Made by a program: the position numbers and the translations under genes. The notes beneath the pieces are model-generated. The model saw nothing but the letters and a program-made list of their open reading frames with translations, was not told where the DNA came from and did no database searches. 64,000 nucleotides of DNA from positions 1 to 64,000 of the forward strand of contig CBDAOY010000006.1 in the NCBI GenBank assembly GCA_965198225.1, in the 5' to 3' direction. Positions 1 to 64,000 of this stretch are shown here, in pieces. Source of the stretch: Terriglobia bacterium. GTDB taxonomy: Bacteria > Acidobacteriota > Terriglobia > 20CM-2-55-15. Numbering within the stretch: position 1 is the first letter of the stretch; the number at the start of each line of letters is the position of its first letter.

Positions 1-930
1 GAATCCCTCGATCAGGTTCAGGATCGCGATCAGATTCTGCCCGCCCGTGCCCACCGGGGAGGTGTAGACGTCGTAGCCGCGGTAGTCGGTGTGCGCCGGT
101 CGCAACGTCTGAACGTGTCGCTGGCGCCAGTCGGCGAGATCTTCCATCGTGATCAAGCCGCCTTCCGATTGGATGTAGTCGACCATCCGCTTCGCCAGTG
201 ACCCTGTGTAGATGGCGTCGGGCCCCTCGCTCGCCAGTGTCCGCAGCGACTGGGCCAGGTCCTTCTGTACGAAGCGGTCGCCGGCTCTCAGCGCCCTGCC
301 GTCCGGCCTGTAAATCGCCCGTGAGGCCGGCCATTTGTCGAGTATGCGGTCGAAGGTGCGGTCGATCGACCCGGCATAGCTCGCCGTGACGATGAAGCCT
401 TCGTCGGCATACCGAATCGCGGGCTGCAGGACTTCGGCCCACGTCATCGTGCCGTAGTTCTCGAGCGCAACAGCCAGGCCGGCCACCACGTTCCACGTGG
501 AGACCGAGAGGATACCGGGTTCCTGGCCCTCCCGTTTCTCGTAGAACATCTCCAGCGTGGCAGCCAGCGGCGCGCGCGTGTTGAAATCGACGACGACGGG
601 CTCGTCCAGATCCCCGAGATGGATGACCATCGCCCCGCCATAGCCGCCAATCCCGTTTGAACCGTGCGCGACGACCGAAACGGCCAGGACGGTTGCGACA
701 ATTGCGTCCACGGCGTTCCCGCCCTTTTGCAGCATTTCCAGCCCGGCGCGGGAAGCCAGGGGGTGCACGCTCGAGACGGTGCCTAGCTCGCCAACAACTT
801 TTCCTTCCGTGCTGATGACAATCTCGCTTGCTCCGGCTTGCCCGGCCGCCCGACGGACATAACTGAAGTTGAAGAGCCCGGCCACCAGCGCTACGACAGC
901 GAGAGTGCCGACGTGTGCTTTGCATTTCAT
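1..930 (-). CDS. ggt: Gamma-glutamyltransferase family protein, 5' part (runs off the left edge)
   Basis: Manual translation from ATG at 930: signal-like N-terminus, then SVHPLASRAGLEMLQKGGNAVDA, GIGGYGG, VVDFNTRAP, YGTMTWAEVLQPAIRYADEGF, GGLITMEDL, YRGYDVYTSP. No stop before base 1. Confidence 0.9.
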   Translation of the reverse strand, partial: MKCKAHVGTLAVVALVAGLFNFSYVRRAAGQAGASEIVISTEGKVVGELGTVSSVHPLASRAGLEMLQKGGNAVDAIVATVLAVSVVAHGSNGIGGYGGAMVIHLGDLDEPVVVDFNTRAPLAATLEMFYEKREGQEPGILSVSTWNVVAGLAVALENYGTMTWAEVLQPAIRYADEGFIVTASYAGSIDRTFDRILDKWPASRAIYRPDGRALRAGDRFVQKDLAQSLRTLASEGPDAIYTGSLAKRMVDYIQSEGGLITMEDLADWRQRHVQTLRPAHTDYRGYDVYTSPVGTGGQNLIAILNLIEGF

Positions 931-1030
931 GGTTGTCTCCTGTCGTCGAAGATTTTGGAAAGAACGAGATCGACCGGATTGAGGAAAGCGAGGGCGGGCG
1001 TGGCGCCCGCCCTGTATGCAGCTCTCCGGT

Positions 1031-2266
1031 CTAGCGTTCTATTTCCACCAGGCCTATGCGGTTCGAACTGGTTTGGTGAATCAAAAGGTTGCCCGCCTCC
1101 GTCACCCACATATTCCGGACGATGCCGACGCCGGAGGGAATGGCCCAGCTCTGGAACTTTTCCGTCTTCGGGTCGAAACGCACCAGTGCGTCAGGCCTCA
1201 TCCCCGACTCGTTGTACCAGATGATGTCGTCCACGACGCTGAAAGCATAGGGATGAGAATCCGGCCCACTGGGTGAAGGCCACTCCTTGATGTCACCCGT
1301 CTCCGGGTTGAGCCTTCCGATGCGGCCTTGGGTGGAGTTCCCGTACCAGACCATGCCGTCGCTGGTGAGCCCGAGCCGGCGAATGCGGGACTCTTCGTTC
1401 GGCACCTCGTAGTAGCGGACACGCATTGTCTCCGGATTGAGGGCTCCGATCTTGTTGATGCCGTTGTAGGCAACCCAGACCGTGCCGTCGGACGCCACCT
1501 GCATACCGTACGGCCTCGGCTCGGTTTGGATCTCGGTGACCTCGCCGGTCTCAGGGCTCAGGCGGCCGAGCATATGGGCGCCCTGTGCGGTGAAGTAGAG
1601 CCTGCCGTTCGGGTGGAAGACCGCAGTGTGGGGATCCCGGGCCTCAGTCTCGTATTCGGTGACCACGCCGGTTTTGGGATCAAGCTTGCCCATGGTCGCG
1701 TTGCTGTTTCCCGTATACCAGATGTTTCCGTCCGCGTCTGGAACGATGCTGTGCGGTCTTGAGCTGGGCGGCAGCCGAAACTCCTCCATCTCGCCCGTCT
1801 TTGGATCGAGCCGCCCCGCGAGGCTGGCCCACATCCCGGTCCACCAGATGGAGCCGTCCGGCGCCTCTATCGGGTCGCGGGACCGCTGGCCGAGAGTCGG
1901 AACCATCCACTCCGTGATCTCGATCTCCGTGTCACCCGAAACCAGCGTGGGGCGCCGCCCCGGCCGCTCGGGGTAATGCTCGGTCAGGTACCGGGCCACG
2001 GTGTGAGCCTGGGCGTCCGGAAGTGCGACCATCGAAGCGACAAGTGCCTCCCAGTCGTCCTGGGAATATCCTGATGACCTGACGATCTGGTTGAGTCCAT
2101 GGCACGTGGTGCAGTGGTTCTGGACGAGTTCCTGACCAGAGCCCGCCGGCAACTCGATGGGCTGGCCACGGCCGCGCCCTCTGCCGCGCTGGGCATTCCC
2201 TGGCGCCCCAAGGGCCAGGCCAAGGAGTATCACCACCATCAGGATTGAGAATGCTTTGCCGCGCAT
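1031..2266 (-). CDS. Secreted cytochrome c (CxxCH) domain fused to a Vgb (virginiamycin B lyase)-like beta-propeller
   Basis: Signal peptide, CTTCH heme motif, repeated blades such as PDGSIWWT, DGNIWYT, GRLDPKTG and GRLNPETG. Confidence 0.8.
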   Translation of the reverse strand: MRGKAFSILMVVILLGLALGAPGNAQRGRGRGRGQPIELPAGSGQELVQNHCTTCHGLNQIVRSSGYSQDDWEALVASMVALPDAQAHTVARYLTEHYPERPGRRPTLVSGDTEIEITEWMVPTLGQRSRDPIEAPDGSIWWTGMWASLAGRLDPKTGEMEEFRLPPSSRPHSIVPDADGNIWYTGNSNATMGKLDPKTGVVTEYETEARDPHTAVFHPNGRLYFTAQGAHMLGRLSPETGEVTEIQTEPRPYGMQVASDGTVWVAYNGINKIGALNPETMRVRYYEVPNEESRIRRLGLTSDGMVWYGNSTQGRIGRLNPETGDIKEWPSPSGPDSHPYAFSVVDDIIWYNESGMRPDALVRFDPKTEKFQSWAIPSGVGIVRNMWVTEAGNLLIHQTSSNRIGLVEIER

Positions 2267-2533
2267 GGGTTTCTACCTCGAAGTTAAGAGATAACGATCC
2301 GGCCCGCGTCGCCATTGTGAGAGTCCGTTACGGATGAGCCCGGCCGGGTGATGCAAACTTGATTCATCTTGGAAGCCGCTAGAATAGGCCGATACTATAC
2401 TTCACTTTCCGCAGGAGCAAGGTTCTTGCCCGACACGTTCCCCCCGGGGACTTGCCCGGCGCTGGTGCCGGGTGGAAGTCCGTACAGCCCGCAACAGGGT
2501 CGGGTTAGGGTGCCCGCACTAGTTGTAGATGCT

Positions 2534-2562
2534 GTCGTCATTTTGCATGGTAAAATGACGAC
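2534..2562 (+). promoter_or_regulatory. Perfect 11-bp inverted repeat overlapping a TAAAAT -10 box; probable operator
   Basis: GTCGTCATTTT-gcatggt-AAAATGACGAC, ending 3 nt before the ATG at 2566. Confidence 0.6.
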
Positions 2563-2565
2563 GAT

Positions 2566-3726
2566 ATGTCAAATGAGAATTACGCGCGCCTGATCGCTCC
2601 GCCGAAAAGAAGTTTCTTCCTGTTTGGCCTCCGCGGAGTCGGCAAGAGCACCTGGACCCTCGAGCGGTTCCCAGATGCTTACTACGTCGATTTGCTCGAC
2701 GAGTCTCGTTATCAGAACCTGTTGGCCAACCCGGGGCTGCTTGCCCTGGAGCTTTCAGACCTGGCGCCCAAAAGGGTCGTCGTCCTGGACGAGGTCCAGC
2801 GCGTGCCAGCATTGCTGAACGAAGTTCACCGGGCGATCGAAGCGAGCCGCCGCAGATTTGTGCTGGTCGGTTCCAGCGCGCGCCGTCTCAAGACGGCAGG
2901 GACCAATCTTCTGGCCGGGCGGGCAACCCTCCACACGATGTATCCGCTCCTCCCGGCCGAACTCGGCGACGACTTCGACCTGGAACGCGGCCTGCGTTTC
3001 GGCAGTGTTCCCATCGTCTGGCAGGCCGATGATCCGGGCGCGACCCTGGAGGCCTACGTCCAGCTGTACGTGCGAGAGGAAATCAAAGGCGAGGCTTTGG
3101 TCCGAAACCTTCCCGCCTTCCTTCGTTTCATGCCGGTGGCGGCGCTCCTTCACGGTCAGGTCATCAACATATCGGGCCTCGCTCGCGACGCGGCCGCCGC
3201 CCGCACCACGGTGGAGGGCTACCTCGGTATCCTGCAGGACACGCTGCTGGCAACTCTGTTGCCCGCGTTCGAACCGAAGCTGCGAGTCCGGGAACGCCGG
3301 CACCCGAAGCTCTACTGGACCGATTCGGGCATCGTACGGGCCGCGAAGCGTCATACCGGTCCGGTCGGAGCCGAGGAACGGGGGCCGCTGCTCGAAGGAT
3401 GGATCCTTGCAGTGCTGCGAGCGCACAACGAGTTGTCGGAGGTGTTTGAGGAGGTGTCCTACTGGGCACCGGCACAGGCGCGCCGGACGGAGGTCGATTT
3501 CCTCCTCCGTCGGGGAAACGAACATCTGGCTATTGAAGTCAAGGCGCAGTCCCGCTTCTCAAAATCCCAGCTTACAGGATTGCGAGCGATCGCCGATCTG
3601 GGGCGCACCGTGCGACGTGTGCTGATCTACCTGGGTACGGAAAGGCTTCGCACCGATGACGGAATCGAGGTATGGCCGCTGCAATCGTTCCTCGATGCGG
3701 TTGCGGGGGACCGGCTTTGGCCCTAG
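2566..3726 (+). CDS. AAA_14 ATPase with C-terminal DUF4143 (PD-(D/E)xK-like) domain
   Basis: Walker A GLRGVGKST, Walker B VVLDEVQ, GSSA, LLAGRA, KLYWTDSG, EVDFLL...AIEVK. Confidence 0.9.
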   Translation: MSNENYARLIAPPKRSFFLFGLRGVGKSTWTLERFPDAYYVDLLDESRYQNLLANPGLLALELSDLAPKRVVVLDEVQRVPALLNEVHRAIEASRRRFVLVGSSARRLKTAGTNLLAGRATLHTMYPLLPAELGDDFDLERGLRFGSVPIVWQADDPGATLEAYVQLYVREEIKGEALVRNLPAFLRFMPVAALLHGQVINISGLARDAAAARTTVEGYLGILQDTLLATLLPAFEPKLRVRERRHPKLYWTDSGIVRAAKRHTGPVGAEERGPLLEGWILAVLRAHNELSEVFEEVSYWAPAQARRTEVDFLLRRGNEHLAIEVKAQSRFSKSQLTGLRAIADLGRTVRRVLIYLGTERLRTDDGIEVWPLQSFLDAVAGDRLWP

Positions 3727-3945
3727 CGTGTCGCGGGGGACATGGCGGACGAAGAGTTTCCGGAGTCTGGTCGCTTTGGTATGATCCGTGCTTCCGACGA
3801 GACTTAAAAAAGCTCGGTCAAACGGAAGCCTGCCAGTGGTTGGATCGTTTAAACCGTAGGCTTTTCCGCACCCGGTCAGCTCGGGACGGCCGTAATGGGT
3901 TGAGAATTCTCCGTCTCCGAGCCGGTGATGAGAAAACCTCACCAC

Positions 3946-6900
3946 CTACCATTCATACCGCAAGCCCAACCGGAAAATCCTCGGATTCAGGATCTGCGTT
4001 GCGCGGCCGAACCGCGGCACCGTGTTGCCGTTGCGATCCCGGACCAGGTTGCTGAAGGTTTCAACTCCCAGGACGGTGTTGGCGTTGAAGATGTTGAACA
4101 GATCGAACATCGCCTGAACACTCTGGCGATCGCCGATCGCGAAAGTCTTCTCAAACCGGATGTTGGTCAGGTGGACGCTCGGGCGATGGTACGTTCCCTC
4201 GGGTTCCATGATGATGACCTGGCTGCCCTGCGCGAGACCCTGGGCGCTCGTGCAGTCTCCGTTCGTCACCGTCCGACAACGGGGATCGTCCGCTTCCCGT
4301 CGGAGCAGGTCCGGAGTGAACCGCACGCGCCGGTTGTACTCGACGCCTTTCTGGGCGTTGTAGGTACCCGATACCGAAATCCCTTTCGGCAGTTCGTATT
4401 GACCCAGTAGCTTGAACGACCACAGGTCTATGTGACGATTCCCGCCGTAGACCAGGTTGTTGGGGTCGGGTCCGACATCGAACGGATCGTTGCGTTTCGT
4501 CCAGTCGACACCCGTGATCATCATCCAACCGTTGCTCATCCGTTTTCGTGCACCGAACTCGATCGTCGAGAAGTGGCCGCCGCGGTCGAGATTCGTTACG
4601 AGGTTCTCCCCCGGGCGTGGTGATCGGGTTCGTTCGTAGATCGTGACCAATCGATCGTCGCCCGAGCCGACCGCTCCATCAGGCCCGCGATCCACCGCCT
4701 GAACGGGCCGGTAGGTCAGCGTGGGGTGGGCCTGGTCGATGCGGTCCCACAGGTTGTGTTGGATTTTTCGGACAAAGTTCGCGTTCACCGCGAAATCCTG
4801 GAACAGTTCGTGTTCGATTCCTACCGTGTACTCGTCGGTGTACTGGTTCGTCAGATTCGGATCCACGTCAGCGGGGTTCGGAGTGCCGGTGATCCGCTCG
4901 ATGTTGGAGTTCGCGATCAGTTCGTGCGTGATCGGGAGGGTTCCATCCCAGGTGTACTGTGTCGTCACCGGGAGAGAATTCGGATTGCCGAGTTGCGCCA
5001 CCCTGAAGCTCGTGATGTCGCTGAACCGGCCATAGCTGGCCTTCAGAGCTGTTCTCGTGTCGCCGAACACGTCGTAGACGAGGCTGATACGCGGCACGAG
5101 ATCGTTGAACGTCGCGTAGTGGGTCCTGGGGTAGGTGATCTTTGTGGCGAAAGGGCCGGTTCCAGGATTCCCCTGTTCAGGTGCGAAGTTGGTGTAACGG
5201 TCGAATCGGAGCCCGAGGTTCAACGTGAGGCGGTTGTTCAACTGCCACTTGTCCTGCACAAAAAAGTAGTTATGGTACAGGGAGTTGTGGGACTTGAACG
5301 GTGTGGTTGTCGTCTGGAAAAAGTCGGGTACACCGCCTCTGGAAAAGAGCCAGATAGCGCCGAGTGTTCCCGGCGATGCGGGCGCCTCGTTCCAGGTGAA
5401 CCGGGAGTCTTCCCACTGGAGGGCGTACCCCACCTTGACGTCGTGGTCGCCGGTGAAGTAACTCCAGTTCACGTTCCATTGCCAGCGGCGCTCCTGAGTG
5501 TGAAACGGGAATTGCAGCCCCCCCCGCTGGGCACCCGTGAACAGATCCCGCGTCGGCGTCTGGCTGACGTGAGACTTGGCGGAAACATTGACCCCAGTCG
5601 TGTTGGCGGAGACATCCAGAGTTGATCTACCGCTCAACATGGCCATCCACTGGAACTTGTACTTCCAGGCCCAGGCGTCCTGTTTTCTGGTCGACTCGAG
5701 GGTCCTGTTTTTTGCGCCCGGTCCGCTGCCACCGACGAACGGCTGGAACTTCCGGGTCGCCCCGCCGCTGAAAACCAGCGAATGGTCCGGGCTGATCTGG
5801 TGGTTGAGCTTCAGGGTGTAGTTCTGGAGCCGGGTCGTGAAGGTCCCTCCCGGCGTGAGGTCGTTCTGCAGGACCTGGGTCTGTAGAGCCGAGTACTGAT
5901 CTCGAACCGAGACGAACCACCACAACTTGTCCCGGACGATGGGGCCTCCGGCATTGCCGTAGAGTCGACGACTGGCGCGGTGGCGGTAGGCAAAGGGGGT
6001 AGCTGTTGCCGGTGGCTTTCGCCGATTCCGGTGCCTCACTCCTCGCCGTGGCTTCGTTTCCAGTCGCCGCTCATCGAACCGGACATGCGGATTTCCCGCA
6101 TCCGGCTCTCGGACGAGATCATGCCTTCGCCCACGGAAAGCTCGCCGTACGCGGCGCAAGATGCGTGAGCCCGTAATCGGACCAGAGCCGCTCGGACGGG
6201 AAGCGCACGTGTTTCCCGGTCCGCACCTTGTGCTTACGGCAGAGCCACTGGCGCGGCCGCCGGGTCGCGTGTTGATCAATCGCCTTGTAGGCCGGGCGGA
6301 CCTGTCCCAGGATGAAATAGTTCGCCCAACCGTCAGCAACCGGTTGAGGCGTCCCACTACGACTCCCGACGGCAGGAGCACGTGGCGCGGCGCGGTCAAC
6401 TCGCTCACACGACGGCAGATGCTCTGGACGCTTTCCCGGCTCGGATGTGTGCCTATGTAGGCGGCACCCGTACCCGGCCGGTAGTTGCAACCGATCCGGT
6501 AGCCGAGGAACGTCATCGATTCCTCCGGCACCCGGCAGCAGCGGGTCTTCTCAACGTTCATCGCCAACTTCAGACGTTTTATCAGGGCTTCGACCGCCGC
6601 TAGCATCACCGCTGCCGGCGCGCGACCGAGAACCGCGAAGTCATCCGCGTAGTTGACGATTTCCGCCTTGAAGTGCCGGGCGTAGCCCAGCACCTTCCAG
6701 CCCAGAATGAAGCGCCGCATGTAGATGTTGCTGAACAGCGGCGAGATCGGAGACCCTTGCGGGGTCCCCTTCCGCTCGTGACGCGCCCGGTTCGTGCGGC
6801 GGCGACCGCCGCGCCCGTCGTCCTCTTCCACCGCCATCTCCAGCCACGCCTTGACCCAGCCCAACAGCCGCCCGTCGCTCACGCGCCGGGCGATGGACTT

Positions 6901-8807
6901 CATCAGGTCCGCGTGCGGAATCTGGCCGAAGTAGTCCGACAGGTCGGCGTCCACCACCTCCCGGTGGCCCGTCGTCAGCAGCCGATGCACGCGCCTGACT
7001 GCGTCATGCGCGTCTCGGCCCGGCCGGTACGCATACTGCTCCGGTTGCAGGTCGGCTTCGAAGATCGGCGATAACACCAGCATCGCCGCCGTCTGCACCA
7101 CCCGATCCCGGAGACACGGAATGCCCAACGGCCGGAACTTCCCTCGTTGCTTCTTCGGGATGAGAACCTGCCGAACCGCATGCGGCCGATAGGTCCCTTC
7201 CTTCAGGTCCCGCGCCAGTGCTCCCAGCCACCGGTCCACCCCGAACGCATCGATGTCCGCGACCGTCTCGCCGTCCACCCCGGCCGCGCCGCCGTTGCGG
7301 CGCACGGCCTGCCAGGCGACTGCGAGCACGTCGTCGCGCCACACCTTGTCGCTCAGAGAGTAGAACCGGAAGCCCAGAGCTTCCTTCGCTTTCGCATGTA
7401 GCGCCGTCTGGAGTCGCTGAACTCTCTCCGAGGCTGTTAGGCTCTCGCCAGTCCTCATGTCCCTTCCTCCGTCATGCGCTGCTCTCGAACTGAGGTCCCT
7501 TCCCTCCACCGGCATTACCCGGCTTTCTTGGTACTGCGGACCTCTCCGCCACCCTGTCGGCCCAACCTGACCCTCGCGGGCTGTCGGTTGGCGCGTGCCA
7601 CGCCACCGGCAGGGCTTCCCGTGTTGCGTCCAATCCCCTCTTCCATACATGCCACCGCCCAATACCCCGGCGGAACCAGTCGGTGCTCGCGTCGCTCGCT
7701 TCCCGACCGCTGGCAGCCTTCCCCGTTTCAACGGCGGGTCGGCTTCCGCATTGGTGCGTTTCGAGGCCTGCTCGGCGTTTACTCGCGTTGTGGCCTGTGT
7801 GGTCGCTGAGCCGCCCGAGGCGGCCCTTTGTCATCGGAGTGCTTCAGACGATGTTGTTACCTCCACCATCCGCTCCGATTGCTACCGACTGGAGCGACAG
7901 TTGCCGGGCGGGATTCGCACCCGCTGAGGATTGGCGCCTTCTCACGGCGCACGTTGAAATCGTTGTATCGGACAAACTTGTCACCCACCAGGACGCCCCG
8001 GTCCTGTAACTCTTCGGTCAGGTTCTCTCCCTGGAACGAATCGTCTTCCCAGTCCACGTAGACTTGTCCCCTGAAGTCGTTCCCGCCGGTCTTGATCACC
8101 CCGTTGAGAAAAACGCCCGGGGCCGCGACTTCGGCATTGTTGCCGGCCGCCGAGACGTTGATTTCGGCGAACGCGCCATAGTCGAAGTAGCCCGCACCAC
8201 CCTGCCGGAATGTTGCGTTGATCCCATCGACATAGATGTTGTTCTGTGACTCCAGTCCATAGGTCATATATGACGTCTGGGTACCCATCGTCGACCCGCC
8301 GACATCAAATCTCGTGGTCAGAATCCCCGGCGTTGAGGCCAGGATCACCCAGATGTCGCGGGCATTCGGCAAGGCGTCCAGCAACCGTCTGTTGAAGGTC
8401 ACACCGAGGTCCGCGTTCTGAATATCGACGACCGGCGTCTCGCCGATGACGGTGATTGACTCGGCGAGCGCGGCGATCTCCAGGTCGATGTGCAACGTGA
8501 CCGTCATCCCGACCTCGACGATCACTTCCTCGCGGACGAGGGTCCTGAACCCCGGTAATTCGTAGACGAGAGAGTATGTGCCGGGCGATAGTAGGCGAAA
8601 GAGATAACCTCCGTTCTCGACGGAAACCGTCGCGCGGTCGCCCTGGATCGCCGGGCTCGACAACGTGATCTCGACGCCGGGCAAGACGGCTCCGGACGTG
8701 TCCGAGACACGGCCGTTGATGTTGCCGCTGAATTCCTGGGCGGTGATGGGGAAGGCGAGAAGCAAAAGGAGTGCTGCAGACGAGAAACACCGAAGTGCGT
8801 TCACCAC
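3946..8807 (-). CDS. TonB-dependent receptor (carboxypeptidase-regulatory-like N-terminus, Oar-like), split by a group II intron: exon 1 8807-7953, exon 2 5958-3946
   Basis: Exon 1 has GRVSDTSGAVLPGVEITL and a plug region ending RYNDFN. Exon 2 begins GNAGGPIVRDKLWWF and has FVQDKWQLNNRLTLNLGLRFD and C-terminal PRIFRLGLRYEW. GGAGG precedes the GTG at 8807. Confidence 0.9.
5959..7952 (-). mobile_element. Group II intron (1994 nt)
   Basis: 5' GTGCG at 7952, 3' ...CGACTCTAC at 5959, domain V GAGAGCCGGATGCGGGAAATCCGCATGTCCGGTTC at about 6076-6110, internal RT/maturase ORF. Confidence 0.95.
6119..7458 (-). CDS. ltrA: Group II intron reverse transcriptase/maturase without endonuclease domain; 1-nt frameshift near 6331
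   Basis: GAAGVDG, RPLGIPCLRDRVVQ, GTPQGSPISP, YADD; the domain X segment GWANYF continues in another frame (ORF 6119..6490). Confidence 0.9.
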
Positions 8808-9117
8808 GCGATTTCCTCCCATCTCCACTGGGACCAGTGCTGCGAGCTGTGAGAGATTTTCCCTGATCCGCACAACTCCGTCCCGGAGACGATTCCAGAA
8901 TCCTTCGGTGCATTACGAGGCGAGCTGACGGGCCGACCAACAGACGACGCGCGGAGACGACCGCCCCAGTTTTCGTTTCTTCACGAAAAAGTTGAGTACA
9001 GGCTACAGGAGGGGGGACTTAGGGTCAATTGTTCCAAGTGTATACGATTGAGATTGCAGCAGCGTCAAGTGCCTGAAGAGGTCTCGATGCCGGAGACAAG
9101 CGAAACTCTAGGATCGG

Positions 9118-9186
9118 GTGTAGGTGCGCTCTATGAGCGCACGTGTTTCGGTTCGAAGAGTGTGCGGTCATAGACCGCCCCTACAC
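9118..9186. repeat. REPIN (inverted GTAG-REP doublet), reverse orientation
   Basis: GTGTAGGTGCGCTCTATGAGCGCAC-spacer-GTGCGGTCATAGACCGCCCCTACAC. Confidence 0.9.
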
Positions 9187-9252
9187 CTCCGTTTGTATGC
9201 GGGCTTCCCAAAATCCCCTCTCCTCGACCACGCGACTAGTTGTTGATAGAGC

Positions 9253-12192
9253 CTATGGCGCCGGCACGCGTTCCTTCAGCTCTTCAAACCAATTCAGGAC
9301 GACGTTGATTCTGGGGTGGGGGATTTCTTCTGGCGGAGCAACGATCAGGAATCGTTGACCGTCGGGCATGATGTCGAAGCTTGTACCAGCAGGGACGACG
9401 GATATCGGGAGCAAACTCTCGTTTGACCATGAAAAGCCAGGTTCGGTCGTGATATCGACGCCAATTAATTGAAATGCATCACGAATGAGGAACCGTGCGT
9501 CAGACCGACGGTAGAACAACTCGATCCCGGCCGGCGACCACACAGGCCGTGAACCACCGTCCTGGGTGATCTGATGCTTCACGCCGTTCGGGTTGGGAAA
9601 GGGCTCGACGTAGAGTTGCCCCAGTCCGTCATCGCTGGCAGTGTAGGCAACCCAGTTCCCATCCGGGGAGAACGCGGGACCGCCTTGGAGCCCCGGCCCA
9701 CCAGCCAGAACCTGCGCGTCCGTCCCGTCGAGCGATAGCGTCCATACGTCGAATCCGCCACCAGCTCGCCCGAGTATTCCCCCAGTGAAGGAAAGAACTT
9801 TGTCCTCCGGAGACCACGAACCCGGGATGTGTACGGTTCCCTCTTCTGCCCAGGTCAGGCGTTCGGCGACGTCACTCCCATCGGCGGGTTGCCAGTAGAT
9901 GCTCGTCGTGCCATCTCTGTCGGAGGCGAACGTGATGCGCTCGGAGTCTCGTGTCCAGATCGGCGAAGTGTTGTTGCCTTCCTGGGTCAACCGCCGGGTG
10001 TGCATCTCCGACAGGTTGTAAACCCATATGTCACTTTGACCGTCCTCGCCGACCCCGCCCCGATCGAGCCCGACTGCCTCGTCAGCAATCTGGATCGCAA
10101 GCTGCGTTCCATCGGGTGACACACGAGGATTGTAATATCGTCGTGGCCCCAGTTTTGGGAGACGCTCGACTCCTACTCCATCGCGGTCGACAATCTTCAG
10201 AACATTGACTCCCGGACCGCTGCCCGACAAATCGCCGACCACGTAGACAAGAGATCCGTTGGCGGCGAAGGCGTACTGGGCGCTGGGGACTGTTCCGCCC
10301 CTGCCTCGGCCGAAATCCTCGACAATGGGAACGCGCTCGCCCACGACTTCCAGAGCCGCGAGGTCAAACGGAACGGCGTAGAGCACGTCCCGGAATGCGT
10401 ACGTGAGATGCCCGGTGGGCACGTAACGACCGTCGGTTCCACCCCGAACGAGAACCTTCCGGCCCCCACCTGCCAGCGGTTGCGCCACGATCTGCGCTTC
10501 GTCCCAGATGCCCTGCCCGGTTGCGCTCGTCACCGTGAAAAGAACCGATTCGCCATCCGGAAGGAGCTTGGGGCCGAAAAACTGCTCCCCGTCTCCGGCG
10601 GGAACGAGCAACTCGGGATCGCCCCCGTCCGCGGAAACCCGCATGATGCCCTCGCGCTGCACGAACAGAATGGTGCCGTCGGACTCCCAGCTCGCACTCG
10701 ACGGGCCGTCAGCGGCGCAGACGGCTACCGCGAGCCCACCGCTGACAGGGATCTTCTTCAACTGGCGGTCTCCAAAGGTAAAGTAGCCCACCCAATTCCC
10801 ATCGGGCGAAAAGAAAGGACGGCTTGGATTCCCCTCGGTCCCCGCCACAAGAGTCGCTTCCTGCTCATTCATCGAACGCCGATACATCCCCCCGTAAGTG
10901 GCATAAACAAACTGGCTGCCGTCGGGCGAGATGGCGAGGGCCGTCGTTGGGGGGCCAATGAGTACCTGTTCTGCGGGTAAGTCATGGTGAAAGCGGCTGA
11001 CCGGCCCGGACTCAACCGGCTTGAGGTTCCAGACCGCGACCGTGGCGAGCACGGCCGTGATCACGACCGCGGCAACCAACGGAAGCATTGTCTGCGGTCG
11101 TGCTTGAACGACATCGGCAACCGGCTGGGCGGGCATGCCGCCGGTTGAGCGAACCCGATCGATCTCGACCCGTATGTCGCCGACGTCCCGCTGGCGGTTT
11201 CGAAGGTCCTTTTCCAGACAGCGTTCCAGCAGGTCCCGGATCTTGGACGGTGTTCCCTCCGGCAACGCATCCCAGTCCGGATCATGCTCCAGAACCTGCG
11301 CGATCGTGTCCGAGACCGTGCCTCCCTCGAACGCCATCCGGCCCGCGAGCATCTCGAAGAGCACGCACCCGAAGGCCCAGACGTCGGTCCGTCGATCCAC
11401 CTCCTTGCCTCGGGCCTGCTCAGGGCTCATGTAGGCCAGTGTGCCCATCACCGCGTGCTCGTCGGCCGTCAGAGTGGACAGGCCGGCGTGTTGATCGGTG
11501 CGCGTGGCCTTGGCCAGGCCGAAATCCAGAACCTTGACCCTCTCTTCGGATGTGATCTTGATGTTCGCCGGCTTCAGATCCCGATGGATGATGCCTCTCT
11601 CGTGCGCCGCTTCGAGCGCTTCAGCGATCTGAACCGCCAATCGAAGCGTTTCTTCGACGGGTATGGGCCCATCCCGGAACCGGTCGGCGAGCGTGGCGCC
11701 GTCGATCAGCTCCTGGACCAGGAAGCGGTCTCCGTCGGATTCTTCCAGACCGTGGATCGTTGCGATGTTGGGATGATTCAGAGACGCGAGGATCCTGGCT
11801 TCCCGCTCGAACCGGGCCATCTTTTCCGGGTCCTCGCTGAACAGGTCCGGCAGTGTCTTGATCGCGACATCGCGGTTCAGCCGGGTGTCCCGGGCCTGGT
11901 ACACCTCACCCATCCCGCCCCTGCCGATGAGAGCGCTGATTTCATAGACCCCGACCCGACGGCCGATCATCGGCTGTGCCTGCCCTCGCCCCATGTTTTC
12001 AGCGGCCACGTCCAAAGCGGGTTCTTCGATGAATCCTTCGGCCCGGCTTTCGTAGCCGAGCAGTGATTCGACCTCCCGGCGCAGCCCGGCGTCGGTACAG
12101 GTCTCATCCAGGAAGGCCGCACGCTCGTCTTCCTTGCGCCCCAGAGCAGCGTGGTAGATCCGCTCGATTTCTTTCCAGCGATCAGACTTCAT
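9253..12192 (-). CDS. Ser/Thr kinase with ECF-associated N-terminal extension, TM helix and TolB/PD40 beta-propeller
   Basis: GRGGMGEVY, VAIK, HRDLKPAN, DFG, YMSPE; TM LVAAVVITAVLATVAVW; many SPDG repeats; ends VVLNWFEELKERVPAP. Confidence 0.95.
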   Translation of the reverse strand: MKSDRWKEIERIYHAALGRKEDERAAFLDETCTDAGLRREVESLLGYESRAEGFIEEPALDVAAENMGRGQAQPMIGRRVGVYEISALIGRGGMGEVYQARDTRLNRDVAIKTLPDLFSEDPEKMARFEREARILASLNHPNIATIHGLEESDGDRFLVQELIDGATLADRFRDGPIPVEETLRLAVQIAEALEAAHERGIIHRDLKPANIKITSEERVKVLDFGLAKATRTDQHAGLSTLTADEHAVMGTLAYMSPEQARGKEVDRRTDVWAFGCVLFEMLAGRMAFEGGTVSDTIAQVLEHDPDWDALPEGTPSKIRDLLERCLEKDLRNRQRDVGDIRVEIDRVRSTGGMPAQPVADVVQARPQTMLPLVAAVVITAVLATVAVWNLKPVESGPVSRFHHDLPAEQVLIGPPTTALAISPDGSQFVYATYGGMYRRSMNEQEATLVAGTEGNPSRPFFSPDGNWVGYFTFGDRQLKKIPVSGGLAVAVCAADGPSSASWESDGTILFVQREGIMRVSADGGDPELLVPAGDGEQFFGPKLLPDGESVLFTVTSATGQGIWDEAQIVAQPLAGGGRKVLVRGGTDGRYVPTGHLTYAFRDVLYAVPFDLAALEVVGERVPIVEDFGRGRGGTVPSAQYAFAANGSLVYVVGDLSGSGPGVNVLKIVDRDGVGVERLPKLGPRRYYNPRVSPDGTQLAIQIADEAVGLDRGGVGEDGQSDIWVYNLSEMHTRRLTQEGNNTSPIWTRDSERITFASDRDGTTSIYWQPADGSDVAERLTWAEEGTVHIPGSWSPEDKVLSFTGGILGRAGGGFDVWTLSLDGTDAQVLAGGPGLQGGPAFSPDGNWVAYTASDDGLGQLYVEPFPNPNGVKHQITQDGGSRPVWSPAGIELFYRRSDARFLIRDAFQLIGVDITTEPGFSWSNESLLPISVVPAGTSFDIMPDGQRFLIVAPPEEIPHPRINVVLNWFEELKERVPAP

Positions 12193-12199
12193 CGGAATT

Positions 12200-12229
12200 A
12201 AATAGGGACAGGCCCCTGTACCCCTATTT
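12200..12229. repeat. Palindromic AAATAGGGACAG...CCCTATTT element (second repeat family)
   Basis: Hairpin aaatagggacagg-cc-cctgtacccctattt; related copies at 15524-15555 and (partial) 20136-20151. Confidence 0.55.
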
Positions 12230-12276
12230 TCCTAACCCCCGCCGGCGCCCACGATCGGCGCCACAACAGCGAACAG

Positions 12277-15207
12277 CTAATTCCAAACCAGATCCGCGAC
12301 CCAGACATCACCCTCGACCTCGACGCCTTCCACAAACAACCATCTTCCGTCACTCGTCATCGACGTGCGTGCGGGCGATGGGACGAGAAAACCCTTGAGA
12401 CCGATTGAAGTGAAATCCCCATCAGGCTGGCCCGTGTCGGAATCGATCATCACGAAACCCAACTTGCCCTGTGTTTCGTCTCCCCGTTCCGACATGATGT
12501 AGACTCGATCCGAATCGGAATGCCACTTCGGGAAACCGGAACCCTCCCAGATGAACTCCGGGCTGCCCGATCCCGTCTCCACGACGAAAACTGATGTGTT
12601 GTCGCGCGTCTTATATCCTCCGAAAGCGATCTTCTGGCCGTCCGGCGAGAAGTAACCATAAGCGAAACCGGGGTATTGCTCTGCGAACTCGGCATTGAAC
12701 GGCCAGAAAACTCTTTTCGGTTCGTCGCTGGTTGGATTCTCAATGACCTCGATTCCCACGCCATCCCGCGTGGGGGTTCCCTGCATCAAGATGTACCTTC
12801 CGTCCGGCGACCAGTTCATCGGCAGTCCCGGACCCAGCGATCTCGGCGGACCCACTTTCTGCAGACTCACGGGGTCGAATGGAATCAGAAAGGTCTCGAG
12901 GCTGGAAAAATCGTGATCCATCTGCCATCCGGAGAAATAGACCGGATGGCCCCCTCCCAGGATCGCGTATCGTCGACCAGACGCTCGTTCTCGCCGCTCG
13001 TGTCGGCAACGTAGATGTGATTCTGGTTGTTTCGATTGGAAAGGAAGAGGACATGTTGGTCGTCGGGCAACAGGAGCGGTCTAGTCTCATTAGCAGGGTT
13101 TGCCGTCACACGGATCGGTTCCCCGACCGGCTGCCGTGTCTCGAGATCGAGTTCCACTTTCCAGATGTCTGTCTGGCCCGAGGAATTGTTGTAGGCAACA
13201 CGCCGACCGTCTCCCGAGATAGATGAATAGTGGTCTCCCGGGCCCGTTGTCAGCTGAAACGGTGGAGCGGCGGCCTTCAGGTCCGAGTCGAGAGCAATAT
13301 ACTGCAGGCGTTGCGGTCCTTGACCCGGTACCGGGACTGAAGCAATGATTCCACGACCGTCCGGCAACCAGACCGGCATCAGGCCGTCGATCACCGTTCC
13401 GTCGAATTCAAGCATCCATCTGTTTTCTGGGTCCGCCCGCGGCAGGACGGCCAGACCATGTTCTACCCTCGTGGTCAACAATGTAGACGGACCACCAGGC
13501 GATTGATGGTAAACGAGGTGATGTCCGTCCGGCGACCATTCGGCATGTAAGGCGGACCCCACTTCCACGTCTGACGCGAATAGTTTTTCAGGTGAGGGAC
13601 CCGGCGGATAGGGCACGACGAAGATCTCGTTTGTTACCAAAGTGCCCCGCCTGAGCTGAAAGGCGATCCAGCGGCCGTCCGGCGACCATCGTGGCTGGTA
13701 ACCAAAGTCCGCGATGCGCGTGGCATCTCCTCCGAACGCGGATATCGTGTACAGGCCACCGTTCGTCCGGTTGGATCGGAACGCGATCGTGGCTCCGTCC
13801 GGCGACCAGTCCGGGTCGTAATCATCGGCTTGGTCCTTGGTCACTTGGATCGGGTCTTCCCCCAGGATCGGCTGGATCCAGATGTCGAGGTTCCCCGCTG
13901 TTTCCGACACGAACGCAACGAACTGACCGTCGGGAGACAGCACCGGCTGATCCTCGTTACCGGGTAGGCTTGTGACGCGGCGGATGTTTTCCAATCGTGG
14001 CGGTCTGGGAGCCGTGTCCAACCCCGGCGGCCTCGAGTTCCAGATGATGAAGGCGGTCACGACGCTGATCAGTCCGACCACGAGGACGGCTGCGCTCATC
14101 CGACTCAATGGCGCCGGCGCGGCAGCAGCCTCGTGTGACGGGATCAACGGCTCCGACAGGGCGCGTTCAATCTCGATCCGTACATCTCCGAAATCCCTTT
14201 GCCGGTTTCGAGCATCCTTCTCCAGGCAACGTTCCAGCAGGTCGCGCACCTTCGCTTGCGTTCCCTTTGGCAAAGTATCCCAGTCGGGATCCCGTTCGAG
14301 CACCTGGGCGATGGTGTCGGACAGCGTGGCTCCCCCGAACGGGCGCCTGCCGGCGAGCATCTCGAACAGCACGCACCCGAAGGCCCAGGTGTCGGTCCGT
14401 CCATCCACCTCTTTCCCCTGCGCCTGCTCGGGACTCATGTAGGCCGGCGTGCCCAAAAGCGCGCGCTCAGGGTCGGCTGTCAGAGTAGATAGATCGCGGC
14501 CTTCTTCACCGCGGGTGGCTTTGGCCAGACCGAAATCCAGAACCTTGACCCTCTCCTCGGATGTGACCTTGATGTTGGCCGGCTTCAGATCCCGGTGGAT
14601 GATCCCCCTCGCATGCGAGGCCTCGAGCGCTTCCGCAATCTGGATAGCGACTCGCAACGCTTCCTCGACTGGAACAGGCCCTTTCCGGAGCCGGTCGGCG
14701 AGCGTGGAGCCGTCGACAAGCTCCTGGACCAGGAAGCTGTTTCCGTCGGATTCTTCGAGGCCGTGAATGACTGCGATGTTCGGGTGGTTCAGCGAAGCGA
14801 GGATCTTGGCTTCGCGCTCGAACCGAGCCAGTCGCTGCGGGTCCTCGCTGAAGAGGGCTGGTAATGTCTTTGATCGCGACGTTGCGGTCCAGGCGGGTGT
14901 CCCGGGCCTGGTACACCTCGCCCATCCCACCTTTGCCGATCAGGGAGGTGATTTCGTATACCCCGACGCGCCGTCCGATCATCGGCCGGGCCGTCTGCTG
15001 GGACATACCTTCGGCGGCCACATGTAGAGCGGGATCTTCGATGAACCCTTCCGCCCTGGTTTCGTAGCCGAGAAGCGATTCGACCTCCCGACGCAGTCCG
15101 GCGTCGTCCAGGCAAGTCTCATCGAGGAAGGCCGCACGCTCGTTTTCCCGACGCTCCAGAGCAGCGTGGTAGATCCGCTCGATTTCTTTCCAGCGATCAG
15201 ACTTCAT
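12277..15207 (-). CDS. Ser/Thr kinase with ECF-associated N-terminal extension and TolB/PD40 propeller; two 1-nt frameshifts (about 14870 and 12908)
   Basis: MKSDRWKEIERIYHAAL start shared with 9253..12192; ORFs 14506..15207, 12885..14930 and 12277..12921 join at homopolymer runs. Confidence 0.85.
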
Positions 15208-15554
15208 CGACCGGTTCCAACTCAGCTTTCTGCTGTATCAGACTTGGCCGTCCTGGCGAAGGCTATAAAGTTAGTGCCCGTTCGTGCGTTTTGTGCAGAT
15301 GAAAGATCTCGTAAATGGTACGAAACGAATGAGATGGAAGCAATCAAACTCTCAACCTCTGATTTCATATCGTTCAACCAAATGCAATTCTGACTGCACA
15401 TGGCCACTCGTAGTCGTTGCCCGTGTCGGGGGGCTTTGTCTGTCTGATCAGGTCGGGGAACGCGGAGGAAGAAACGCGAATGAGTGGCTTGTCGCGCAAT
15501 CGAGTTCGAGGCTCTCTGTAAGAGAATAAGGACAGACTCCTGTGTCCCTATTTT

Positions 15555-16143
15555 CTAGCTTCCCGCTGACGAACTCTGATGGTTCAGCTCGCGCAGCAGC
15601 CAGACCTTAGCCAGCTTCCAGTCACGCAGGGCCGTATCCGCTGACACATCAAGCACTTCTGCTGTTTCTTTCCGCCGTCAAACCCCCAAAGAAACGCAGC
15701 TCAACGACCTTGGCCTTTCGGGAATCCAGCTCCTCCAAGGCTTTGAGAGCGTCATCCAGCGCGACCAGGTCCTGCCCGCGTTCCGGAATGACGGCCATGG
15801 CGTCGTCGAGCGTCACGCGCTGACCCCGCTCACCTCGTTTTTGAGACTGCTTGGAGCGCGCGAAATCAACCAGGACCCGACGCATCAGTTGTGCGGAGAC
15901 CGCGAGGAAGTGTGCGCGGTTCTGCCAGTCGACCCGCTTCGAGTCGAGGAGCTTCAGGTAGACCTCGTTGACCAGCGCCGTGGCCTGCAGAGTGTGTCCG
16001 GCTCTCTCCCCAGCCATGTAGTGGTAGGCCCGCCGGCGCAACTCCTCGTATACGACCGGCATCAGCTGCTCCAGAGCCGCATCTTCGCCTTGCCTCCAGG
16101 CCAGGAGCAGTCCGGTTACCTCTGCAGATGACGGCGCCTTCAT
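15555..16143 (-). CDS. ECF sigma factor, TIGR02999/ECF43 type; 1-nt frameshift near 15670
   Basis: EVTGLLLAWRQG, VYEELRR, HTLQATALVNEVYLKL, WQNRAHF, VVELRFFGGLT; the corrected frame gives EETAEVLDVSADTALRDWKLAKVWLLREL. Confidence 0.92.
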
Positions 16144-16307
16144 CGGAACAGTCCTTTTTTGTCAGTAACTTACGAGTAACCACATTCTAGCAGAGAACCC
16201 GTCCCACGTTTTCTCTAGAAATCTTCAAGAACGTTTCCGGTTTTTGACGACGGTTTCCGCCTCCCGGACTGAGGACGACAAACACCCCGTCCTGGGAGGT
16301 CGACACC

Positions 16308-17144
16308 GTGAATCGAATCGCATCTTTCCTGCTTCTCACAATCATGGCAACAGCAACCAGCTCCGGCGTTTGGGCGGCAGACCCGATCGAGCGGACCATC
16401 GGCTTCGAAACCCGCCGCGGTCACCTGATCGTGGCCGAGGCCCAGGTCGAAGGGCACTCGGTGCGGGCTTTGATCGACACGGGCGCAAACCGGTCGGTTG
16501 TCGATTCCCGGATCGCGAAACGTCTGGGCCTCCGTCAGGTCGCCTCGAATGAAATGGCCGCCTACGGTAAGACTTCGAAGGTAGAGCGGGTCATCATCCG
16601 CAGCCTGCAGGTCGGACCGATCCACACGGCGGCGCTCGCGCTCGTGTCCGATCTGTCGGATTGGAGAGTCGACGCCATCATCGGAATGGATGTGCTCAGT
16701 CGTCAGGATTTCCGGATCGATTTCGCGGCGGAAGAGATCGTGTTCGGAGAAATGGAAGCGCTGTCCGAATCGGTGCAATTCGACCTGGAGCACTCACTGG
16801 TTATCGTGCTGCTCGAAGTCCGTGGACACAAGTTGCGGCTCTCAGTGGACACCGGTGCAAGCCGGATCACACTCCACCAGACTGACGATTTGAAGAAAGT
16901 CGTCCGGTCGCCTTTGAGGCGACCGGTACGCAGCAGCTACATCGCCGGCACGGCGAAGCTGACCGAGGTTCGCTTACGCGACGTGCGGTTGGGGTCGACC
17001 CACTGGAACGAGCTGCGCGCCAACGTGACGTCTGCTCCGCCGTTGCCGGGTGTCGACAAGCAGGGTGTGCTTTCCATCGCCACCCTGGGTCTGACAAAGG
17101 TCCAGTTCGATTTCGATAACGGCTTGTTCAGTTGGGAGAGGTAA
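16308..17144 (+). CDS. Secreted two-domain retropepsin-like aspartyl protease
   Basis: Signal peptide; LIDTGA and SVDTGA motifs; AIIGMDVL. Confidence 0.85.
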   Translation: MNRIASFLLLTIMATATSSGVWAADPIERTIGFETRRGHLIVAEAQVEGHSVRALIDTGANRSVVDSRIAKRLGLRQVASNEMAAYGKTSKVERVIIRSLQVGPIHTAALALVSDLSDWRVDAIIGMDVLSRQDFRIDFAAEEIVFGEMEALSESVQFDLEHSLVIVLLEVRGHKLRLSVDTGASRITLHQTDDLKKVVRSPLRRPVRSSYIAGTAKLTEVRLRDVRLGSTHWNELRANVTSAPPLPGVDKQGVLSIATLGLTKVQFDFDNGLFSWER

Positions 17145-17229
17145 GCGTGAAGGTTTCTTGGCGCTGCGAAGTTTCGCCTGCGCTCAGTTAGTTAGACCGT
17201 CAACCGAATTCCACAGAAGGACAAGGTAA

Positions 17230-17793
17230 ATGCAAACGCTTGGACTGTCTCCCACCCCGAAGCCCACGTCACGGTTACGGACCTGGATCTGGCCGGACCT
17301 GAGTGTGGGCCCAGAAATTGACAGCACTGTTCATCTTGCAAAGCTCGCGAGTCTTGCCGTCGCGATTCTGGGTACGGGTTTTGCGCTGCTTTCTCAGGTG
17401 TATGCTGGGTTGATCGATGCTGCGCTGTTTGCGGCGTTCGGTTTAGGGATTGGCAAGAAGTCAAGAGTCGCGGCTGTCGGCGCGTTTGGCCTCTACGGTT
17501 TCTACGTCCTCTTGACCCTGCCTGACAGCTTCGGATTGATACCAGCTTTGATACTACTTCTTCTGTTCAATGGGATGAGGGCAACCTTTGCCCACGAGAG
17601 ACGACAAGATCCGGAAGAAATGCATAGTGCGGAACTCAGCGTTCTTTTCGAGACGGCGGTGCAATCGGAAGTGAGGGGCGACGTTGAAGCGGCTCGACGA
17701 CTGTTCGAAAGGATCATGAGGGAGGACCCATCCTCGGAGTGCGCAGGCGACGCCAGAAGTTCGCTTGCCGCCATGGAGCGGGGACGAGGGTAG
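17230..17793 (+). CDS. Membrane protein (about 4 TM) with C-terminal TPR-like helix pair
   Basis: Hydrophobic segments; ETAVQSEVRGDVEAARRLFERIMREDPSSECAGDA. Confidence 0.65.
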   Translation: MQTLGLSPTPKPTSRLRTWIWPDLSVGPEIDSTVHLAKLASLAVAILGTGFALLSQVYAGLIDAALFAAFGLGIGKKSRVAAVGAFGLYGFYVLLTLPDSFGLIPALILLLLFNGMRATFAHERRQDPEEMHSAELSVLFETAVQSEVRGDVEAARRLFERIMREDPSSECAGDARSSLAAMERGRG

Positions 17794-17923
17794 CTTCAGA
17801 ACTATGGTTTGTCGGGATGATGATTTACTGTGAATATCGCTCGACCGATCGGCCCGAGCTGCGCGGCACGAAAGCGATTCAAGCCATGGAGTGCCGCCCT
17901 CCGAACACTCTTCAGGAGATGAA

Positions 17924-19147
17924 ATGAACTGGTCAATCAAGAAGAAACTTGCGGTGGGACTTGGATTACTCAGCGTCGCACTCGTCGGTTTCGGCGTGCG
18001 ACAGCTCGGGACGATGATGCCCAGAGCATGTCAGGCGATGTCCGCCGGGGCCGAAGCGACGACTGTCGTGGAGGGTCCGCACTTCTCCACCAGCTACAGA
18101 GTTGCCCGCCAGAGGCTCCTGGATGCGACCCGTGCCTCGGGCGGCAGCATCGAGAGTGTAAGGAACCCCCATCTCGGACCTGAGGGCGAACCCCTCTTCA
18201 TGGACGTGGCGTACTTCGGGCCTGGAGACGCCGGCAAAGTCCTGCTGGTTAGCTCCGGCACTCACGGTGTTGAGGGGTTTGCCGGGTCCGGGATTCAAAT
18301 CCGCTTGCTCCGGGAAGGTATCGCAGAGCGCCTGCCCTCCGATGTGGGGCTCATGATGATTCATGGGATCAACCCGTTTGGCATGGCGCACTGGCGCCGG
18401 GTCAACGAGGACAATGTCGATCTGAATCGCAACTTCAGAGACCATTCAACCCTTTACCCGAACAACCGGGGGTATGAGGAGCTGGCCGATGTCATCGCGC
18501 CTGTGTCCATCTCCTTTTGGAGAGAGGTGGCTTCGTGGTCGAGAGTGGGGTGGTTGTGGTTGACCGCGCGAGAAGCTGCGGTGGCCGCAGTGACCGAGGG
18601 CCAGTACTCCCACCCCGAGGGCCTTTTCCACGGTGGTACGGCCGATGCGTGGTCCAACACGACGGTGAAGACCATGGTTCCTAAGTATCTCTCCGATGCG
18701 AGTCGGGTCGTTTTCGTCGATTTCCACACAGGCCTCGGGGAGTACGCCAGCGGCGAGGTGATACTGAACGTCCCGGCTCACTCGCCGGAATACCGGCGTG
18801 CTCTGGATATGTGGGGACCGGAGCGGACCAGGACCACTGTCGAAGGCAACTCGGTATCCAAGCACCTCGAAGCCTCCTTGAAGCTTGCCGTGCCTGGGAT
18901 GTTGCCGGCGGCGGAGGTAACGGCGGTGACTTTGGAGTTCGGCACGGTGCCGATCTTGGACGCATTCAAGGCACTGCGGGCCGAGAACTGGCTCCACCAC
19001 AACGGCGGCCCGGACAATCCCAGGAGGCAGCAACTGAAGACCTGCTTGTTGCGAGCCTTCCATCCCGCCGCGCCGGACTGGGAGGAGTCGGTGTGGGAGC
19101 AAGGTCTGGAAGTTGTCGAGCGTGCCCTGGAAAGCTTTCATTCCTGA
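17924..19147 (+). CDS. DUF2817 / M14-like metallopeptidase
   Basis: SSGTHGVEGFAGS, HGINPFG, RVNEDNVDLNRNF, DFHTGLG, TLEFGT; GGAG RBS before the ATG at 17924. Confidence 0.88.
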   Translation: MNWSIKKKLAVGLGLLSVALVGFGVRQLGTMMPRACQAMSAGAEATTVVEGPHFSTSYRVARQRLLDATRASGGSIESVRNPHLGPEGEPLFMDVAYFGPGDAGKVLLVSSGTHGVEGFAGSGIQIRLLREGIAERLPSDVGLMMIHGINPFGMAHWRRVNEDNVDLNRNFRDHSTLYPNNRGYEELADVIAPVSISFWREVASWSRVGWLWLTAREAAVAAVTEGQYSHPEGLFHGGTADAWSNTTVKTMVPKYLSDASRVVFVDFHTGLGEYASGEVILNVPAHSPEYRRALDMWGPERTRTTVEGNSVSKHLEASLKLAVPGMLPAAEVTAVTLEFGTVPILDAFKALRAENWLHHNGGPDNPRRQQLKTCLLRAFHPAAPDWEESVWEQGLEVVERALESFHS

Positions 19148-19481
19148 CTGAAAGGAGGACTTCAGCCCTCGGGAAATGATCGCCAACCGCGAACGGAGAG
19201 CCAGGCACTGCCTCCCTCAGCCTGACAAAAGTTCAGTTCGATTTCGATAACGGGTCGCTGAGTTGGGAAAGGCGACCAATGTGTCACTACAAGCCTATGT
19301 TGCCTGGAAAGCTTTCATTCCTGACTGAAAGGAGGACTTCAGCCCTCGGGAAATGATCGCCAACCGCGAACGGAGAGCCAGGCACTGCCTCCCTCAGCCT
19401 GACAAAAGTTCAGTTCGATTTCGATAACGGGTCGCTGAGTTGGGAAAGGCGACCAATGTGTCACTACAAGCCTATGTTGCC
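19126..19481 (+). repeat. Tandem duplication, 2 x 177 bp
   Basis: Unit CCTGGAAAGCTTTCATTCCTGAC...CAAGCCTATGTTG starts at 19126 and again at 19303; the copies appear identical. Confidence 0.9.
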
Positions 19482-19482
19482 G

Positions 19483-19878
19483 TTAGCTCAGGATACGTCG
19501 CGTCTGAAGAGTCGAGACCCGGGCAATCGAGTCGAAGTCTCGATCATGGTGTAACACCGTCAGCTGGTGTCGGAGGGCACAGGCCGCAATCAAGCAGTCT
19601 ACGCTGGAGCGTACGGTCAAACCCGCACGACGGGCTGATCGGTAGAGTTGGACCGCTTCATCAAACACGTCGGAGTCGAGAGGTGATTCGACTACAGGCA
19701 GGGCATACATCGCCCCGTGAGCGATCCGGAACGCTCGCTCGTCTTGCAGCCCCTGGAGCACCTCCTGAACCACCGGAAGACATGTGATTACCTCCTCGAA
19801 GTCCACCAGAGACTCCAGACGGAAGCGGCTTTTCTTCCGGAACACCTCAATCCAAACGGAGGTGTCAACCAGATACAC
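19483..19878 (-). CDS. vapC: PIN-domain toxin (VapC family)
   Basis: LVDTSVWI, VQEVLQG, VDCLIAACAL, LHHDRDF. Confidence 0.93.
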   Translation of the reverse strand: MYLVDTSVWIEVFRKKSRFRLESLVDFEEVITCLPVVQEVLQGLQDERAFRIAHGAMYALPVVESPLDSDVFDEAVQLYRSARRAGLTVRSSVDCLIAACALRHQLTVLHHDRDFDSIARVSTLQTRRILS

Positions 19879-20104
19879 GCGATCTCCTGTGAGGGGACTT
19901 TCGTTTCGGCCGGTCGACCCTCATTTCCGACAGAGTTCCGCTCCACAGACCTGAACCCGAGAGCTCGAGAATCCGTCGGGCTTTGATCCGCCGCACGAAG
20001 TCCTCCAGCGCCCGGGTGACGGTAGCCGAATACGTTCGTTCTCCGCTCAAGCGAACGGCTTCCCTGAGCAGTTGCTCATCAAGCACAAGATTCGTACGTT
20101 TCAT
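19865..20104 (-). CDS. vapB: VapB-family antitoxin
   Basis: MKRTNLVLDEQLLREA...TVTRALEDFVRR; overlaps the vapC start. Confidence 0.9.
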   Translation of the reverse strand: MKRTNLVLDEQLLREAVRLSGERTYSATVTRALEDFVRRIKARRILELSGSGLWSGTLSEMRVDRPKRKSPHRRSRVSG

Positions 20105-20119
20105 GTGTATAGCTTACAC
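20105..20119 (-). promoter_or_regulatory. Palindromic operator directly abutting the vapB ATG (probably a leaderless transcript)
   Basis: GTGTA-TAGCT-TACAC; TAAGCT -10-like box on the minus strand. Confidence 0.5.
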
Positions 20120-20151
20120 GAGTATTCCTTATTTTGCTTGTCCCTATTCTT

Positions 20152-21378
20152 CTACCCTTTCACACAGACCACCTGCTTCAGAGTGTGGACGATCTCCACC
20201 AGGTGCGCCTGTGCGGCCATCACCCTGTCGATGTCCTTGTAGGCTGCTGGAGACTCATCGAGCACCTCCGAATCCTTCCGGCACTCCACTGCCGCGGTTG
20301 CCTTCTCGTGATTTTCGAGAGTGATCCGTCGCTTCGCTTCGCGACGGGACATCATCCGGCCGGCGCCGTGAGAACACGAGTCGAAAGACTCGGGGTTGCC
20401 CTTGCCCCTGACGACGTAGGAGCGGGTGCCCATCGAACCCGGGATGATTCCCAGGTCACCCTTCCTGGCCCTCACGGCACCCTTTCGAGTCACGATGACC
20501 TCGTCGCCGTAGTGCTTCTCCCTGGCGATGTAGTTGTGATGGCAGTTGACCGCACCTTCACCCGTCAATCGGATTTCCTTCTTGAAGCCAGAGTCGACGG
20601 CCTTGACGACGTTCTCCAACATGATCGAGCGATTGAGGGCGGCGAAGTTCTGTGCCCAAGTCACGGCCGCCACGTAATCACGAAACAGCTCCGAACCGTC
20701 CTTAATGTAGGCGAGGTCTTTATCGGGAAGGTTGATGGACCATCGTTCCATGTCCTTCTTTGCTGCCGCGATGAAATAGGACGCCAGGCGGTTTCCGACT
20801 CCCCTCGAACCGGAGTGCAACATGACCCAGACCGTGTCGGTCTCGTCCAGACAGATTTCGATGAAGTGATTGCCCGTGCCCAGGGTTCCGAGGTGGTTGA
20901 CGTCGTTGCCCCGGCCAAGCTTCGGATATTTTTCGACGATCGCGCGGTAGCCGTCCTTCATTCCGGGAGCCTGCCATGCCCGCGCGACGTCCGCCGGAAT
21001 GTGGTGCCAGGCTCCCCGGTCGTTCCTGCCTCCGCGGTCGGTTCTTCCGTGCGGAACCGCCTTTTCGATGGCCTCCCGGATCGGTTTCAGGTTGCTGGGG
21101 AGGTCATCGGCGGCCAGGTTCAGGGGGGCGGCTACCATGCCGCAACCCAGATCGACTCCGACGGCCGCCGGGATGACGGCGTGCTTCGTCGCGATCACCG
21201 AACCGATCGTCGCGCCCAGGCCCCAATGGGCGTCCGGCATCGCGGCGACCCAGCGATGGATGAACGGCATCGACGCCACGTTCTCCAACTGACGTCGGGC
21301 CTTCTCGTCGAGGACGACGCCCTCGGTCCAGGCCTTGACGACCCCACCGCTCTTTGCCTTGATTACGTTGTAGGACAC
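20152..21378 (-). CDS. rtcB: RtcB-family RNA ligase
   Basis: MPDAHWGLGATIG, VGVDLGCGM, LGTLGTGNHFIE, LHSGSRG, CHHNY, TRKGA, SCSHGAGR, DESPAAYK; GTG start at 21378 after GAGG. Confidence 0.97.
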   Translation of the reverse strand: MSYNVIKAKSGGVVKAWTEGVVLDEKARRQLENVASMPFIHRWVAAMPDAHWGLGATIGSVIATKHAVIPAAVGVDLGCGMVAAPLNLAADDLPSNLKPIREAIEKAVPHGRTDRGGRNDRGAWHHIPADVARAWQAPGMKDGYRAIVEKYPKLGRGNDVNHLGTLGTGNHFIEICLDETDTVWVMLHSGSRGVGNRLASYFIAAAKKDMERWSINLPDKDLAYIKDGSELFRDYVAAVTWAQNFAALNRSIMLENVVKAVDSGFKKEIRLTGEGAVNCHHNYIAREKHYGDEVIVTRKGAVRARKGDLGIIPGSMGTRSYVVRGKGNPESFDSCSHGAGRMMSRREAKRRITLENHEKATAAVECRKDSEVLDESPAAYKDIDRVMAAQAHLVEIVHTLKQVVCVKG

Positions 21379-21463
21379 GAACGCCTCTATCAACAGTGTA
21401 GCGCTCTGCGAGCCGCAAGTGGCCGTATGAGGGATTTGACGAGGGCGGACAATCGGCAGGCAA

Positions 21464-21533
21464 GTGTAGGTGCGGTCTATGACCGCACAGTCTTCAGGCC
21501 GCAACGCTGTGCGCTCACAGAGCGTACCTACAC
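21464..21533. repeat. REPIN
   Basis: GTGTAGGTGCGGTCTATGACCGCAC-20 nt-GTGCGCTCACAGAGCGTACCTACAC. Confidence 0.9.
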
Positions 21534-21546
21534 CCGATCCTCCTCG

Positions 21547-22769
21547 TCACGGCCGCAACGCGGTCCGATTGAACTCTGCGATCACGGCGTCGAAGTCATC
21601 GAGGGCCAGATCGAAGAACATCCAAAAGGCTTTCTCCTGGGCGGAAACGTTGAAGTGATAGGTCCTGTCCGGCGTGATGATTTCGTTCCGATCGATCTCG
21701 ACGTCCGCTCGGGGGACATCGAAAGCGTCCTTTCGGTACATCCACGAGTAGTACGGGTCGTAGGCGATCCGGTCACGGGTGACGTAGAGGAAACCGCGAC
21801 AGTCTGCGATGTGCCTGTGTTTCACCGGAAACCGGAGTGCCTCCTGACCCTCGTACTCCACGCGGCTGACGATTCGTAGGCCGTCCTTCTTGAACGTTGG
21901 AAAATCCCGGTCCAGAGCAAACGTTCCGTCTGACATAAAACGGTGGACGTGATCGGTTGCTTTGGGCGTTCGGATGAGGACGTTCGGAAGACGGATGTCG
22001 GAAACTCCGTATACACCCCGTCCCGCGGCGGCATGGTCGTCGAGCCTGGTGTATGAGATTTCCGCCCGATCCGACCTGTTGTCCGGCGCTGGGGCATAGT
22101 CAACTGGGAACACCTGCGGTTCCTGGTTTGCGTCCGTCCTGCTCCCGCAAAGACGTAGAGATCACCCGATCCACTGTCGGCGCTCTCGTCGTGTGGGACC
22201 AGCACGAGCTTGTAGTTTCCGGCCGCGACGATCCGGCCCATAATCCAGACGTCGTTGTCCAGTTTGGCACTCACCGCAGCCTTCCGGAACCGCTCCCGTT
22301 CCGCAGGCAGGTCTCTCCAATCCTTGCCGGTCACCTCCTTCAGCCTGGACAGGAAATCGACGTATTCGCCCTTGCCCACCTGGAAGATCGTCTCCCGTAC
22401 CTCCTCGTCCTGCCATACGATCCCAACGTAGTGGTTCGTCGACTTGAACGGCAGCATTGCCAGCGCGGGGATGAGAAAGAGGAGAGATCCTTCTCCGTGA
22501 CTTCCTCCCACCTGTTCGGAGCGCCGCCGGTTCAGGTTGTCGTAAGTCACTTCGAGGATTTGTGAGACCTGGATTTCGGTCCTGCTGTCTCTTTCGAAGA
22601 ACACGATTTCGTCTGTGCCCACCACGGCTGACGCCCGCGGCTTCTTCATCGGAAACTCTGAAAACGACGAAACCGGTGGAGCGTCCTGAGCGAGCAGTGG
22701 CAGCGGGCAGGCCGATACCGCCAGTACGAGTACGCTGATCGCCACCGTTGTCCTGACAGATCGCTTCAT
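21547..22769 (-). CDS. Secreted hypothetical protein with PH-like domains; probably one gene with a frameshift near 22115-22150
   Basis: Signal peptide MKRSVRTTVAISVLVLA; ORFs 21822..22769 and 21547..22113 overlap, and each becomes protein-like where the other stops being so. Confidence 0.6.
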
Positions 22770-22867
22770 GGCCGCCTCCTAGTTTAGGTTTTCTGAGTGG
22801 CACAAGTTTCACCATCGAAGAGCTATAAGTTCGATAGGTTCGTGCCAGATCGCTTCATGGCCGCCTC

Positions 22868-23500
22868 CTAGAGCGTCACCGAGGCCCGAATCATGCGCTG
22901 GCTGGATGCGACGAAAAATCGGAAATCCGGCCGAACGAAAACGCTGGCGTTCAGTGCATACTCCACACCTCCACCGACGTTGAACGCGACCTCGCTCCTG
23001 CGGAAGTCATTCCGGCTCAGGGTCTCCTCACGATAATTCGGACCTCCGAGTAAGAAAAAACCAGGCCCCTCTACAGTCCGAACCCGCTTGTCGGATCGCT
23101 TCAGCCGCAGGCTTCCGATACCGGCGACGACGTAGGGGCTGAAGCTGCCGACAGAAGGACTCCCCTCACCAAACCGGTAGCGGACGTTACCGGAGACGAA
23201 AGTAGACTGTCCGTCGCTACGCCTGTTGTGATCCTGTAGCGGCACTACGCCCGTATGTTTCGTGTGATTGACTTCAACTCCGACCGCCACGCGGTTGGTC
23301 ACGAAGAATGCGAGCCCGCCGGAGATGTCCGTATCTGTCCCCAGAAACCCCAATTCGTCGGACAGACGACTCCAACCCGCTCCGAAGGAAACTTCCGTTC
23401 TGTCGAAGACCTCCGTCTGAGCCGTTGCTACCGACGGGCACGCAACCAGGCACAGGAGCACCAGGAAGAACCACCTGACCAGGATCGAACGATCGATCAT
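22868..23500 (-). CDS. Outer-membrane beta-barrel (OmpA/OmpW-like) protein, possibly truncated at the C-terminus
   Basis: Signal peptide; VSGNVRYRF, SPYVVAGIG, AFNVGGGVEY, VRPDFRF; lacks the terminal aromatic residue. Confidence 0.75.
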   Translation of the reverse strand: MIDRSILVRWFFLVLLCLVACPSVATAQTEVFDRTEVSFGAGWSRLSDELGFLGTDTDISGGLAFFVTNRVAVGVEVNHTKHTGVVPLQDHNRRSDGQSTFVSGNVRYRFGEGSPSVGSFSPYVVAGIGSLRLKRSDKRVRTVEGPGFFLLGGPNYREETLSRNDFRRSEVAFNVGGGVEYALNASVFVRPDFRFFVASSQRMIRASVTL

Positions 23501-23540
23501 CACAAGAACTCCCTTCGTCAAAATTCGGTCTCGGTGAATC

Positions 23541-23610
23541 GTGTAGGTGCGCTCTATGAGCGCACATCGTTTCGGCCCGAAGAAGGTGCGGTCATGGACC
23601 GCACCTACAC
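23541..23610. repeat. REPIN, reverse orientation
   Basis: GTGTAGGTGCGCTCTATGAGCGCAC-20 nt-GTGCGGTCATGGACCGCACCTACAC. Confidence 0.9.
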
Positions 23611-23624
23611 GTCCTCATCCGCGG

Positions 23625-24071
23625 CTAGTTGTCGAGGATCCGCTCTACCTCCTGTCCCGTTTCGGTTTTCACGGTCGCCAGGATGCGTTTGTATTCTTTT
23701 TTGTCCAGCTTGAGCAGCACGAACTCGCTGTCCTCTCCGTTCTTGTAAGTGATCGTCAGCCAGTGCTTCTTGCCGTTGGAAAACAGCGCCAGCGGCGAGA
23801 TCAGGATGGCTGTCTTAGTCCTGGCGTGGGAAGAGCGTTCATAGACCACGCTCTGGATGTCCTCGTACGGGATCGTCGCGAAGACGTTCGGTTTCTTCCG
23901 GTCCTTGACGATGACCGAACCGTCCGCGAAGACCAGGTTGGCCTTGACCTCCTTGTCCTTTCCGTCCTTCTGGGCGACGTACTTGGTTTTCGGGAACTGG
24001 ATGTCGTCGGCGAAGGCCGATGCGACCCCCATCAACCACACAATCGTCAGCAGAGCAGCGATTCGTTTCAT
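23625..24071 (-). CDS. Secreted small PH-like protein
   Basis: AGGAG RBS, signal MKRIAALLTIVWLMGVASAFA, IPYEDIQSVVYE...KHWLTITYK...LKLDKKEYKRIL. Confidence 0.75.
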   Translation of the reverse strand: MKRIAALLTIVWLMGVASAFADDIQFPKTKYVAQKDGKDKEVKANLVFADGSVIVKDRKKPNVFATIPYEDIQSVVYERSSHARTKTAILISPLALFSNGKKHWLTITYKNGEDSEFVLLKLDKKEYKRILATVKTETGQEVERILDN

Positions 24072-24144
24072 GACGTCATCTCCTTTTGTTCCAGGTTCGA
24101 GGTTCCCGGAACTCGTCTCAAAATTCTCGTCACAGCCCCCAGAC

Positions 24145-24702
24145 TCACCATCGAAAGGCCAGTCGAAGGGCGACACCGTTGTTTGTTCGTGGGGCTAGGG
24201 AGAGGCTCCATCCGCGGTCCTCTCCGATCCACTCCAGTCGCTGCAGGTTTTCGCGGGCGGAGTCCATCCTACTCCAGCCTTTCAGACCAAAGAACGCCCC
24301 GCCTCCGAAGACTGCCAGTCCGGGACCGAAGATCCTCCAGTCCCGGGTGCCCCGGACGGAACCCGGCTCCGAGATTGTCTCCCGTGTGCAAACCGACACA
24401 CCGGTCAGAGGGTCGTCCCGGCAGCTCACCTTTTCTCTCGAGAACAGGGCCAACCCTCGCGTCTGGTATTCCTCCGGACCGGCGACCTCTCCGTAGGCCA
24501 TGACGGCCACGCCCGCGACCGCCACAATCGCGCCGATCCAGGTCATCTTGCGGGACGCAGACAGATCTTGCTCGGTCTGCCGATATGCTCCGCGCCACTC
24601 GGTTTCCGACGCAAAGGAGTCGGGCAGGATCGGTTCCGGCACCTGGGCAAGGGCGCTGGGCGACGCGACCAGAACGACCATAGCTGCGGCGACGATTCTC
24701 AT
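24145..24702 (-). CDS. Secreted/membrane hypothetical protein with C-terminal beta-signal-like end
   Basis: Signal peptide, two hydrophobic helices, ends WSLSLAP...LRLAFRW. Confidence 0.65.
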   Translation of the reverse strand: MRIVAAAMVVLVASPSALAQVPEPILPDSFASETEWRGAYRQTEQDLSASRKMTWIGAIVAVAGVAVMAYGEVAGPEEYQTRGLALFSREKVSCRDDPLTGVSVCTRETISEPGSVRGTRDWRIFGPGLAVFGGGAFFGLKGWSRMDSARENLQRLEWIGEDRGWSLSLAPRTNNGVALRLAFRW

Positions 24703-24773
24703 TGAGGGCCTCTACTGTTGATCGATTTCCAAGGGGTTGACCGGAGTTCGTCTCTCTCTCGATGAACACTAGG

Positions 24774-24789
24774 TGCAATCCATGCGCCT
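24774..24789 (-). promoter_or_regulatory. Candidate sigma54 -24/-12 promoter
   Basis: Minus strand AGGCGCATGGATTGCA (GG-N10-GC), about 70 nt upstream of the gene starting at 24702. Confidence 0.5.
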
Positions 24790-25073
24790 TGCCCGGGAGG
24801 GTGGGTCGTTTTTTTGTTAACTGATTGCTGCCCGATTAGATAGGGGTGCCTGGCGAGGTTGACGTGGAGACTTTGAAACGCCCGTTGAGGCCGGGAACTG
24901 AGCTTTCAGGATAGACGCTCTATCCATTGGGATAGCCCGCATAGGTACCCGCGGGTGGTCTGGTAATGAGTGAATCCAACACCTGGGGATTTGTGAAGAC
25001 CGAGATCGGAACTCCCACGGCGTCACAGGTTGATATATAAAGGAGCCATATCATCACATATAATCGTATATCC

Positions 25074-25295
25074 ATGAAGACCACACTAGAAGTCGATAAA
25101 CTATTGCTGGATGAGGTCAAAGAGATTCTCGGGACCCGGACGATCAAAGATACCGTTGAGCAAAGCCTCCGCGCGGTCATCCGACAGCGAGCCCTGGAGC
25201 GTCTGGCCGAGTCGGCAGGCACCGTCGAGTTAGATCTGACCGCAGCCAGGCTACGGCGGCAGCGCAGAAAAAGGACGCCGAGTGCATCTCGTTGA
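25074..25295 (+). CDS. vapB: VapB-family antitoxin
   Basis: MKTTLEVDKLLLDEVKEILGTRTIKDTVEQSLRAVIR; TATAAT just upstream. Confidence 0.88.
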   Translation: MKTTLEVDKLLLDEVKEILGTRTIKDTVEQSLRAVIRQRALERLAESAGTVELDLTAARLRRQRRKRTPSASR

Positions 25296-25686
25296 CACGT
25301 CGGTCTGGATCGAGTTCCTTCGACCGTCTGGAAGCTCGGAGATTCAAAGACGGCTGAAGCCCCTCATCCACAGCGGAAACATTGCCGTAACAGAGTGGAT
25401 TATTCTCGAGTTAATGACGGGCTTACGGTCTCACGAGAAAGCTTCCACTCTTCTGGAACAGTTCGCGCCCGTCTATCGACTTTCACTTTCTGATGAGAGT
25501 TGGGATCGGGCATGGAACCTTGCCGCCCGCCTGAGAAAGAACGGCATCTCCGCCAGCGCAGCCGACTGTTTGATCGCTACGATCGCAGCACAGGACGGCG
25601 CGACTCTGCTCCACTGCGATTCTGATTTCGAGTTGATTGCCCCGCACTCGAAGCTTCGAACGCTGAACTGGGTCGAGTATCTGTAG
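25282..25686 (+). CDS. vapC: PIN-domain toxin (VapC family)
   Basis: LVDTSVWIEFLR, ILELMTG, ADCLIATIA, LLHCDSDF. Confidence 0.93.
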   Translation: MHLVDTSVWIEFLRPSGSSEIQRRLKPLIHSGNIAVTEWIILELMTGLRSHEKASTLLEQFAPVYRLSLSDESWDRAWNLAARLRKNGISASAADCLIATIAAQDGATLLHCDSDFELIAPHSKLRTLNWVEYL

Positions 25687-25948
25687 ATTGGTCGGCACGG
25701 CACCGGGCTCACAGTCGCTCGCTCTTCGGCTCGGGGTAGCCTCACCACTGAGCGAGAGTGCCAACTTAAGGGACGACAACTATGAACCGTAGTCTTGACA
25801 GATGTGACCTGCTTTGGATAAGTCCGCTGATCCGATCCTCGGCGGTCACCCAAAACCGGCCAATGGTGGTCACCTGAAAACCGGCCAACGAACATAGATA
25901 AGCCCGGGACATTGACACCGACGGGAAGCCGAAACAGGCTCCGTCGGC

Positions 25949-27589
25949 ATGAGCAATGTCTTGAGCACAGAAAAGAGAGAGCAAGTTGTTGCATTGGGGC
26001 GGCTTGGATGGCCGCTGCGTCGGATCGAACAGACCACCGGCGTGCGTCGTGAGACGGCCAGTGCGTATCTGAGAGCGGCCGGAATCCCCATTCGGCCGCC
26101 CGGGAGTTGGGGCCGGCGACCGGCAAAACCGGCCAACGAGGTGACCACCGACCCGGACGGCGTAAATGGTGTCGTTGAGGGGTTTGGCGGTTCCGATACT
26201 TCAAAACCGGCCAACGAAGTGACCACCGACCCGGAGGCCGAGAATCCGGTCTCGGCAGAGTCGTCGGCTCCCCCTCCAAGCCCACCGTCGGGCAGTTCCT
26301 GCGAGCCGTACCGGGAGACCATCCAACAGGCGCTGGAGCGTGGCCGCAACGCGATGGCGATCTGGCAGGACCTGGTCACGGATCACGGTTTTGTCGGCAG
26401 CTACGAATCGGTCAAGCGTTTCGTTCGCAAACTCCGGGGAGTGCGATCCCCGGAAGCGGTCGGAATCATCCAGACCGGAGCTGGAGAGGAAGCGCAGGTC
26501 GACTACGGGACCGGACCGATGGTCCGGGATCCGAAGACGGGCAAGTACCGACGGACGCGGCTGTTCGTGATGACGTTGGGCTACAGCCGCAAATCGGTCC
26601 GGCTGCTGACGTTCAAGTCCAGTTCCCGCATCTGGGCCCAGTTGCACGAGACCGCGTTCCGCCGACTCGGCGGCACTCCCCGCCTCATCGTGCTGGATAA
26701 CCTGCGCGAAGGCGTGATCGTCCCGGACCATTACGACCCCACCCTGAATCCGTTGTTTCGAGATGTCCTGACCCATTACGGCGTGGTGGCCATGCCATGC
26801 CGGGTGCGCGATCCAGACCGCAAAGGCAAAGTCGAATCCGGTGTCGGGCACGCCCAGAAGACCCCATTGAAGGGACAGCGCTTCGAGAGCCTCGACCAGG
26901 CCCAGGGGTATCTGGATCGCTGGGAAGTCCGATGGGCCGACACCCGCATCCACGGCACGACCAAGCGGCAGGTGGCGGCCATGTTCGCCGAAGAGAAACC
27001 ATCTCTTAAGCCGCTGCCGATCGAACCGTTTCGCTATTACCAATTCGGTGAACGTGTCGTCCATCTCGACGGTTGCGTCGAAGTCGAAGCCGCCTATTAC
27101 AGTGTACCGCCGGGCTGGATCGGACGGGGTGTCAAGGTCCAGTGGGACACGCTTCACGTCCGGATCCTGGACCCAAACACCTATCCACTCCTCCGCGAGC
27201 ATGTCCGCCAGAAGCGGGGTGGATACCGTGTCCGTGCTGAAGACAACCCGAAGAAAACCCCGTTAACGACGGTGCAACTGCTGGCCCGAGCCCGCCGCGC
27301 TGGCACCCACATCGGCACACTCTGTGACGCCATTCACCGCCGACAAGGGGAAGCTGCGGTCCGCCGCATCCTGGGTGTGCTCTCCCTGGCCAAGAAGTAC
27401 GGTGTCTCCGCCGTGGAGGATGCTTCGGCTGCGGCACTGGAACTCCACGTCTACGAGTATCGTTTCGTCCGCCGCTATCTGGAGCGGCGACCTCCACTCG
27501 CCCTGCGTCAGGTCGATCCTCTCATTCGCGAACTGACTCAGTATCGCGATCTCATCAACCTCAAAATCCAGGAGCAGGAACACTCATGA
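25949..27589 (+). CDS. istA: IS21 transposase IstA
   Basis: EAQVDYG, LGYSR, VLDNL, KGKVESGV, YYSVP. Confidence 0.95.
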   Translation: MSNVLSTEKREQVVALGRLGWPLRRIEQTTGVRRETASAYLRAAGIPIRPPGSWGRRPAKPANEVTTDPDGVNGVVEGFGGSDTSKPANEVTTDPEAENPVSAESSAPPPSPPSGSSCEPYRETIQQALERGRNAMAIWQDLVTDHGFVGSYESVKRFVRKLRGVRSPEAVGIIQTGAGEEAQVDYGTGPMVRDPKTGKYRRTRLFVMTLGYSRKSVRLLTFKSSSRIWAQLHETAFRRLGGTPRLIVLDNLREGVIVPDHYDPTLNPLFRDVLTHYGVVAMPCRVRDPDRKGKVESGVGHAQKTPLKGQRFESLDQAQGYLDRWEVRWADTRIHGTTKRQVAAMFAEEKPSLKPLPIEPFRYYQFGERVVHLDGCVEVEAAYYSVPPGWIGRGVKVQWDTLHVRILDPNTYPLLREHVRQKRGGYRVRAEDNPKKTPLTTVQLLARARRAGTHIGTLCDAIHRRQGEAAVRRILGVLSLAKKYGVSAVEDASAAALELHVYEYRFVRRYLERRPPLALRQVDPLIRELTQYRDLINLKIQEQEHS

Positions 27590-28341
27590 ATCTGATCGAA
27601 CTCCAGCGGGCTCTCCGACAACTCCGGCTCGGCGGCATTGCCGAGGTGTTGGAAACACGCCTCCACCAGGCCCAGACCGAAGCCATGGCGCCGATCGACT
27701 TGGTCTCTCGTCTGGTCTCGGATGAACTGGACCGTCGCAGCATCCGGTTGTTGGAACGGCGTCGGAAACAGGCCCGGTTCCGCGATCCCCAGAAGACGCT
27801 CGACTCCTTCGACTTTACTTTCAACAAGAAGATGAATCGTAGTCTGGTCTTCGACCTGGCGACGGGCGCCTTCATCTCCAGGCACGACGATGCCTTGTTT
27901 CTCGGTCCTCCTGGCACCGGCAAGAGTCATCTGGCTCAGGCCATCGGCTTGGCTGCCATTGAGCAGGGCTATCGGGTCGTCTACCGTGAAACTCATGCGC
28001 TTCTCGACGACATCGCCGAAGCCACCATTGACGGTACCCGAAAGGAGTGCATGGAAGCTTTGGCGACGGTCCCGCTGCTGATCATCGACGATCTGGGGAT
28101 GCGGAAGCTTCCTCCCACTGCAGCAGAGGAACTCCTCGAGATCGTGATGCGACGCTATGAACGGACCAGTACGTTACTGACATCGAATCGACCCGTCCAA
28201 GACTGGGGAAAACTACTGGGTGATAGCGCCGCCGTCACAGCCATGCTGGACCGGCTGCTCCATCACGGCCACATCCTCAAATGCGGCCCTCGGAGTTGGA
28301 GGACTAAAACGGGCTTGCCGAGTCCAGTCCCAAAGAGGTAG
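27586..28341 (+). CDS. istB: IS21 ATPase IstB
   Basis: GPPGTGKSHLA, LLIIDDLG, LTSN, AMLDRLLHH; ATGA overlap with istA. Confidence 0.95.
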   Translation: MNLIELQRALRQLRLGGIAEVLETRLHQAQTEAMAPIDLVSRLVSDELDRRSIRLLERRRKQARFRDPQKTLDSFDFTFNKKMNRSLVFDLATGAFISRHDDALFLGPPGTGKSHLAQAIGLAAIEQGYRVVYRETHALLDDIAEATIDGTRKECMEALATVPLLIIDDLGMRKLPPTAAEELLEIVMRRYERTSTLLTSNRPVQDWGKLLGDSAAVTAMLDRLLHHGHILKCGPRSWRTKTGLPSPVPKR

Positions 28342-28413
28342 AACAACACCGTCCCGGGCCATCCCCGTTGGCCGGTTTTGAAGTGACCACTGAGGATCCG
28401 ATAGAATTGAACG

Positions 28414-28599
28414 ATGGAACGGGACCTCAAGCTAAAGGCTCAAGAGCTGATCGATCGCTTGCCCGAAGGGGCAAGTTGGGATGATCTGATGCATGAGATC
28501 TACGTTCGGCAAGCGATCGAATCAGGTCTCGCTGACAGTGATGCTGACCGCACGACGGAAGTCGAAGATCTTCGTCGGCGTTTCAAACTCACGAAGTGA
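28414..28599 (+). CDS. Small antitoxin-like protein
   Basis: LIDRLPEGASWDDLMHEIYVRQAIESGLAD; GTGA overlap with the downstream toxin. Confidence 0.8.
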   Translation: MERDLKLKAQELIDRLPEGASWDDLMHEIYVRQAIESGLADSDADRTTEVEDLRRRFKLTK

Positions 28600-28883
28600 A
28601 GGTTCATTGGACCGACACTGCTGTCGCCCACCTCGAGAACATCCACGACTACATTGCTCGTGACTCACCGACATACGCGTTGAGAGTCGTCGACCGGCTC
28701 ACGCGACGTTCCCAGCAGATAGGACGATTCCCGCAGTCGGGACGGATCGTACCCGAATTCGACCACCCGGAGGTCCGGGAAGTCATCGAGGGTCCGCATC
28801 GTATCGTCTATCGGATCAAGAAGGCTCAGATCGATGTCATCGCGGTTTTTCATTGTTCTCAAGAGGCTCCATGGACGTCGTAG
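28596..28883 (+). CDS. RelE/ParE-family toxin
   Basis: KVHWTDTAVAHLENIHDYIARDSP...FPQSGRIVPE...REVI...RIVYRI...VIAVFH. Confidence 0.9.
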   Translation: MKVHWTDTAVAHLENIHDYIARDSPTYALRVVDRLTRRSQQIGRFPQSGRIVPEFDHPEVREVIEGPHRIVYRIKKAQIDVIAVFHCSQEAPWTS

Positions 28884-29058
28884 TTGCACTGTCTCGATCG
28901 TACTCGGATCGCCTCTTTTGATAGTCGATGTCAGCTGACTTCCGTTCGTCTGGGAAAAAGAAAGCGCCCGAATGCCCAATCCAGCGCAAACGGTAACTCA
29001 AGTGCATTCACCAAAAGCGAGAACCCCTGTCTAAACAGGGATGCGACGCACTTCCCGT

Positions 29059-29487
29059 ATGAAGGACCAGCTTGTAAAGCGCCTGCTACCCATTCTCGGC
29101 ATCCTCATGCTCTGCTCTTGCGCAGCGAGGGATGTATATGTCGAGCAGATACTGGCTTACTGGATGGGCCACACCCAGGCAGAACTGGTGTCATCCTGGG
29201 GGCCTCCAACCTTCATATGGAGAGCCGGCGAACCGGGAATCTGGACAGAACGGATAGATAACGGGCCCATCAGGATGCTGGTTTACGTTTTAGATCAGGG
29301 GACAAGCCAACCCATACCGGCAGACTATCTGGGTACTGAATCGATGCCTGACGTTATCGGAACGCTGGGACGACCTCCGGAGGAGTTTAAGCTCAACCCT
29401 CCCAAGGTTCATACTGACACGGCAGTGAGAATGTTCTGGATCGACAGGAATGGCAAGGTGGTTCGCTCGTCATGGCAGGGCCCTTGA
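29059..29487 (+). CDS. Hypothetical lipoprotein
   Basis: Lipobox LMLCSC; WMGHTQAELVSSWGPP motif; C-terminal FWIDRNGKVVRSSWQG. Confidence 0.65.
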   Translation: MKDQLVKRLLPILGILMLCSCAARDVYVEQILAYWMGHTQAELVSSWGPPTFIWRAGEPGIWTERIDNGPIRMLVYVLDQGTSQPIPADYLGTESMPDVIGTLGRPPEEFKLNPPKVHTDTAVRMFWIDRNGKVVRSSWQGP

Positions 29488-29496
29488 ACCCAGGCC

Positions 29497-29566
29497 GTGT
29501 AGGTGCGGTCTATGACCGCACATCCTTCAAACCGCCACAACGTGCGCTCAGAGAGCGCACCTACAC
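29497..29566. repeat. REPIN
   Basis: Same 25-20-25 nt inverted doublet. Confidence 0.9.
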
Positions 29567-29573
29567 CCGACCT

Positions 29574-29819
29574 CTACTTTTCGGTGGGATGTAGGTTCTC
29601 GGCGCTTCGCACGTCGATTGGTGCTTCCTCGAAGTCTTCACCAGCCGCGTCGAGTGCTTCCCGGCGGTTCAGCTCCAGAGCTTCGCGTAGCGTCACCTTC
29701 AGAGACTCGATCAATTCTGGCCTCGTCCGCTCTTGACAGTTGATTCCGGGCAGTTCCTCGATCCACCCGATCCACCACGGATCAGAGTGCTTGATGACGG
29801 CCGTGTACGTTTCCTGCAT
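29574..29819 (-). CDS. hicB: HicB-family antitoxin (orphan)
   Basis: YTAVIK...WWIGWIEELPGINCQERTRPELIESLKVTLREALELNR. Confidence 0.85.
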   Translation of the reverse strand: MQETYTAVIKHSDPWWIGWIEELPGINCQERTRPELIESLKVTLREALELNRREALDAAGEDFEEAPIDVRSAENLHPTEK

Positions 29820-29886
29820 GACAACAGTCTAGCCGCGTCCGACGGCTAAAGGCTAAAAGGGTTTGGAGTGCTTATGTCCCCCAGAC

Positions 29887-29956
29887 GTGTAGGTGCGGTC
29901 TATGACCGCACACTCTTCGATTCGCGACGACGTGCGCTCATAGAGCGCACCTACAC
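29887..29956. repeat. REPIN at the 3' end of the kinase array
   Basis: Same 25-20-25 nt inverted doublet. Confidence 0.9.
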
Positions 29957-30006
29957 TCGTTGAGAGTTCTCGCGGTGGCAACGGAAAGATCGGCGCCGGA
30001 CAGTCA

Positions 30007-32610
30007 TTACGGCACCGGCACCTTCTCCTTCAACTCCTCAAACCAATTCAGGACGACGTTGATCCGGTTGCTCTCTTCAGTCACCCCGCTCGTTCCTGCC
30101 CGGCCGACGAGAAAACGGTTTCCGTCCGGGTGAACGCCTAACAAGGTAAGAAGAATATACGGACTGGCGAAGAGTTCACGTGGAGAGCCGCGCGTGAAGG
30201 CGGGCTCGAATCCAACGGGTACGGCCATCACTCTCCTGCGGTCGAGATCGCGGTAATAGAGTTCGCGCCCGTCGGCAGACCAGAGCGGAGGAGAGCCGCG
30301 TCCATCGGCGATCCGATGAGGGGTTCCGGGCCCAGGGTAGGGCGCGACCCATATCTCGCTTCCTTGCCGTGTGTAAGCGATCCACTTTCCGTCGGGCGAG
30401 AACGAGGGGGCCGTTTCAGCGTCGGCCGTGGCCAGAAACGGTTCGGCCGAAGCTTGCTCGATGGAATACACCCAAAGGTCGCGCCGGGTTGTTTCCGAGT
30501 CGGGCGGGGCATCAAACGCCAGCAAACGGCCGTCCGGGGACCACGAAAGGCTCACCGGCGACGTATGATGCGACCAGAGGAGTTCAGACGGTCCGCTGCC
30601 ATCTGCAGCCTGCCAGTAGATGTCGCGGCCGGCCACAAAAGTCACTCGCCCGCCGTCCGGTGTCCACGCCGGTGGAACCGTGGCGCGACCGTCGTCTGTC
30701 AATCGGCTCGGCGTGCCGCTCTCCACGTCGACGATCCAAATATTGCCTCCGCCGTCTTCGGAAACCAAGACCGCCACACGATCGCCGGTTGACGACACTC
30801 TGGCGCCCCGGTATTCAAGGTTCGACTGGCTGAGCGGAGTGGCGCGCCCGCTCCCATCCATCCATTCGAGCGTCGAGCGAAAATCAGCCGCGCCACCGGG
30901 CACATAGGCGAACGTACCGTTTGCCCCGAAGGCGTAATTCGCGCTGGTCGAATGCAGGACATCCTGTTGGATCACGACCGGGTTCCCGGTCAAAGCGAGG
31001 TTGTCGCTATCGAACGGGACCGCGTGTAGCGTATCTACCATTCCATATACGATATGGCCGGTCGGTACGTACCGCGCATCGATTCCTCTTAGATTCAGAA
31101 CGGTGCGTTCGCCCGATTCCAAAGACTGCAAGACGGTCTGAGGGCTTTCAGCAGATCCTGTTCCGAACAATGCCGCGTTCCCACCAGGCAGGATCTGTGG
31201 GACTGCCATGAACTCTCCCTTGGCCGCGATGAGCAGTTGAGGCGTTCCACCTTCCGACGGCACGCGGAAGATCCCTTCGTTGTTGGCGAAGACAATCGTA
31301 TCTTCGTCGGGCCAGGAGCACATGAAGTAAGGGTCGACATCACACACCTTCATCGGCGCGCCGCCCGCCACAGCAACTTTCTTCAGCTGACGATCGTCAA
31401 GAGACCAATACGAGACCCATTGTCCGTCGGGCGAGAAAAGGGGATCCGCGGGATTGTCGTCCGTTGGAAGCGGCCGCACCTCATCCGCAGTCAAATCCCA
31501 TAGGTGGAGTTGGGAGTCAGCGACGTAAGCAATCCGGCCCCCGTCTGGAGAGACCGCGATGACTGGGTATCCGAACTCGGCGTCGAACTCCTGGCTGTCT
31601 GGAAGCTGGAAGTGAAAGCGCGTGATCGGCCGGGGTTCCGGCCCAGGCACGGGCCTCAGGTACCAACCCAGTGGAGCTGCCACCAGGATTCCCAGAGCCA
31701 GCATCGCCACAGCATAAGGAGTTATCGTTCTGGCGCGCGGTTCGCCTTCAACACCCGCCGTGGCGACGAGCGCGGCTTCGATCTCGAGGCGTACGTCCGC
31801 GATCGCGTGCCACCGACGCTTCGGATTCTTCTCCAGACAGCGTTCGAGAAGTCGTCGACCTGCTGGGTTGAGGTCAGTGGGCAAGTTGCCGAAGTCCGGT
31901 TCACGGTCAAGGATTGCCGCAATCGTGTCCGACAAAGTCTGCTGTTTGAAGAGTGTCTTTCCCGTCAGCATTTCGTAGAGCACGCAACCAAACGCCCAGA
32001 CGTCAGACCGATGATCGGCCGGTTGACGCCGCGCCTGCTCCGGACTCATGTAGGCGGGCGTGCCCAGCAGTACGCCCTTACCGCCTGCGGCATCCTCGGC
32101 CAGCGTTTCGAGGACGGTCTCATCGCCCACTGCAGTGCCGGCATAGGCCTTCGCCAACCCGAAATCCAGGACCTTCACTTTGCCTTCAGACGTGACCTTG
32201 ATGTTGGCGGGCTTCAGATCCCGATGGATGACGCCCTTCTCGTGCGCGGCTTCGAGGGCTTCGGCGATCTGGAGTGCGAGTTCGAGGGATTCCTGGACGG
32301 GAAGCGGCCCCCGATCCAGTTGTTCCGACAGAGTCTGCCCTTCGACCAACTCCAAAACGAGGAACCGCGTTCCCTCGGACTCTTCCAGCCCGTAGATCGC
32401 CGCGATATTCGGATGATTCAGCGAAGCAAGCAGCTTGGCCTCGCGCTCAAAGCGCGCGATCCGTTCGGTATCTTGTGCAAACTCCTCCGGAAGAACCTTG
32501 ATCGCGACACTGCGGCCGAGCTTCTTATCGGTTGCCTGATACACCTCGCCCATGCCGCCTTTACCTATGGCAGCGGTGATCTCATAGTGAGCCAGTGTCC
32601 TGCCAATCAT
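30007..32610 (-). CDS. Array kinase K1: Ser/Thr kinase (clade A), TM, PD40 propeller ending VPVP
   Basis: Intact 867-aa ORF with all Hanks motifs; ends VVLNWFEELKEKVPVP. Confidence 0.95.
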   Translation of the reverse strand: MIGRTLAHYEITAAIGKGGMGEVYQATDKKLGRSVAIKVLPEEFAQDTERIARFEREAKLLASLNHPNIAAIYGLEESEGTRFLVLELVEGQTLSEQLDRGPLPVQESLELALQIAEALEAAHEKGVIHRDLKPANIKVTSEGKVKVLDFGLAKAYAGTAVGDETVLETLAEDAAGGKGVLLGTPAYMSPEQARRQPADHRSDVWAFGCVLYEMLTGKTLFKQQTLSDTIAAILDREPDFGNLPTDLNPAGRRLLERCLEKNPKRRWHAIADVRLEIEAALVATAGVEGEPRARTITPYAVAMLALGILVAAPLGWYLRPVPGPEPRPITRFHFQLPDSQEFDAEFGYPVIAVSPDGGRIAYVADSQLHLWDLTADEVRPLPTDDNPADPLFSPDGQWVSYWSLDDRQLKKVAVAGGAPMKVCDVDPYFMCSWPDEDTIVFANNEGIFRVPSEGGTPQLLIAAKGEFMAVPQILPGGNAALFGTGSAESPQTVLQSLESGERTVLNLRGIDARYVPTGHIVYGMVDTLHAVPFDSDNLALTGNPVVIQQDVLHSTSANYAFGANGTFAYVPGGAADFRSTLEWMDGSGRATPLSQSNLEYRGARVSSTGDRVAVLVSEDGGGNIWIVDVESGTPSRLTDDGRATVPPAWTPDGGRVTFVAGRDIYWQAADGSGPSELLWSHHTSPVSLSWSPDGRLLAFDAPPDSETTRRDLWVYSIEQASAEPFLATADAETAPSFSPDGKWIAYTRQGSEIWVAPYPGPGTPHRIADGRGSPPLWSADGRELYYRDLDRRRVMAVPVGFEPAFTRGSPRELFASPYILLTLLGVHPDGNRFLVGRAGTSGVTEESNRINVVLNWFEELKEKVPVP

Positions 32611-32621
32611 GCCTTTGTCCC

Positions 32622-32691
32622 GTGTAGGTGCGGTCTATGACCGCACATTCTTCAAACCACGACAACGTGCGCTCATAGAGCGCACCTACAC
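32622..32691. repeat. REPIN, 11 nt upstream of the K1 ATG
   Basis: Same doublet. Confidence 0.9.
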
Positions 32692-32719
32692 TTGCTGGGA
32701 TGCAAAAAACGGTGTTGCC

Positions 32720-35347
32720 TCATTTGCGATTGAGTTCCCCCGTCCAATTGACGACCACACTCACCGGTTTAGGATTGGGGTGCGGCCGCCTCAGAAGGAA
32801 TCTATCACCCTCCAGAGTCACGGAATAATGGTTGCGGCTGTCAACCAACCCTGTGATCTGCGGCTCAAATACCCGTTCGGGCGGACCGACGCGAAGATCA
32901 CCGGAATCGAGCTCTACACGAACCGCCATGACACGTCGATCTTCTCCGCCAAAAAACAACTCCTCACCGTCGTTCCTCCAACGCGGATGGAATCCGCCCT
33001 CGCTGGATACGCGTCTGGTGTTCTCTCCCGCCGGGAAACTCGTTACGTATATTTCCATAGTGCCGGTTTCTGCGGATGCGTAAGCGACCCAGTTTCCATC
33101 CGGCGAGAAGACGGCGCCATACTCGTAGGAGTCCGAGTCCAGGAGTCTCCAGGGTGCTTGATCACCCAAGACAGGCAAGACCCACACGTCACCCGAGTCT
33201 GCGGGTGAGTCTTCAAACAGAATGAACCGGCCGTCACCGGACCAATCTGTCGGTCTGATCCACTCCGTGTCGACGGCTCCCTCAAACACCAATTCTTCGT
33301 TTCCGCTGACCACATCCTTCACCCACAGGTCAAAGCGATCATTCCGGTCGGTAGCAAAAACGATTCGATCTCCCTGTGGCGACCAAACGGGATCCATGTC
33401 ATACGATGGATTCGATGTGAAACGCGTTGTTGTGTTCCTCTCGACATCGATCAGCCAGATGTCGACGTTTCCAGACGCGGGATCCCGACGGTTCACTGCC
33501 ACCCGTCGCCCGTCCGGCGACAGCGCCGGATTCACAAACTCACCAGATTCAGGTTGGTGAGCCGTCCCCAATTCCTTTCCCTGTCGATCGAACCAGACGA
33601 GCTGGCCATCCACCCCGGGACCGGGCCTGAAGGCCAACATTCCATTCTCCGAAACCGAGAACGGCACGCTGACTTCTCCCAGCACCGAACCAGACACAAC
33701 CAACCGACCGATGGTTTGCGGTTGGTCATCAAGCGCGAGGGTTGCAGGATCGAAACGCTGAGCCATCAAGGTGCCACCTCGTAAGAACAGGATGTGACCA
33801 TCGGCGTACTGGGCTCCAGAGTTCGCATCGAGCAGAAAGCTCGCCCGCCCGGATTCCAACGAAGCAACGTGAACAGCACCAGGGTCCCTATCCGGGTAAA
33901 CGCTATACAGAAAGTGATTCCCGTCGGGCAGAAAGAACGGGAACCCTCGGGGCGTCTCCGGGCTGAACCCATCCTGTACGGCCACCGGTGTTAGCGGGCC
34001 GCCGTCCTCGGGTAAGCGGTTAAGTCCCGCCAGGAGAATCGTGCCGTCGTTGTTCCAGGTACCATTGAAGGACCGTCCATCGTATAGCGTCTGAGGACTT
34101 CCCCCCGAAAGATCAAGCTTCTTCACACGACCCTGATCGGTCGAAAACCCTAACAAACGGTTGTCCGGTGACCAGTACACGCTGGCGGCACCCTCGGTCC
34201 CCGGGAGCGCTTCGGAATGCTCGGATTCGAACGCCCGTAGCCATATCACCCTTTCTCCGTCGGAGTCTGGTCCAATAAAGGCCATCCGCTGGCCGTCTCG
34301 TGCCAAGGCGAATTCCTCGCCGCCAGCTCCCGGCGGTAAAGGGACGACAAAACGCACCGCTTCTGGTTCTCGGTCCGAATCCCCGACCCCGGTGACCAGC
34401 AGAGCCAGGACAGCGATCAGCAACCCTGAAGTTGCCGTAACCCATGCGACGCGTTCCCAGCCCCTCGTGTCAACCTTGACCGGCAACGGGTCTCGCTCAG
34501 CCTCCGCAGCGAGTTCCATGGCGATGCGGACATCACCGATGGCCTGCCACCGACGCTTCGGGATCCTCTCCAGGCAACGTTCGAGAAGTCGTCGAAGGGC
34601 TGGATCGAGGTCGTCCGGCATCGCGCCGAAGTCCGGTTCCCGTTCAAGGATGGCTGCGATGGTGTCGGAGAGCGTGTTGCCTTTGAAGAGCGTCTTTCCG
34701 GTCAACACCTCATAAAGCACGCACCCGAAAGCCCAAACGTCTGACCGATGATCGGCCGGCTGTCTGCGAGCCTGCTCGGGGCTCATGTACGCCGGCGTGC
34801 CGAGAAGGACGCCCCTACCGCTCTCGGAATCCTCCGCCAGCGTTTCAAGGACGGTTTCGTCACCCAGCGCAGTGCCGGCATACGCCTTCGCCAACCCGAA
34901 GTCCAATACCTTTACTTTGCCTTCAGACGTGACCTTGATGTTGGCAGGCTTCAGATCCCGATGGATGACGCCCTTCTCGTACGCGGCTTCGAGGGCTTCC
35001 GCGATTTGGAGGGCGAGTTCGAGGGATTCCTGGACGGGAACCGGACCGCGTTGAAGGCGATCTGCGAGCGTGTCGCCTTCTACCAGCTCCAGAACGAGGA
35101 AGCGCGTACCTTCCGATTCCTCGAGCCCGTAAATTGCCGCGATGTTCGGATGATTCAGCGACGCCAGCAGCTTCGCTTCGCGCTCGAAGCGTGCGACGCG
35201 GTCGCTATCTTGTGCAAACTCTTCAGGCAGGACCTTGATTGCGACATTGCGGCCGAGCTTCCCATCCGTGGCTTGATACACCTCGCCCATACCACCTTTA
35301 CCGATGGCTGCGGTGATTTCGTAGTGGGCCAGTGTCTTGCCAATCAT
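32720..35347 (-). CDS. Array kinase K2: clade A kinase with a K7/K8-type sensor region
   Basis: Intact 875-aa ORF; FLPDGNHFLY, LVWFDRQGKELGTA, ends VVVNWTGELNRK. Confidence 0.95.
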   Translation of the reverse strand: MIGKTLAHYEITAAIGKGGMGEVYQATDGKLGRNVAIKVLPEEFAQDSDRVARFEREAKLLASLNHPNIAAIYGLEESEGTRFLVLELVEGDTLADRLQRGPVPVQESLELALQIAEALEAAYEKGVIHRDLKPANIKVTSEGKVKVLDFGLAKAYAGTALGDETVLETLAEDSESGRGVLLGTPAYMSPEQARRQPADHRSDVWAFGCVLYEVLTGKTLFKGNTLSDTIAAILEREPDFGAMPDDLDPALRRLLERCLERIPKRRWQAIGDVRIAMELAAEAERDPLPVKVDTRGWERVAWVTATSGLLIAVLALLVTGVGDSDREPEAVRFVVPLPPGAGGEEFALARDGQRMAFIGPDSDGERVIWLRAFESEHSEALPGTEGAASVYWSPDNRLLGFSTDQGRVKKLDLSGGSPQTLYDGRSFNGTWNNDGTILLAGLNRLPEDGGPLTPVAVQDGFSPETPRGFPFFLPDGNHFLYSVYPDRDPGAVHVASLESGRASFLLDANSGAQYADGHILFLRGGTLMAQRFDPATLALDDQPQTIGRLVVSGSVLGEVSVPFSVSENGMLAFRPGPGVDGQLVWFDRQGKELGTAHQPESGEFVNPALSPDGRRVAVNRRDPASGNVDIWLIDVERNTTTRFTSNPSYDMDPVWSPQGDRIVFATDRNDRFDLWVKDVVSGNEELVFEGAVDTEWIRPTDWSGDGRFILFEDSPADSGDVWVLPVLGDQAPWRLLDSDSYEYGAVFSPDGNWVAYASAETGTMEIYVTSFPAGENTRRVSSEGGFHPRWRNDGEELFFGGEDRRVMAVRVELDSGDLRVGPPERVFEPQITGLVDSRNHYSVTLEGDRFLLRRPHPNPKPVSVVVNWTGELNRK

Positions 35348-35349
35348 GG

Positions 35350-37025
35350 TTACGGGACCGGAACCCGTTCCTTCACTTCCTCGATCCAGTTCTGTACGAC
35401 GACAACCCGCCGTGGTGCGAGATTGTCGTCCCCGTCGGGACGGATCATGAGAAAGCGGCCATCTGGGCCTACGTCATACGACGGTGGCTGTACACCCCTG
35501 AGAAGGCTTGTACTGAGAAAGCTTGTCTCGAATAGCTGTTCTGGTGGTTGAAAATCCACGCTGTCTTCGGTCTGAACCGCCACCGCCATCATTGCATCGC
35601 CTTCGAGGTAGTAAAGTTCTCGTCCGTCACGGGCCCAAATTGGCTCGATGCCGCCGTTCGGAGAAACCCGGACCGCCGCGGCGGGCCCAGGGTAGCGTCG
35701 GACCCAGATCTCTGATTGACCGGTCTGGTCGGAAACGTAGGCAAGCCATCGCCCGTCTGGTGAGAGCGCGGCTCCCCAAAACCCTTCGTCGGACGGCGTC
35801 GCGACGATCGGTTCGATCTTGTCGGGCTCCGCGATCGGCCAGCGGACGATGTCGTTTCCGGTATCCCCTCCGAGTTGGAGGCCTGGAGTTCGTCGATCGA
35901 TCTCAGGTACAGTCCGTCGCCCCGGACCATTGCGATCTGGCTGCCGTCCGGTGAGATGGCAAGTATGGACGGACGAACGGAGGTTTCGGGGGACTCCCCT
36001 CCGCCCTGGGGCAGATCGTACTCAAAACGCGTGACCGCCCGGGGTTCCGGCCGAAGCGGTCTCAAGTACCAGGTGAGAGGAATTGCGACCAGAGCGATCA
36101 TCAGGATCGCAACCGCGCACCAAAGAATCGGTCGGGCCTGCGGTTTGGAGTCGGTACCCGGCTCACCTGAACCTGGGCTGGCTAGCGCCGCTTCGACTTC
36201 CAGCCGCACGTCGGCGATCGCGTGCCAACGACGCTTTGGATTCTTTTCCAGGCATCGTTCGAGGAGTCGACGAATGGCGGGACTGAGGTTGTTCGGCAGC
36301 CGGCCGAAGTCCGGCTCACGTTCAAGGATCGCGGCAATCGTGTGCGACAGTGTGTTGCCTTTGAAGACGACCTTGCCAGTCAGCATTTCGAACAGGACAC
36401 AACCAAACGACCAGACATCCGACCGATGATCGGCCGGCTGACGACTGGCCTGTTCCGGACTCATGTAGGCGGGCGTTCCCAAGAGGACGCCCTTGCCGCT
36501 CTCGGCACCCTCGGCCAGCGTTTCCAAAATGGTCTCATCGCCGAGAGCAGCGCCGGCATAGGCCTTCGCCAACCCGAAGTCCAATACCTTCACTTTGCCT
36601 TCGGACGTGACCTTGATGTTGGCGGGCTTCAGATCCCGATGGATGACGCCCTTCTCGTGCGCGGCTTCGAGGGCTTCCGCGATTTGTACGGCGACTTCGA
36701 GTGATTCCTTAACGGGGAGGGGGCCGCGAACCAGTCGTTCCGACAGAGTTTGGCCTTCGACCAGCTCTAAGACGAGGAAGCGCGTTCCTTCGGATTCTTC
36801 CAGTCCGTAGATCGCCGCGATGTTCGGATGGTTCAGCGAGGCGAGCAGCTTGGCCTCACGCTCGAAGCGTGCAACGCGGTCGTTATCTTGTGCAAACTCT
36901 TCAGGCAGGACCTTAATCGCGACATTGCGGCCGAGCTTCCTATCGGTGGCTTGATACACCTCCCCCATGCCACCTTTGCCGATGGCTGCGGTGATCTCGT
37001 AGTGAGCCAGTGTCTTACCGATCAT
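35350..37025 (-). pseudogene. Array kinase K3: intact kinase and TM, about 950-bp out-of-frame deletion in the propeller
   Basis: 1676 nt versus about 2630 nt for its siblings; jumps from LYLRSIDELQA (about 35880) to the K4-like DIVRWPIAEPD segment in another frame. Confidence 0.85.
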
Positions 37026-37027
37026 AG

Positions 37028-39660
37028 TTATGGGACCGGAACCCGTTCCTTCACTTCCTCGATCCAGTTTTGTACAACCACCATCCGCCGCGTTGTCACG
37101 CTGTCGCTACGAATCATGAGAAATCGGCCATCAGCGCCTACGTCATAGGACGGTGCTTGACGACGCCTGAGGAAAATTCTCTCGAACAACCGTTCGGGTG
37201 GCTGGAAGTTGAAGGTGTCCTTGGAGTCTACCGCCACGGCCATCACGGAGTTGCCTTCGAGGTAATAGAGTTCTCGTCCATCGCGGGCCCAAACCGGTTC
37301 GATGCCGCCGTTTGGGGACACGCGAACTGGCGCACCAGGCCCCGGATATGGTCGGACCCAGATTTCTGGTTGCCGGTCAGATTGGAATCATAGGCAAGCC
37401 ATCGCCCGTCGGGCGATAGCGTGGCTCCCCAACGACCCTCGTCGGCCGGCGTCGCGACAACCGATTCGAAGTCGTCGGGCTCGGCGATCTGCCAGCGCAC
37501 GATGTCGATTCCGTTCGCTCCTTCGGCGAAGTCTGCCAGCAATTCCAAGCCGTCCCCAGACCACCCGTGCGGATGGAAGTGCCCCTCCGGGGATACGCGC
37601 TCCGGGACAGCGCTGCTGCCATCGGCCGAGACCGCCCACAACGACGACGGGGAGCCGGAACCGTAACCGGAGGCGCCCTCATACACGATACGCTGCCCGT
37701 CCGGCGTCCAGAGTGGCGACAAATTTGATCCGTCAAACGTCACCTTCATGGGGGGCCGCCCGGCCACGTCGTACACCCAAATGTCACCCAGTTCGCTCAT
37801 CGCGAACCGGCTGGCGTCCGGAGAGAGGCGGGGATGCTGAGGTCTCGTGAGCGGCGAATCAGCCAACGCCTCGTCTTCGTGTCCGTCGCGCGTGACCCAA
37901 ACCGGTGTTCCCAATCCCGGCTGTATGCCTTGCGCATAAATCAGCGAACCCGACTCAGAAACGTCAAAATACAACGGCCCAGCAACCCCCCCGCGTAACA
38001 CATTCTGGAGCAGGACTACAGGTGGGCCTGCCTCCCATGTTTCGGGATCAAACCGACGGGCGACAACGTCGTTCTCCAACTGGTAAACGAGATGTCCGGT
38101 CGTCACAAAATAAAAAACGCCGCCGCCGCTGAACAATACCTTTTCGTCTCCCGATTCTAACGACCGCGCCACAACCCGAGCGTCGTAGGCCGGGCCAATT
38201 GCAAACAGGACCGATCTTCTATCCGGCAACACAATCGGATTGAAAATCGATCCCTCCCGCTCAAAGAGGATCTCCGGAATCCCTCCGTTTGCGGAAACGC
38301 TCACGATTGCGGAATTGTTTCCCTGGTTCGTCTGGACGTATAGGATCGAATCGTCTGAAGTCCAGAAGGGCCCGTAAGGCTGTTCCGCTCCGGTCAGAAC
38401 GATCGGCGTGCCGCCGCCGATAGGAACTTTCTTCAGCAGTCCCTCGTTCGGCGACCAGTAACCGACCCATTGAGCGTCCGGTGAAAAGAAGGGAGCGGAG
38501 ATCAACTCTCCCTCGGTGCCGGAGATGTGTCTGGTTGCGATTTCGTCCATCGAGCGTACGACTAGTCCGTCGCTCGAGCCGGAGACGACCTGCCTGCCGT
38601 TCGGTGAAATGGCGAGCGAGAGCCCCCCTTCGAAACGTTCGATCGGGGGCAACTCGTACTCAAAACGCGTGACCGCACGCGGTTCGGGCCGAAGCACAGT
38701 TCTCAGGTACCAGCCCAGGGGAATGGCCATGAGAACGCCTAGAATCGCGACAACGTAGGGAAGTGATCGTGCGCGAGGATTGTCTGGGAGGTCCGCTGGC
38801 ACGAAGACGTCTTCCGTCAACGCCGCTTCGACTTCCAACCGCACATCGCCGATTGCTTGCCAGCGGCGCTTAGGATTCTTTTCCAGGCAACGCTTGAGGA
38901 GTCGGCGAATGGCTGGGCTGAGATCGGTTGGTGTGGTGCCGAACTCCGGCTCGCGTTCGAGGATGGCGGCAATCGTGTCGGAGAGCGTGTTTCCTTTGAA
39001 GAGGGTCTTGCCGGACAGCATCTCGAACAGCACACACCCGAAAGCCCACACATCGGACCGATGATCAGCCGGTTGACACCTAGCCTGCTCCGGACTCATG
39101 TAGGCCGGGGTTCCAAGCAGGACGCCCTTGCCGCTTTCGGCATCCTCCGTCAGTGTTTCAAGGATGGTTTCATCGCCCACCGCCGTGCCGGCATAGGCCT
39201 TCGCCAACCCGAAGTCCAACACCTTTACTTTGCCCTCGGACGTGACCTTGATGTTGGCGGGCTTCAGGTCCCGATGAATGACACCCTTCTCATGCGCGGC
39301 TTCGAGGGCTTCGGCGATTTGCAGGGCGAGTTCGAGAGATTCCTGGACGGGAAGGGGACCGCGAACCAGTCGTTCTGAAAGAGTCTGGCCGTCGACCAAC
39401 TCCAAAACGAGGAAGCGCGTTCCCTCAGATTGTTCGAGCCCATAGATCGCCGCGATGTTCGGATGGTTCAGCGAAGCAAGCAGTTTGGCCTCACGCTCGA
39501 AGCGTGCGACTCGTTCTGTATCTTGTGCAAACTCCTCAGGCAGGACCTTGATCGCGACATTGCGACCCAGCTTCCTATCGGTAGCCTGATACACCTCCCC
39601 CATGCCACCTTTGCCGATGGCAGCAGTGATCTCGTAGTGGGCCAGTGTCTTGCCGATCAT
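37028..39660 (-). CDS. Array kinase K4 (clade A); 1-nt frameshift near 37372
   Basis: ORFs 37243..39660 and 37028..37321; adding one C restores TGQPEIWVRPYPGPG; ends VVQNWIEEVKERVPVP. Confidence 0.9.
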
Positions 39661-42278
39661 GGCACCGGCACCTTTTCCTTCAACTCCTCGAACCAGTTCT
39701 GGACGACGTTGATCCGGCGTGGAGTTGCGAGCGCGCCCGTTGCTCCTCCTGGGATAATCAAGAAGCGTTCGTGTTCGGGATCGAAGCCGTCCACGCGGAA
39801 GTCAAACGGGAGTTCGAAAAGGGTTTGGACTTCACCTCGCCTGAAATCCGGTTGGGTCTGGACCGTCACGGCCATCATCTTCTGGTAATCCGGACCTACA
39901 CCGCGAAAGTAGAGCCGGTTCCCGTCCTGCGACCAGGTGTTCCAGCCGCCCTGGGGACCGTTCGCGGTGTAAACCAGGCGGCCGGATCCAGGCCCGGGGA
40001 AGGGCGTCACCCACAACTGGTTCCCATCGTCTGTCACTCGCAAATAAGAAATCCATCTTCCGTCCGGGGAAAAATTGGCTGCTCCTGCGTTCTCGGTCTG
40101 CGATTTTGCACTGCCCTCCTCGACGGAAAACACCCAGACGGTTCCCTGCCCCCGCAGCCCCGAAGTAAAAACCATGAATCGGCCGTCGGCGGACCAGTTC
40201 GTCTCGAGCACTCTCTGCTCGTGCTCCCAGAGCAGCTGGGGCGGTTCGCTGCCATCGGCCTTCTGCCAGTAGATGCGTTCCTCGATCGCATACGTCACCC
40301 GTTCGCCGTCGGCGGACCAGGCCAGTGCCAGAACCGGCTGGTCCTCATCCGTCAGCTGAACAGGAGTTCCGGTTTCCACGTCGTAGACCCAGATGGACCT
40401 TGACCTTCCGTCCTCGCCGTCGGCAAGGGCCGCGATCCGCCGACCATCGGGTGAACTAACGGACCTGCGATACGTTTGCGGTCCGTCGAGGAGGGTGGTG
40501 ACCTCGCCATCGAGGCTCACCCACTGAACGCTGGACGTCTGACCTGTCCAGTGACCCGGCAGGTAGGCAAGCGTTCCGGAAGCACCGAAAGACGCGTGCA
40601 CACTGCTGGTGGTGAAAACCTCTTTCATCACGGACATCGGTGTTCCTCGGAGCTCAAGGTCGTCGACGTCGAAAGGAACTGCGACCAACTCGCCTCCCCG
40701 TCCGTAGACGAGATGGCCGGTTGGCGCGTAGCGAGCGTCGATGCCTCCCTCAAACAAGACTGTGCGTTCGTCGGATCCCACCGATTGGACGATCCGCAGA
40801 GCCGGTTCAAACCCATGATATCGCCCGAAAAGCACCGACTTTCCGTCGGACAACATCTGGGGCACGCCAAGGAACTCGCCCTCGCGCGCCGGGATCAACA
40901 ACTCTGGAGTGCCGCCGCCGGCAGAAACTCTCAGTATTCCGCCTCGATCCCCGTAGAGGACCGCATCGCTGTCCAACCAACTGCCCATATTGTACCGGGG
41001 TGCTTCTGTGAGAGCTTCCGGGGCGCCACCCTCGATCGCAACCTTCCTGAGCTCACGTGTCGCGCCCGAGAAATACGCGATCCACCGCCCGTCCGGCGAA
41101 AAGAACGGATCTTGCGCGCCATTCGTTCCGGCAATGGGCGTGACGGCATCCCGGCCGAGGTCCCAGACGTGGAGCTGTCCGTTTGCGACATAGACGATCT
41201 GGGTCCCATCGGGCGAGACCGTGAGGACGGGTAGCGTAAGGCTAGGTCCGAAAGCTTGATCGTCGGGAAGCTCCAGATGAAAACGCGTCATGGGGCTCGG
41301 TTCAGTTGGGACTGGCGGCTTCAAGTACCACCCACCAACGGCTGCGACTACTACGGCCATCGCCAATGTCGCCGCATAGGGAAGCAAGTGCCGCCGCTGG
41401 GGTGTCGCTTCCCCAAGGGCTCCCGCCGGACTGGAAAGTGTTTCTTCGATCTCCAACCGTACGTCCGCGATCGCATGCCACCGACGCTTCGGGTTCTTGT
41501 CCAGGCAACGTTCGAGCAGTCGTCGAATGCCTGGATTGAGGTGGCGTGGCAGGTCAGCAAGATTCGGTTCGCGCTCAAGGATTGCTGCGATCGTGTCGGA
41601 GAGCGTGTTCCCTTTGAAAGGGGTTCTTCCTGTTAACATTTCGAACAGCACACACCCGAACGCCCAGACATCAGACCGATGATCGGCCGGCTGCCGTCGC
41701 GCCTGCTCCGGGCTCATGTACGCCGGCGTGCCAAGCAGCACTCCCTTGGCGCTCTCGGCATTCTCCGCCAGCGTTTCAAGGACCGTTTCATCGCCCATCG
41801 CCGTACCGGCATAGGCCTTCGCCAGCCCGAAGTCCAACACCTTTACTTTGCCTTCGGACGTGACCTTGATGTTGGCGGGCTTCAGGTCCCGATGGATGAC
41901 GCCCTTCTCGTGGGCGGCTTCGAGGGCTTCGGCGATCTGGAGGGCGAGTTCGAGGGATTCCTGGACGGGAAGGGGCCCGCGGACCAGTCGTTCCGAAAGA
42001 GTCTGGCCTTCGACCAACTCCAGGACGAGGAAGCGTGTTCCCTCGGATTGCTCCAGCCCGTAGATAGCCGCGATGTTGGGATGGTTCAATGACGCAAGCA
42101 GCTTGGCTTCACGTTCGAAGCGTGCGACCCGTTCGGCGTCGCTCGCGAATTCCTCAGGCAGAACCTTGATCGCCACACTCCGGCCGAGCTTCGTATCGGT
42201 GGCCTGATACACCTCTCCCATGCCACCTTTACCGATGGCCCGGGTGATTTCGTAATGGGCCAGTGTCTTGCCGATCAT
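39657..42278 (-). CDS. Array kinase K5 (clade A, VPVP-type propeller)
   Basis: Intact 873-aa ORF; its stop overlaps the K4 start (ATGA). Confidence 0.95.
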   Translation of the reverse strand: MIGKTLAHYEITRAIGKGGMGEVYQATDTKLGRSVAIKVLPEEFASDAERVARFEREAKLLASLNHPNIAAIYGLEQSEGTRFLVLELVEGQTLSERLVRGPLPVQESLELALQIAEALEAAHEKGVIHRDLKPANIKVTSEGKVKVLDFGLAKAYAGTAMGDETVLETLAENAESAKGVLLGTPAYMSPEQARRQPADHRSDVWAFGCVLFEMLTGRTPFKGNTLSDTIAAILEREPNLADLPRHLNPGIRRLLERCLDKNPKRRWHAIADVRLEIEETLSSPAGALGEATPQRRHLLPYAATLAMAVVVAAVGGWYLKPPVPTEPSPMTRFHLELPDDQAFGPSLTLPVLTVSPDGTQIVYVANGQLHVWDLGRDAVTPIAGTNGAQDPFFSPDGRWIAYFSGATRELRKVAIEGGAPEALTEAPRYNMGSWLDSDAVLYGDRGGILRVSAGGGTPELLIPAREGEFLGVPQMLSDGKSVLFGRYHGFEPALRIVQSVGSDERTVLFEGGIDARYAPTGHLVYGRGGELVAVPFDVDDLELRGTPMSVMKEVFTTSSVHASFGASGTLAYLPGHWTGQTSSVQWVSLDGEVTTLLDGPQTYRRSVSSPDGRRIAALADGEDGRSRSIWVYDVETGTPVQLTDEDQPVLALAWSADGERVTYAIEERIYWQKADGSEPPQLLWEHEQRVLETNWSADGRFMVFTSGLRGQGTVWVFSVEEGSAKSQTENAGAANFSPDGRWISYLRVTDDGNQLWVTPFPGPGSGRLVYTANGPQGGWNTWSQDGNRLYFRGVGPDYQKMMAVTVQTQPDFRRGEVQTLFELPFDFRVDGFDPEHERFLIIPGGATGALATPRRINVVQNWFEELKEKVPVP

Positions 42279-42289
42279 AAGTTCGTTAC

Positions 42290-42360
42290 GTGTAGGTGCG
42301 GTCTATGACCGCACGTCTTTGCAGGCCTGACTTTTGTGCGCTCATAGAGCGCACCTACAC
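42290..42360. repeat. REPIN, 11 nt upstream of the K5 ATG
   Basis: Same doublet, 21-nt spacer. Confidence 0.9.
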
Positions 42361-42420
42361 CTGGGGCGATGCGACATAGCGTCGCTTGTTTTGAATTCAA
42401 TCGGTTGACCTCTCTCCGCA

Positions 42421-45074
42421 TCAGCTGCTACCAGGCCAGCCCTTCCTGACATGGATTACGTCGGAGCCGGGTTGTTCGACACCCTGGACGAAGTAGAAGC
42501 GAGAACCATCAGGGGATACGGCCAGAGGACTCATTCGTGGCACAAGATACGCGGGCGCACGGACGGAGAACAGCCGTTCCGGGCGTGAGAAGTTCAAGGT
42601 TCTCCCTTCGGCCCTGACCCGTACGGACCAGACGAACCGCATAGCGTCTTCGAAGTCCAGATAGGCGATTTCCTTCCCGTCCCCGCGCCACTGGGGATTG
42701 AGGCCGTTCCCAATCGATTGTCTGTTCTCGACCCCGCCTGGAAAAGGCTGGACGTAGATCGCACTCGTTCCGTTCTCATCAATTATCCCGTAAACGATCC
42801 ATTGGCCATCGGGGGAGAATCTCGGCGTATAGACTGTGTCTCCTGTGTCGACAAGAAGCCTATCGGTGCCCTCGCCAGCCCCAACCCGTGCGGAAGAAGC
42901 GGTTAAGCCCGGCCCCGTGTAAAGAATCTCGGTGCCATCCGGCGAAGTGTCCTCCGGGAAGCCGGCTGTCACCAGCCCCATCTGCTGGGGATCGGCCGAA
43001 CCGTCGACGGGGCGTTCGAAGATCCGCCACGGAGGCCCGTCCTCGACCGAGGCCAACCCGAGAAGGCCGGAGCCGTCCGGAACCCAGAACCAAACACCGG
43101 CTCCGAGAGGGTTGCGGCCGGACTGGTTCGGACGCAGGAGCCATTTGCCGTCGGCTAGCAGACGCGTTCCATCCGGCGAGAGAACGATTGAGCCCAGAGC
43201 GCCCTCTGGCCCGGCCGTCTCGATCTCGTTGCCCTGACGGTCAAGACCGTCACCTGAGCCAGGGCGGCCCGTCCTGGCCGCCATGCCAGCGTTCCGGAGT
43301 GCGAAACGGAAAAGTGTGCTGTAAAACTGGTGATACCCGGCATCGAGGCGACATTCTCCTCGACGAGCTCGGCATCGCCTTCCAGACGCCGCTGGTCGAC
43401 GTTCAGAGTCTGGGCATACAGGTTGTCGTTCCGGATGAAGAGGAGCCGCCCGCCGCCGGCCGGCGTGTAACGGGCTGCCGTCGTCGCCGGTAGCAGTCGG
43501 ACAGGATTGGTGGCGTTGCCGTCCTGGAACGTCGCCAGATAGATGTCTCCCCCTTCGTCTTCTTCTCTGTCGGAATCGATGGGCACGAACAGAAACATGA
43601 AGTCTTCACTGTCCGGCAGGAAGTGCGGATAAAAGAAAGCACCTTCTTCCAGACCAGGCACCTCCACCGGTCGGAATTCACCACCGGAGTCTCCCGTCGC
43701 GAACAACTCGAAAGAAGTTTCACCAACATGAGAAAGCAGGATTGTGCCGTCGTGACTCCACGTGCCGCCGCGAGTAGGGCCGATTGACTCCGCGATGGAT
43801 TCGGGCGCGCCATCGGGCACGCGAACCTTGATGAGGCCAGTGGTCGAGGGAAACACCACGTGCCGGGAGTCAGGGGACCAGAATGCCGCGTTACTGATCG
43901 GGATCCCGCCGAGTGGAAGGGGTTCGAAGGAATCGAGGGGGCGCACCCAGATTCCACCACCCGATTGGAACAGCAAAGAAGAGCCGTCCGGGGAGATCTC
44001 AGGAGTTGCGGCCAGGCCGCCGACGGGGCGAAAAGAGCTTCCGTCGGGAGGAAGGACGGTGAGCTCGAAGCCGGAACCCGGCCCGGTCGCCGGCATCCGA
44101 TCAAAGTAGGGTAGGTACACGAATAGGGCAATCAGCGATGCGGCGGCGGCGACCGCCCAGGCCACCCGTTCCCGACCTGGTCTCGAGCTTGTGAACTCGC
44201 GGTCGACTACGGCCGCAGCGTCCGCCGCGCCTTGGACGATCCACCTCAGCTCGCGCATCAAATCGCCGGCGCTCTGCCAGCGGTCGTCCGGGTCCTTTGC
44301 GAGGCACTGACGTACCAATCGATCCAACGCTGCCGGTACCAGCTCGTGAAGCTCGGACATGGGTCGCGGGTCATTCTGCATGATCGCAGCGATCAGGCTC
44401 GCCTGGCTCGCTCCCTCGAAGGCCTTCCTCCCTGTGACTGTCTCGTAGAACACGGTACCGAACGCGAAGATATCCGTCCGGGCATCGGTATCGCGGCTCT
44501 CAAGCTGTTCGGGGGCCATGTACTGAAGCGTGCCGAGGATCTCCCCTTCCACCGTCAACGGCTCCTTCTCTTCAACCGTGGACCGTTCCTCGAGCGAGGC
44601 TCGTTTCGTGTCGAGCTTGGCCAGACCGAAGTCCAGCAGCTTCACGCCCGACTTCGTCACCATGATGTTGCCGGGCTTGAGATCCCGATGGACGACGCCC
44701 TGCCGGTGTGCCTTATCGAGCGCGTCGGCGATCTGGATGGCGTACTCCAGCGCCTGATCGAGGTTCAGCGAGCCTTTCTCCAGCCTCTTGGCTAGCGTTT
44801 CTCCCTCGACGTACTCCATGACGAGGTAGTGGATGCCGTCGGCTTCGCCGATGTCGTGGAGCGTGCAGATGTGGGGGTGGTTCAGGCTGCTGACGGCCCG
44901 GGCTTCACGCTCGAAGCGTTCCCGGCGCCTGGGATCGTCGGCGAGGTGTTCGGGGAGAACCTTGATCGCAACGGTGCGGTCCAGGCGGGTGTCGGTCGCC
45001 TGATACACCTCTCCCATGCCACCTTTGCCGATGGCCCGGGTGATTTCGTAGTGAGCCAGTGTCTTGCCGATCAT
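42421..45074 (-). CDS. Array kinase K6 (clade B); 1-nt frameshift near 43243
   Basis: AVSSLNHPHICTLHDIG, GTLQYMAPE; adding one T restores VTVFDRQGNEIETAG. Confidence 0.9.
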
Positions 45075-45085
45075 AAGTTCGCTAA

Positions 45086-45147
45086 GTGTAGGTGCGGTCT
45101 ATGACCGCACGTCTTTGCTTTTGTGCGCTCATAGAGCGCACCTACAC
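45086..45147. repeat. REPIN (12-nt spacer), 11 nt upstream of the K6 ATG
   Basis: Same doublet with a shortened spacer. Confidence 0.9.
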
Positions 45148-45177
45148 TCGCTGGGATTCGAAACAACGCGCCGTGCT

Positions 45178-47826
45178 TCATTGGTTTTCCTCTAGGAGGG
45201 ATGTCCAATTGAGGAAGACCGAAATCGACGCGGGCACTTCATTGCGAATGGTTGGGACGAGGAAGCGCTCGCCGTCACCCGCTGCCGCGTACCGATTCCT
45301 TATGTCGAATGGACCCAATGGCGAGGGTTCCAGGCTCAGTTCGAACAACGTTTCCGGTAAAGCTGCCTCGAGTGTCGAAGAGGTCGTTTCAACCTGAACC
45401 GCCATCAAATTGGAATCCGGATCAAGGTAAAAAATCTCCGTACCGTCGCGTTTCCACCCTGGCTGTCCGCCGCCATCGGTTGAAATTTTCCACTTTCCAA
45501 GACCAGTCGGAAAACTTTGGACGTAAACCTCATGGCTGCCCGACTCGTTCGAGACGTACGTAATCCATCTTCCGTCCGGCGACAATTGAGCGTGGCGTTC
45601 GTCGAACAATGTCTCCAGCAAGGGCTCCGGTTCTCTGTCTCCGATCAACGGCAACAGCCACACGTCCCAGTTGCCTGCCTGATTCAACTTTTCGTAGATA
45701 ACGACCGGACCGTCCGGGGACCAGTCGGTCGGATAGATTTCATCGCTCGCGCTCAATAGCTCTTCGGCTTGACCGGAACCGCTCGACGATTTCAGGTTCA
45801 AAGACCAGGAACCAGTCTCTGTTGAACTGGAGTAGACGATCGAGCTGCCGTCGGATGCCCAGACGGCACTCTGATCGTGAGAATCCTGATCGAATGTGAA
45901 TCGGGAGGTTGTGCCCCGTGACAACTCCAGTAGCCACAAGTTCATCCCGGTTTCGGCGTGCCGCTCGATGACCACTCTTTCTTCGTCCGGTGAAAACCAC
46001 GGGCCATAGTAACCACTCCTAACAACAGGGCTTGCGGTGCCCAGTTCCTGTCCCTTACGGTCGAACCAAACAAGCTGGGTTGAAAGGTTGAGCTGACCAC
46101 TAGGAATCCCGGCTACAACTCCGTTGACCGATGACGAGACGGCAAGACTGAGGTCGGTGGCTATTGGTACGGGCTCACCTTCGATGCGTAGGTTTGCTGC
46201 ATCGAACGGAATAGCCTCCAGCGTACCTGCGCGTGCGAGCAGAAGGTGTCCCAGTGCGTAGTTGACGATCAGGAAACCGTCCATCAGGTGCGTCGTTTCT
46301 CCCGAATCGAGCGACCCGACGTAGACACCTGCGCCCTCGCTATTTACAGCGATATAGAGAAAATGGCGGCCATCAGGCAGGAAATGCGGCCACAGGTGTC
46401 TGTCTTCCCGCCTCGCCTGGTCCAGCGTTGTCACGGGGATCGCATCGCCGCCATCCTCTGACACTCGATACAGTCCACCTCCCGTCGAGATATTGTCTGT
46501 AAATACTATTTCGCCCTCTGCGTTCCAGGTCCCGCTCAAAAACGCGTTGACGGCGCACAGCGGCTGTGCCTGCCGAAGTTGCCCGCCGGATCTCGCAACT
46601 TTTTGAAGCATTGCCCCATCTGAAAAGCCAATGAACCGGCTGTCAGGCGACCAAAAAGCCATACCTACGGCACCTTCGGTTCCGGGCACGGGTCGCAACT
46701 CACGAGAGTCGAGATCGCGTAGCCAAATCTTGGAGCTCCCCGACTCGTTGGCCACGATAGCGATGTGCCGACCGTCCGGAGAGACCGCGCCTGGAAGGCG
46801 AAACATAAGTCCGTCAGGGGGTGAGATTTCGAAACGAGTCAGTGGCGCGGTCGATTGCGACTGGCGGTAGAGGGCGAATCCGAAAAAGATGGCCAAGATC
46901 GAAGCCAGCACCGTCGTCACGAGCAGGACGCGTTCTAGCAGCTTGTTTCGCCTCGTGACCGATGGGGACAACGTCGAGCCTTCATCGGTAATCCCTTCCA
47001 GCTGCAATACCACATCGTGAATTGCACTCCAGCGCCGGTCCGGATCCTTCGCCAGGCATCTCCTTACCACCCGGTCGAGCAGGCTCGGCACGCCGGTTCG
47101 CACGGACGACATCGGCGCAGGCTCCGACTGAAGAATTGCCGCGATGAGGTTGGCCGAGCGTTCTCCCTGGAACGCCTTCTTTCCGGTCACCATTTCGTAG
47201 ATCATGGCGCCAAACGCGAAGACGTCCGTCCGGGCATCGGTGTCGCGGCCCTCCAATTGTTCGGGGGCCATGTACTGGAGCGTGCCGAGGATCTCTCCTT
47301 CCACCGTCAGCGGTTCCTTCTCTTCGACCGTGGATTGCTGTTCGAGTGGGGCGCGTCGCGCTTCAAGCTTCGCCAGGCCGAAGTCCAGAAGCTTCACGCC
47401 CGACTGGGTCAACATGATGTTGCCGGGTTTCAGGTTCCGATGGACGACACCCTGTCGGTGCGCTTTGTCGAGGGCGTCGGCGATCTGGATGGCGTACTCC
47501 AGCGCCTGGTCGAGCTTCAGGGGTCCCCTCGCCAGCCGGCTGGCCAGCGTGTCCCCCTCGACGTACTCCATGACGATGTAGTGGATGCCGTCGGCTTCGC
47601 CGATGTCGTGGAGCGTGCAGATGTGCGGGTGGTTCAGGCTGCTGACGGCCCGTGCTTCGCGCTCGAATCGTTCCCGGCGCTTGGGATCGTCGGCGAGGTG
47701 TTCGGGGAGAACCTTGATCGCCACGGTGCGGTCCAGACGCGCGTCGGTCGCCTGATACACCTCTCCCATGCCACCTTTGCCGATGGCTCGGGTGATTTCG
47801 TAGTGAGCCAGTGTCTTGCCGATCAT
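45178..47826 (-). CDS. Array kinase K7 (clade B) with HRD->HRN catalytic-loop change; possible pseudokinase
   Basis: Intact 882-aa ORF; VVHRNLKPGN (AAC codon at 47434-47436); ends VFLNWTSLLEENQ. Confidence 0.9.
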   Translation of the reverse strand: MIGKTLAHYEITRAIGKGGMGEVYQATDARLDRTVAIKVLPEHLADDPKRRERFEREARAVSSLNHPHICTLHDIGEADGIHYIVMEYVEGDTLASRLARGPLKLDQALEYAIQIADALDKAHRQGVVHRNLKPGNIMLTQSGVKLLDFGLAKLEARRAPLEQQSTVEEKEPLTVEGEILGTLQYMAPEQLEGRDTDARTDVFAFGAMIYEMVTGKKAFQGERSANLIAAILQSEPAPMSSVRTGVPSLLDRVVRRCLAKDPDRRWSAIHDVVLQLEGITDEGSTLSPSVTRRNKLLERVLLVTTVLASILAIFFGFALYRQSQSTAPLTRFEISPPDGLMFRLPGAVSPDGRHIAIVANESGSSKIWLRDLDSRELRPVPGTEGAVGMAFWSPDSRFIGFSDGAMLQKVARSGGQLRQAQPLCAVNAFLSGTWNAEGEIVFTDNISTGGGLYRVSEDGGDAIPVTTLDQARREDRHLWPHFLPDGRHFLYIAVNSEGAGVYVGSLDSGETTHLMDGFLIVNYALGHLLLARAGTLEAIPFDAANLRIEGEPVPIATDLSLAVSSSVNGVVAGIPSGQLNLSTQLVWFDRKGQELGTASPVVRSGYYGPWFSPDEERVVIERHAETGMNLWLLELSRGTTSRFTFDQDSHDQSAVWASDGSSIVYSSSTETGSWSLNLKSSSGSGQAEELLSASDEIYPTDWSPDGPVVIYEKLNQAGNWDVWLLPLIGDREPEPLLETLFDERHAQLSPDGRWITYVSNESGSHEVYVQSFPTGLGKWKISTDGGGQPGWKRDGTEIFYLDPDSNLMAVQVETTSSTLEAALPETLFELSLEPSPLGPFDIRNRYAAAGDGERFLVPTIRNEVPASISVFLNWTSLLEENQ

Positions 47827-47837
47827 AAGTTCACTAC

Positions 47838-47899
47838 GTGTAGGTGCGGTCTATGACCGCACGTCTTTGTTTTTGTGCGCTCATAGAGCGCACCTACAC
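47838..47899. repeat. REPIN (12-nt spacer), 11 nt upstream of the K7 ATG
   Basis: Same doublet with a shortened spacer. Confidence 0.9.
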
Positions 47900-47941
47900 T
47901 TGCTGGGATGCTAAACAACGGTCCGAGTTGGGTGCCGGAGG

Positions 47942-50363
47942 TCATTGGTTTTCTTCGATGAGGGACGTCCAGTTGAGGAGGACTGAAATCGACGTGGGCG
48001 CCGCATCATCGACGAGCGTATCGACGAGGAAGCGCTGGCCATCACTGGTGGCGAGGTATTGGTTCCTGCCGCCGAGCGGGCCTGCAAGGGCCGTTGGTTG
48101 GAGGTTCGGTTCGAACAGCTTTTGTGGAGAAGCCACCTCCAGCGCCGTTCCACCGGTTGCAAGCTGAACGGCCACCAGGTTAGTGTCCGGAGCGATGTAG
48201 AACACTTCCTTTCCGTCACGTCTCCATTTCGGCTGGCTGCCGCCATCCGTGGAAATCTGCCATTTGCCACCGCCCGTCGGGAAAGTCTGCGCGTAAATCT
48301 CCGCTCGCCCGGATTCGTTCGACGTGTAGAGAATCCACTTCCCATCCGGAGAGAATTGAGCCTGGCCTTCATCGAAAGGCGTTTCCAGCAGAGGTTCCGG
48401 TTCTTGATCCCGCGTCAGGGACAAAAGCCATACATCCCGGTCGCCCGCTCTGTTCAGCTTGTCGTAGAGAACGATAGAGCCGTCCAAAGACCAATCGGTC
48501 GGACTAATTAGCCCGGTGGACTCGACCAGCTGTTCGTCCTGACCCGTGCCGCTCGAGGGTCTCCGATTCAAAGACCAGACGCCGGCCTTCTCGCTTGTGT
48601 AGACGATGGAGCTCCCGTCCGGCGCCCAGACAGGGTATTGATCATGCGAATCCTGGTCGAATGTGAATCGCGAAGTCGTGCCCCGTGACAATTCGAGCAG
48701 CCACAAGTTCAGTCCAGTTTCGGCATGCCGTTCAAAGACGACTGTCCGTTCGTCGGGTGAAAACCACGGGAAGTAGTGCCCGGCGTTGTCGGCTGCGGTT
48801 GCGGTGCCCAACTCCTGTCCTTCGCGGTCGAACCAAACGAGCTGCGAGAGGGTAACCGATCCCGCGGGAGTGCCGGCTATGACGCCGTTGATCGAGGCCG
48901 ACAGAATACCGCCCAGACCTGTAGCGACCGGTATCGGGTCACCGGTCCGGCGAAGTCTGGTCGAGCGCGGTGAGGTGTGTTGCCTCGCCGCCCTCCTCGG
49001 AAACCCTGTACAGGACATCTCCGCTCGGTCCAGCAGGTGCAAAGACGATATCGCCTTGAGTATTCCAGGTTGCTCCCACCAATCCGATGGCCGCGCACAA
49101 CAGCTTGGGCGAACCGCCGGCCAGGCTGATTGTTTGAAGCGTACTCCCATCCGAAAAACCGATGAACTGACTGTCGGGTGACCAGAAGGCCCCAAATGGG
49201 TACGCCCCTTCGGTTCCGGGCACAGGTCGCATTTCCGCGGAGTCGAGATCCCGCAGCCAGATTTGCACCTCGCCGGAAGAACGATCCCGTGCCGCTGTGG
49301 CGATCTTCCGTCCATCCGGGGACACAGCAGGTGGGCCGAGAAGGATGAGGTCTTCTGGAGGTGTGACTTCAAGGCGTCGAAAAGGTGGTTCCGTTGTTAC
49401 GGTCTGCCGGTACAGTGTCGAGGAGATGAAGGCGACTGAGAGAACCAGGGTGACAGCTACTAAGACCCTTTCCCGGGTCTTGGAGTCCCTCGACGTAGGG
49501 GGCGACACTCCCCCATCTTCTTCACGTATCCCGTCGAGCTGCAGAACGACGTCGTGCAAGGCACTCCATCGATCGTCCGGGTCTTTGGCCAGGCATCTAG
49601 TGACCACTCGGTCCAGCAGGCGCGGCACGCCAGTTCGCACGGACGACATCGGTGTATGTTCCGACTGAAGAATTGCCGCGATGAGGTTTGCCGAGCGTTC
49701 TCCTTCGAACGCCTTCTTGCCAGTGACCATCTCGTAGAGAACGGCGCCAAAAGCGAATATGTCCGTCCGGGCGTCGGTATCGCGACCCTCCAACTGCTCC
49801 GGGGCCATGTACTGGAGCGTACCTAGGATCTCTCCTTCCACCGTCAGCGGTTCCTTTTCTTCGACGGTGGATTGCTGTTCCAGCGGAGCCGACTTCGCTT
49901 CGAGCTTCGCCAGGCCGAAGTCCAGCAGCTTCACGCCCGACTTGGTCAGCATGATGTTGCCGGGCTTCAGGTCCCGATGGACGACACCCTGCCGGTGCGC
50001 CTTGTCGAGTGCGTCGGCGATCTGGATGGCGTATTCCAGCGCCTGGTCGAGCTTCAGCGGTCCCTTCTCCAGTCGCCTGGCTAACGTCTCCCCGTCGACG
50101 TACTCCATGACGATGTAGTGGATGCCGTCGGCTTCGCCGATGTCGTGGAGCGTGCAGATGTGCGGGTGGTTCAGGCTGCTGACGGCCCGTGCTTCGCGCT
50201 CGAATCGTTCCCGGCGCCTGGGATCGCCGGCGAGGTGTTCGGGGAGGACCTTGATCGCCACGGTGCGGTCCAGACGCGCGTCGGTCGCCTGATACACCTC
50301 TCCCATGCCACCTTTGCCGATGGCCCGGGTGATTTCGTAATGAGCCAGTGTCTTGCCGATCAT
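47942..50363 (-). pseudogene. Array kinase K8 (clade B): intact kinase, about 225-bp out-of-frame deletion in the propeller
   Basis: Relative to K7, the segment between (T/A)LDQ and LRRTGDPIPVAT is missing at about 48956; ends VLLNWTSLIEENQ. Confidence 0.85.
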
Positions 50364-50374
50364 AAGTTCGTTAC

Positions 50375-50445
50375 GTGTAGGTGCGGTCTATGACCGCACG
50401 TCTTTGCTGTCCTGACTTTTGTGCGCTCATGGAGCGCACCTACAC
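50375..50445. repeat. REPIN, 11 nt upstream of the K8 ATG
   Basis: Same doublet; spacer nearly identical to that of 42290-42360. Confidence 0.9.
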
Positions 50446-50591
50446 GTGTCCTTTGGCTCGAACGAGGCTAAAAGTTAGGCCAATACTATGAAAGAAAGAT
50501 TTGTCGGTCAAACTTGGAAAACGTTTATTGGCCGAATTGAATCAGCCTTCTAACCCTAGATCGCGTGTGGATCTCTTGACGGACCTCCAGA

Positions 50592-50960
50592 CTACCGGAC
50601 CGACACAAGACTGTGATCGACCAGGATATCGGTTTCATCGAACACCAGGACCAGGCTGTATCTTTGTTCGCCACCCCAAGGTCGATCCCACCTGGCCGGC
50701 CTCCCCTGGAGTGATCTTCGGTGGGCGCCTACGGACTTGAAGGACTCATCCAGTCGATACGCGACAACGCGCCCGTTCTCGAACTCGGCGAACATCTCGC
50801 CGAGTTGCGCGATCACCGCCTCCCGACTGCTGTGACCATCTTCGAGGAACGAGATGGCGCTGGAGCGAACCTCCGTCGGATCTACAAGCCGCAGTTTCCG
50901 GGCGCAGCCGGTGATGTCGAGGAGTAACACGGCGCAGAGAAACAGCCGGATAGTTCGCAT
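50592..50960 (-). CDS. Lipoprotein with SmpA/BamE-like motif
   Basis: Lipobox ITGC; FLEDGHSSREAVIAQLGE; LVLVFDETDILV. Confidence 0.7.
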   Translation of the reverse strand: MRTIRLFLCAVLLLDITGCARKLRLVDPTEVRSSAISFLEDGHSSREAVIAQLGEMFAEFENGRVVAYRLDESFKSVGAHRRSLQGRPARWDRPWGGEQRYSLVLVFDETDILVDHSLVSVR

Positions 50961-50974
50961 GAGATCCTCCTCGT

Positions 50975-51823
50975 CTAGTTGCGCGGTTCGTAGACGGCAT
51001 TGGGACAGTAACGCCGCAGATACTCGACCACGGCTGGAACACGGAAGACGTCCACCGCGATGGCCAGCGAGTCGCCGAGTGGGGTTTCCTCACTGAAGCG
51101 AAGGGCGTAGACGACGTCGCGATCGGGGACGTGGATGGCCCTCATTTGAGCAGCAAGCGTTTGCCGATGACCTTCCCAATTTCCCTTGATTTCCCCGACG
51201 GGTGTTTCGTACCGCTGTCGCGAGTACCACGGAGGGAGTTCGAACCCGACGATCTTGCCGGGGTCGATACTGAAGTTGCGCTGCGAAGATGTCCGATCTT
51301 CGAATTCGAAAGTGCTTTCACCCAGCGTTATCCGGGCAACCTTGTATTCGACCTCGTCCCAGAAACTGATCGGTATCGTGAGAGGAACACGAAGTTCGAG
51401 CGTCCCCCTTGGGCTTCTCTCCGGCCACGACCTTACCTCGCCGTACCAGCTCAGTACCCCTTCTTCATCGAACTCGATCAGCAGGTACTCCGTTTGCTCT
51501 CCCGTGTACCCTCCGTCCGCGAGCCCCATGACCGGGGCGGAATATGCGGCGCCCCCTACGGCGGCGAAGCCCCATCCTTGGATAGTCATCCATCGATAGA
51601 GCAGGTATCGCTCATCCTCCGACACGGAGTCTGGTTCGCCCAGTTTGAGCAGAACGGCTGGGCGGCTCGTCGTGCCAAGCTCAATGAACGCGAGCGCCTT
51701 GTCGTCGATGATTCGGCGGCTCTGGTAATTGCCCGGGACGAATCGCTGGGTCGGCATCCAGAAGAGACAACCCGAACAGGCAAGGCATAGAATCTCGATC
51801 GTTAGAAGTCTTACCGGTCCCAT
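50975..51823 (-). CDS. Lipoprotein with SmpA/BamE-like domain and PH-like C-terminal part
   Basis: Lipobox CSGC; IELGTTSRPAVLLKLGEPD; LLIEFDEEGVL. Confidence 0.7.
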   Translation of the reverse strand: MGPVRLLTIEILCLACSGCLFWMPTQRFVPGNYQSRRIIDDKALAFIELGTTSRPAVLLKLGEPDSVSEDERYLLYRWMTIQGWGFAAVGGAAYSAPVMGLADGGYTGEQTEYLLIEFDEEGVLSWYGEVRSWPERSPRGTLELRVPLTIPISFWDEVEYKVARITLGESTFEFEDRTSSQRNFSIDPGKIVGFELPPWYSRQRYETPVGEIKGNWEGHRQTLAAQMRAIHVPDRDVVYALRFSEETPLGDSLAIAVDVFRVPAVVEYLRRYCPNAVYEPRN

Positions 51824-52608
51824 GAGGGTGTCTCCTCTACCTGAGCTTCCGGACCGCGAAACTCGGGGACGTAATTGGGGCAGTTTCGCAGTATGTATCT
51901 CGCGAAGGGGTACGCGTCGAAGGCGTCCAGCCGAATACGGATGCTGTCACCGACCTCAGTTTTTTCGCTGAAGCCGAGCTCTAAGCAGAAGCCATCCGCG
52001 AGACTACCGTCATCTTCCCAACAGGATCGTAGCCTGACGATTTCTTCGGGTGAAATCTCGAAGCTGTTCGCGGGACCTCTTAACTCGACAGAATTCTTGC
52101 TCAGTATGAGAGTGGCCTCCTGATCCGAAGTTGTCTCATATTCGAGAACGACCGGTATCTCTAGCGGTCTCGATAAGAACAATTCCCTCTCGCATTCGTA
52201 TAGAACACGGTAGCGTTTGACGATGTCTTGTTCGTCAAACTCAATGACCGGGCCGTAGCTGCCCATATCCGCTCCCCCTTCCCACCAGGACCCGTCGGCG
52301 CAGTACCAGCTGTAGTGCAGGTAACGTTCCGTGCCTAGCGCCGAAGTTGGCTTGCCCAGCCTCGACACAACCTCCTCTCGGGTCGTTGAGCCGACTGTCA
52401 GGTACTCGTCCATCAAGCCCTTCCTGATGCTGTTCAACCCACCTTTCCTGAGGATCTCTATCGGAACGATCCGGTGTTCGGGTGGTGGGAAACAACCGGT
52501 CACCAACAGCGACAAAAGGACGCATGAGACGATTCCGAACTTTGTCCCGTTGGGAGTCGGACGGCGGAAGAGGCTCAGTTGAATTGTCGAAGGCTGCAGC
52601 GCTTTCAT
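51811..52608 (-). CDS. Lipoprotein with SmpA/BamE-like domain, paralogous to 50975..51823
   Basis: Lipobox VTGC; LTVGSTTREEVVSRLGKP; IEFDEQDIVK; shared FSE(K/E)TxxGDS and RxCPN motifs. Confidence 0.7.
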   Translation of the reverse strand: MKALQPSTIQLSLFRRPTPNGTKFGIVSCVLLSLLVTGCFPPPEHRIVPIEILRKGGLNSIRKGLMDEYLTVGSTTREEVVSRLGKPTSALGTERYLHYSWYCADGSWWEGGADMGSYGPVIEFDEQDIVKRYRVLYECERELFLSRPLEIPVVLEYETTSDQEATLILSKNSVELRGPANSFEISPEEIVRLRSCWEDDGSLADGFCLELGFSEKTEVGDSIRIRLDAFDAYPFARYILRNCPNYVPEFRGPEAQVEETPSWDR

Positions 52609-52633
52609 TGGATCTCTCCGCCTTTCTGTTAGG

Positions 52634-53545
52634 TCACGCCGGCGTGAGTTCAGGACCGTTGTTCGACACACAAATGCACTCTCCCTGGGCCAACGGAACT
52701 TGACCGAGTCCGTTGCCGGCCAGGAACCGCGCGTGGAGCTCGTCATGTGAGATCAATTCATCGAGGTGGAAACCGCATTCGGCCAGGGACTCCATTAGTG
52801 CGTGTCGGGAAGAGCCCCAGAGGAAAGGTTCCTTCTTGAGTCGAAGCCACGCATCCACCGCCCTGCTCGAGTTGTGAAAACGCATCCGGCCGTCTCGATC
52901 CAGTTCCATGAAAGTGAACACGCACCGCACCGTCGGGAACTTTTCGGTCATGGAACCGAGAATCGCTTTGACCCGAGTTTCGTCCATGTACATGAATAGT
53001 CCTTCGGCAACAAACAGTGTCGGTTCGTCCTCGACCGTAAGCCCGGAAGCAGTGAGGACGTCCAGGGATTCGGTTGAAAGGTCGACACCAACAAAGCGAA
53101 CATCCTTGCCACGATCTCGGGACCTTAGAGATTGCTTCTTCAGACGTTGGGTTGCGGGGTGATCCAACTCGATACATTTGACATCGGGAAACTCGACCGA
53201 CGTTCGCAGGGCGAGGGTGTCGAACCCGGCGCCGAGGACGACGATTTGCGAGAAACCTTCCGCGATCGACTCTCGGACAATGTCGTCGATGGCGTGTTTG
53301 CGTAACGCGTAGTGGAGCTGGATGCCGGGCAACGTGAGGCTTTCGAGGAGCGTGAGCAGATAGCGAAGTGGCTTGCGTCGACACATTCGGCGAAAGAGGC
53401 CCGCCCGCCGCATATGGTCTTCGACAAACCACCGGCTGGCGTTCGCTGACAGAGGAGGCACGAACCTTCCCAGCTCCGGGTCGAGCGACAGGAAGTAGGT
53501 GCTCTGGGCAATCAGCAGCGCGGTCGAACTGGATTCGTTTGTCAT
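52634..53545 (-). CDS. SAM-dependent methyltransferase, leucine carboxyl methyltransferase-like
   Basis: QIVVLGAGFDTLALR, ELDHPATQRLK, FVAEGLFMYM. Confidence 0.88.
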   Translation of the reverse strand: MTNESSSTALLIAQSTYFLSLDPELGRFVPPLSANASRWFVEDHMRRAGLFRRMCRRKPLRYLLTLLESLTLPGIQLHYALRKHAIDDIVRESIAEGFSQIVVLGAGFDTLALRTSVEFPDVKCIELDHPATQRLKKQSLRSRDRGKDVRFVGVDLSTESLDVLTASGLTVEDEPTLFVAEGLFMYMDETRVKAILGSMTEKFPTVRCVFTFMELDRDGRMRFHNSSRAVDAWLRLKKEPFLWGSSRHALMESLAECGFHLDELISHDELHARFLAGNGLGQVPLAQGECICVSNNGPELTPA

Positions 53546-53561
53546 CGTTCGTCTTCGAAAG

Positions 53562-54980
53562 TTATCGTCCCTCTTCGAACATCCGTTGGTGATGGGCGTA
53601 CCAATCGCTCTGGAACCTGTCATCGGGATCGTGACGCGCCTTCAGGTTGAGAAACTCCCGAAACTGCGGATAGCAGCGCTCGACTTGATCGCGCCGCGCA
53701 TACTTGTGATAGGTCAGGTAGTAGCTCCCGCCCCGAACTGCCGCCAGGTCGATCAAACTCCGAAACGCACCTGCCGAGCGTTGTATTCCTTCGCTCGTAT
53801 GGGTGGTGTGCAAGTTGAAAATGACGCAGGCGTAGGATTGTTTCGCCCATGCCAGGTAGCTCTCATCGTCGCGCTCGATCAGCCGGATGGTTCCGTAGAT
53901 CAGATCCACGTTTCCGTCGCGAAACCCCCTCCGTACCTCGCCGAGGAACGCGGAGAGCTCCCGCCGCGGTACGTAGACTTCCGTGATGATCTCGGTAGCT
54001 GGGTGGACCGCCTGAACCCGTGAATCGAGCGACCGATGATAGTCGTCGACATAGACGCTCAACTGATGAGTGTCCGACCAGTACACCTGCCCGGAGGTCG
54101 CCAGGTAGAAGTCCGCATAGCGGCGAAACGCCTCCTCCTTGTCGGTGTGGGCGAGATAGACAAGATTCCGCCAGTCCGCTTCCGACAGGGCCATTCGGTC
54201 CTCGGGCACTTCGGTCATGGGATGCACGGGTTCGTAGCAGGAAAAGATGCCCTTCCGGAGGAAGTCCTCGGAATCCGGATTGATCGCGAACTGGAAGTCC
54301 CCGTAGAGGAACCCGTCGTCGATGCGCTCTTCGAAACGTTCGATCAGGGTTTCGACATCGATCACCTGAACGACACGTCGCAGCTTGCGGCGGGGCGCCA
54401 GGCGCAGCGTGACCGAGTAGACGATGCCGAACAAACCGTAGCCGCCGATCACCAGGCGAAAGAGGTCGTTATTCTCCCGTCGGCTGCATGAACGTATCTG
54501 TCCCGCGGAATCGACGATCGTAAAAGACTCCACGTCCTGGATGATTGGTCTGAGCGCCAGTCCCCGGCCGTGGACGTTCGCCGCTATCGCTCCTCCGAGA
54601 CTCAGGCGATCCGCTCCGGTCTGTTTCTGGACGATGCCCCATTGTTGGGATTCACCTTCCTGAATTCTGAGCAGGTAGGAGATCAACTCGGGCCACTGGA
54701 TGCCGGCCTCGCACTCGACCAATCCTCTTTGCGCATCGAAGCTCAGGACGCGGCTCAAACGCGACGTGTCGATGAGCGTCGCGTTCTGCCGGTACTGCTG
54801 GCCTCCCATGGCGTGTCGGCCTCCGGCGACGCAAATCGCGCTTCCGCTGTTTCGAGCGTGTCGGATGACGTCCAGTATCGATTCGACCGTCTCGACCTGC
54901 TCGATGCCGCGGACTTCGGCCGGGTTGAGCCGCGAGTGGATGTCGTTTACCAGATGGCCGATTGCTTTCAATGTGTTCAA
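53562..54980 (-). CDS. FAD-binding oxidoreductase (VAO/aldonolactone oxidase/DprE1-like); start uncertain
   Basis: AGGRHAMGGQQ, SLGGAIAANVHG, LFRLVIGGYGLFG, GGSYYLTY, DPDDRFQSDW. Confidence 0.88.
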   Translation of the reverse strand: MNTLKAIGHLVNDIHSRLNPAEVRGIEQVETVESILDVIRHARNSGSAICVAGGRHAMGGQQYRQNATLIDTSRLSRVLSFDAQRGLVECEAGIQWPELISYLLRIQEGESQQWGIVQKQTGADRLSLGGAIAANVHGRGLALRPIIQDVESFTIVDSAGQIRSCSRRENNDLFRLVIGGYGLFGIVYSVTLRLAPRRKLRRVVQVIDVETLIERFEERIDDGFLYGDFQFAINPDSEDFLRKGIFSCYEPVHPMTEVPEDRMALSEADWRNLVYLAHTDKEEAFRRYADFYLATSGQVYWSDTHQLSVYVDDYHRSLDSRVQAVHPATEIITEVYVPRRELSAFLGEVRRGFRDGNVDLIYGTIRLIERDDESYLAWAKQSYACVIFNLHTTHTSEGIQRSAGAFRSLIDLAAVRGGSYYLTYHKYARRDQVERCYPQFREFLNLKARHDPDDRFQSDWYAHHQRMFEEGR

Positions 54981-56785
54981 TCTCCAAGGAAATTCACGAG
55001 CCCCAGCGTCAGACTCGGGACGTATGTAATGATCAGCACCGCCACGATGAGTATCGCGACATAGGGCAGCGTCGAACGGTAGATCCGTCCGAGCGGCTGT
55101 TCGAAGCGCATCGACGAGAGGAACAGGTTCTCTCCCATCGGCGGCATTAAGTAGCCGAGTTCCATGTTGGCGAGGAAGATGATCCCCAGATGGATGGGGT
55201 CGATCCCGTAGGCCAGACCCATCGGCACGATCAGAGGCACAACGACGAAGATCGCCGAATAGATATCCATCAGCGCTCCGACGATCACCAGGAAGATGTT
55301 CAACACCAGGAGGAACACGAGCGGCGAGCTGATCTGCGCCTGCACCCATTCCAGCGCGCGAGTGGGTATCTCGGCGTCGATCAGGTAGTTGTTGAAGCCG
55401 AGTGCGACGCCCAGGATGATGAAGAAACCGCCGACCAGTGTCGCGCACTCCACGGCGATCCGCCCCAGGTCACGCCGAAACCCGAGGTCCCGGTAGATGA
55501 AACATTCCACCGTAAGCGCGTAGAGCACCGTCAATGCCGAGGTCTCGACCAGCGTCGCGAAGCCGCCGAAGATCGCGACGAGGACGACGACAGGAAGGAA
55601 GAGTTCCCATTTGGATTCCCAGACCGCCTTCACGGCTTCGCCGGCACGGAACGGCGTTCGTTCGGCTCCGGCCCACCAACCCCGGCCCGCGCCCCAGCCG
55701 GCGACCATGAGGATCAAGAGCATGCCCGGCGCCAGGCCGCCGATGAACAACTTGTCGATGCGAACGTTGGCGTAGATCCCGTAGAGGATGACCGGCAGGC
55801 TGGGCGGCAGGAGCAGTCCGATAGATCCGGAGACCGTCACCAGACCGACGGAAGTGTCTTCGGGATAACGCGCCTTGGTCATCACCGGCAGCAGCAGTCC
55901 ACCCATTGAAAGGATGGTCACTCCGGATGCACCGGTCAGTGGGGTGAAGAAGGCCAGGATCAGCGTCGTCACGATCGCCAGGCCGCCGGGCATCCAGCCG
56001 AACAGAGCAGTAAAGGCCCGAAGCAGCCGCCGGCTCGCTCCACCCTCGGCGAGGATGTACCCGCCGAGAGTGAAGAGAGGGACCGCCGGCAGATACGCCG
56101 AAGCGCTCAGCCGGTAGCTTTCGCCAGGGACGGCGGAAACTGGAACGCCTTCGTTCCAGAACAGCAATAGAGCGGCGCCGCCCAGGGCCGCGAAGATCGG
56201 CAGACCCAGGGCGGTTGCCACGAGGATGATCAGGATGGCCGGAAGAACGAGACCGCTTCCCTGCAGAGAAGGGCTCAACCCGAAGACGAGGGGAACGAGC
56301 ATCCCGCCGGCGGCGAGCAGACGTCCCCTCCAGCCCTCGGATGCATGCCATATCAGCCGACCCGCGACCAGGGCGAAACCGACCGGCATGACCGTGATCG
56401 CGACCCAGACGGGGATTCCCAGTGCCACCTGGTCACCGAATTCCCGTTCGACCCGCACCATGTCGGCACTCGCGACCAGGAGCCATGCAGCAACTCCCGT
56501 TCCGACTGCGGAAGTAAAAACGCGCACCGGTCCCGACCATCGCGCGGGCAGGAAATCGGCGGTGGACAACGCCAGCAACGTGTTGGAACGCGCTGCCAGG
56601 GCCGCCCCCAGGAAGGCGATCCAGAGCGTCAGGTGCTGGACGAGTGGGATCGAACCGGGAATGCCGCGCCCGATCACCTGGCGGCCAGCGATCTCCAGCA
56701 GTGGAAGCAGGGACATCGCAGCCAGGACGGTGATCGAGAACGCATTCTCGAACGGTTCGAGTTTTCGCCACGTCGCAGCAGTCAT
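54977..56785 (-). CDS. TRAP transporter fused small/large permease (DctQM)
   Basis: Many TM helices; LPAVPLFTLGG, GSIGLLLPPS, GIDPIHLG, LMPPMGENLF. Confidence 0.93.
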   Translation of the reverse strand: MTAATWRKLEPFENAFSITVLAAMSLLPLLEIAGRQVIGRGIPGSIPLVQHLTLWIAFLGAALAARSNTLLALSTADFLPARWSGPVRVFTSAVGTGVAAWLLVASADMVRVEREFGDQVALGIPVWVAITVMPVGFALVAGRLIWHASEGWRGRLLAAGGMLVPLVFGLSPSLQGSGLVLPAILIILVATALGLPIFAALGGAALLLFWNEGVPVSAVPGESYRLSASAYLPAVPLFTLGGYILAEGGASRRLLRAFTALFGWMPGGLAIVTTLILAFFTPLTGASGVTILSMGGLLLPVMTKARYPEDTSVGLVTVSGSIGLLLPPSLPVILYGIYANVRIDKLFIGGLAPGMLLILMVAGWGAGRGWWAGAERTPFRAGEAVKAVWESKWELFLPVVVLVAIFGGFATLVETSALTVLYALTVECFIYRDLGFRRDLGRIAVECATLVGGFFIILGVALGFNNYLIDAEIPTRALEWVQAQISSPLVFLLVLNIFLVIVGALMDIYSAIFVVVPLIVPMGLAYGIDPIHLGIIFLANMELGYLMPPMGENLFLSSMRFEQPLGRIYRSTLPYVAILIVAVLIITYVPSLTLGLVNFLGD

Positions 56786-56801
56786 CTTTGCCTCTCGGGA
56801 G

Positions 56802-57251
56802 GTGTAGGTGCGGTCTATGACCGCACGTTGTTCCGGCTCGAAGGGTGTGCGCTCATAGAGCGCCCCTACACCCGATCTCGAGGTTTCCTCAGGCCGGTGT
56901 AGGTGCGGTCTATGACCGCACGTCGTTCCGGCTCGAGGGATGTGCGCTCACAGAGCGCCCCTACACCCGATCACGAGGTTTCCTCAGGCCGGTGTAGGTG
57001 CGGTCTATGACCGCAAGTTGTTCCGGCTCGAAGGGTGTGCGCTCACAGAGCGCCCCTACACCCGATCACGAGGTTTCCTCAGGCCGGTGTAGGTGCGGTC
57101 TATGACCGCACATTGTTCCGGCTCGAGGGATGTGCGCTCATAGAGCGCCCCTACATCCGATCACGAGGTTTCCTCAGGCCGGTGTAGGTGCGGTCTATGA
57201 CCGCACGTTGTCCCGGTTCGAGGGGTGTGGGCTCATAGAACGCCCCTACAC
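56802..57251. repeat. Five tandem REPIN units with 95-bp period (BIME-like)
   Basis: Units start at 56802, 56897, 56992, 57087 and 57182; internal spacers and 25-nt linkers are near-identical. Confidence 0.95.
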
Positions 57252-57261
57252 CCGGGCCCGG

Positions 57262-58317
57262 CTACGGTTCGTTTTTTGATCCACCGGCGCCGTCGGTCGA
57301 TTTCTGCTTGCTTCGGTATTCGTCGCGCAGGCGGAGGACTTCGTCGAAGAGTTCCGCGGGAACAAGTCGACCCCTGAGCTTGGGATAAGCGGCTTCCGCC
57401 TCCGCACGCCACTCGTTGCGGGCCGCTTCGTCGAGCTCAGTCACCTTGAGGCCGTACATCTGCATTGCAACGACTGACTCGTCACCGAGCCGACGGATGT
57501 CTTCGCGCAGCTTCTCGCCCGCCTTGCGTGCCGAGGCGAGAAGTTTCGGCCTCAAGGCCGCGGGGATCCGCTCCCAGGCGTCCTTGTGGACTATGGTTGC
57601 GCCGACGAGGGCGGCCCATTTGACGTCGATCATGTTTTTCGCGAATGGAAACGACTGGTTAGACAGAGCAAACAGCGGCGGCACGTCGAAGGCGTCGATC
57701 AAACCTGTTTGAAGAGCCGCAACCATGTCGGTGACAGGCATCGGGACCGGATGGAACCCGAATTCCCGGTAAAGCTTCTCGGTCTCGGGGTCGCCCGCCG
57801 AGATGAAGAGTTTCATCTTCCGGATGTCGTCGAGCGTCCGGGCCGGCTTCTCCGTGAAGAAGTGAACCCATCCGACGTCGCCCCAGTTCAGGACCGTGAA
57901 ACCCTTGTCTTCGAGCTTGGCTTCGAGCTTCGGCGCCATGCGTTCCCGCACGTAATCCAGCTCCGCGTACGAAGAGATCATCATCGGCACCTGCAGGCAG
58001 GACACACCGGGTTCGGCATGGGACAGGCCGGCTCCGGAAAGTGCGACCGCCTGCAACTGGCCCAGGCGCACCTTTCGAAGCATGGCGACTTCGTCTCCCA
58101 TGTTCCCGCCGGGGTAGATCGTGACTTTCACCGTTCCGCCGGAGATCTCTTTCCAGTCCTGGGCCATTTCCTGCAGGACCTGGTGCCAGAGCGTGTCCTT
58201 CGGCGCTACAGTTCCCAGCTTGATCTTGACGACACTCTGGGAGTAGGCGGGTGGAGCGATCCCCAGCAGGATCAAACCGAGAATCAACCCCCCGAGAATT
58301 GTCGATGTCTTCTTCAC
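57262..58317 (-). CDS. TRAP substrate-binding protein, DctP/TatP type
   Basis: IKLGTVAPKDTLW, IYPGGNMGDE, WGDVGWVHFF, ALQTGLIDA. Confidence 0.93.
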   Translation of the reverse strand: MKKTSTILGGLILGLILLGIAPPAYSQSVVKIKLGTVAPKDTLWHQVLQEMAQDWKEISGGTVKVTIYPGGNMGDEVAMLRKVRLGQLQAVALSGAGLSHAEPGVSCLQVPMMISSYAELDYVRERMAPKLEAKLEDKGFTVLNWGDVGWVHFFTEKPARTLDDIRKMKLFISAGDPETEKLYREFGFHPVPMPVTDMVAALQTGLIDAFDVPPLFALSNQSFPFAKNMIDVKWAALVGATIVHKDAWERIPAALRPKLLASARKAGEKLREDIRRLGDESVVAMQMYGLKVTELDEAARNEWRAEAEAAYPKLRGRLVPAELFDEVLRLRDEYRSKQKSTDGAGGSKNEP

Positions 58318-59258
58318 GACACACCTCCTTCTGTCGATTGAGCTTCCGTTTCGAGAATCAGGTCCTCGATGTGAGCCAGCAAGTACCTGGCCCGTTCTTG
58401 AGCGATCAGGTTCGCCAGCCGGATTCGCTCCGTCTCATCCGGGTCGATGGCCAGCGCCCGGTCCAGCATTGCGCGGAACTGTTTGCTGTCCTGTTTGGGA
58501 ACGCACACCGCTTCGGCGTAGGCCACATAGAGGGCGGCATGCGTCCCGTCCGACAGATCGAGCGCGCGCTCGAAGTGTCTTCGGATTTTTTCGTAGTCCA
58601 CGGCTCCCGGTCTCGCGCTGGCGAAGACGACCTGAAACTCGTGAAGAAGGCCGTCCTGCCAGCCTTCATCCAGTTGAATGGCGCGATCCAGGAGCGCCTC
58701 CACCTCCGGCAGCCGCGCAAGCATTGACGCGTCGTTCCGTCCGACAGAGATCGCCGAGCCCAGAGCCGCAGCGGTCCAGTAGATGAGGGGGAGGTCCTTC
58801 TTCTCCAGCACTGCCACCGCCGTCTCGGGTGCAGTCCGGAGTGGCTCGGCGATACCGGGATGGGACACCTCCAGGCCACGCAGGCCATACCGGTGGGCTC
58901 TGAGGTAGAGCCTGCGGGCCCGGAGGCGGATCTGTCGGGCCGCGTCGAGATCCTCGTCGGCGATCAAGTCAGCGTCACGCTGGACGAAGACGTAGGCATA
59001 GGTCGTGAACCCCTGGGCCGCGGCCGTCAGCAACCCCTTGTGTTCGGGAGACTCAGCCAGGAGGCTTTCGATGAGTTTCAAACCAAAAGGCAGCGCTTCA
59101 CCCACGAGTTGGATGTCGTCGTCGCTTTCATACGTCGACCCCCCTTCGGCCAGCGCGTCGCCAATCTTGTTGATGGCGTAACGGCGGATCGAACATCCCG
59201 TGGTCGATAAGGCCAGCAGCAAAACCAACGGCAGCAAGAGCGTTTGTTTTCGAACCAT
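58314..59258 (-). CDS. TRAP-associated TPR lipoprotein TatT
   Basis: Lipobox TTGC; DDIQLVGEALPFGLKLIESLLAESPEH; HFERALDLSDG; NLIAQERARYLL. Confidence 0.88.
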   Translation of the reverse strand: MVRKQTLLLPLVLLLALSTTGCSIRRYAINKIGDALAEGGSTYESDDDIQLVGEALPFGLKLIESLLAESPEHKGLLTAAAQGFTTYAYVFVQRDADLIADEDLDAARQIRLRARRLYLRAHRYGLRGLEVSHPGIAEPLRTAPETAVAVLEKKDLPLIYWTAAALGSAISVGRNDASMLARLPEVEALLDRAIQLDEGWQDGLLHEFQVVFASARPGAVDYEKIRRHFERALDLSDGTHAALYVAYAEAVCVPKQDSKQFRAMLDRALAIDPDETERIRLANLIAQERARYLLAHIEDLILETEAQSTEGGVS

Positions 59259-59310
59259 CCTGCACCTCGTCCTTATCTTGATGTTTGAAAGGGTTGTGGC
59301 AAGCGCGTCG

Positions 59311-59393
59311 CTTGAGATAAAAAGTCTTGCCAGTCATCCGGCAGCGCGGGGACGGATCACGTAAGACATTGATTAGACTTGAGATAAAAAGTC
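59311..59393. promoter_or_regulatory. Two copies of CTTGAGATAAAAAGTC in the divergent intergenic region
   Basis: Copies at 59311-59326 and 59378-59393; the second forms GACTT-N8-AAGTC. Confidence 0.55.
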
Positions 59394-60083
59394 GTCGGGA
59401 GGGTGTGTGAGCTCGGGCGCGAGCCGCCCGGCTTCGAGCAATCTATCCGATTGGATAGTCCGGCTAACGGTTCGTGTACTATGTCGTCTGCAAAACAGGC
59501 GCCAACCCCCGGTGCCAGGGCTTTCGTTATGACACCCAAACTCGTCGCAGTTGCCGGCTTGCTGAAAGGTCAGGAGTTCCGTCTAGGAAGCTCTCTGACG
59601 ATCGGGCGAGACGCCTCTAACGGACTGGCGATCGCCGATCCTTTACTCTCTCAACGACATTGCACGATCGAGGGCGACGGGGACGGGTTCCGGATCAAAG
59701 ATTCGGGGAGCCTGAACGGCACCTTCGTCAATGGAAACCGCGTCGAAGAATCCCGGCTGGAACAAGGCGATCGAATCAAGGCAGGCGGCACCCACCTGAT
59801 CCTTCTCGCCCACGATGATGATTCCAGCGCCCGGATCGAGATCGAAGAAGTGGATCTGACAGGTCAGGAAACGATCCAGGTTCAGTATGGCGAGACCCGC
59901 TATCAGCAAAGCGATCGGCCGCCCAGCGAGCTTGCTCCGATTGCCCGAGTCGCGTCCGATCTCGACACGCTGCTTCGGGTGGGCAGCTCGATCAACTCGG
60001 TTCGTAACCCCGAAGCCCTCCAGCGGGTGCTGCTGGAGCTTGTGTTTGAATCCATACCGGCCGAGAGCGGCGCAATCCTTCTA

Positions 60084-60897
60084 GGGCGTGTTAACACTAA
60101 TGAGCATGAATGTTTTATAATCACGCATGGAGATCACACAGGAGCAGTATTGTCGCATCGAGCCGGAACTGCCGCGTCAGCGGGGCAACGTCAGTCTTTC
60201 GAACCTGACGGTCTTGAACGCCATTTTGTATGTGGCTGAGCAGGGCTGCAAGTGGCGCGGTCTGCCCAAGCGCTTTGGCAACTGGCACACCATCTACACC
60301 CGGATGAACCGCTGGTCCAAGAACGGCGTGCTCGACGCCGTCTTCGAGAAACTCCAGCGCGAGCAACTGGTCCGCATCCGGGTCGAAGCCGTTTCGATGG
60401 ACTCAACCATTGTGAAGGTGCATCCCGACGGCACGGGAGCGTTAAAAAAAACGGTCCGCAAGCGATCGGCAAATCCCGCGGCGGATGGACCACCAAGATT
60501 CATCTGGTTGCCGCGAATGCTCGAACGGCGATAACGTTTGCGCTCTCGCCCGGCCAAGCGCACGACGCCCCGCAGGGCCGCGATCTGCTCGCCGGCCTGG
60601 GGCCATTGCCCGCGCCGCTGCCGCTGCTGATGGACCGTGCCTACCAGGACGACCAGACCCGCCAATTGGCTCTGGATTTTGGGTGGATTCCCGTCGTGCC
60701 GCCCAAGCGCAACCGCCTGGAGCCGTGGGAATACGACCGCGTGCTCTACCGCCGCAGGAACGAAGTCGAGAGGCTCTTCCGCCGACTCAAGGGTTTCCGG
60801 CGTATCTTCTCCCGTTTCGATAAACTCGACGTCATGTTCCTCGCCTTCCTTCACTTCGCGCTCATCGTCGAGGCACTACGTTAGTGTTAACACGCCC
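60084..60897 (+). mobile_element. IS5-family element (IS427-like, 814 bp)
   Basis: IRs GGGCGTGTTAACACTAA and TTAGTGTTAACACGCCC; TA duplication within a CTAG target. Confidence 0.95.
60127..60884 (+). CDS. IS5 transposase in two ORFs joined by a probable programmed -1 frameshift
   Basis: GCKWRGLPKRFGNW, MDST, A-run at about 60444-60451, IGKSRGGWTTKIH, MDRAY, YRRRNEVERLFRRLK. Confidence 0.92.
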
Positions 60898-62250
60898 TAG
60901 TCGGGCAGGGCACCGACGATTTCGTTTCGCGCGTCCTGAAGGAAAAGAAGAGCGATGAAGATCCCTTCCGATACAGCCGAACTCTCGTCGATCAGGTCCT
61001 GAGGGACGGCGTCGCTGTCTTGAGTAACACCATCGGTGTCGACGATGCCGTGGATTCCAGCGAGAGCCTGATCGCTTCGAGAGCGACGTCCGTGCTGTGC
61101 GTCCCGCTGATCGACTTCGGCAGGAAGCTTGGTGTGATTTATCTCGTCAGCACCCATGCCGCGACGCGGTTCGACGAAGACCATCTCCATCTGTTGACCG
61201 GCATTGCAGGCGTCGCCGCCGTCGCGCTCGAACACGCCAGACACGTCGACTGGCTGGAGAGTGAGAACCAGCGGCTCAGGGACGAGATCGGCATCGACCA
61301 CGACATGATCGGTGACGCCGAGCGGATGCATGAGGTTTACGAGTTCATCCGGAAGGTCGCGCCCAGCGACGCGACGGTCCTGATATGCGGCGAGAGCGGC
61401 ACGGGCAAGGAGTTGGTCGCCAGAGCCGTGCATTCCAACAGCGACCGGGCGGACAAACCGTTCGTCGCGATCAACTGCGGCGCCCTGGTCGAGGGAGTCG
61501 TCGAGAGCGAGCTGTTCGGACACGAGCCGGGGGCCTTCACCGACGCCCGAAAGCTCAAGAAAGGGAAGATCGAGGTCGCTGACGGCGGCACGCTGTTTCT
61601 CGACGAGATCGGTGAGCTCAGTCCGAAGGTTCAGACGAGGTTGCTGCGCGTGCTCCAGGAACGGGAGTTCGAACGGGTCGGCGGCACACGGCCGATCGGC
61701 GTCGACGTGCGCGTCGTCGCCGCGACGAACCGCGACCTGGAGGAAGGTATCAAATCGGGAACCTTCCGGCAGGACCTCTACTTCAGGGTCAACGTTGTCA
61801 CGCAGAGGCTACCTGCGCTGCGGGAGCACCGGGAGGACATACCGGCGCTTGCTCGCCATTTCGTCTCGAAGCACGGGCGGAAGTCGGGAGCCGAGGTTCC
61901 CCGCATCTCGGTCGAGGCCGAGCAGTTGCTCTCCCGCTATGACTGGCCGGGAAACATCCGGGAGCTGGAGAACGCCATCGAGGGAGCGGTCGTCATGCGG
62001 CAGGGCGAATGGATCCTTCCCGAAGACCTTCCTGAGGCCGTCATCGAACAAAGCGTCGGGCTCGATGCGGAAGCGAACGGGTACCACGAGCAGATCGTGA
62101 CACTCAAGAGGGAGCTCATTATCAACGCCGTCCGGAAGGCGACCGGCAACATCACCGCGGCAGCCGAGGCCCTGGGACTCCACCCGAACTACCTGCACCG
62201 GCTCATCCGGAACCTGGATTTGAGATCGGAGATAAAGAAAAGTCAGTAAC

Positions 62251-62320
62251 GTGTAGGTGCGGTCTATGACCGCACGTTGTTCCAGATCGTGGGATGTGCG
62301 CTCATAGAGCGCCCCTACAC
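62251..62320. repeat. REPIN between convergent genes
   Basis: Same doublet. Confidence 0.9.
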
Positions 62321-62333
62321 TCAAGCGCTGTTC

Positions 62334-64000
62334 TCAAGAAGCCTTGATCTCCAGCTTCAACCGGTCTACCAGATCGGCGTAGCGCTGATCGGTTCGCACG
62401 ACTTCTTTCAGATGCGGGACTGTCGTCAGCTGGCACAGGACACAGGAGCGTTCGTTGTAGGCGTTCTCGAGGTACTTGAAAGCCGTGTCCCGCTCGCCGA
62501 GTCCCAGGTAAATCAGCGAGATCAGGAACGGGTCGACGAATTCCTCCTTCGAGCGCTCCAGCAGCGAGGCGAGCACCTCCCTGGCCTCGTTCTTGCGGTT
62601 CGCCAGGCAGTAGGTGACGCCGAGCACTGCCCGAAAGAAGCGGCCACCTTCCGACACCTCGACCGCTTTCTTCAAGGCAGCGATCGCTTCCTCATGCAGT
62701 CCCTTCTCCGAAGAGCTGCAGCCCCGAATCCACAACGCCATCAGGCAGTCGGGTTCGATTTCGAGGACCCGTTCGCAGTCCCTCAAGGCCCGGTCATAGT
62801 TGCCCATGTAGTAGTAGGCGATCGCTGAAAGCGAATTGACCATCACCGATAGCGGATCCTGCTGCAAGGCCAGTTCCACTTGGCTTCGCGCTTCTTCGAA
62901 CCGATTCAAGTAGACGAGCAGTATCGAGTAGTAGCCTCGGGCGAGGGCGTACCCCCGATCCAGCTCGATGGTCCGCTGGAACTCGCGCTCGGCCCCGGCC
63001 CAGTCCCAGTCGAAGTACTGCTTGATCAACGCTTGCGACGTGCGGGCTTCGACCAGCTCGGCGTCTACGGCCAACGCCTTCATGACCGCTGTTTCTGCCT
63101 TGGCACGTGCCACCCTGGGCGGCAGGTGCGAATAGATTCCGAGCACGGTATAAGAGTCTGCGAGGCCTGTCTGTGCCAGCGCAAAAACAGGGTCCAGTTC
63201 GGCGGCCTGTTCAAAATACCGGATCGCCCTCTTGAGGAGCCCTCGGCTTCGCCTGTTCCAGAAGTAGCGCCCTTTGAGGTAGGCGTTGTAAGCATCAGGG
63301 TTGTCGGTGTACCGCCGGACGATCGGTGCGTCGGACGCGTCGCGGAGAGTCACCTGGAGCTTGTCGACGATCGCCTGCGTGATCTCGTCGTAGATGACGA
63401 AAACGTCTTCCATTTCGCGTTCGTACTTGTGAGCCCACAGGTGGTACCCGTCGGCAACGTCGACGAGCTGAACGGTTACCCGCAGGCGGTTACCGGCCTT
63501 CCGGACGCTCCCTTCGAGGACGCTTTCCACGCCCAACTGGCGGCCGATCTCGCGAATGTCGACGCCCTTGCCCTTGAACGTGAAAGCGGACGTACGCGAA
63601 GCGACGGACAGGCCATCCACCCTTGCGAGGGCATTGATCATCTCTTCGGCAAGCCCGTCGCAGAAGTACTCCTGATCCCTGTTGGGGCTCATATCGGTGA
63701 AGGCAAGCACGGCAACCGAACGTTGCGACCCTCCTGTTCCGGCAGCGGACCGAAAAGAGGAGCGACTGTATTCAGTCTGACTGCGGGCTCGTTCGAGGGC
63801 CGACCTCGCGTCGGCTGCCGTCTGAGGGCGCAAGGCCGGTGACTTTTCGAGAAGCTCACTGATAACCCGGTCGAGTTGGGGTCCGATGCGAGGGTTCAGC
63901 TGAATCCCAGGCGTGGGTTTCTTATGGATGATCGCTTCGCAAATGGCCGCCGCGTTGGCTCCCCCGAACGCGGGGCGGTCGGTCGTCATCTCGTAGAGGA
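62334..64000 (-). CDS. Ser/Thr kinase with TolB-N-like and TPR domains, 3' part (5' end beyond the window)
   Basis: Kinase tail LYEMTTDRPAF...LEKSPALRPQ; SVAVLAFTDMSPNRDQEYFCDGLAEEMINAL; AYNAYLKGRYFW; TPR repeats. Confidence 0.88.
   Translation of the reverse strand, partial: LYEMTTDRPAFGGANAAAICEAIIHKKPTPGIQLNPRIGPQLDRVISELLEKSPALRPQTAADARSALERARSQTEYSRSSFRSAAGTGGSQRSVAVLAFTDMSPNRDQEYFCDGLAEEMINALARVDGLSVASRTSAFTFKGKGVDIREIGRQLGVESVLEGSVRKAGNRLRVTVQLVDVADGYHLWAHKYEREMEDVFVIYDEITQAIVDKLQVTLRDASDAPIVRRYTDNPDAYNAYLKGRYFWNRRSRGLLKRAIRYFEQAAELDPVFALAQTGLADSYTVLGIYSHLPPRVARAKAETAVMKALAVDAELVEARTSQALIKQYFDWDWAGAEREFQRTIELDRGYALARGYYSILLVYLNRFEEARSQVELALQQDPLSVMVNSLSAIAYYYMGNYDRALRDCERVLEIEPDCLMALWIRGCSSSEKGLHEEAIAALKKAVEVSEGGRFFRAVLGVTYCLANRKNEAREVLASLLERSKEEFVDPFLISLIYLGLGERDTAFKYLENAYNERSCVLCQLTTVPHLKEVVRTDQRYADLVDRLKLEIKAS

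Follow-up and report, generated by a model that had tools for sequence, protein, structure and literature searches.

The locus described here raises the question of how a row of neighbouring receptor genes comes to combine similar signalling halves with dissimilar sensor halves, and whether such a row is kept by selection as a diversifying repertoire. Acidobacteriota are among the commonest soil bacteria, and to our knowledge little is known about how they sense their surroundings. Within the window, the analysed 64,000-nucleotide stretch of a Terriglobia contig from a soil-type Acidobacteriota genome, positions 30007-50363 hold eight co-oriented genes on the minus strand, whose products each join a Hanks-type kinase through a single membrane helix to a PD40 ectodomain. 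As the first-pass annotation of this DNA had claimed, all eight proteins open in the same way, MIG(K/R)TLAHYEIT(A/R)AIGKGGMGEVYQATD. The copies, K1 to K8, are the following.

30007..32610, minus strand: K1, intact, 867 aa; clade-A kinase, membrane helix at about residues 300-318, type I ectodomain (with K5).
32720..35347, minus strand: K2, intact, 875 aa; chimera, with an identity break near nt 750-825.
35350..37025, minus strand: K3, broken; ORF 35589-37025 (478 aa) holds the kinase, the membrane helix and a stub.
37028..39660, minus strand: K4, broken close to its 3' end; ORF 37243-39660 (805 aa).
39657..42278, minus strand: K5, intact, 873 aa; 4-nt overlap with the K4 start.
42421..45074, minus strand: K6, broken; ORFs 43155-45074 (639 aa) and 42421-43284 (287 aa), frameshift near 43250-43370.
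45178..47826, minus strand: K7, intact, 882 aa; catalytic loop HRNLKPGN.
47942..50363, minus strand: K8, broken; ORFs 48939-50363 (474 aa) and 47942-49372 (476 aa).

The Pkinase profile (PF00069) scored 173.8-191.8 bits in all eight N-terminal ORFs, against a cut-off of 31.7, and a profile search matched PD40 in the C-terminal parts of the array proteins. The GKGGMGEV, VAIK and DFG motifs occur in every copy and HRDLKPxN in seven of the eight; we take these to be the glycine loop, the VAIK lysine, DFG and the HRD catalytic loop, respectively. The sole exception is K7, in which Asn131 (codon AAC, 47434-47436) replaces the catalytic Asp to give HRN for HRD. This copy had been put forward as a kinase-dead candidate, and it is probably a pseudokinase, while K1, K2 and K5 look, from their sequences, like working receptor kinases. 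A single hydrophobic 19-mer lies at residues ~298-322 in all eight copies, and the predicted topology places the kinase in the cytoplasm and the propeller ectodomain in the periplasm.

The ectodomain of K1, the only copy modelled, is all-beta (pLDDT 92.5, pTM 0.86) and comes out in the model as a tandem double beta-propeller, with two-propeller proteins as its best fold matches. Among solved structures, the TolB propeller is the closest in sequence (E 1.6e-28), the PDB profile match covering only TolB residues ~206-396. The TolB equivalog TIGR02800 reached 87.2 and 81.2 bits against a cut-off of 343.15, with only the propeller part matching, and neither K1 nor K7 had an NCBIfam match above any curated cut-off. 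Matches to the PADLOC models PD-T4-6 / MAD6, down to E 1e-94, were confined to the kinase domain (residues ~1-290) and express a generic Hanks-kinase likeness; PADLOC matched none of the array neighbours.

Four of the eight copies (K1, K2, K5 and K7) are intact. K3 and K8 had been called deletion alleles, and both deletions are present and shift the reading frame: K3 has lost ~345 aa, with a frame change near 35830-35895 and its old C-terminal frame at 35829-35353, and K8 has lost ~72 aa, with a frame change near 48957-48964. The total of broken copies is nevertheless four, as K4 and K6 are frameshifted as well, K4 by 1 nt near 37366-37390, its old frame reaching 37031. These breaks also change the picture of translational coupling along K5-K4-K3-K2. 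The overlap between K5 and K4 stands, but the reported 2-nt gaps between K4 and K3 and between K3 and K2 need the frameshifted tails (37028-37366 and 35350-35829, respectively), whereas the actual ORFs of K4 and K3 stop 217 and 241 nt short of the next start.

Both the breaks and the gene order could in principle be products of the assembly: dispersed paralogues might have been merged or strung together by way of their near-identical 5' parts, and the frameshifts might be consensus errors. Short-read contigs do end in the kinase 5' parts, which are repeated, and none of them runs the whole length of the array. However, contigs from four runs of four studies show no inserted or deleted letters relative to the array, and pieces of them cover all four breaks: the K3 junction is covered free of indels by contigs of runs X1, X3 and X4, the K4 frameshift site by those of X1, X3 and X6, the K6 frameshift by those of X1 and X3, and the K8 break by an X1 contig (47882-49431) that spans the site. 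The breaks in K3, K4, K6 and K8 are real. Elsewhere in the assembly, ORFs reach 6368 aa, 91 of them have 1000 aa or more, and rpoC is intact; a complete one-contig genome of the same genus (G002) has the same flanks around a co-linear array. An artefact is therefore scarcely credible. Since the short-read contigs bridge only the K5/K4 (X3, X4) and K4/K3 (X6) junctions, the full eight-copy order depends on the assembly together with the synteny in G002.

Run X6 contains K1, K3 and K4, but its contigs leave the ectodomains of K2, K5, K6, K7 and K8 almost uncovered; this may hint at strain-level variation in content, the uncovered parts in themselves being no evidence. Contig joints were considered as a sign of rearrangement and rejected, their sides being 20-29 letters long and lying inside repeated parts.

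The two halves of these genes have separate histories. The kinase tree recovers the two clades noticed earlier, A (K1-K5) and B (K6-K8), although 'near-identical' overstated their similarity: the clade-A kinases have 87.5-90.4% amino-acid identity to one another and the clade-B kinases 80.6-90.3%. Over whole proteins, clade A falls to 47-58%, and nucleotide identity drops from 80-97% to ~40-60% beyond ~nt 750, in line with the strong ectodomain divergence reported at first. Nor is synonymous divergence uniform along the genes, rising in a 5'-to-3' gradient from a kinase dS of 0.27-0.72 to saturation in the ectodomain. The size of this contrast is approximate, because dS was computed by the Nei-Gojobori method, which is unreliable at saturation and on ectodomain alignments of 30-45% identity; the pS values, 0.23-0.46 for the kinase and 0.65-0.79 for the ectodomain, are its safer form.

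The locus alignment comprised 40 of 41 locus rows and four rows from the window, one row (L025) being left out for its stop codons. Trees of the two halves are incongruent. Forcing the clade-A ectodomains together costs 308 lnL (AU test, p-AU 6e-54), which makes them polyphyletic, and a tree constrained to join the K2 kinase to its ectodomain partners is worse by 329 lnL (p 2.6e-75). K2 is thus the chimera that it had been suspected to be, a clade-A kinase fused to an ectodomain lineage whose other members bear clade-B-type kinases. K5 is mosaic in another way, as its initial ~100 nt and its upstream REPIN are clade-B-like.

The simplest account of such genes would involve no recombination: they would be old whole-gene duplicates whose kinase half has evolved more slowly under purifying selection. 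Kinase dN is indeed very low (0.02-0.06), and kinase domains are conserved everywhere. This account, however, does not meet the several-fold lower synonymous divergence of the kinase half, the conflict between the trees, the non-coding upstream sequence that K5-K8 have in common, including a private REPIN variant, or a sharp break in identity at ~nt 640. We read this as purifying selection alone being insufficient, and prefer gene conversion combined with duplication and decay; a history free of recombination is hardly plausible.

The break is seen in the comparison of K6, K7 and the K6 orthologue in G002 (copy f, G2_f), where K6-K7 identity falls from 81 to 55% and K6-G2_f identity rises from 81 to 91%. 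Over the first 640 nt, a copy is equally close to its same-genome paralogue and to its cross-species orthologue. In this triplet, 38 sites join K6 to the paralogue and 32 join it to the orthologue up to nt 640, versus 109 and 758, respectively, past it (p 4e-15, for a boundary picked after the identity break had been seen), and three clade-A triplets gave p 2e-5 to 6e-4 in the same site test. The clade-A kinases pair weakly by position across the species (K3 with G2_c at 96, K4 with G2_d at 87), and the homogenisation may therefore be mostly older than the species split, rather than ongoing.

Two other forms of exchange were weighed. A young kinase array that had taken in ectodomain cassettes from elsewhere would show a similar pattern, and our sole ground for rating this lower is that the nearest ectodomain relatives are 49-63% identical. 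A cassette system in which broken or silent donors convert an expressed copy, so that receptors switch within a population as in pilin or VlsE variation, would account for the pseudogenes kept beside intact copies, the evident conversion tracts and the conserved junction sequences. In the array, though, the kinase halves are converted and not the variable sensor halves, and even the youngest tracts have a dS of ~0.1-0.3, which speaks for evolutionary and not cellular time. No recombinase or invertase was found at the locus, and the contig joints show no switching because their sides, under 30 letters, are typical of repeats. We regard switching as very improbable.

The array had also been described as punctuated by REPINs, and REP doublets do lie in and around it.

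29497..29566, no strand: REP doublet (REPIN-like), 320 nt past the array end.
29887..29956, no strand: REP doublet, 51 nt 3' of the K1 stop.
32622..32691, no strand: REP doublet between K2 and K1, a loop variant unlike those upstream of K5-K8.
42290..42360, no strand: REP doublet, 12 nt upstream of the K5 ATG, long-loop variant.
45085..45148, no strand: REP doublet, 12 nt upstream of the K6 ATG, short-loop variant.
47838..47899, no strand: REP doublet, 12 nt upstream of the K7 ATG, short-loop variant.
50373..50447, no strand: REP doublet, 12 nt upstream of the K8 ATG, long-loop variant.

The repeat family has 900 arms (at up to 5 substitutions) and 318 doublets in this genome (G000). A loop ending CAAAGAC together with the spacer GAACTTATG occurs in only four of the 318, those upstream of K5-K8; judged by these shared letters, the four are copies of one another that travelled with the converted 5' module. 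The punctuation is real at this locus but does not characterise the system as such. With up to 3 mismatches allowed, 825 REP arms were counted in this genome versus 2 in G002 (reversed-pattern control, 0), and no REP arm lies within 60 kb of the syntenic array in G002. Kinases are not enriched for flanking REPs either (9 of 76, versus 344 of 3602 genome-wide, p 0.44). The REPINs are passengers of a lineage-specific, genome-wide repeat. A cognate RAYT (Y1 transposase, PF01797) gave no match in this genome, which is 97% complete, and a divergent or unassembled gene is possible. A degenerate remnant lies at the G002 site that corresponds to the doublet at 42290-42360. A promoter scan of 29800-49799 returned one promoter-like site versus 4.3 expected, and the terminator-like sites in the spacers, on the plus strand, are mostly the REP hairpins themselves.

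The detailed comparison between genomes is limited to G002, because no clear syntenic locus with both flanks was found in three others (G003, G001 and G012). The G002 array varies from the present one: it has six copies and not eight, three of the six being split or broken, and its ectodomain types differ, with three K4-type copies and neither the K2 nor the K7/K8 types. The birth-and-death evolution of a receptor cluster with a shared signalling module, as proposed in the first-pass annotation, is a fair description, because mosaic histories, changes in copy number and content and the presence of half the copies as pseudogenes all occur together.

That annotation went further and saw an adaptively maintained, diversifying repertoire, in which a constant module is kept by selection, the propellers diversify towards ligands or threats and repeat-delimited units aid shuffling, as in plant receptor-kinase clusters. 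Much of the evidence is compatible with it: the genes are mosaic, with polyphyletic ectodomain lineages that diverge greatly; two species of the genus differ in the number and content of their copies; arrays recur across the phylum; and kinase dN/dS is low even in broken copies (~0.07-0.15). The signalling module, however, although shared and homogenised, is explained by gene conversion, which is distinct from a selected constant region. Half of the array is broken, one more copy lacks the catalytic Asp, three of the six G002 copies are broken too, and the REPINs supposed to delimit the units are missing there and unlinked to kinases genome-wide. Where dS is unsaturated, ectodomain dN/dS is 0.22 (K7-K8), 0.24 (K6-G2_f) and 0.35 (K4-G2_c), so there is no sign of positive selection in these pairs, each of which includes a broken copy; the pairs of two intact ectodomains are all saturated. 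Saturated dS marks the ectodomain lineages as old and not recently diversified. We consider an adaptive repertoire of this kind unlikely.

The array is not unique but belongs to a family with ~88 kinase loci in this genome, which lie in several clusters, and with matches in 28 of 30 related genomes. Among 45 loci from other Acidobacteriota (at least 20 kb of sequence each), 15 have at least two co-oriented copies, and up to eight. In this genome, five of the seven strong ECF (PF07638) sigma genes lie at most ~750 nt upstream of a family kinase, and the target of those family members is likely the ECF sigma factor encoded just upstream; one ECF-adjacent member is at 12885-16143. The eight-gene array adjoins no ECF sigma gene, the nearest being at 15649-16143. 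Pfam at E <=0.05 gave nothing usable for the flanking ORFs (upstream 50592-52746, downstream 28665-29819). A diversity-generating retroelement, suggested by the reverse transcriptase at 3946-7731, was rejected, as Rfam identifies a group II intron. Searches of one library of open-access papers found neither tandem kinase-PD40 arrays nor gene conversion of the kinase half described for Acidobacteriota.

Taken together, we think it probable, at roughly 70%, that the array is a cluster of a very large Acidobacteriota receptor-kinase family shaped by duplication and loss, conversion of the 5' module and pseudogenisation. Tandem duplication and differential loss would change the copy number. Non-reciprocal gene conversion would repeatedly overwrite the 5' module, that is, the upstream spacer or REPIN and the first ~640-800 nt of the kinase, from a neighbouring donor copy, leaving young, similar kinase halves joined to old, dissimilar sensor halves. 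One REPIN copy would have been trapped in the converted module and spread along with it. Pseudogenisation would be frequent, as in the ectodomain parts of K3, K4, K6 and K8. The intact copies would then use their propellers to sense different ligands in the periplasm, and would phosphorylate targets in the cytoplasm.

Read in this way, the locus shows at base-pair resolution how the largest Acidobacteriota receptor family changes, and more generally how bacterial sensor families grow, mix and decay: the sensor halves are long-lived, the signalling half is repeatedly copied between neighbours, and many copies die. It provides a testable model of which copies signal, and through what. It also cautions annotators that half of such 'kinases' may be pseudogenes, and suggests that REPINs may spread by hitch-hiking on gene conversion, besides transposition. 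A bolder possibility, which we hold to be quite doubtful, is that this array and the many similar ones in Acidobacteriota form a recombination-driven receptor repertoire. Conversion seeded at the closely packed gene junctions would keep the signalling module interchangeable over ancient, dissimilar double-propeller sensors, and the truncated copies, with kinase and membrane helix, and K7 would be retained as working partners or donors rather than as junk. If true, bacteria would have here their equivalent of the receptor-kinase clusters of plants or the paired immune receptors of animals.

Among known systems, one close in architecture is PknD of Mycobacterium tuberculosis, in which an N-terminal Hanks kinase in the cytoplasm is followed by a single membrane helix and by an extracytoplasmic beta-propeller that is presumed to bind a ligand (PMC2877116). 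The array proteins likewise run from kinase through a single membrane helix to a predicted extracytoplasmic beta-propeller. PknD, however, is a single gene with one six-bladed NHL propeller, whereas the present proteins have two tandem PD40/TolB-like propellers and their genes stand in arrays, within a family of ~88 loci. Correspondingly, the PknD equivalog NF009651 scored 141.2 and 172.1 bits against a cut-off of 839, the repeats being PD40 and not NHL.

Large repertoires in which the kinase is intracellular and the repeat domains are periplasmic are also known from Planctomycetota and Myxobacteria. Their membrane Ser/Thr kinases, which bear WD40/TPR arrays in the periplasm, have expanded in a lineage-specific way through species-specific duplication 'and/or recombination', partly in tandem (PMC11032199). 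These differ in phylum and in sensor repeat, the array bearing PD40. The passages that describe them make no mention of gene conversion, pseudogenes or propellers, whereas here the tract, the breakpoint and the decay of copies are seen at a locus and at its orthologous locus. A study of Candidatus Solibacter usitatus Ellin6076 counts the Ser/Thr kinases with the most strongly expanded groups of paralogues, with full-length identities mostly below 50% and no positive selection seen (PMC3174227). Its passages on them treat whole genes and describe no tandem arrays, split kinase and sensor histories or broken copies.

In the ECF43-type pairs PknS-EcfK and PknT-EcfP, a transmembrane Hanks kinase with a periplasmic sensor phosphorylates the ECF sigma factor encoded next to it (PMC13147305). 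The five PF07638 sigma genes directly upstream of family kinases resemble this arrangement, as far as a PF07638 assignment goes, whereas the eight-gene array lacks an adjoining sigma gene.

In eukaryotes, plant receptor-kinase and NLR clusters consist of tandem paralogues that undergo interlocus gene conversion, copy-number change and pseudogenisation. The tandem paralogues TLR1 and TLR6 are reported to be homogenised by conversion in one part and divergent in the other (PMC2077338). The array shares with these clusters one homogenised and one divergent part, together with pseudogenes and copy-number change. It differs from them in being a bacterial locus with translationally coupled genes, and in that the homogenised part is the signalling half.

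The eight co-oriented genes of the array (K1 to K8) lie on the minus strand at 30007-50363 and share the N-terminus MIG(K/R)TLAHYEIT(A/R)AIGKGGMGEVYQATD. Every N-terminal ORF of the array matches the Pfam Pkinase model at 173.8-191.8 bits (cut-off, 31.7 bits), and the C-terminal parts match PD40. The GKGGMGEV, VAIK and DFG motifs are present in all eight copies, as is a single strongly hydrophobic 19-mer at residues ~298-322. HRDLKPxN is found in seven of the eight; the catalytic loop of K7 reads HRNLKPGN (Asn codon AAC at 47434-47436). The structure of the K1 ectodomain (537 aa), predicted from a 44-sequence alignment, is all-beta (mean pLDDT 92.5, pTM 0.86), and its best fold matches are two-beta-propeller proteins, e.g. 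Aip1, tricorn, LRP6 E3E4 and Apaf-1. Among solved structures, the TolB propeller comes closest by sequence profile (E 1.6e-28, profile positions 272-438). The Pkinase and PD40 matches, the hydrophobic helix and the propeller model together point to Hanks kinases of the receptor type whose PD40 part, a tandem double propeller, is predicted to lie outside the membrane.

The reading frame from the start to the conserved C-terminus is open only in K1 (867 aa), K2 (875 aa), K5 (873 aa) and K7 (882 aa). In the other copies, protein-to-DNA alignment against the intact ones and three-frame reading located the following breaks:

K3: frame change near 35830-35895, ~345 residues missing
K4: one-base frame shift near 37366-37390, last ~115 residues lost
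K6: frame shift near 43250-43370
K8: frame change near 48957-48964, ~72 residues missing

Assembly error does not account for these breaks. Across 30450-50449, contigs of four public runs (four studies; one run may be the window's own source) contain no indel letters. The K3 break is covered without gaps by pieces from runs X1, X3 and X4, that of K4 by X1, X3 and X6, that of K6 by X1 and X3, and that of K8 by X1. The rest of the assembly includes 91 ORFs of 1000 aa or more, the longest reaching 6368 aa, together with an unbroken 1445-aa rpoC frame. The 2-nt gaps that the first-pass annotation placed between K4 and K3 and between K3 and K2 exist in the old, pre-break frames but not in the sequence as it stands, where K5 and K4 are the sole overlapping pair (39657-39660).

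K1, K2 and K5 combine the full set of catalytic motifs with complete sensors. K7, judged from its sequence, is probably unable to transfer phosphate; its frame is still open, and its kinase dN/dS against K8 is ~0.11. By their kinase halves, K1-K5 form clade A and K6-K8 clade B. No clade B member of this array is both intact and catalytically complete, and the orthologue in G002, a complete genome of the same genus with a syntenic array (copies G2_a to G2_f), is broken too.

The two halves of these genes have separate histories. Kinase identity is 87.5-90.4% within K1-K5, 80.6-90.3% within K6-K8 and 50-52% across the clades, and outside the array the closest kinase of the genome reaches 67-70% identity. 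Nucleotide identity between copies is 80-97% at the 5' end and ~40-60% past roughly nt 750. Within clades, pS is 0.23-0.46 over codons 30-200 (dS 0.27-0.72) and 0.65-0.79 in the ectodomain, where it is saturated and dS is qualitative only; the first 30 codons of clade B are younger still (dS 0.10-0.15). Since the synonymous differences parallel the drop in identity, protein-level constraint is not its cause.

A tree of 56 kinase domains unites K1-K5 with the five clade A copies of G002 in one clade (support 99) and places K6-K8 and G2_f inside another clade, of 14 rows (support 99). The ectodomain tree splits the array genes into four separate lineages: K1/K5/G2_a/G2_e (support 99); K3/K4/G2_b,c,d (100); K2 with four genes of other clusters (99); and K6/G2_f (100) and K7/K8 (100). 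Interspersed among these lineages are genes of other clusters, with kinases that group elsewhere. Both trees come from 'quick' searches, and their support values are SH-aLRT only. Constraining the ectodomains of the clade A kinases to group lowers the log-likelihood by 308 units (p-AU 6e-54), and constraining the K2 kinase to group with its ectodomain partners lowers it by 329 (p 2.6e-75); K2 is therefore a chimera, as had been claimed at first pass. The check proposed there, a comparison of kinase and propeller trees and of windowed identity, thus gave incongruent trees and divergence that is non-uniform along the gene. The same conflict is seen in other clusters, e.g. C6_297640 and C7_229523.

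The site patterns of the trio K6, K7 (paralogue) and G2_f (orthologue) place the change of history within the gene. In the first 640 nt, 38 sites join K6 with K7 and 32 with G2_f, as compared to 109 and 758 further on (p 4e-15 between regions, with the boundary picked after inspecting 100-nt window identities). At ~nt 640, K6-K7 identity drops from 81% to 55% and K6-G2_f identity rises from 81% to 91% (100-nt windows). The same site test in three clade A triplets gave p 2e-5 to 6e-4. As a yardstick for the species split, the orthologue pairs K6-G2_f and K4-G2_c have a dS of 0.51 and 0.63 in the kinase and 0.82 and 0.85 in the ectodomain, respectively. On this scale, the kinase halves of all clade members coalesce at about the species split, and the sensor halves date back much further.

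This pattern is best read as repeated non-reciprocal recombination, in which a neighbouring copy overwrites the 5' part of a gene. Homology for the exchange is available within the kinase and at the conserved junction, the preceding gene ending ...NWFEELKEKVPVP right before the next ATG. The import of foreign sensor cassettes would give a similar pattern, but the low identity of the nearest sensor relatives (49-63%) makes it the less likely of the two. Under 5' overwriting, the converted module (upstream spacer or REPIN and first part of the kinase gene) also crossed the clade border into K5. The first ~100 nt of K5 and its residue pattern (EITRAIG) resemble clade B; K5-K6 identity falls from 80% in the first window to 61% in the second, and dS between K5 and K7 climbs from 0.39 (codons 1-30) to 1.30 (beyond).

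Seven REP doublets lie within 29497-50447, six of which flank or separate K1, K2, K5, K6, K7 and K8. The delimitation by REPINs (pairs of inverted REP arms) that the first-pass annotation had stressed is, however, not a property of the system: the repeat is genome-wide (900 arms, 318 doublets), shows no enrichment at kinases and is absent from the G002 array. An arm occurs within 150 nt of the ORF 3' end in 9/76 kinases versus 344/3602 other ORFs (p 0.44), and near the 5' end in 7/76 versus 165/3602 (p 0.09). Counted per genome, REP arms number 825 here, 158 in the relative G001, 79 in G012 (another genus) and 2 each in G002 and the same-genus G003 (control, 0). None lies within 60 kb of the syntenic G002 array, where the spacer matching that of K6/K5 holds a decayed REP remnant. 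A loop ending CAAAGAC is confined to four of the 318 doublets, those upstream of K5, K6, K7 and K8, which are also the only ones to precede GAACTTATG (its ATG is the start codon). These four are copies of each other and are best read as having travelled with the converted 5' module. The REP population is expanded and well conserved, and a search for its mobilising enzyme, a PF01797 (RAYT/IS200-type) transposase, found none in this 97% complete genome, so the repeat cannot be assigned firmly to a REPIN-RAYT system. In the 64 kb of the window there are 16 doublets, five of them in direct tandem (56802-57251, 95-nt period) between a 185-aa ORF and TRAP-transporter genes.

G002, the sole relative that gave a syntenic locus, shares both flanks (window 22872-24099 and 54991-61483; G002 21470-22615 and 39353-44595). 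Its six co-oriented copies lie 2 nt apart or overlap by 4 nt; intact frames of 875, 896 and 878 aa are seen in three of them, and the other three are split. G2_b, G2_c and G2_d are all of the K4 type, and K2-type and K7/K8-type sensors are absent from that array. K1 and K5 have no close orthologues in the type-I copies G2_a and G2_e (ectodomain dS ~2). Two segments of the block are absent from G002:

25949-28341: IS21-type element (istA-like and IstB), inside the syntenic block
50450-54990: 4.5-kb segment with ORFs lacking Pfam matches and a SAM-dependent methyltransferase

The genome (6.41 Mb, 9 contigs, with the window opening contig C6) carries 88 kinase-domain loci of the array family (E <=1e-10) in 91 ORF pieces; 76 kinase-bearing ORFs have at least 200 aa, 49 of them at least 700 aa. 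The largest other co-oriented cluster (contig C6, 278000-320300) has ~17 loci, several being split or truncated fragments. A second near-identical N-terminus (MIGKTLGHYEITDKLGQGGMGSVW...) occurs on three contigs in copies whose ectodomains belong to different lineages, and the mosaic pattern therefore appears family-wide. K1 found matches in 28 of 30 related genomes. By record title, 80 loci from other genomes are Acidobacteriota (Terriglobia, Vicinamibacterales, others), with a few from other phyla. Among the 45 of these loci with at least 20 kb of sequence, 30 hold one co-oriented kinase, six two, five three, two five, one seven and one eight. Locus L081 (1-22685), from another Acidobacteriota genome, has eight or more copies in tandem that overlap by 4 nt, one of them split, and L071 has seven copies, several split; the tandem architecture is thus recurrent in the phylum.

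Of the seven strong PF07638 ECF sigma genes in the genome, five have a family kinase within ~750 nt downstream, one has a kinase at 2.1 kb and one has none nearby. Neighbouring Hanks kinases directly phosphorylate such sigma factors, according to the accessible part of PMC13147305, and the arrangement suggests that one output of the family is the phosphorylation of sigma factors. No sigma gene adjoins the eight-gene array. Elsewhere in the window are:

9253-12192 and 12885-14930: further family copies; a third begins at 62334
15649-16143, minus strand: ECF sigma gene (PF07638, TIGR02999) upstream of these two family kinases, one with an open 979-aa frame, the other lacking its first ~37 residues and split (12885-14930 and PD40 piece 12277-12921)
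3946-7926, minus strand: group II intron (Rfam RF02003 at 7783-7926, RF00029 at 5959-6110) with reverse transcriptase
19483-19878, minus strand, and 25282-25686, plus strand: PIN-domain genes, probable toxin-antitoxin toxins
59403-60239: FHA-domain protein
60252-60884: DDE transposase

The intron probably sits inside a TonB-dependent-receptor-like gene, because the reverse transcriptase and a beta-barrel of that type are read in one ORF (3946-7731, 1261 aa). The PIN genes, transposase and FHA-domain protein together mark the region as mobile-element-rich.

In the accessible parts of the cited papers, kinase-PD40 fusions are counted among the common bacterial kinase architectures (PMC2877116), and the kinase paralogue expansion of an acidobacterium shows full-length identity below 50% and no positive selection (PMC3174227). 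Planctomycetota and Myxobacteria have membrane kinases with periplasmic repeat domains, arising by species-specific duplication 'and/or recombination' and partly tandem (PMC11032199); the terms 'gene conversion', 'pseudogene' and 'propeller' do not occur in the accessible text of that paper. Neither tandem kinase-PD40 arrays in Acidobacteriota nor conversion limited to the kinase half turned up in the literature searched. Lineage-specific expansion of receptor kinases is thus already known as a kind; the mosaic mechanism as resolved here, so large a proportion of dead copies and a REPIN that hitch-hikes appear to be undescribed.
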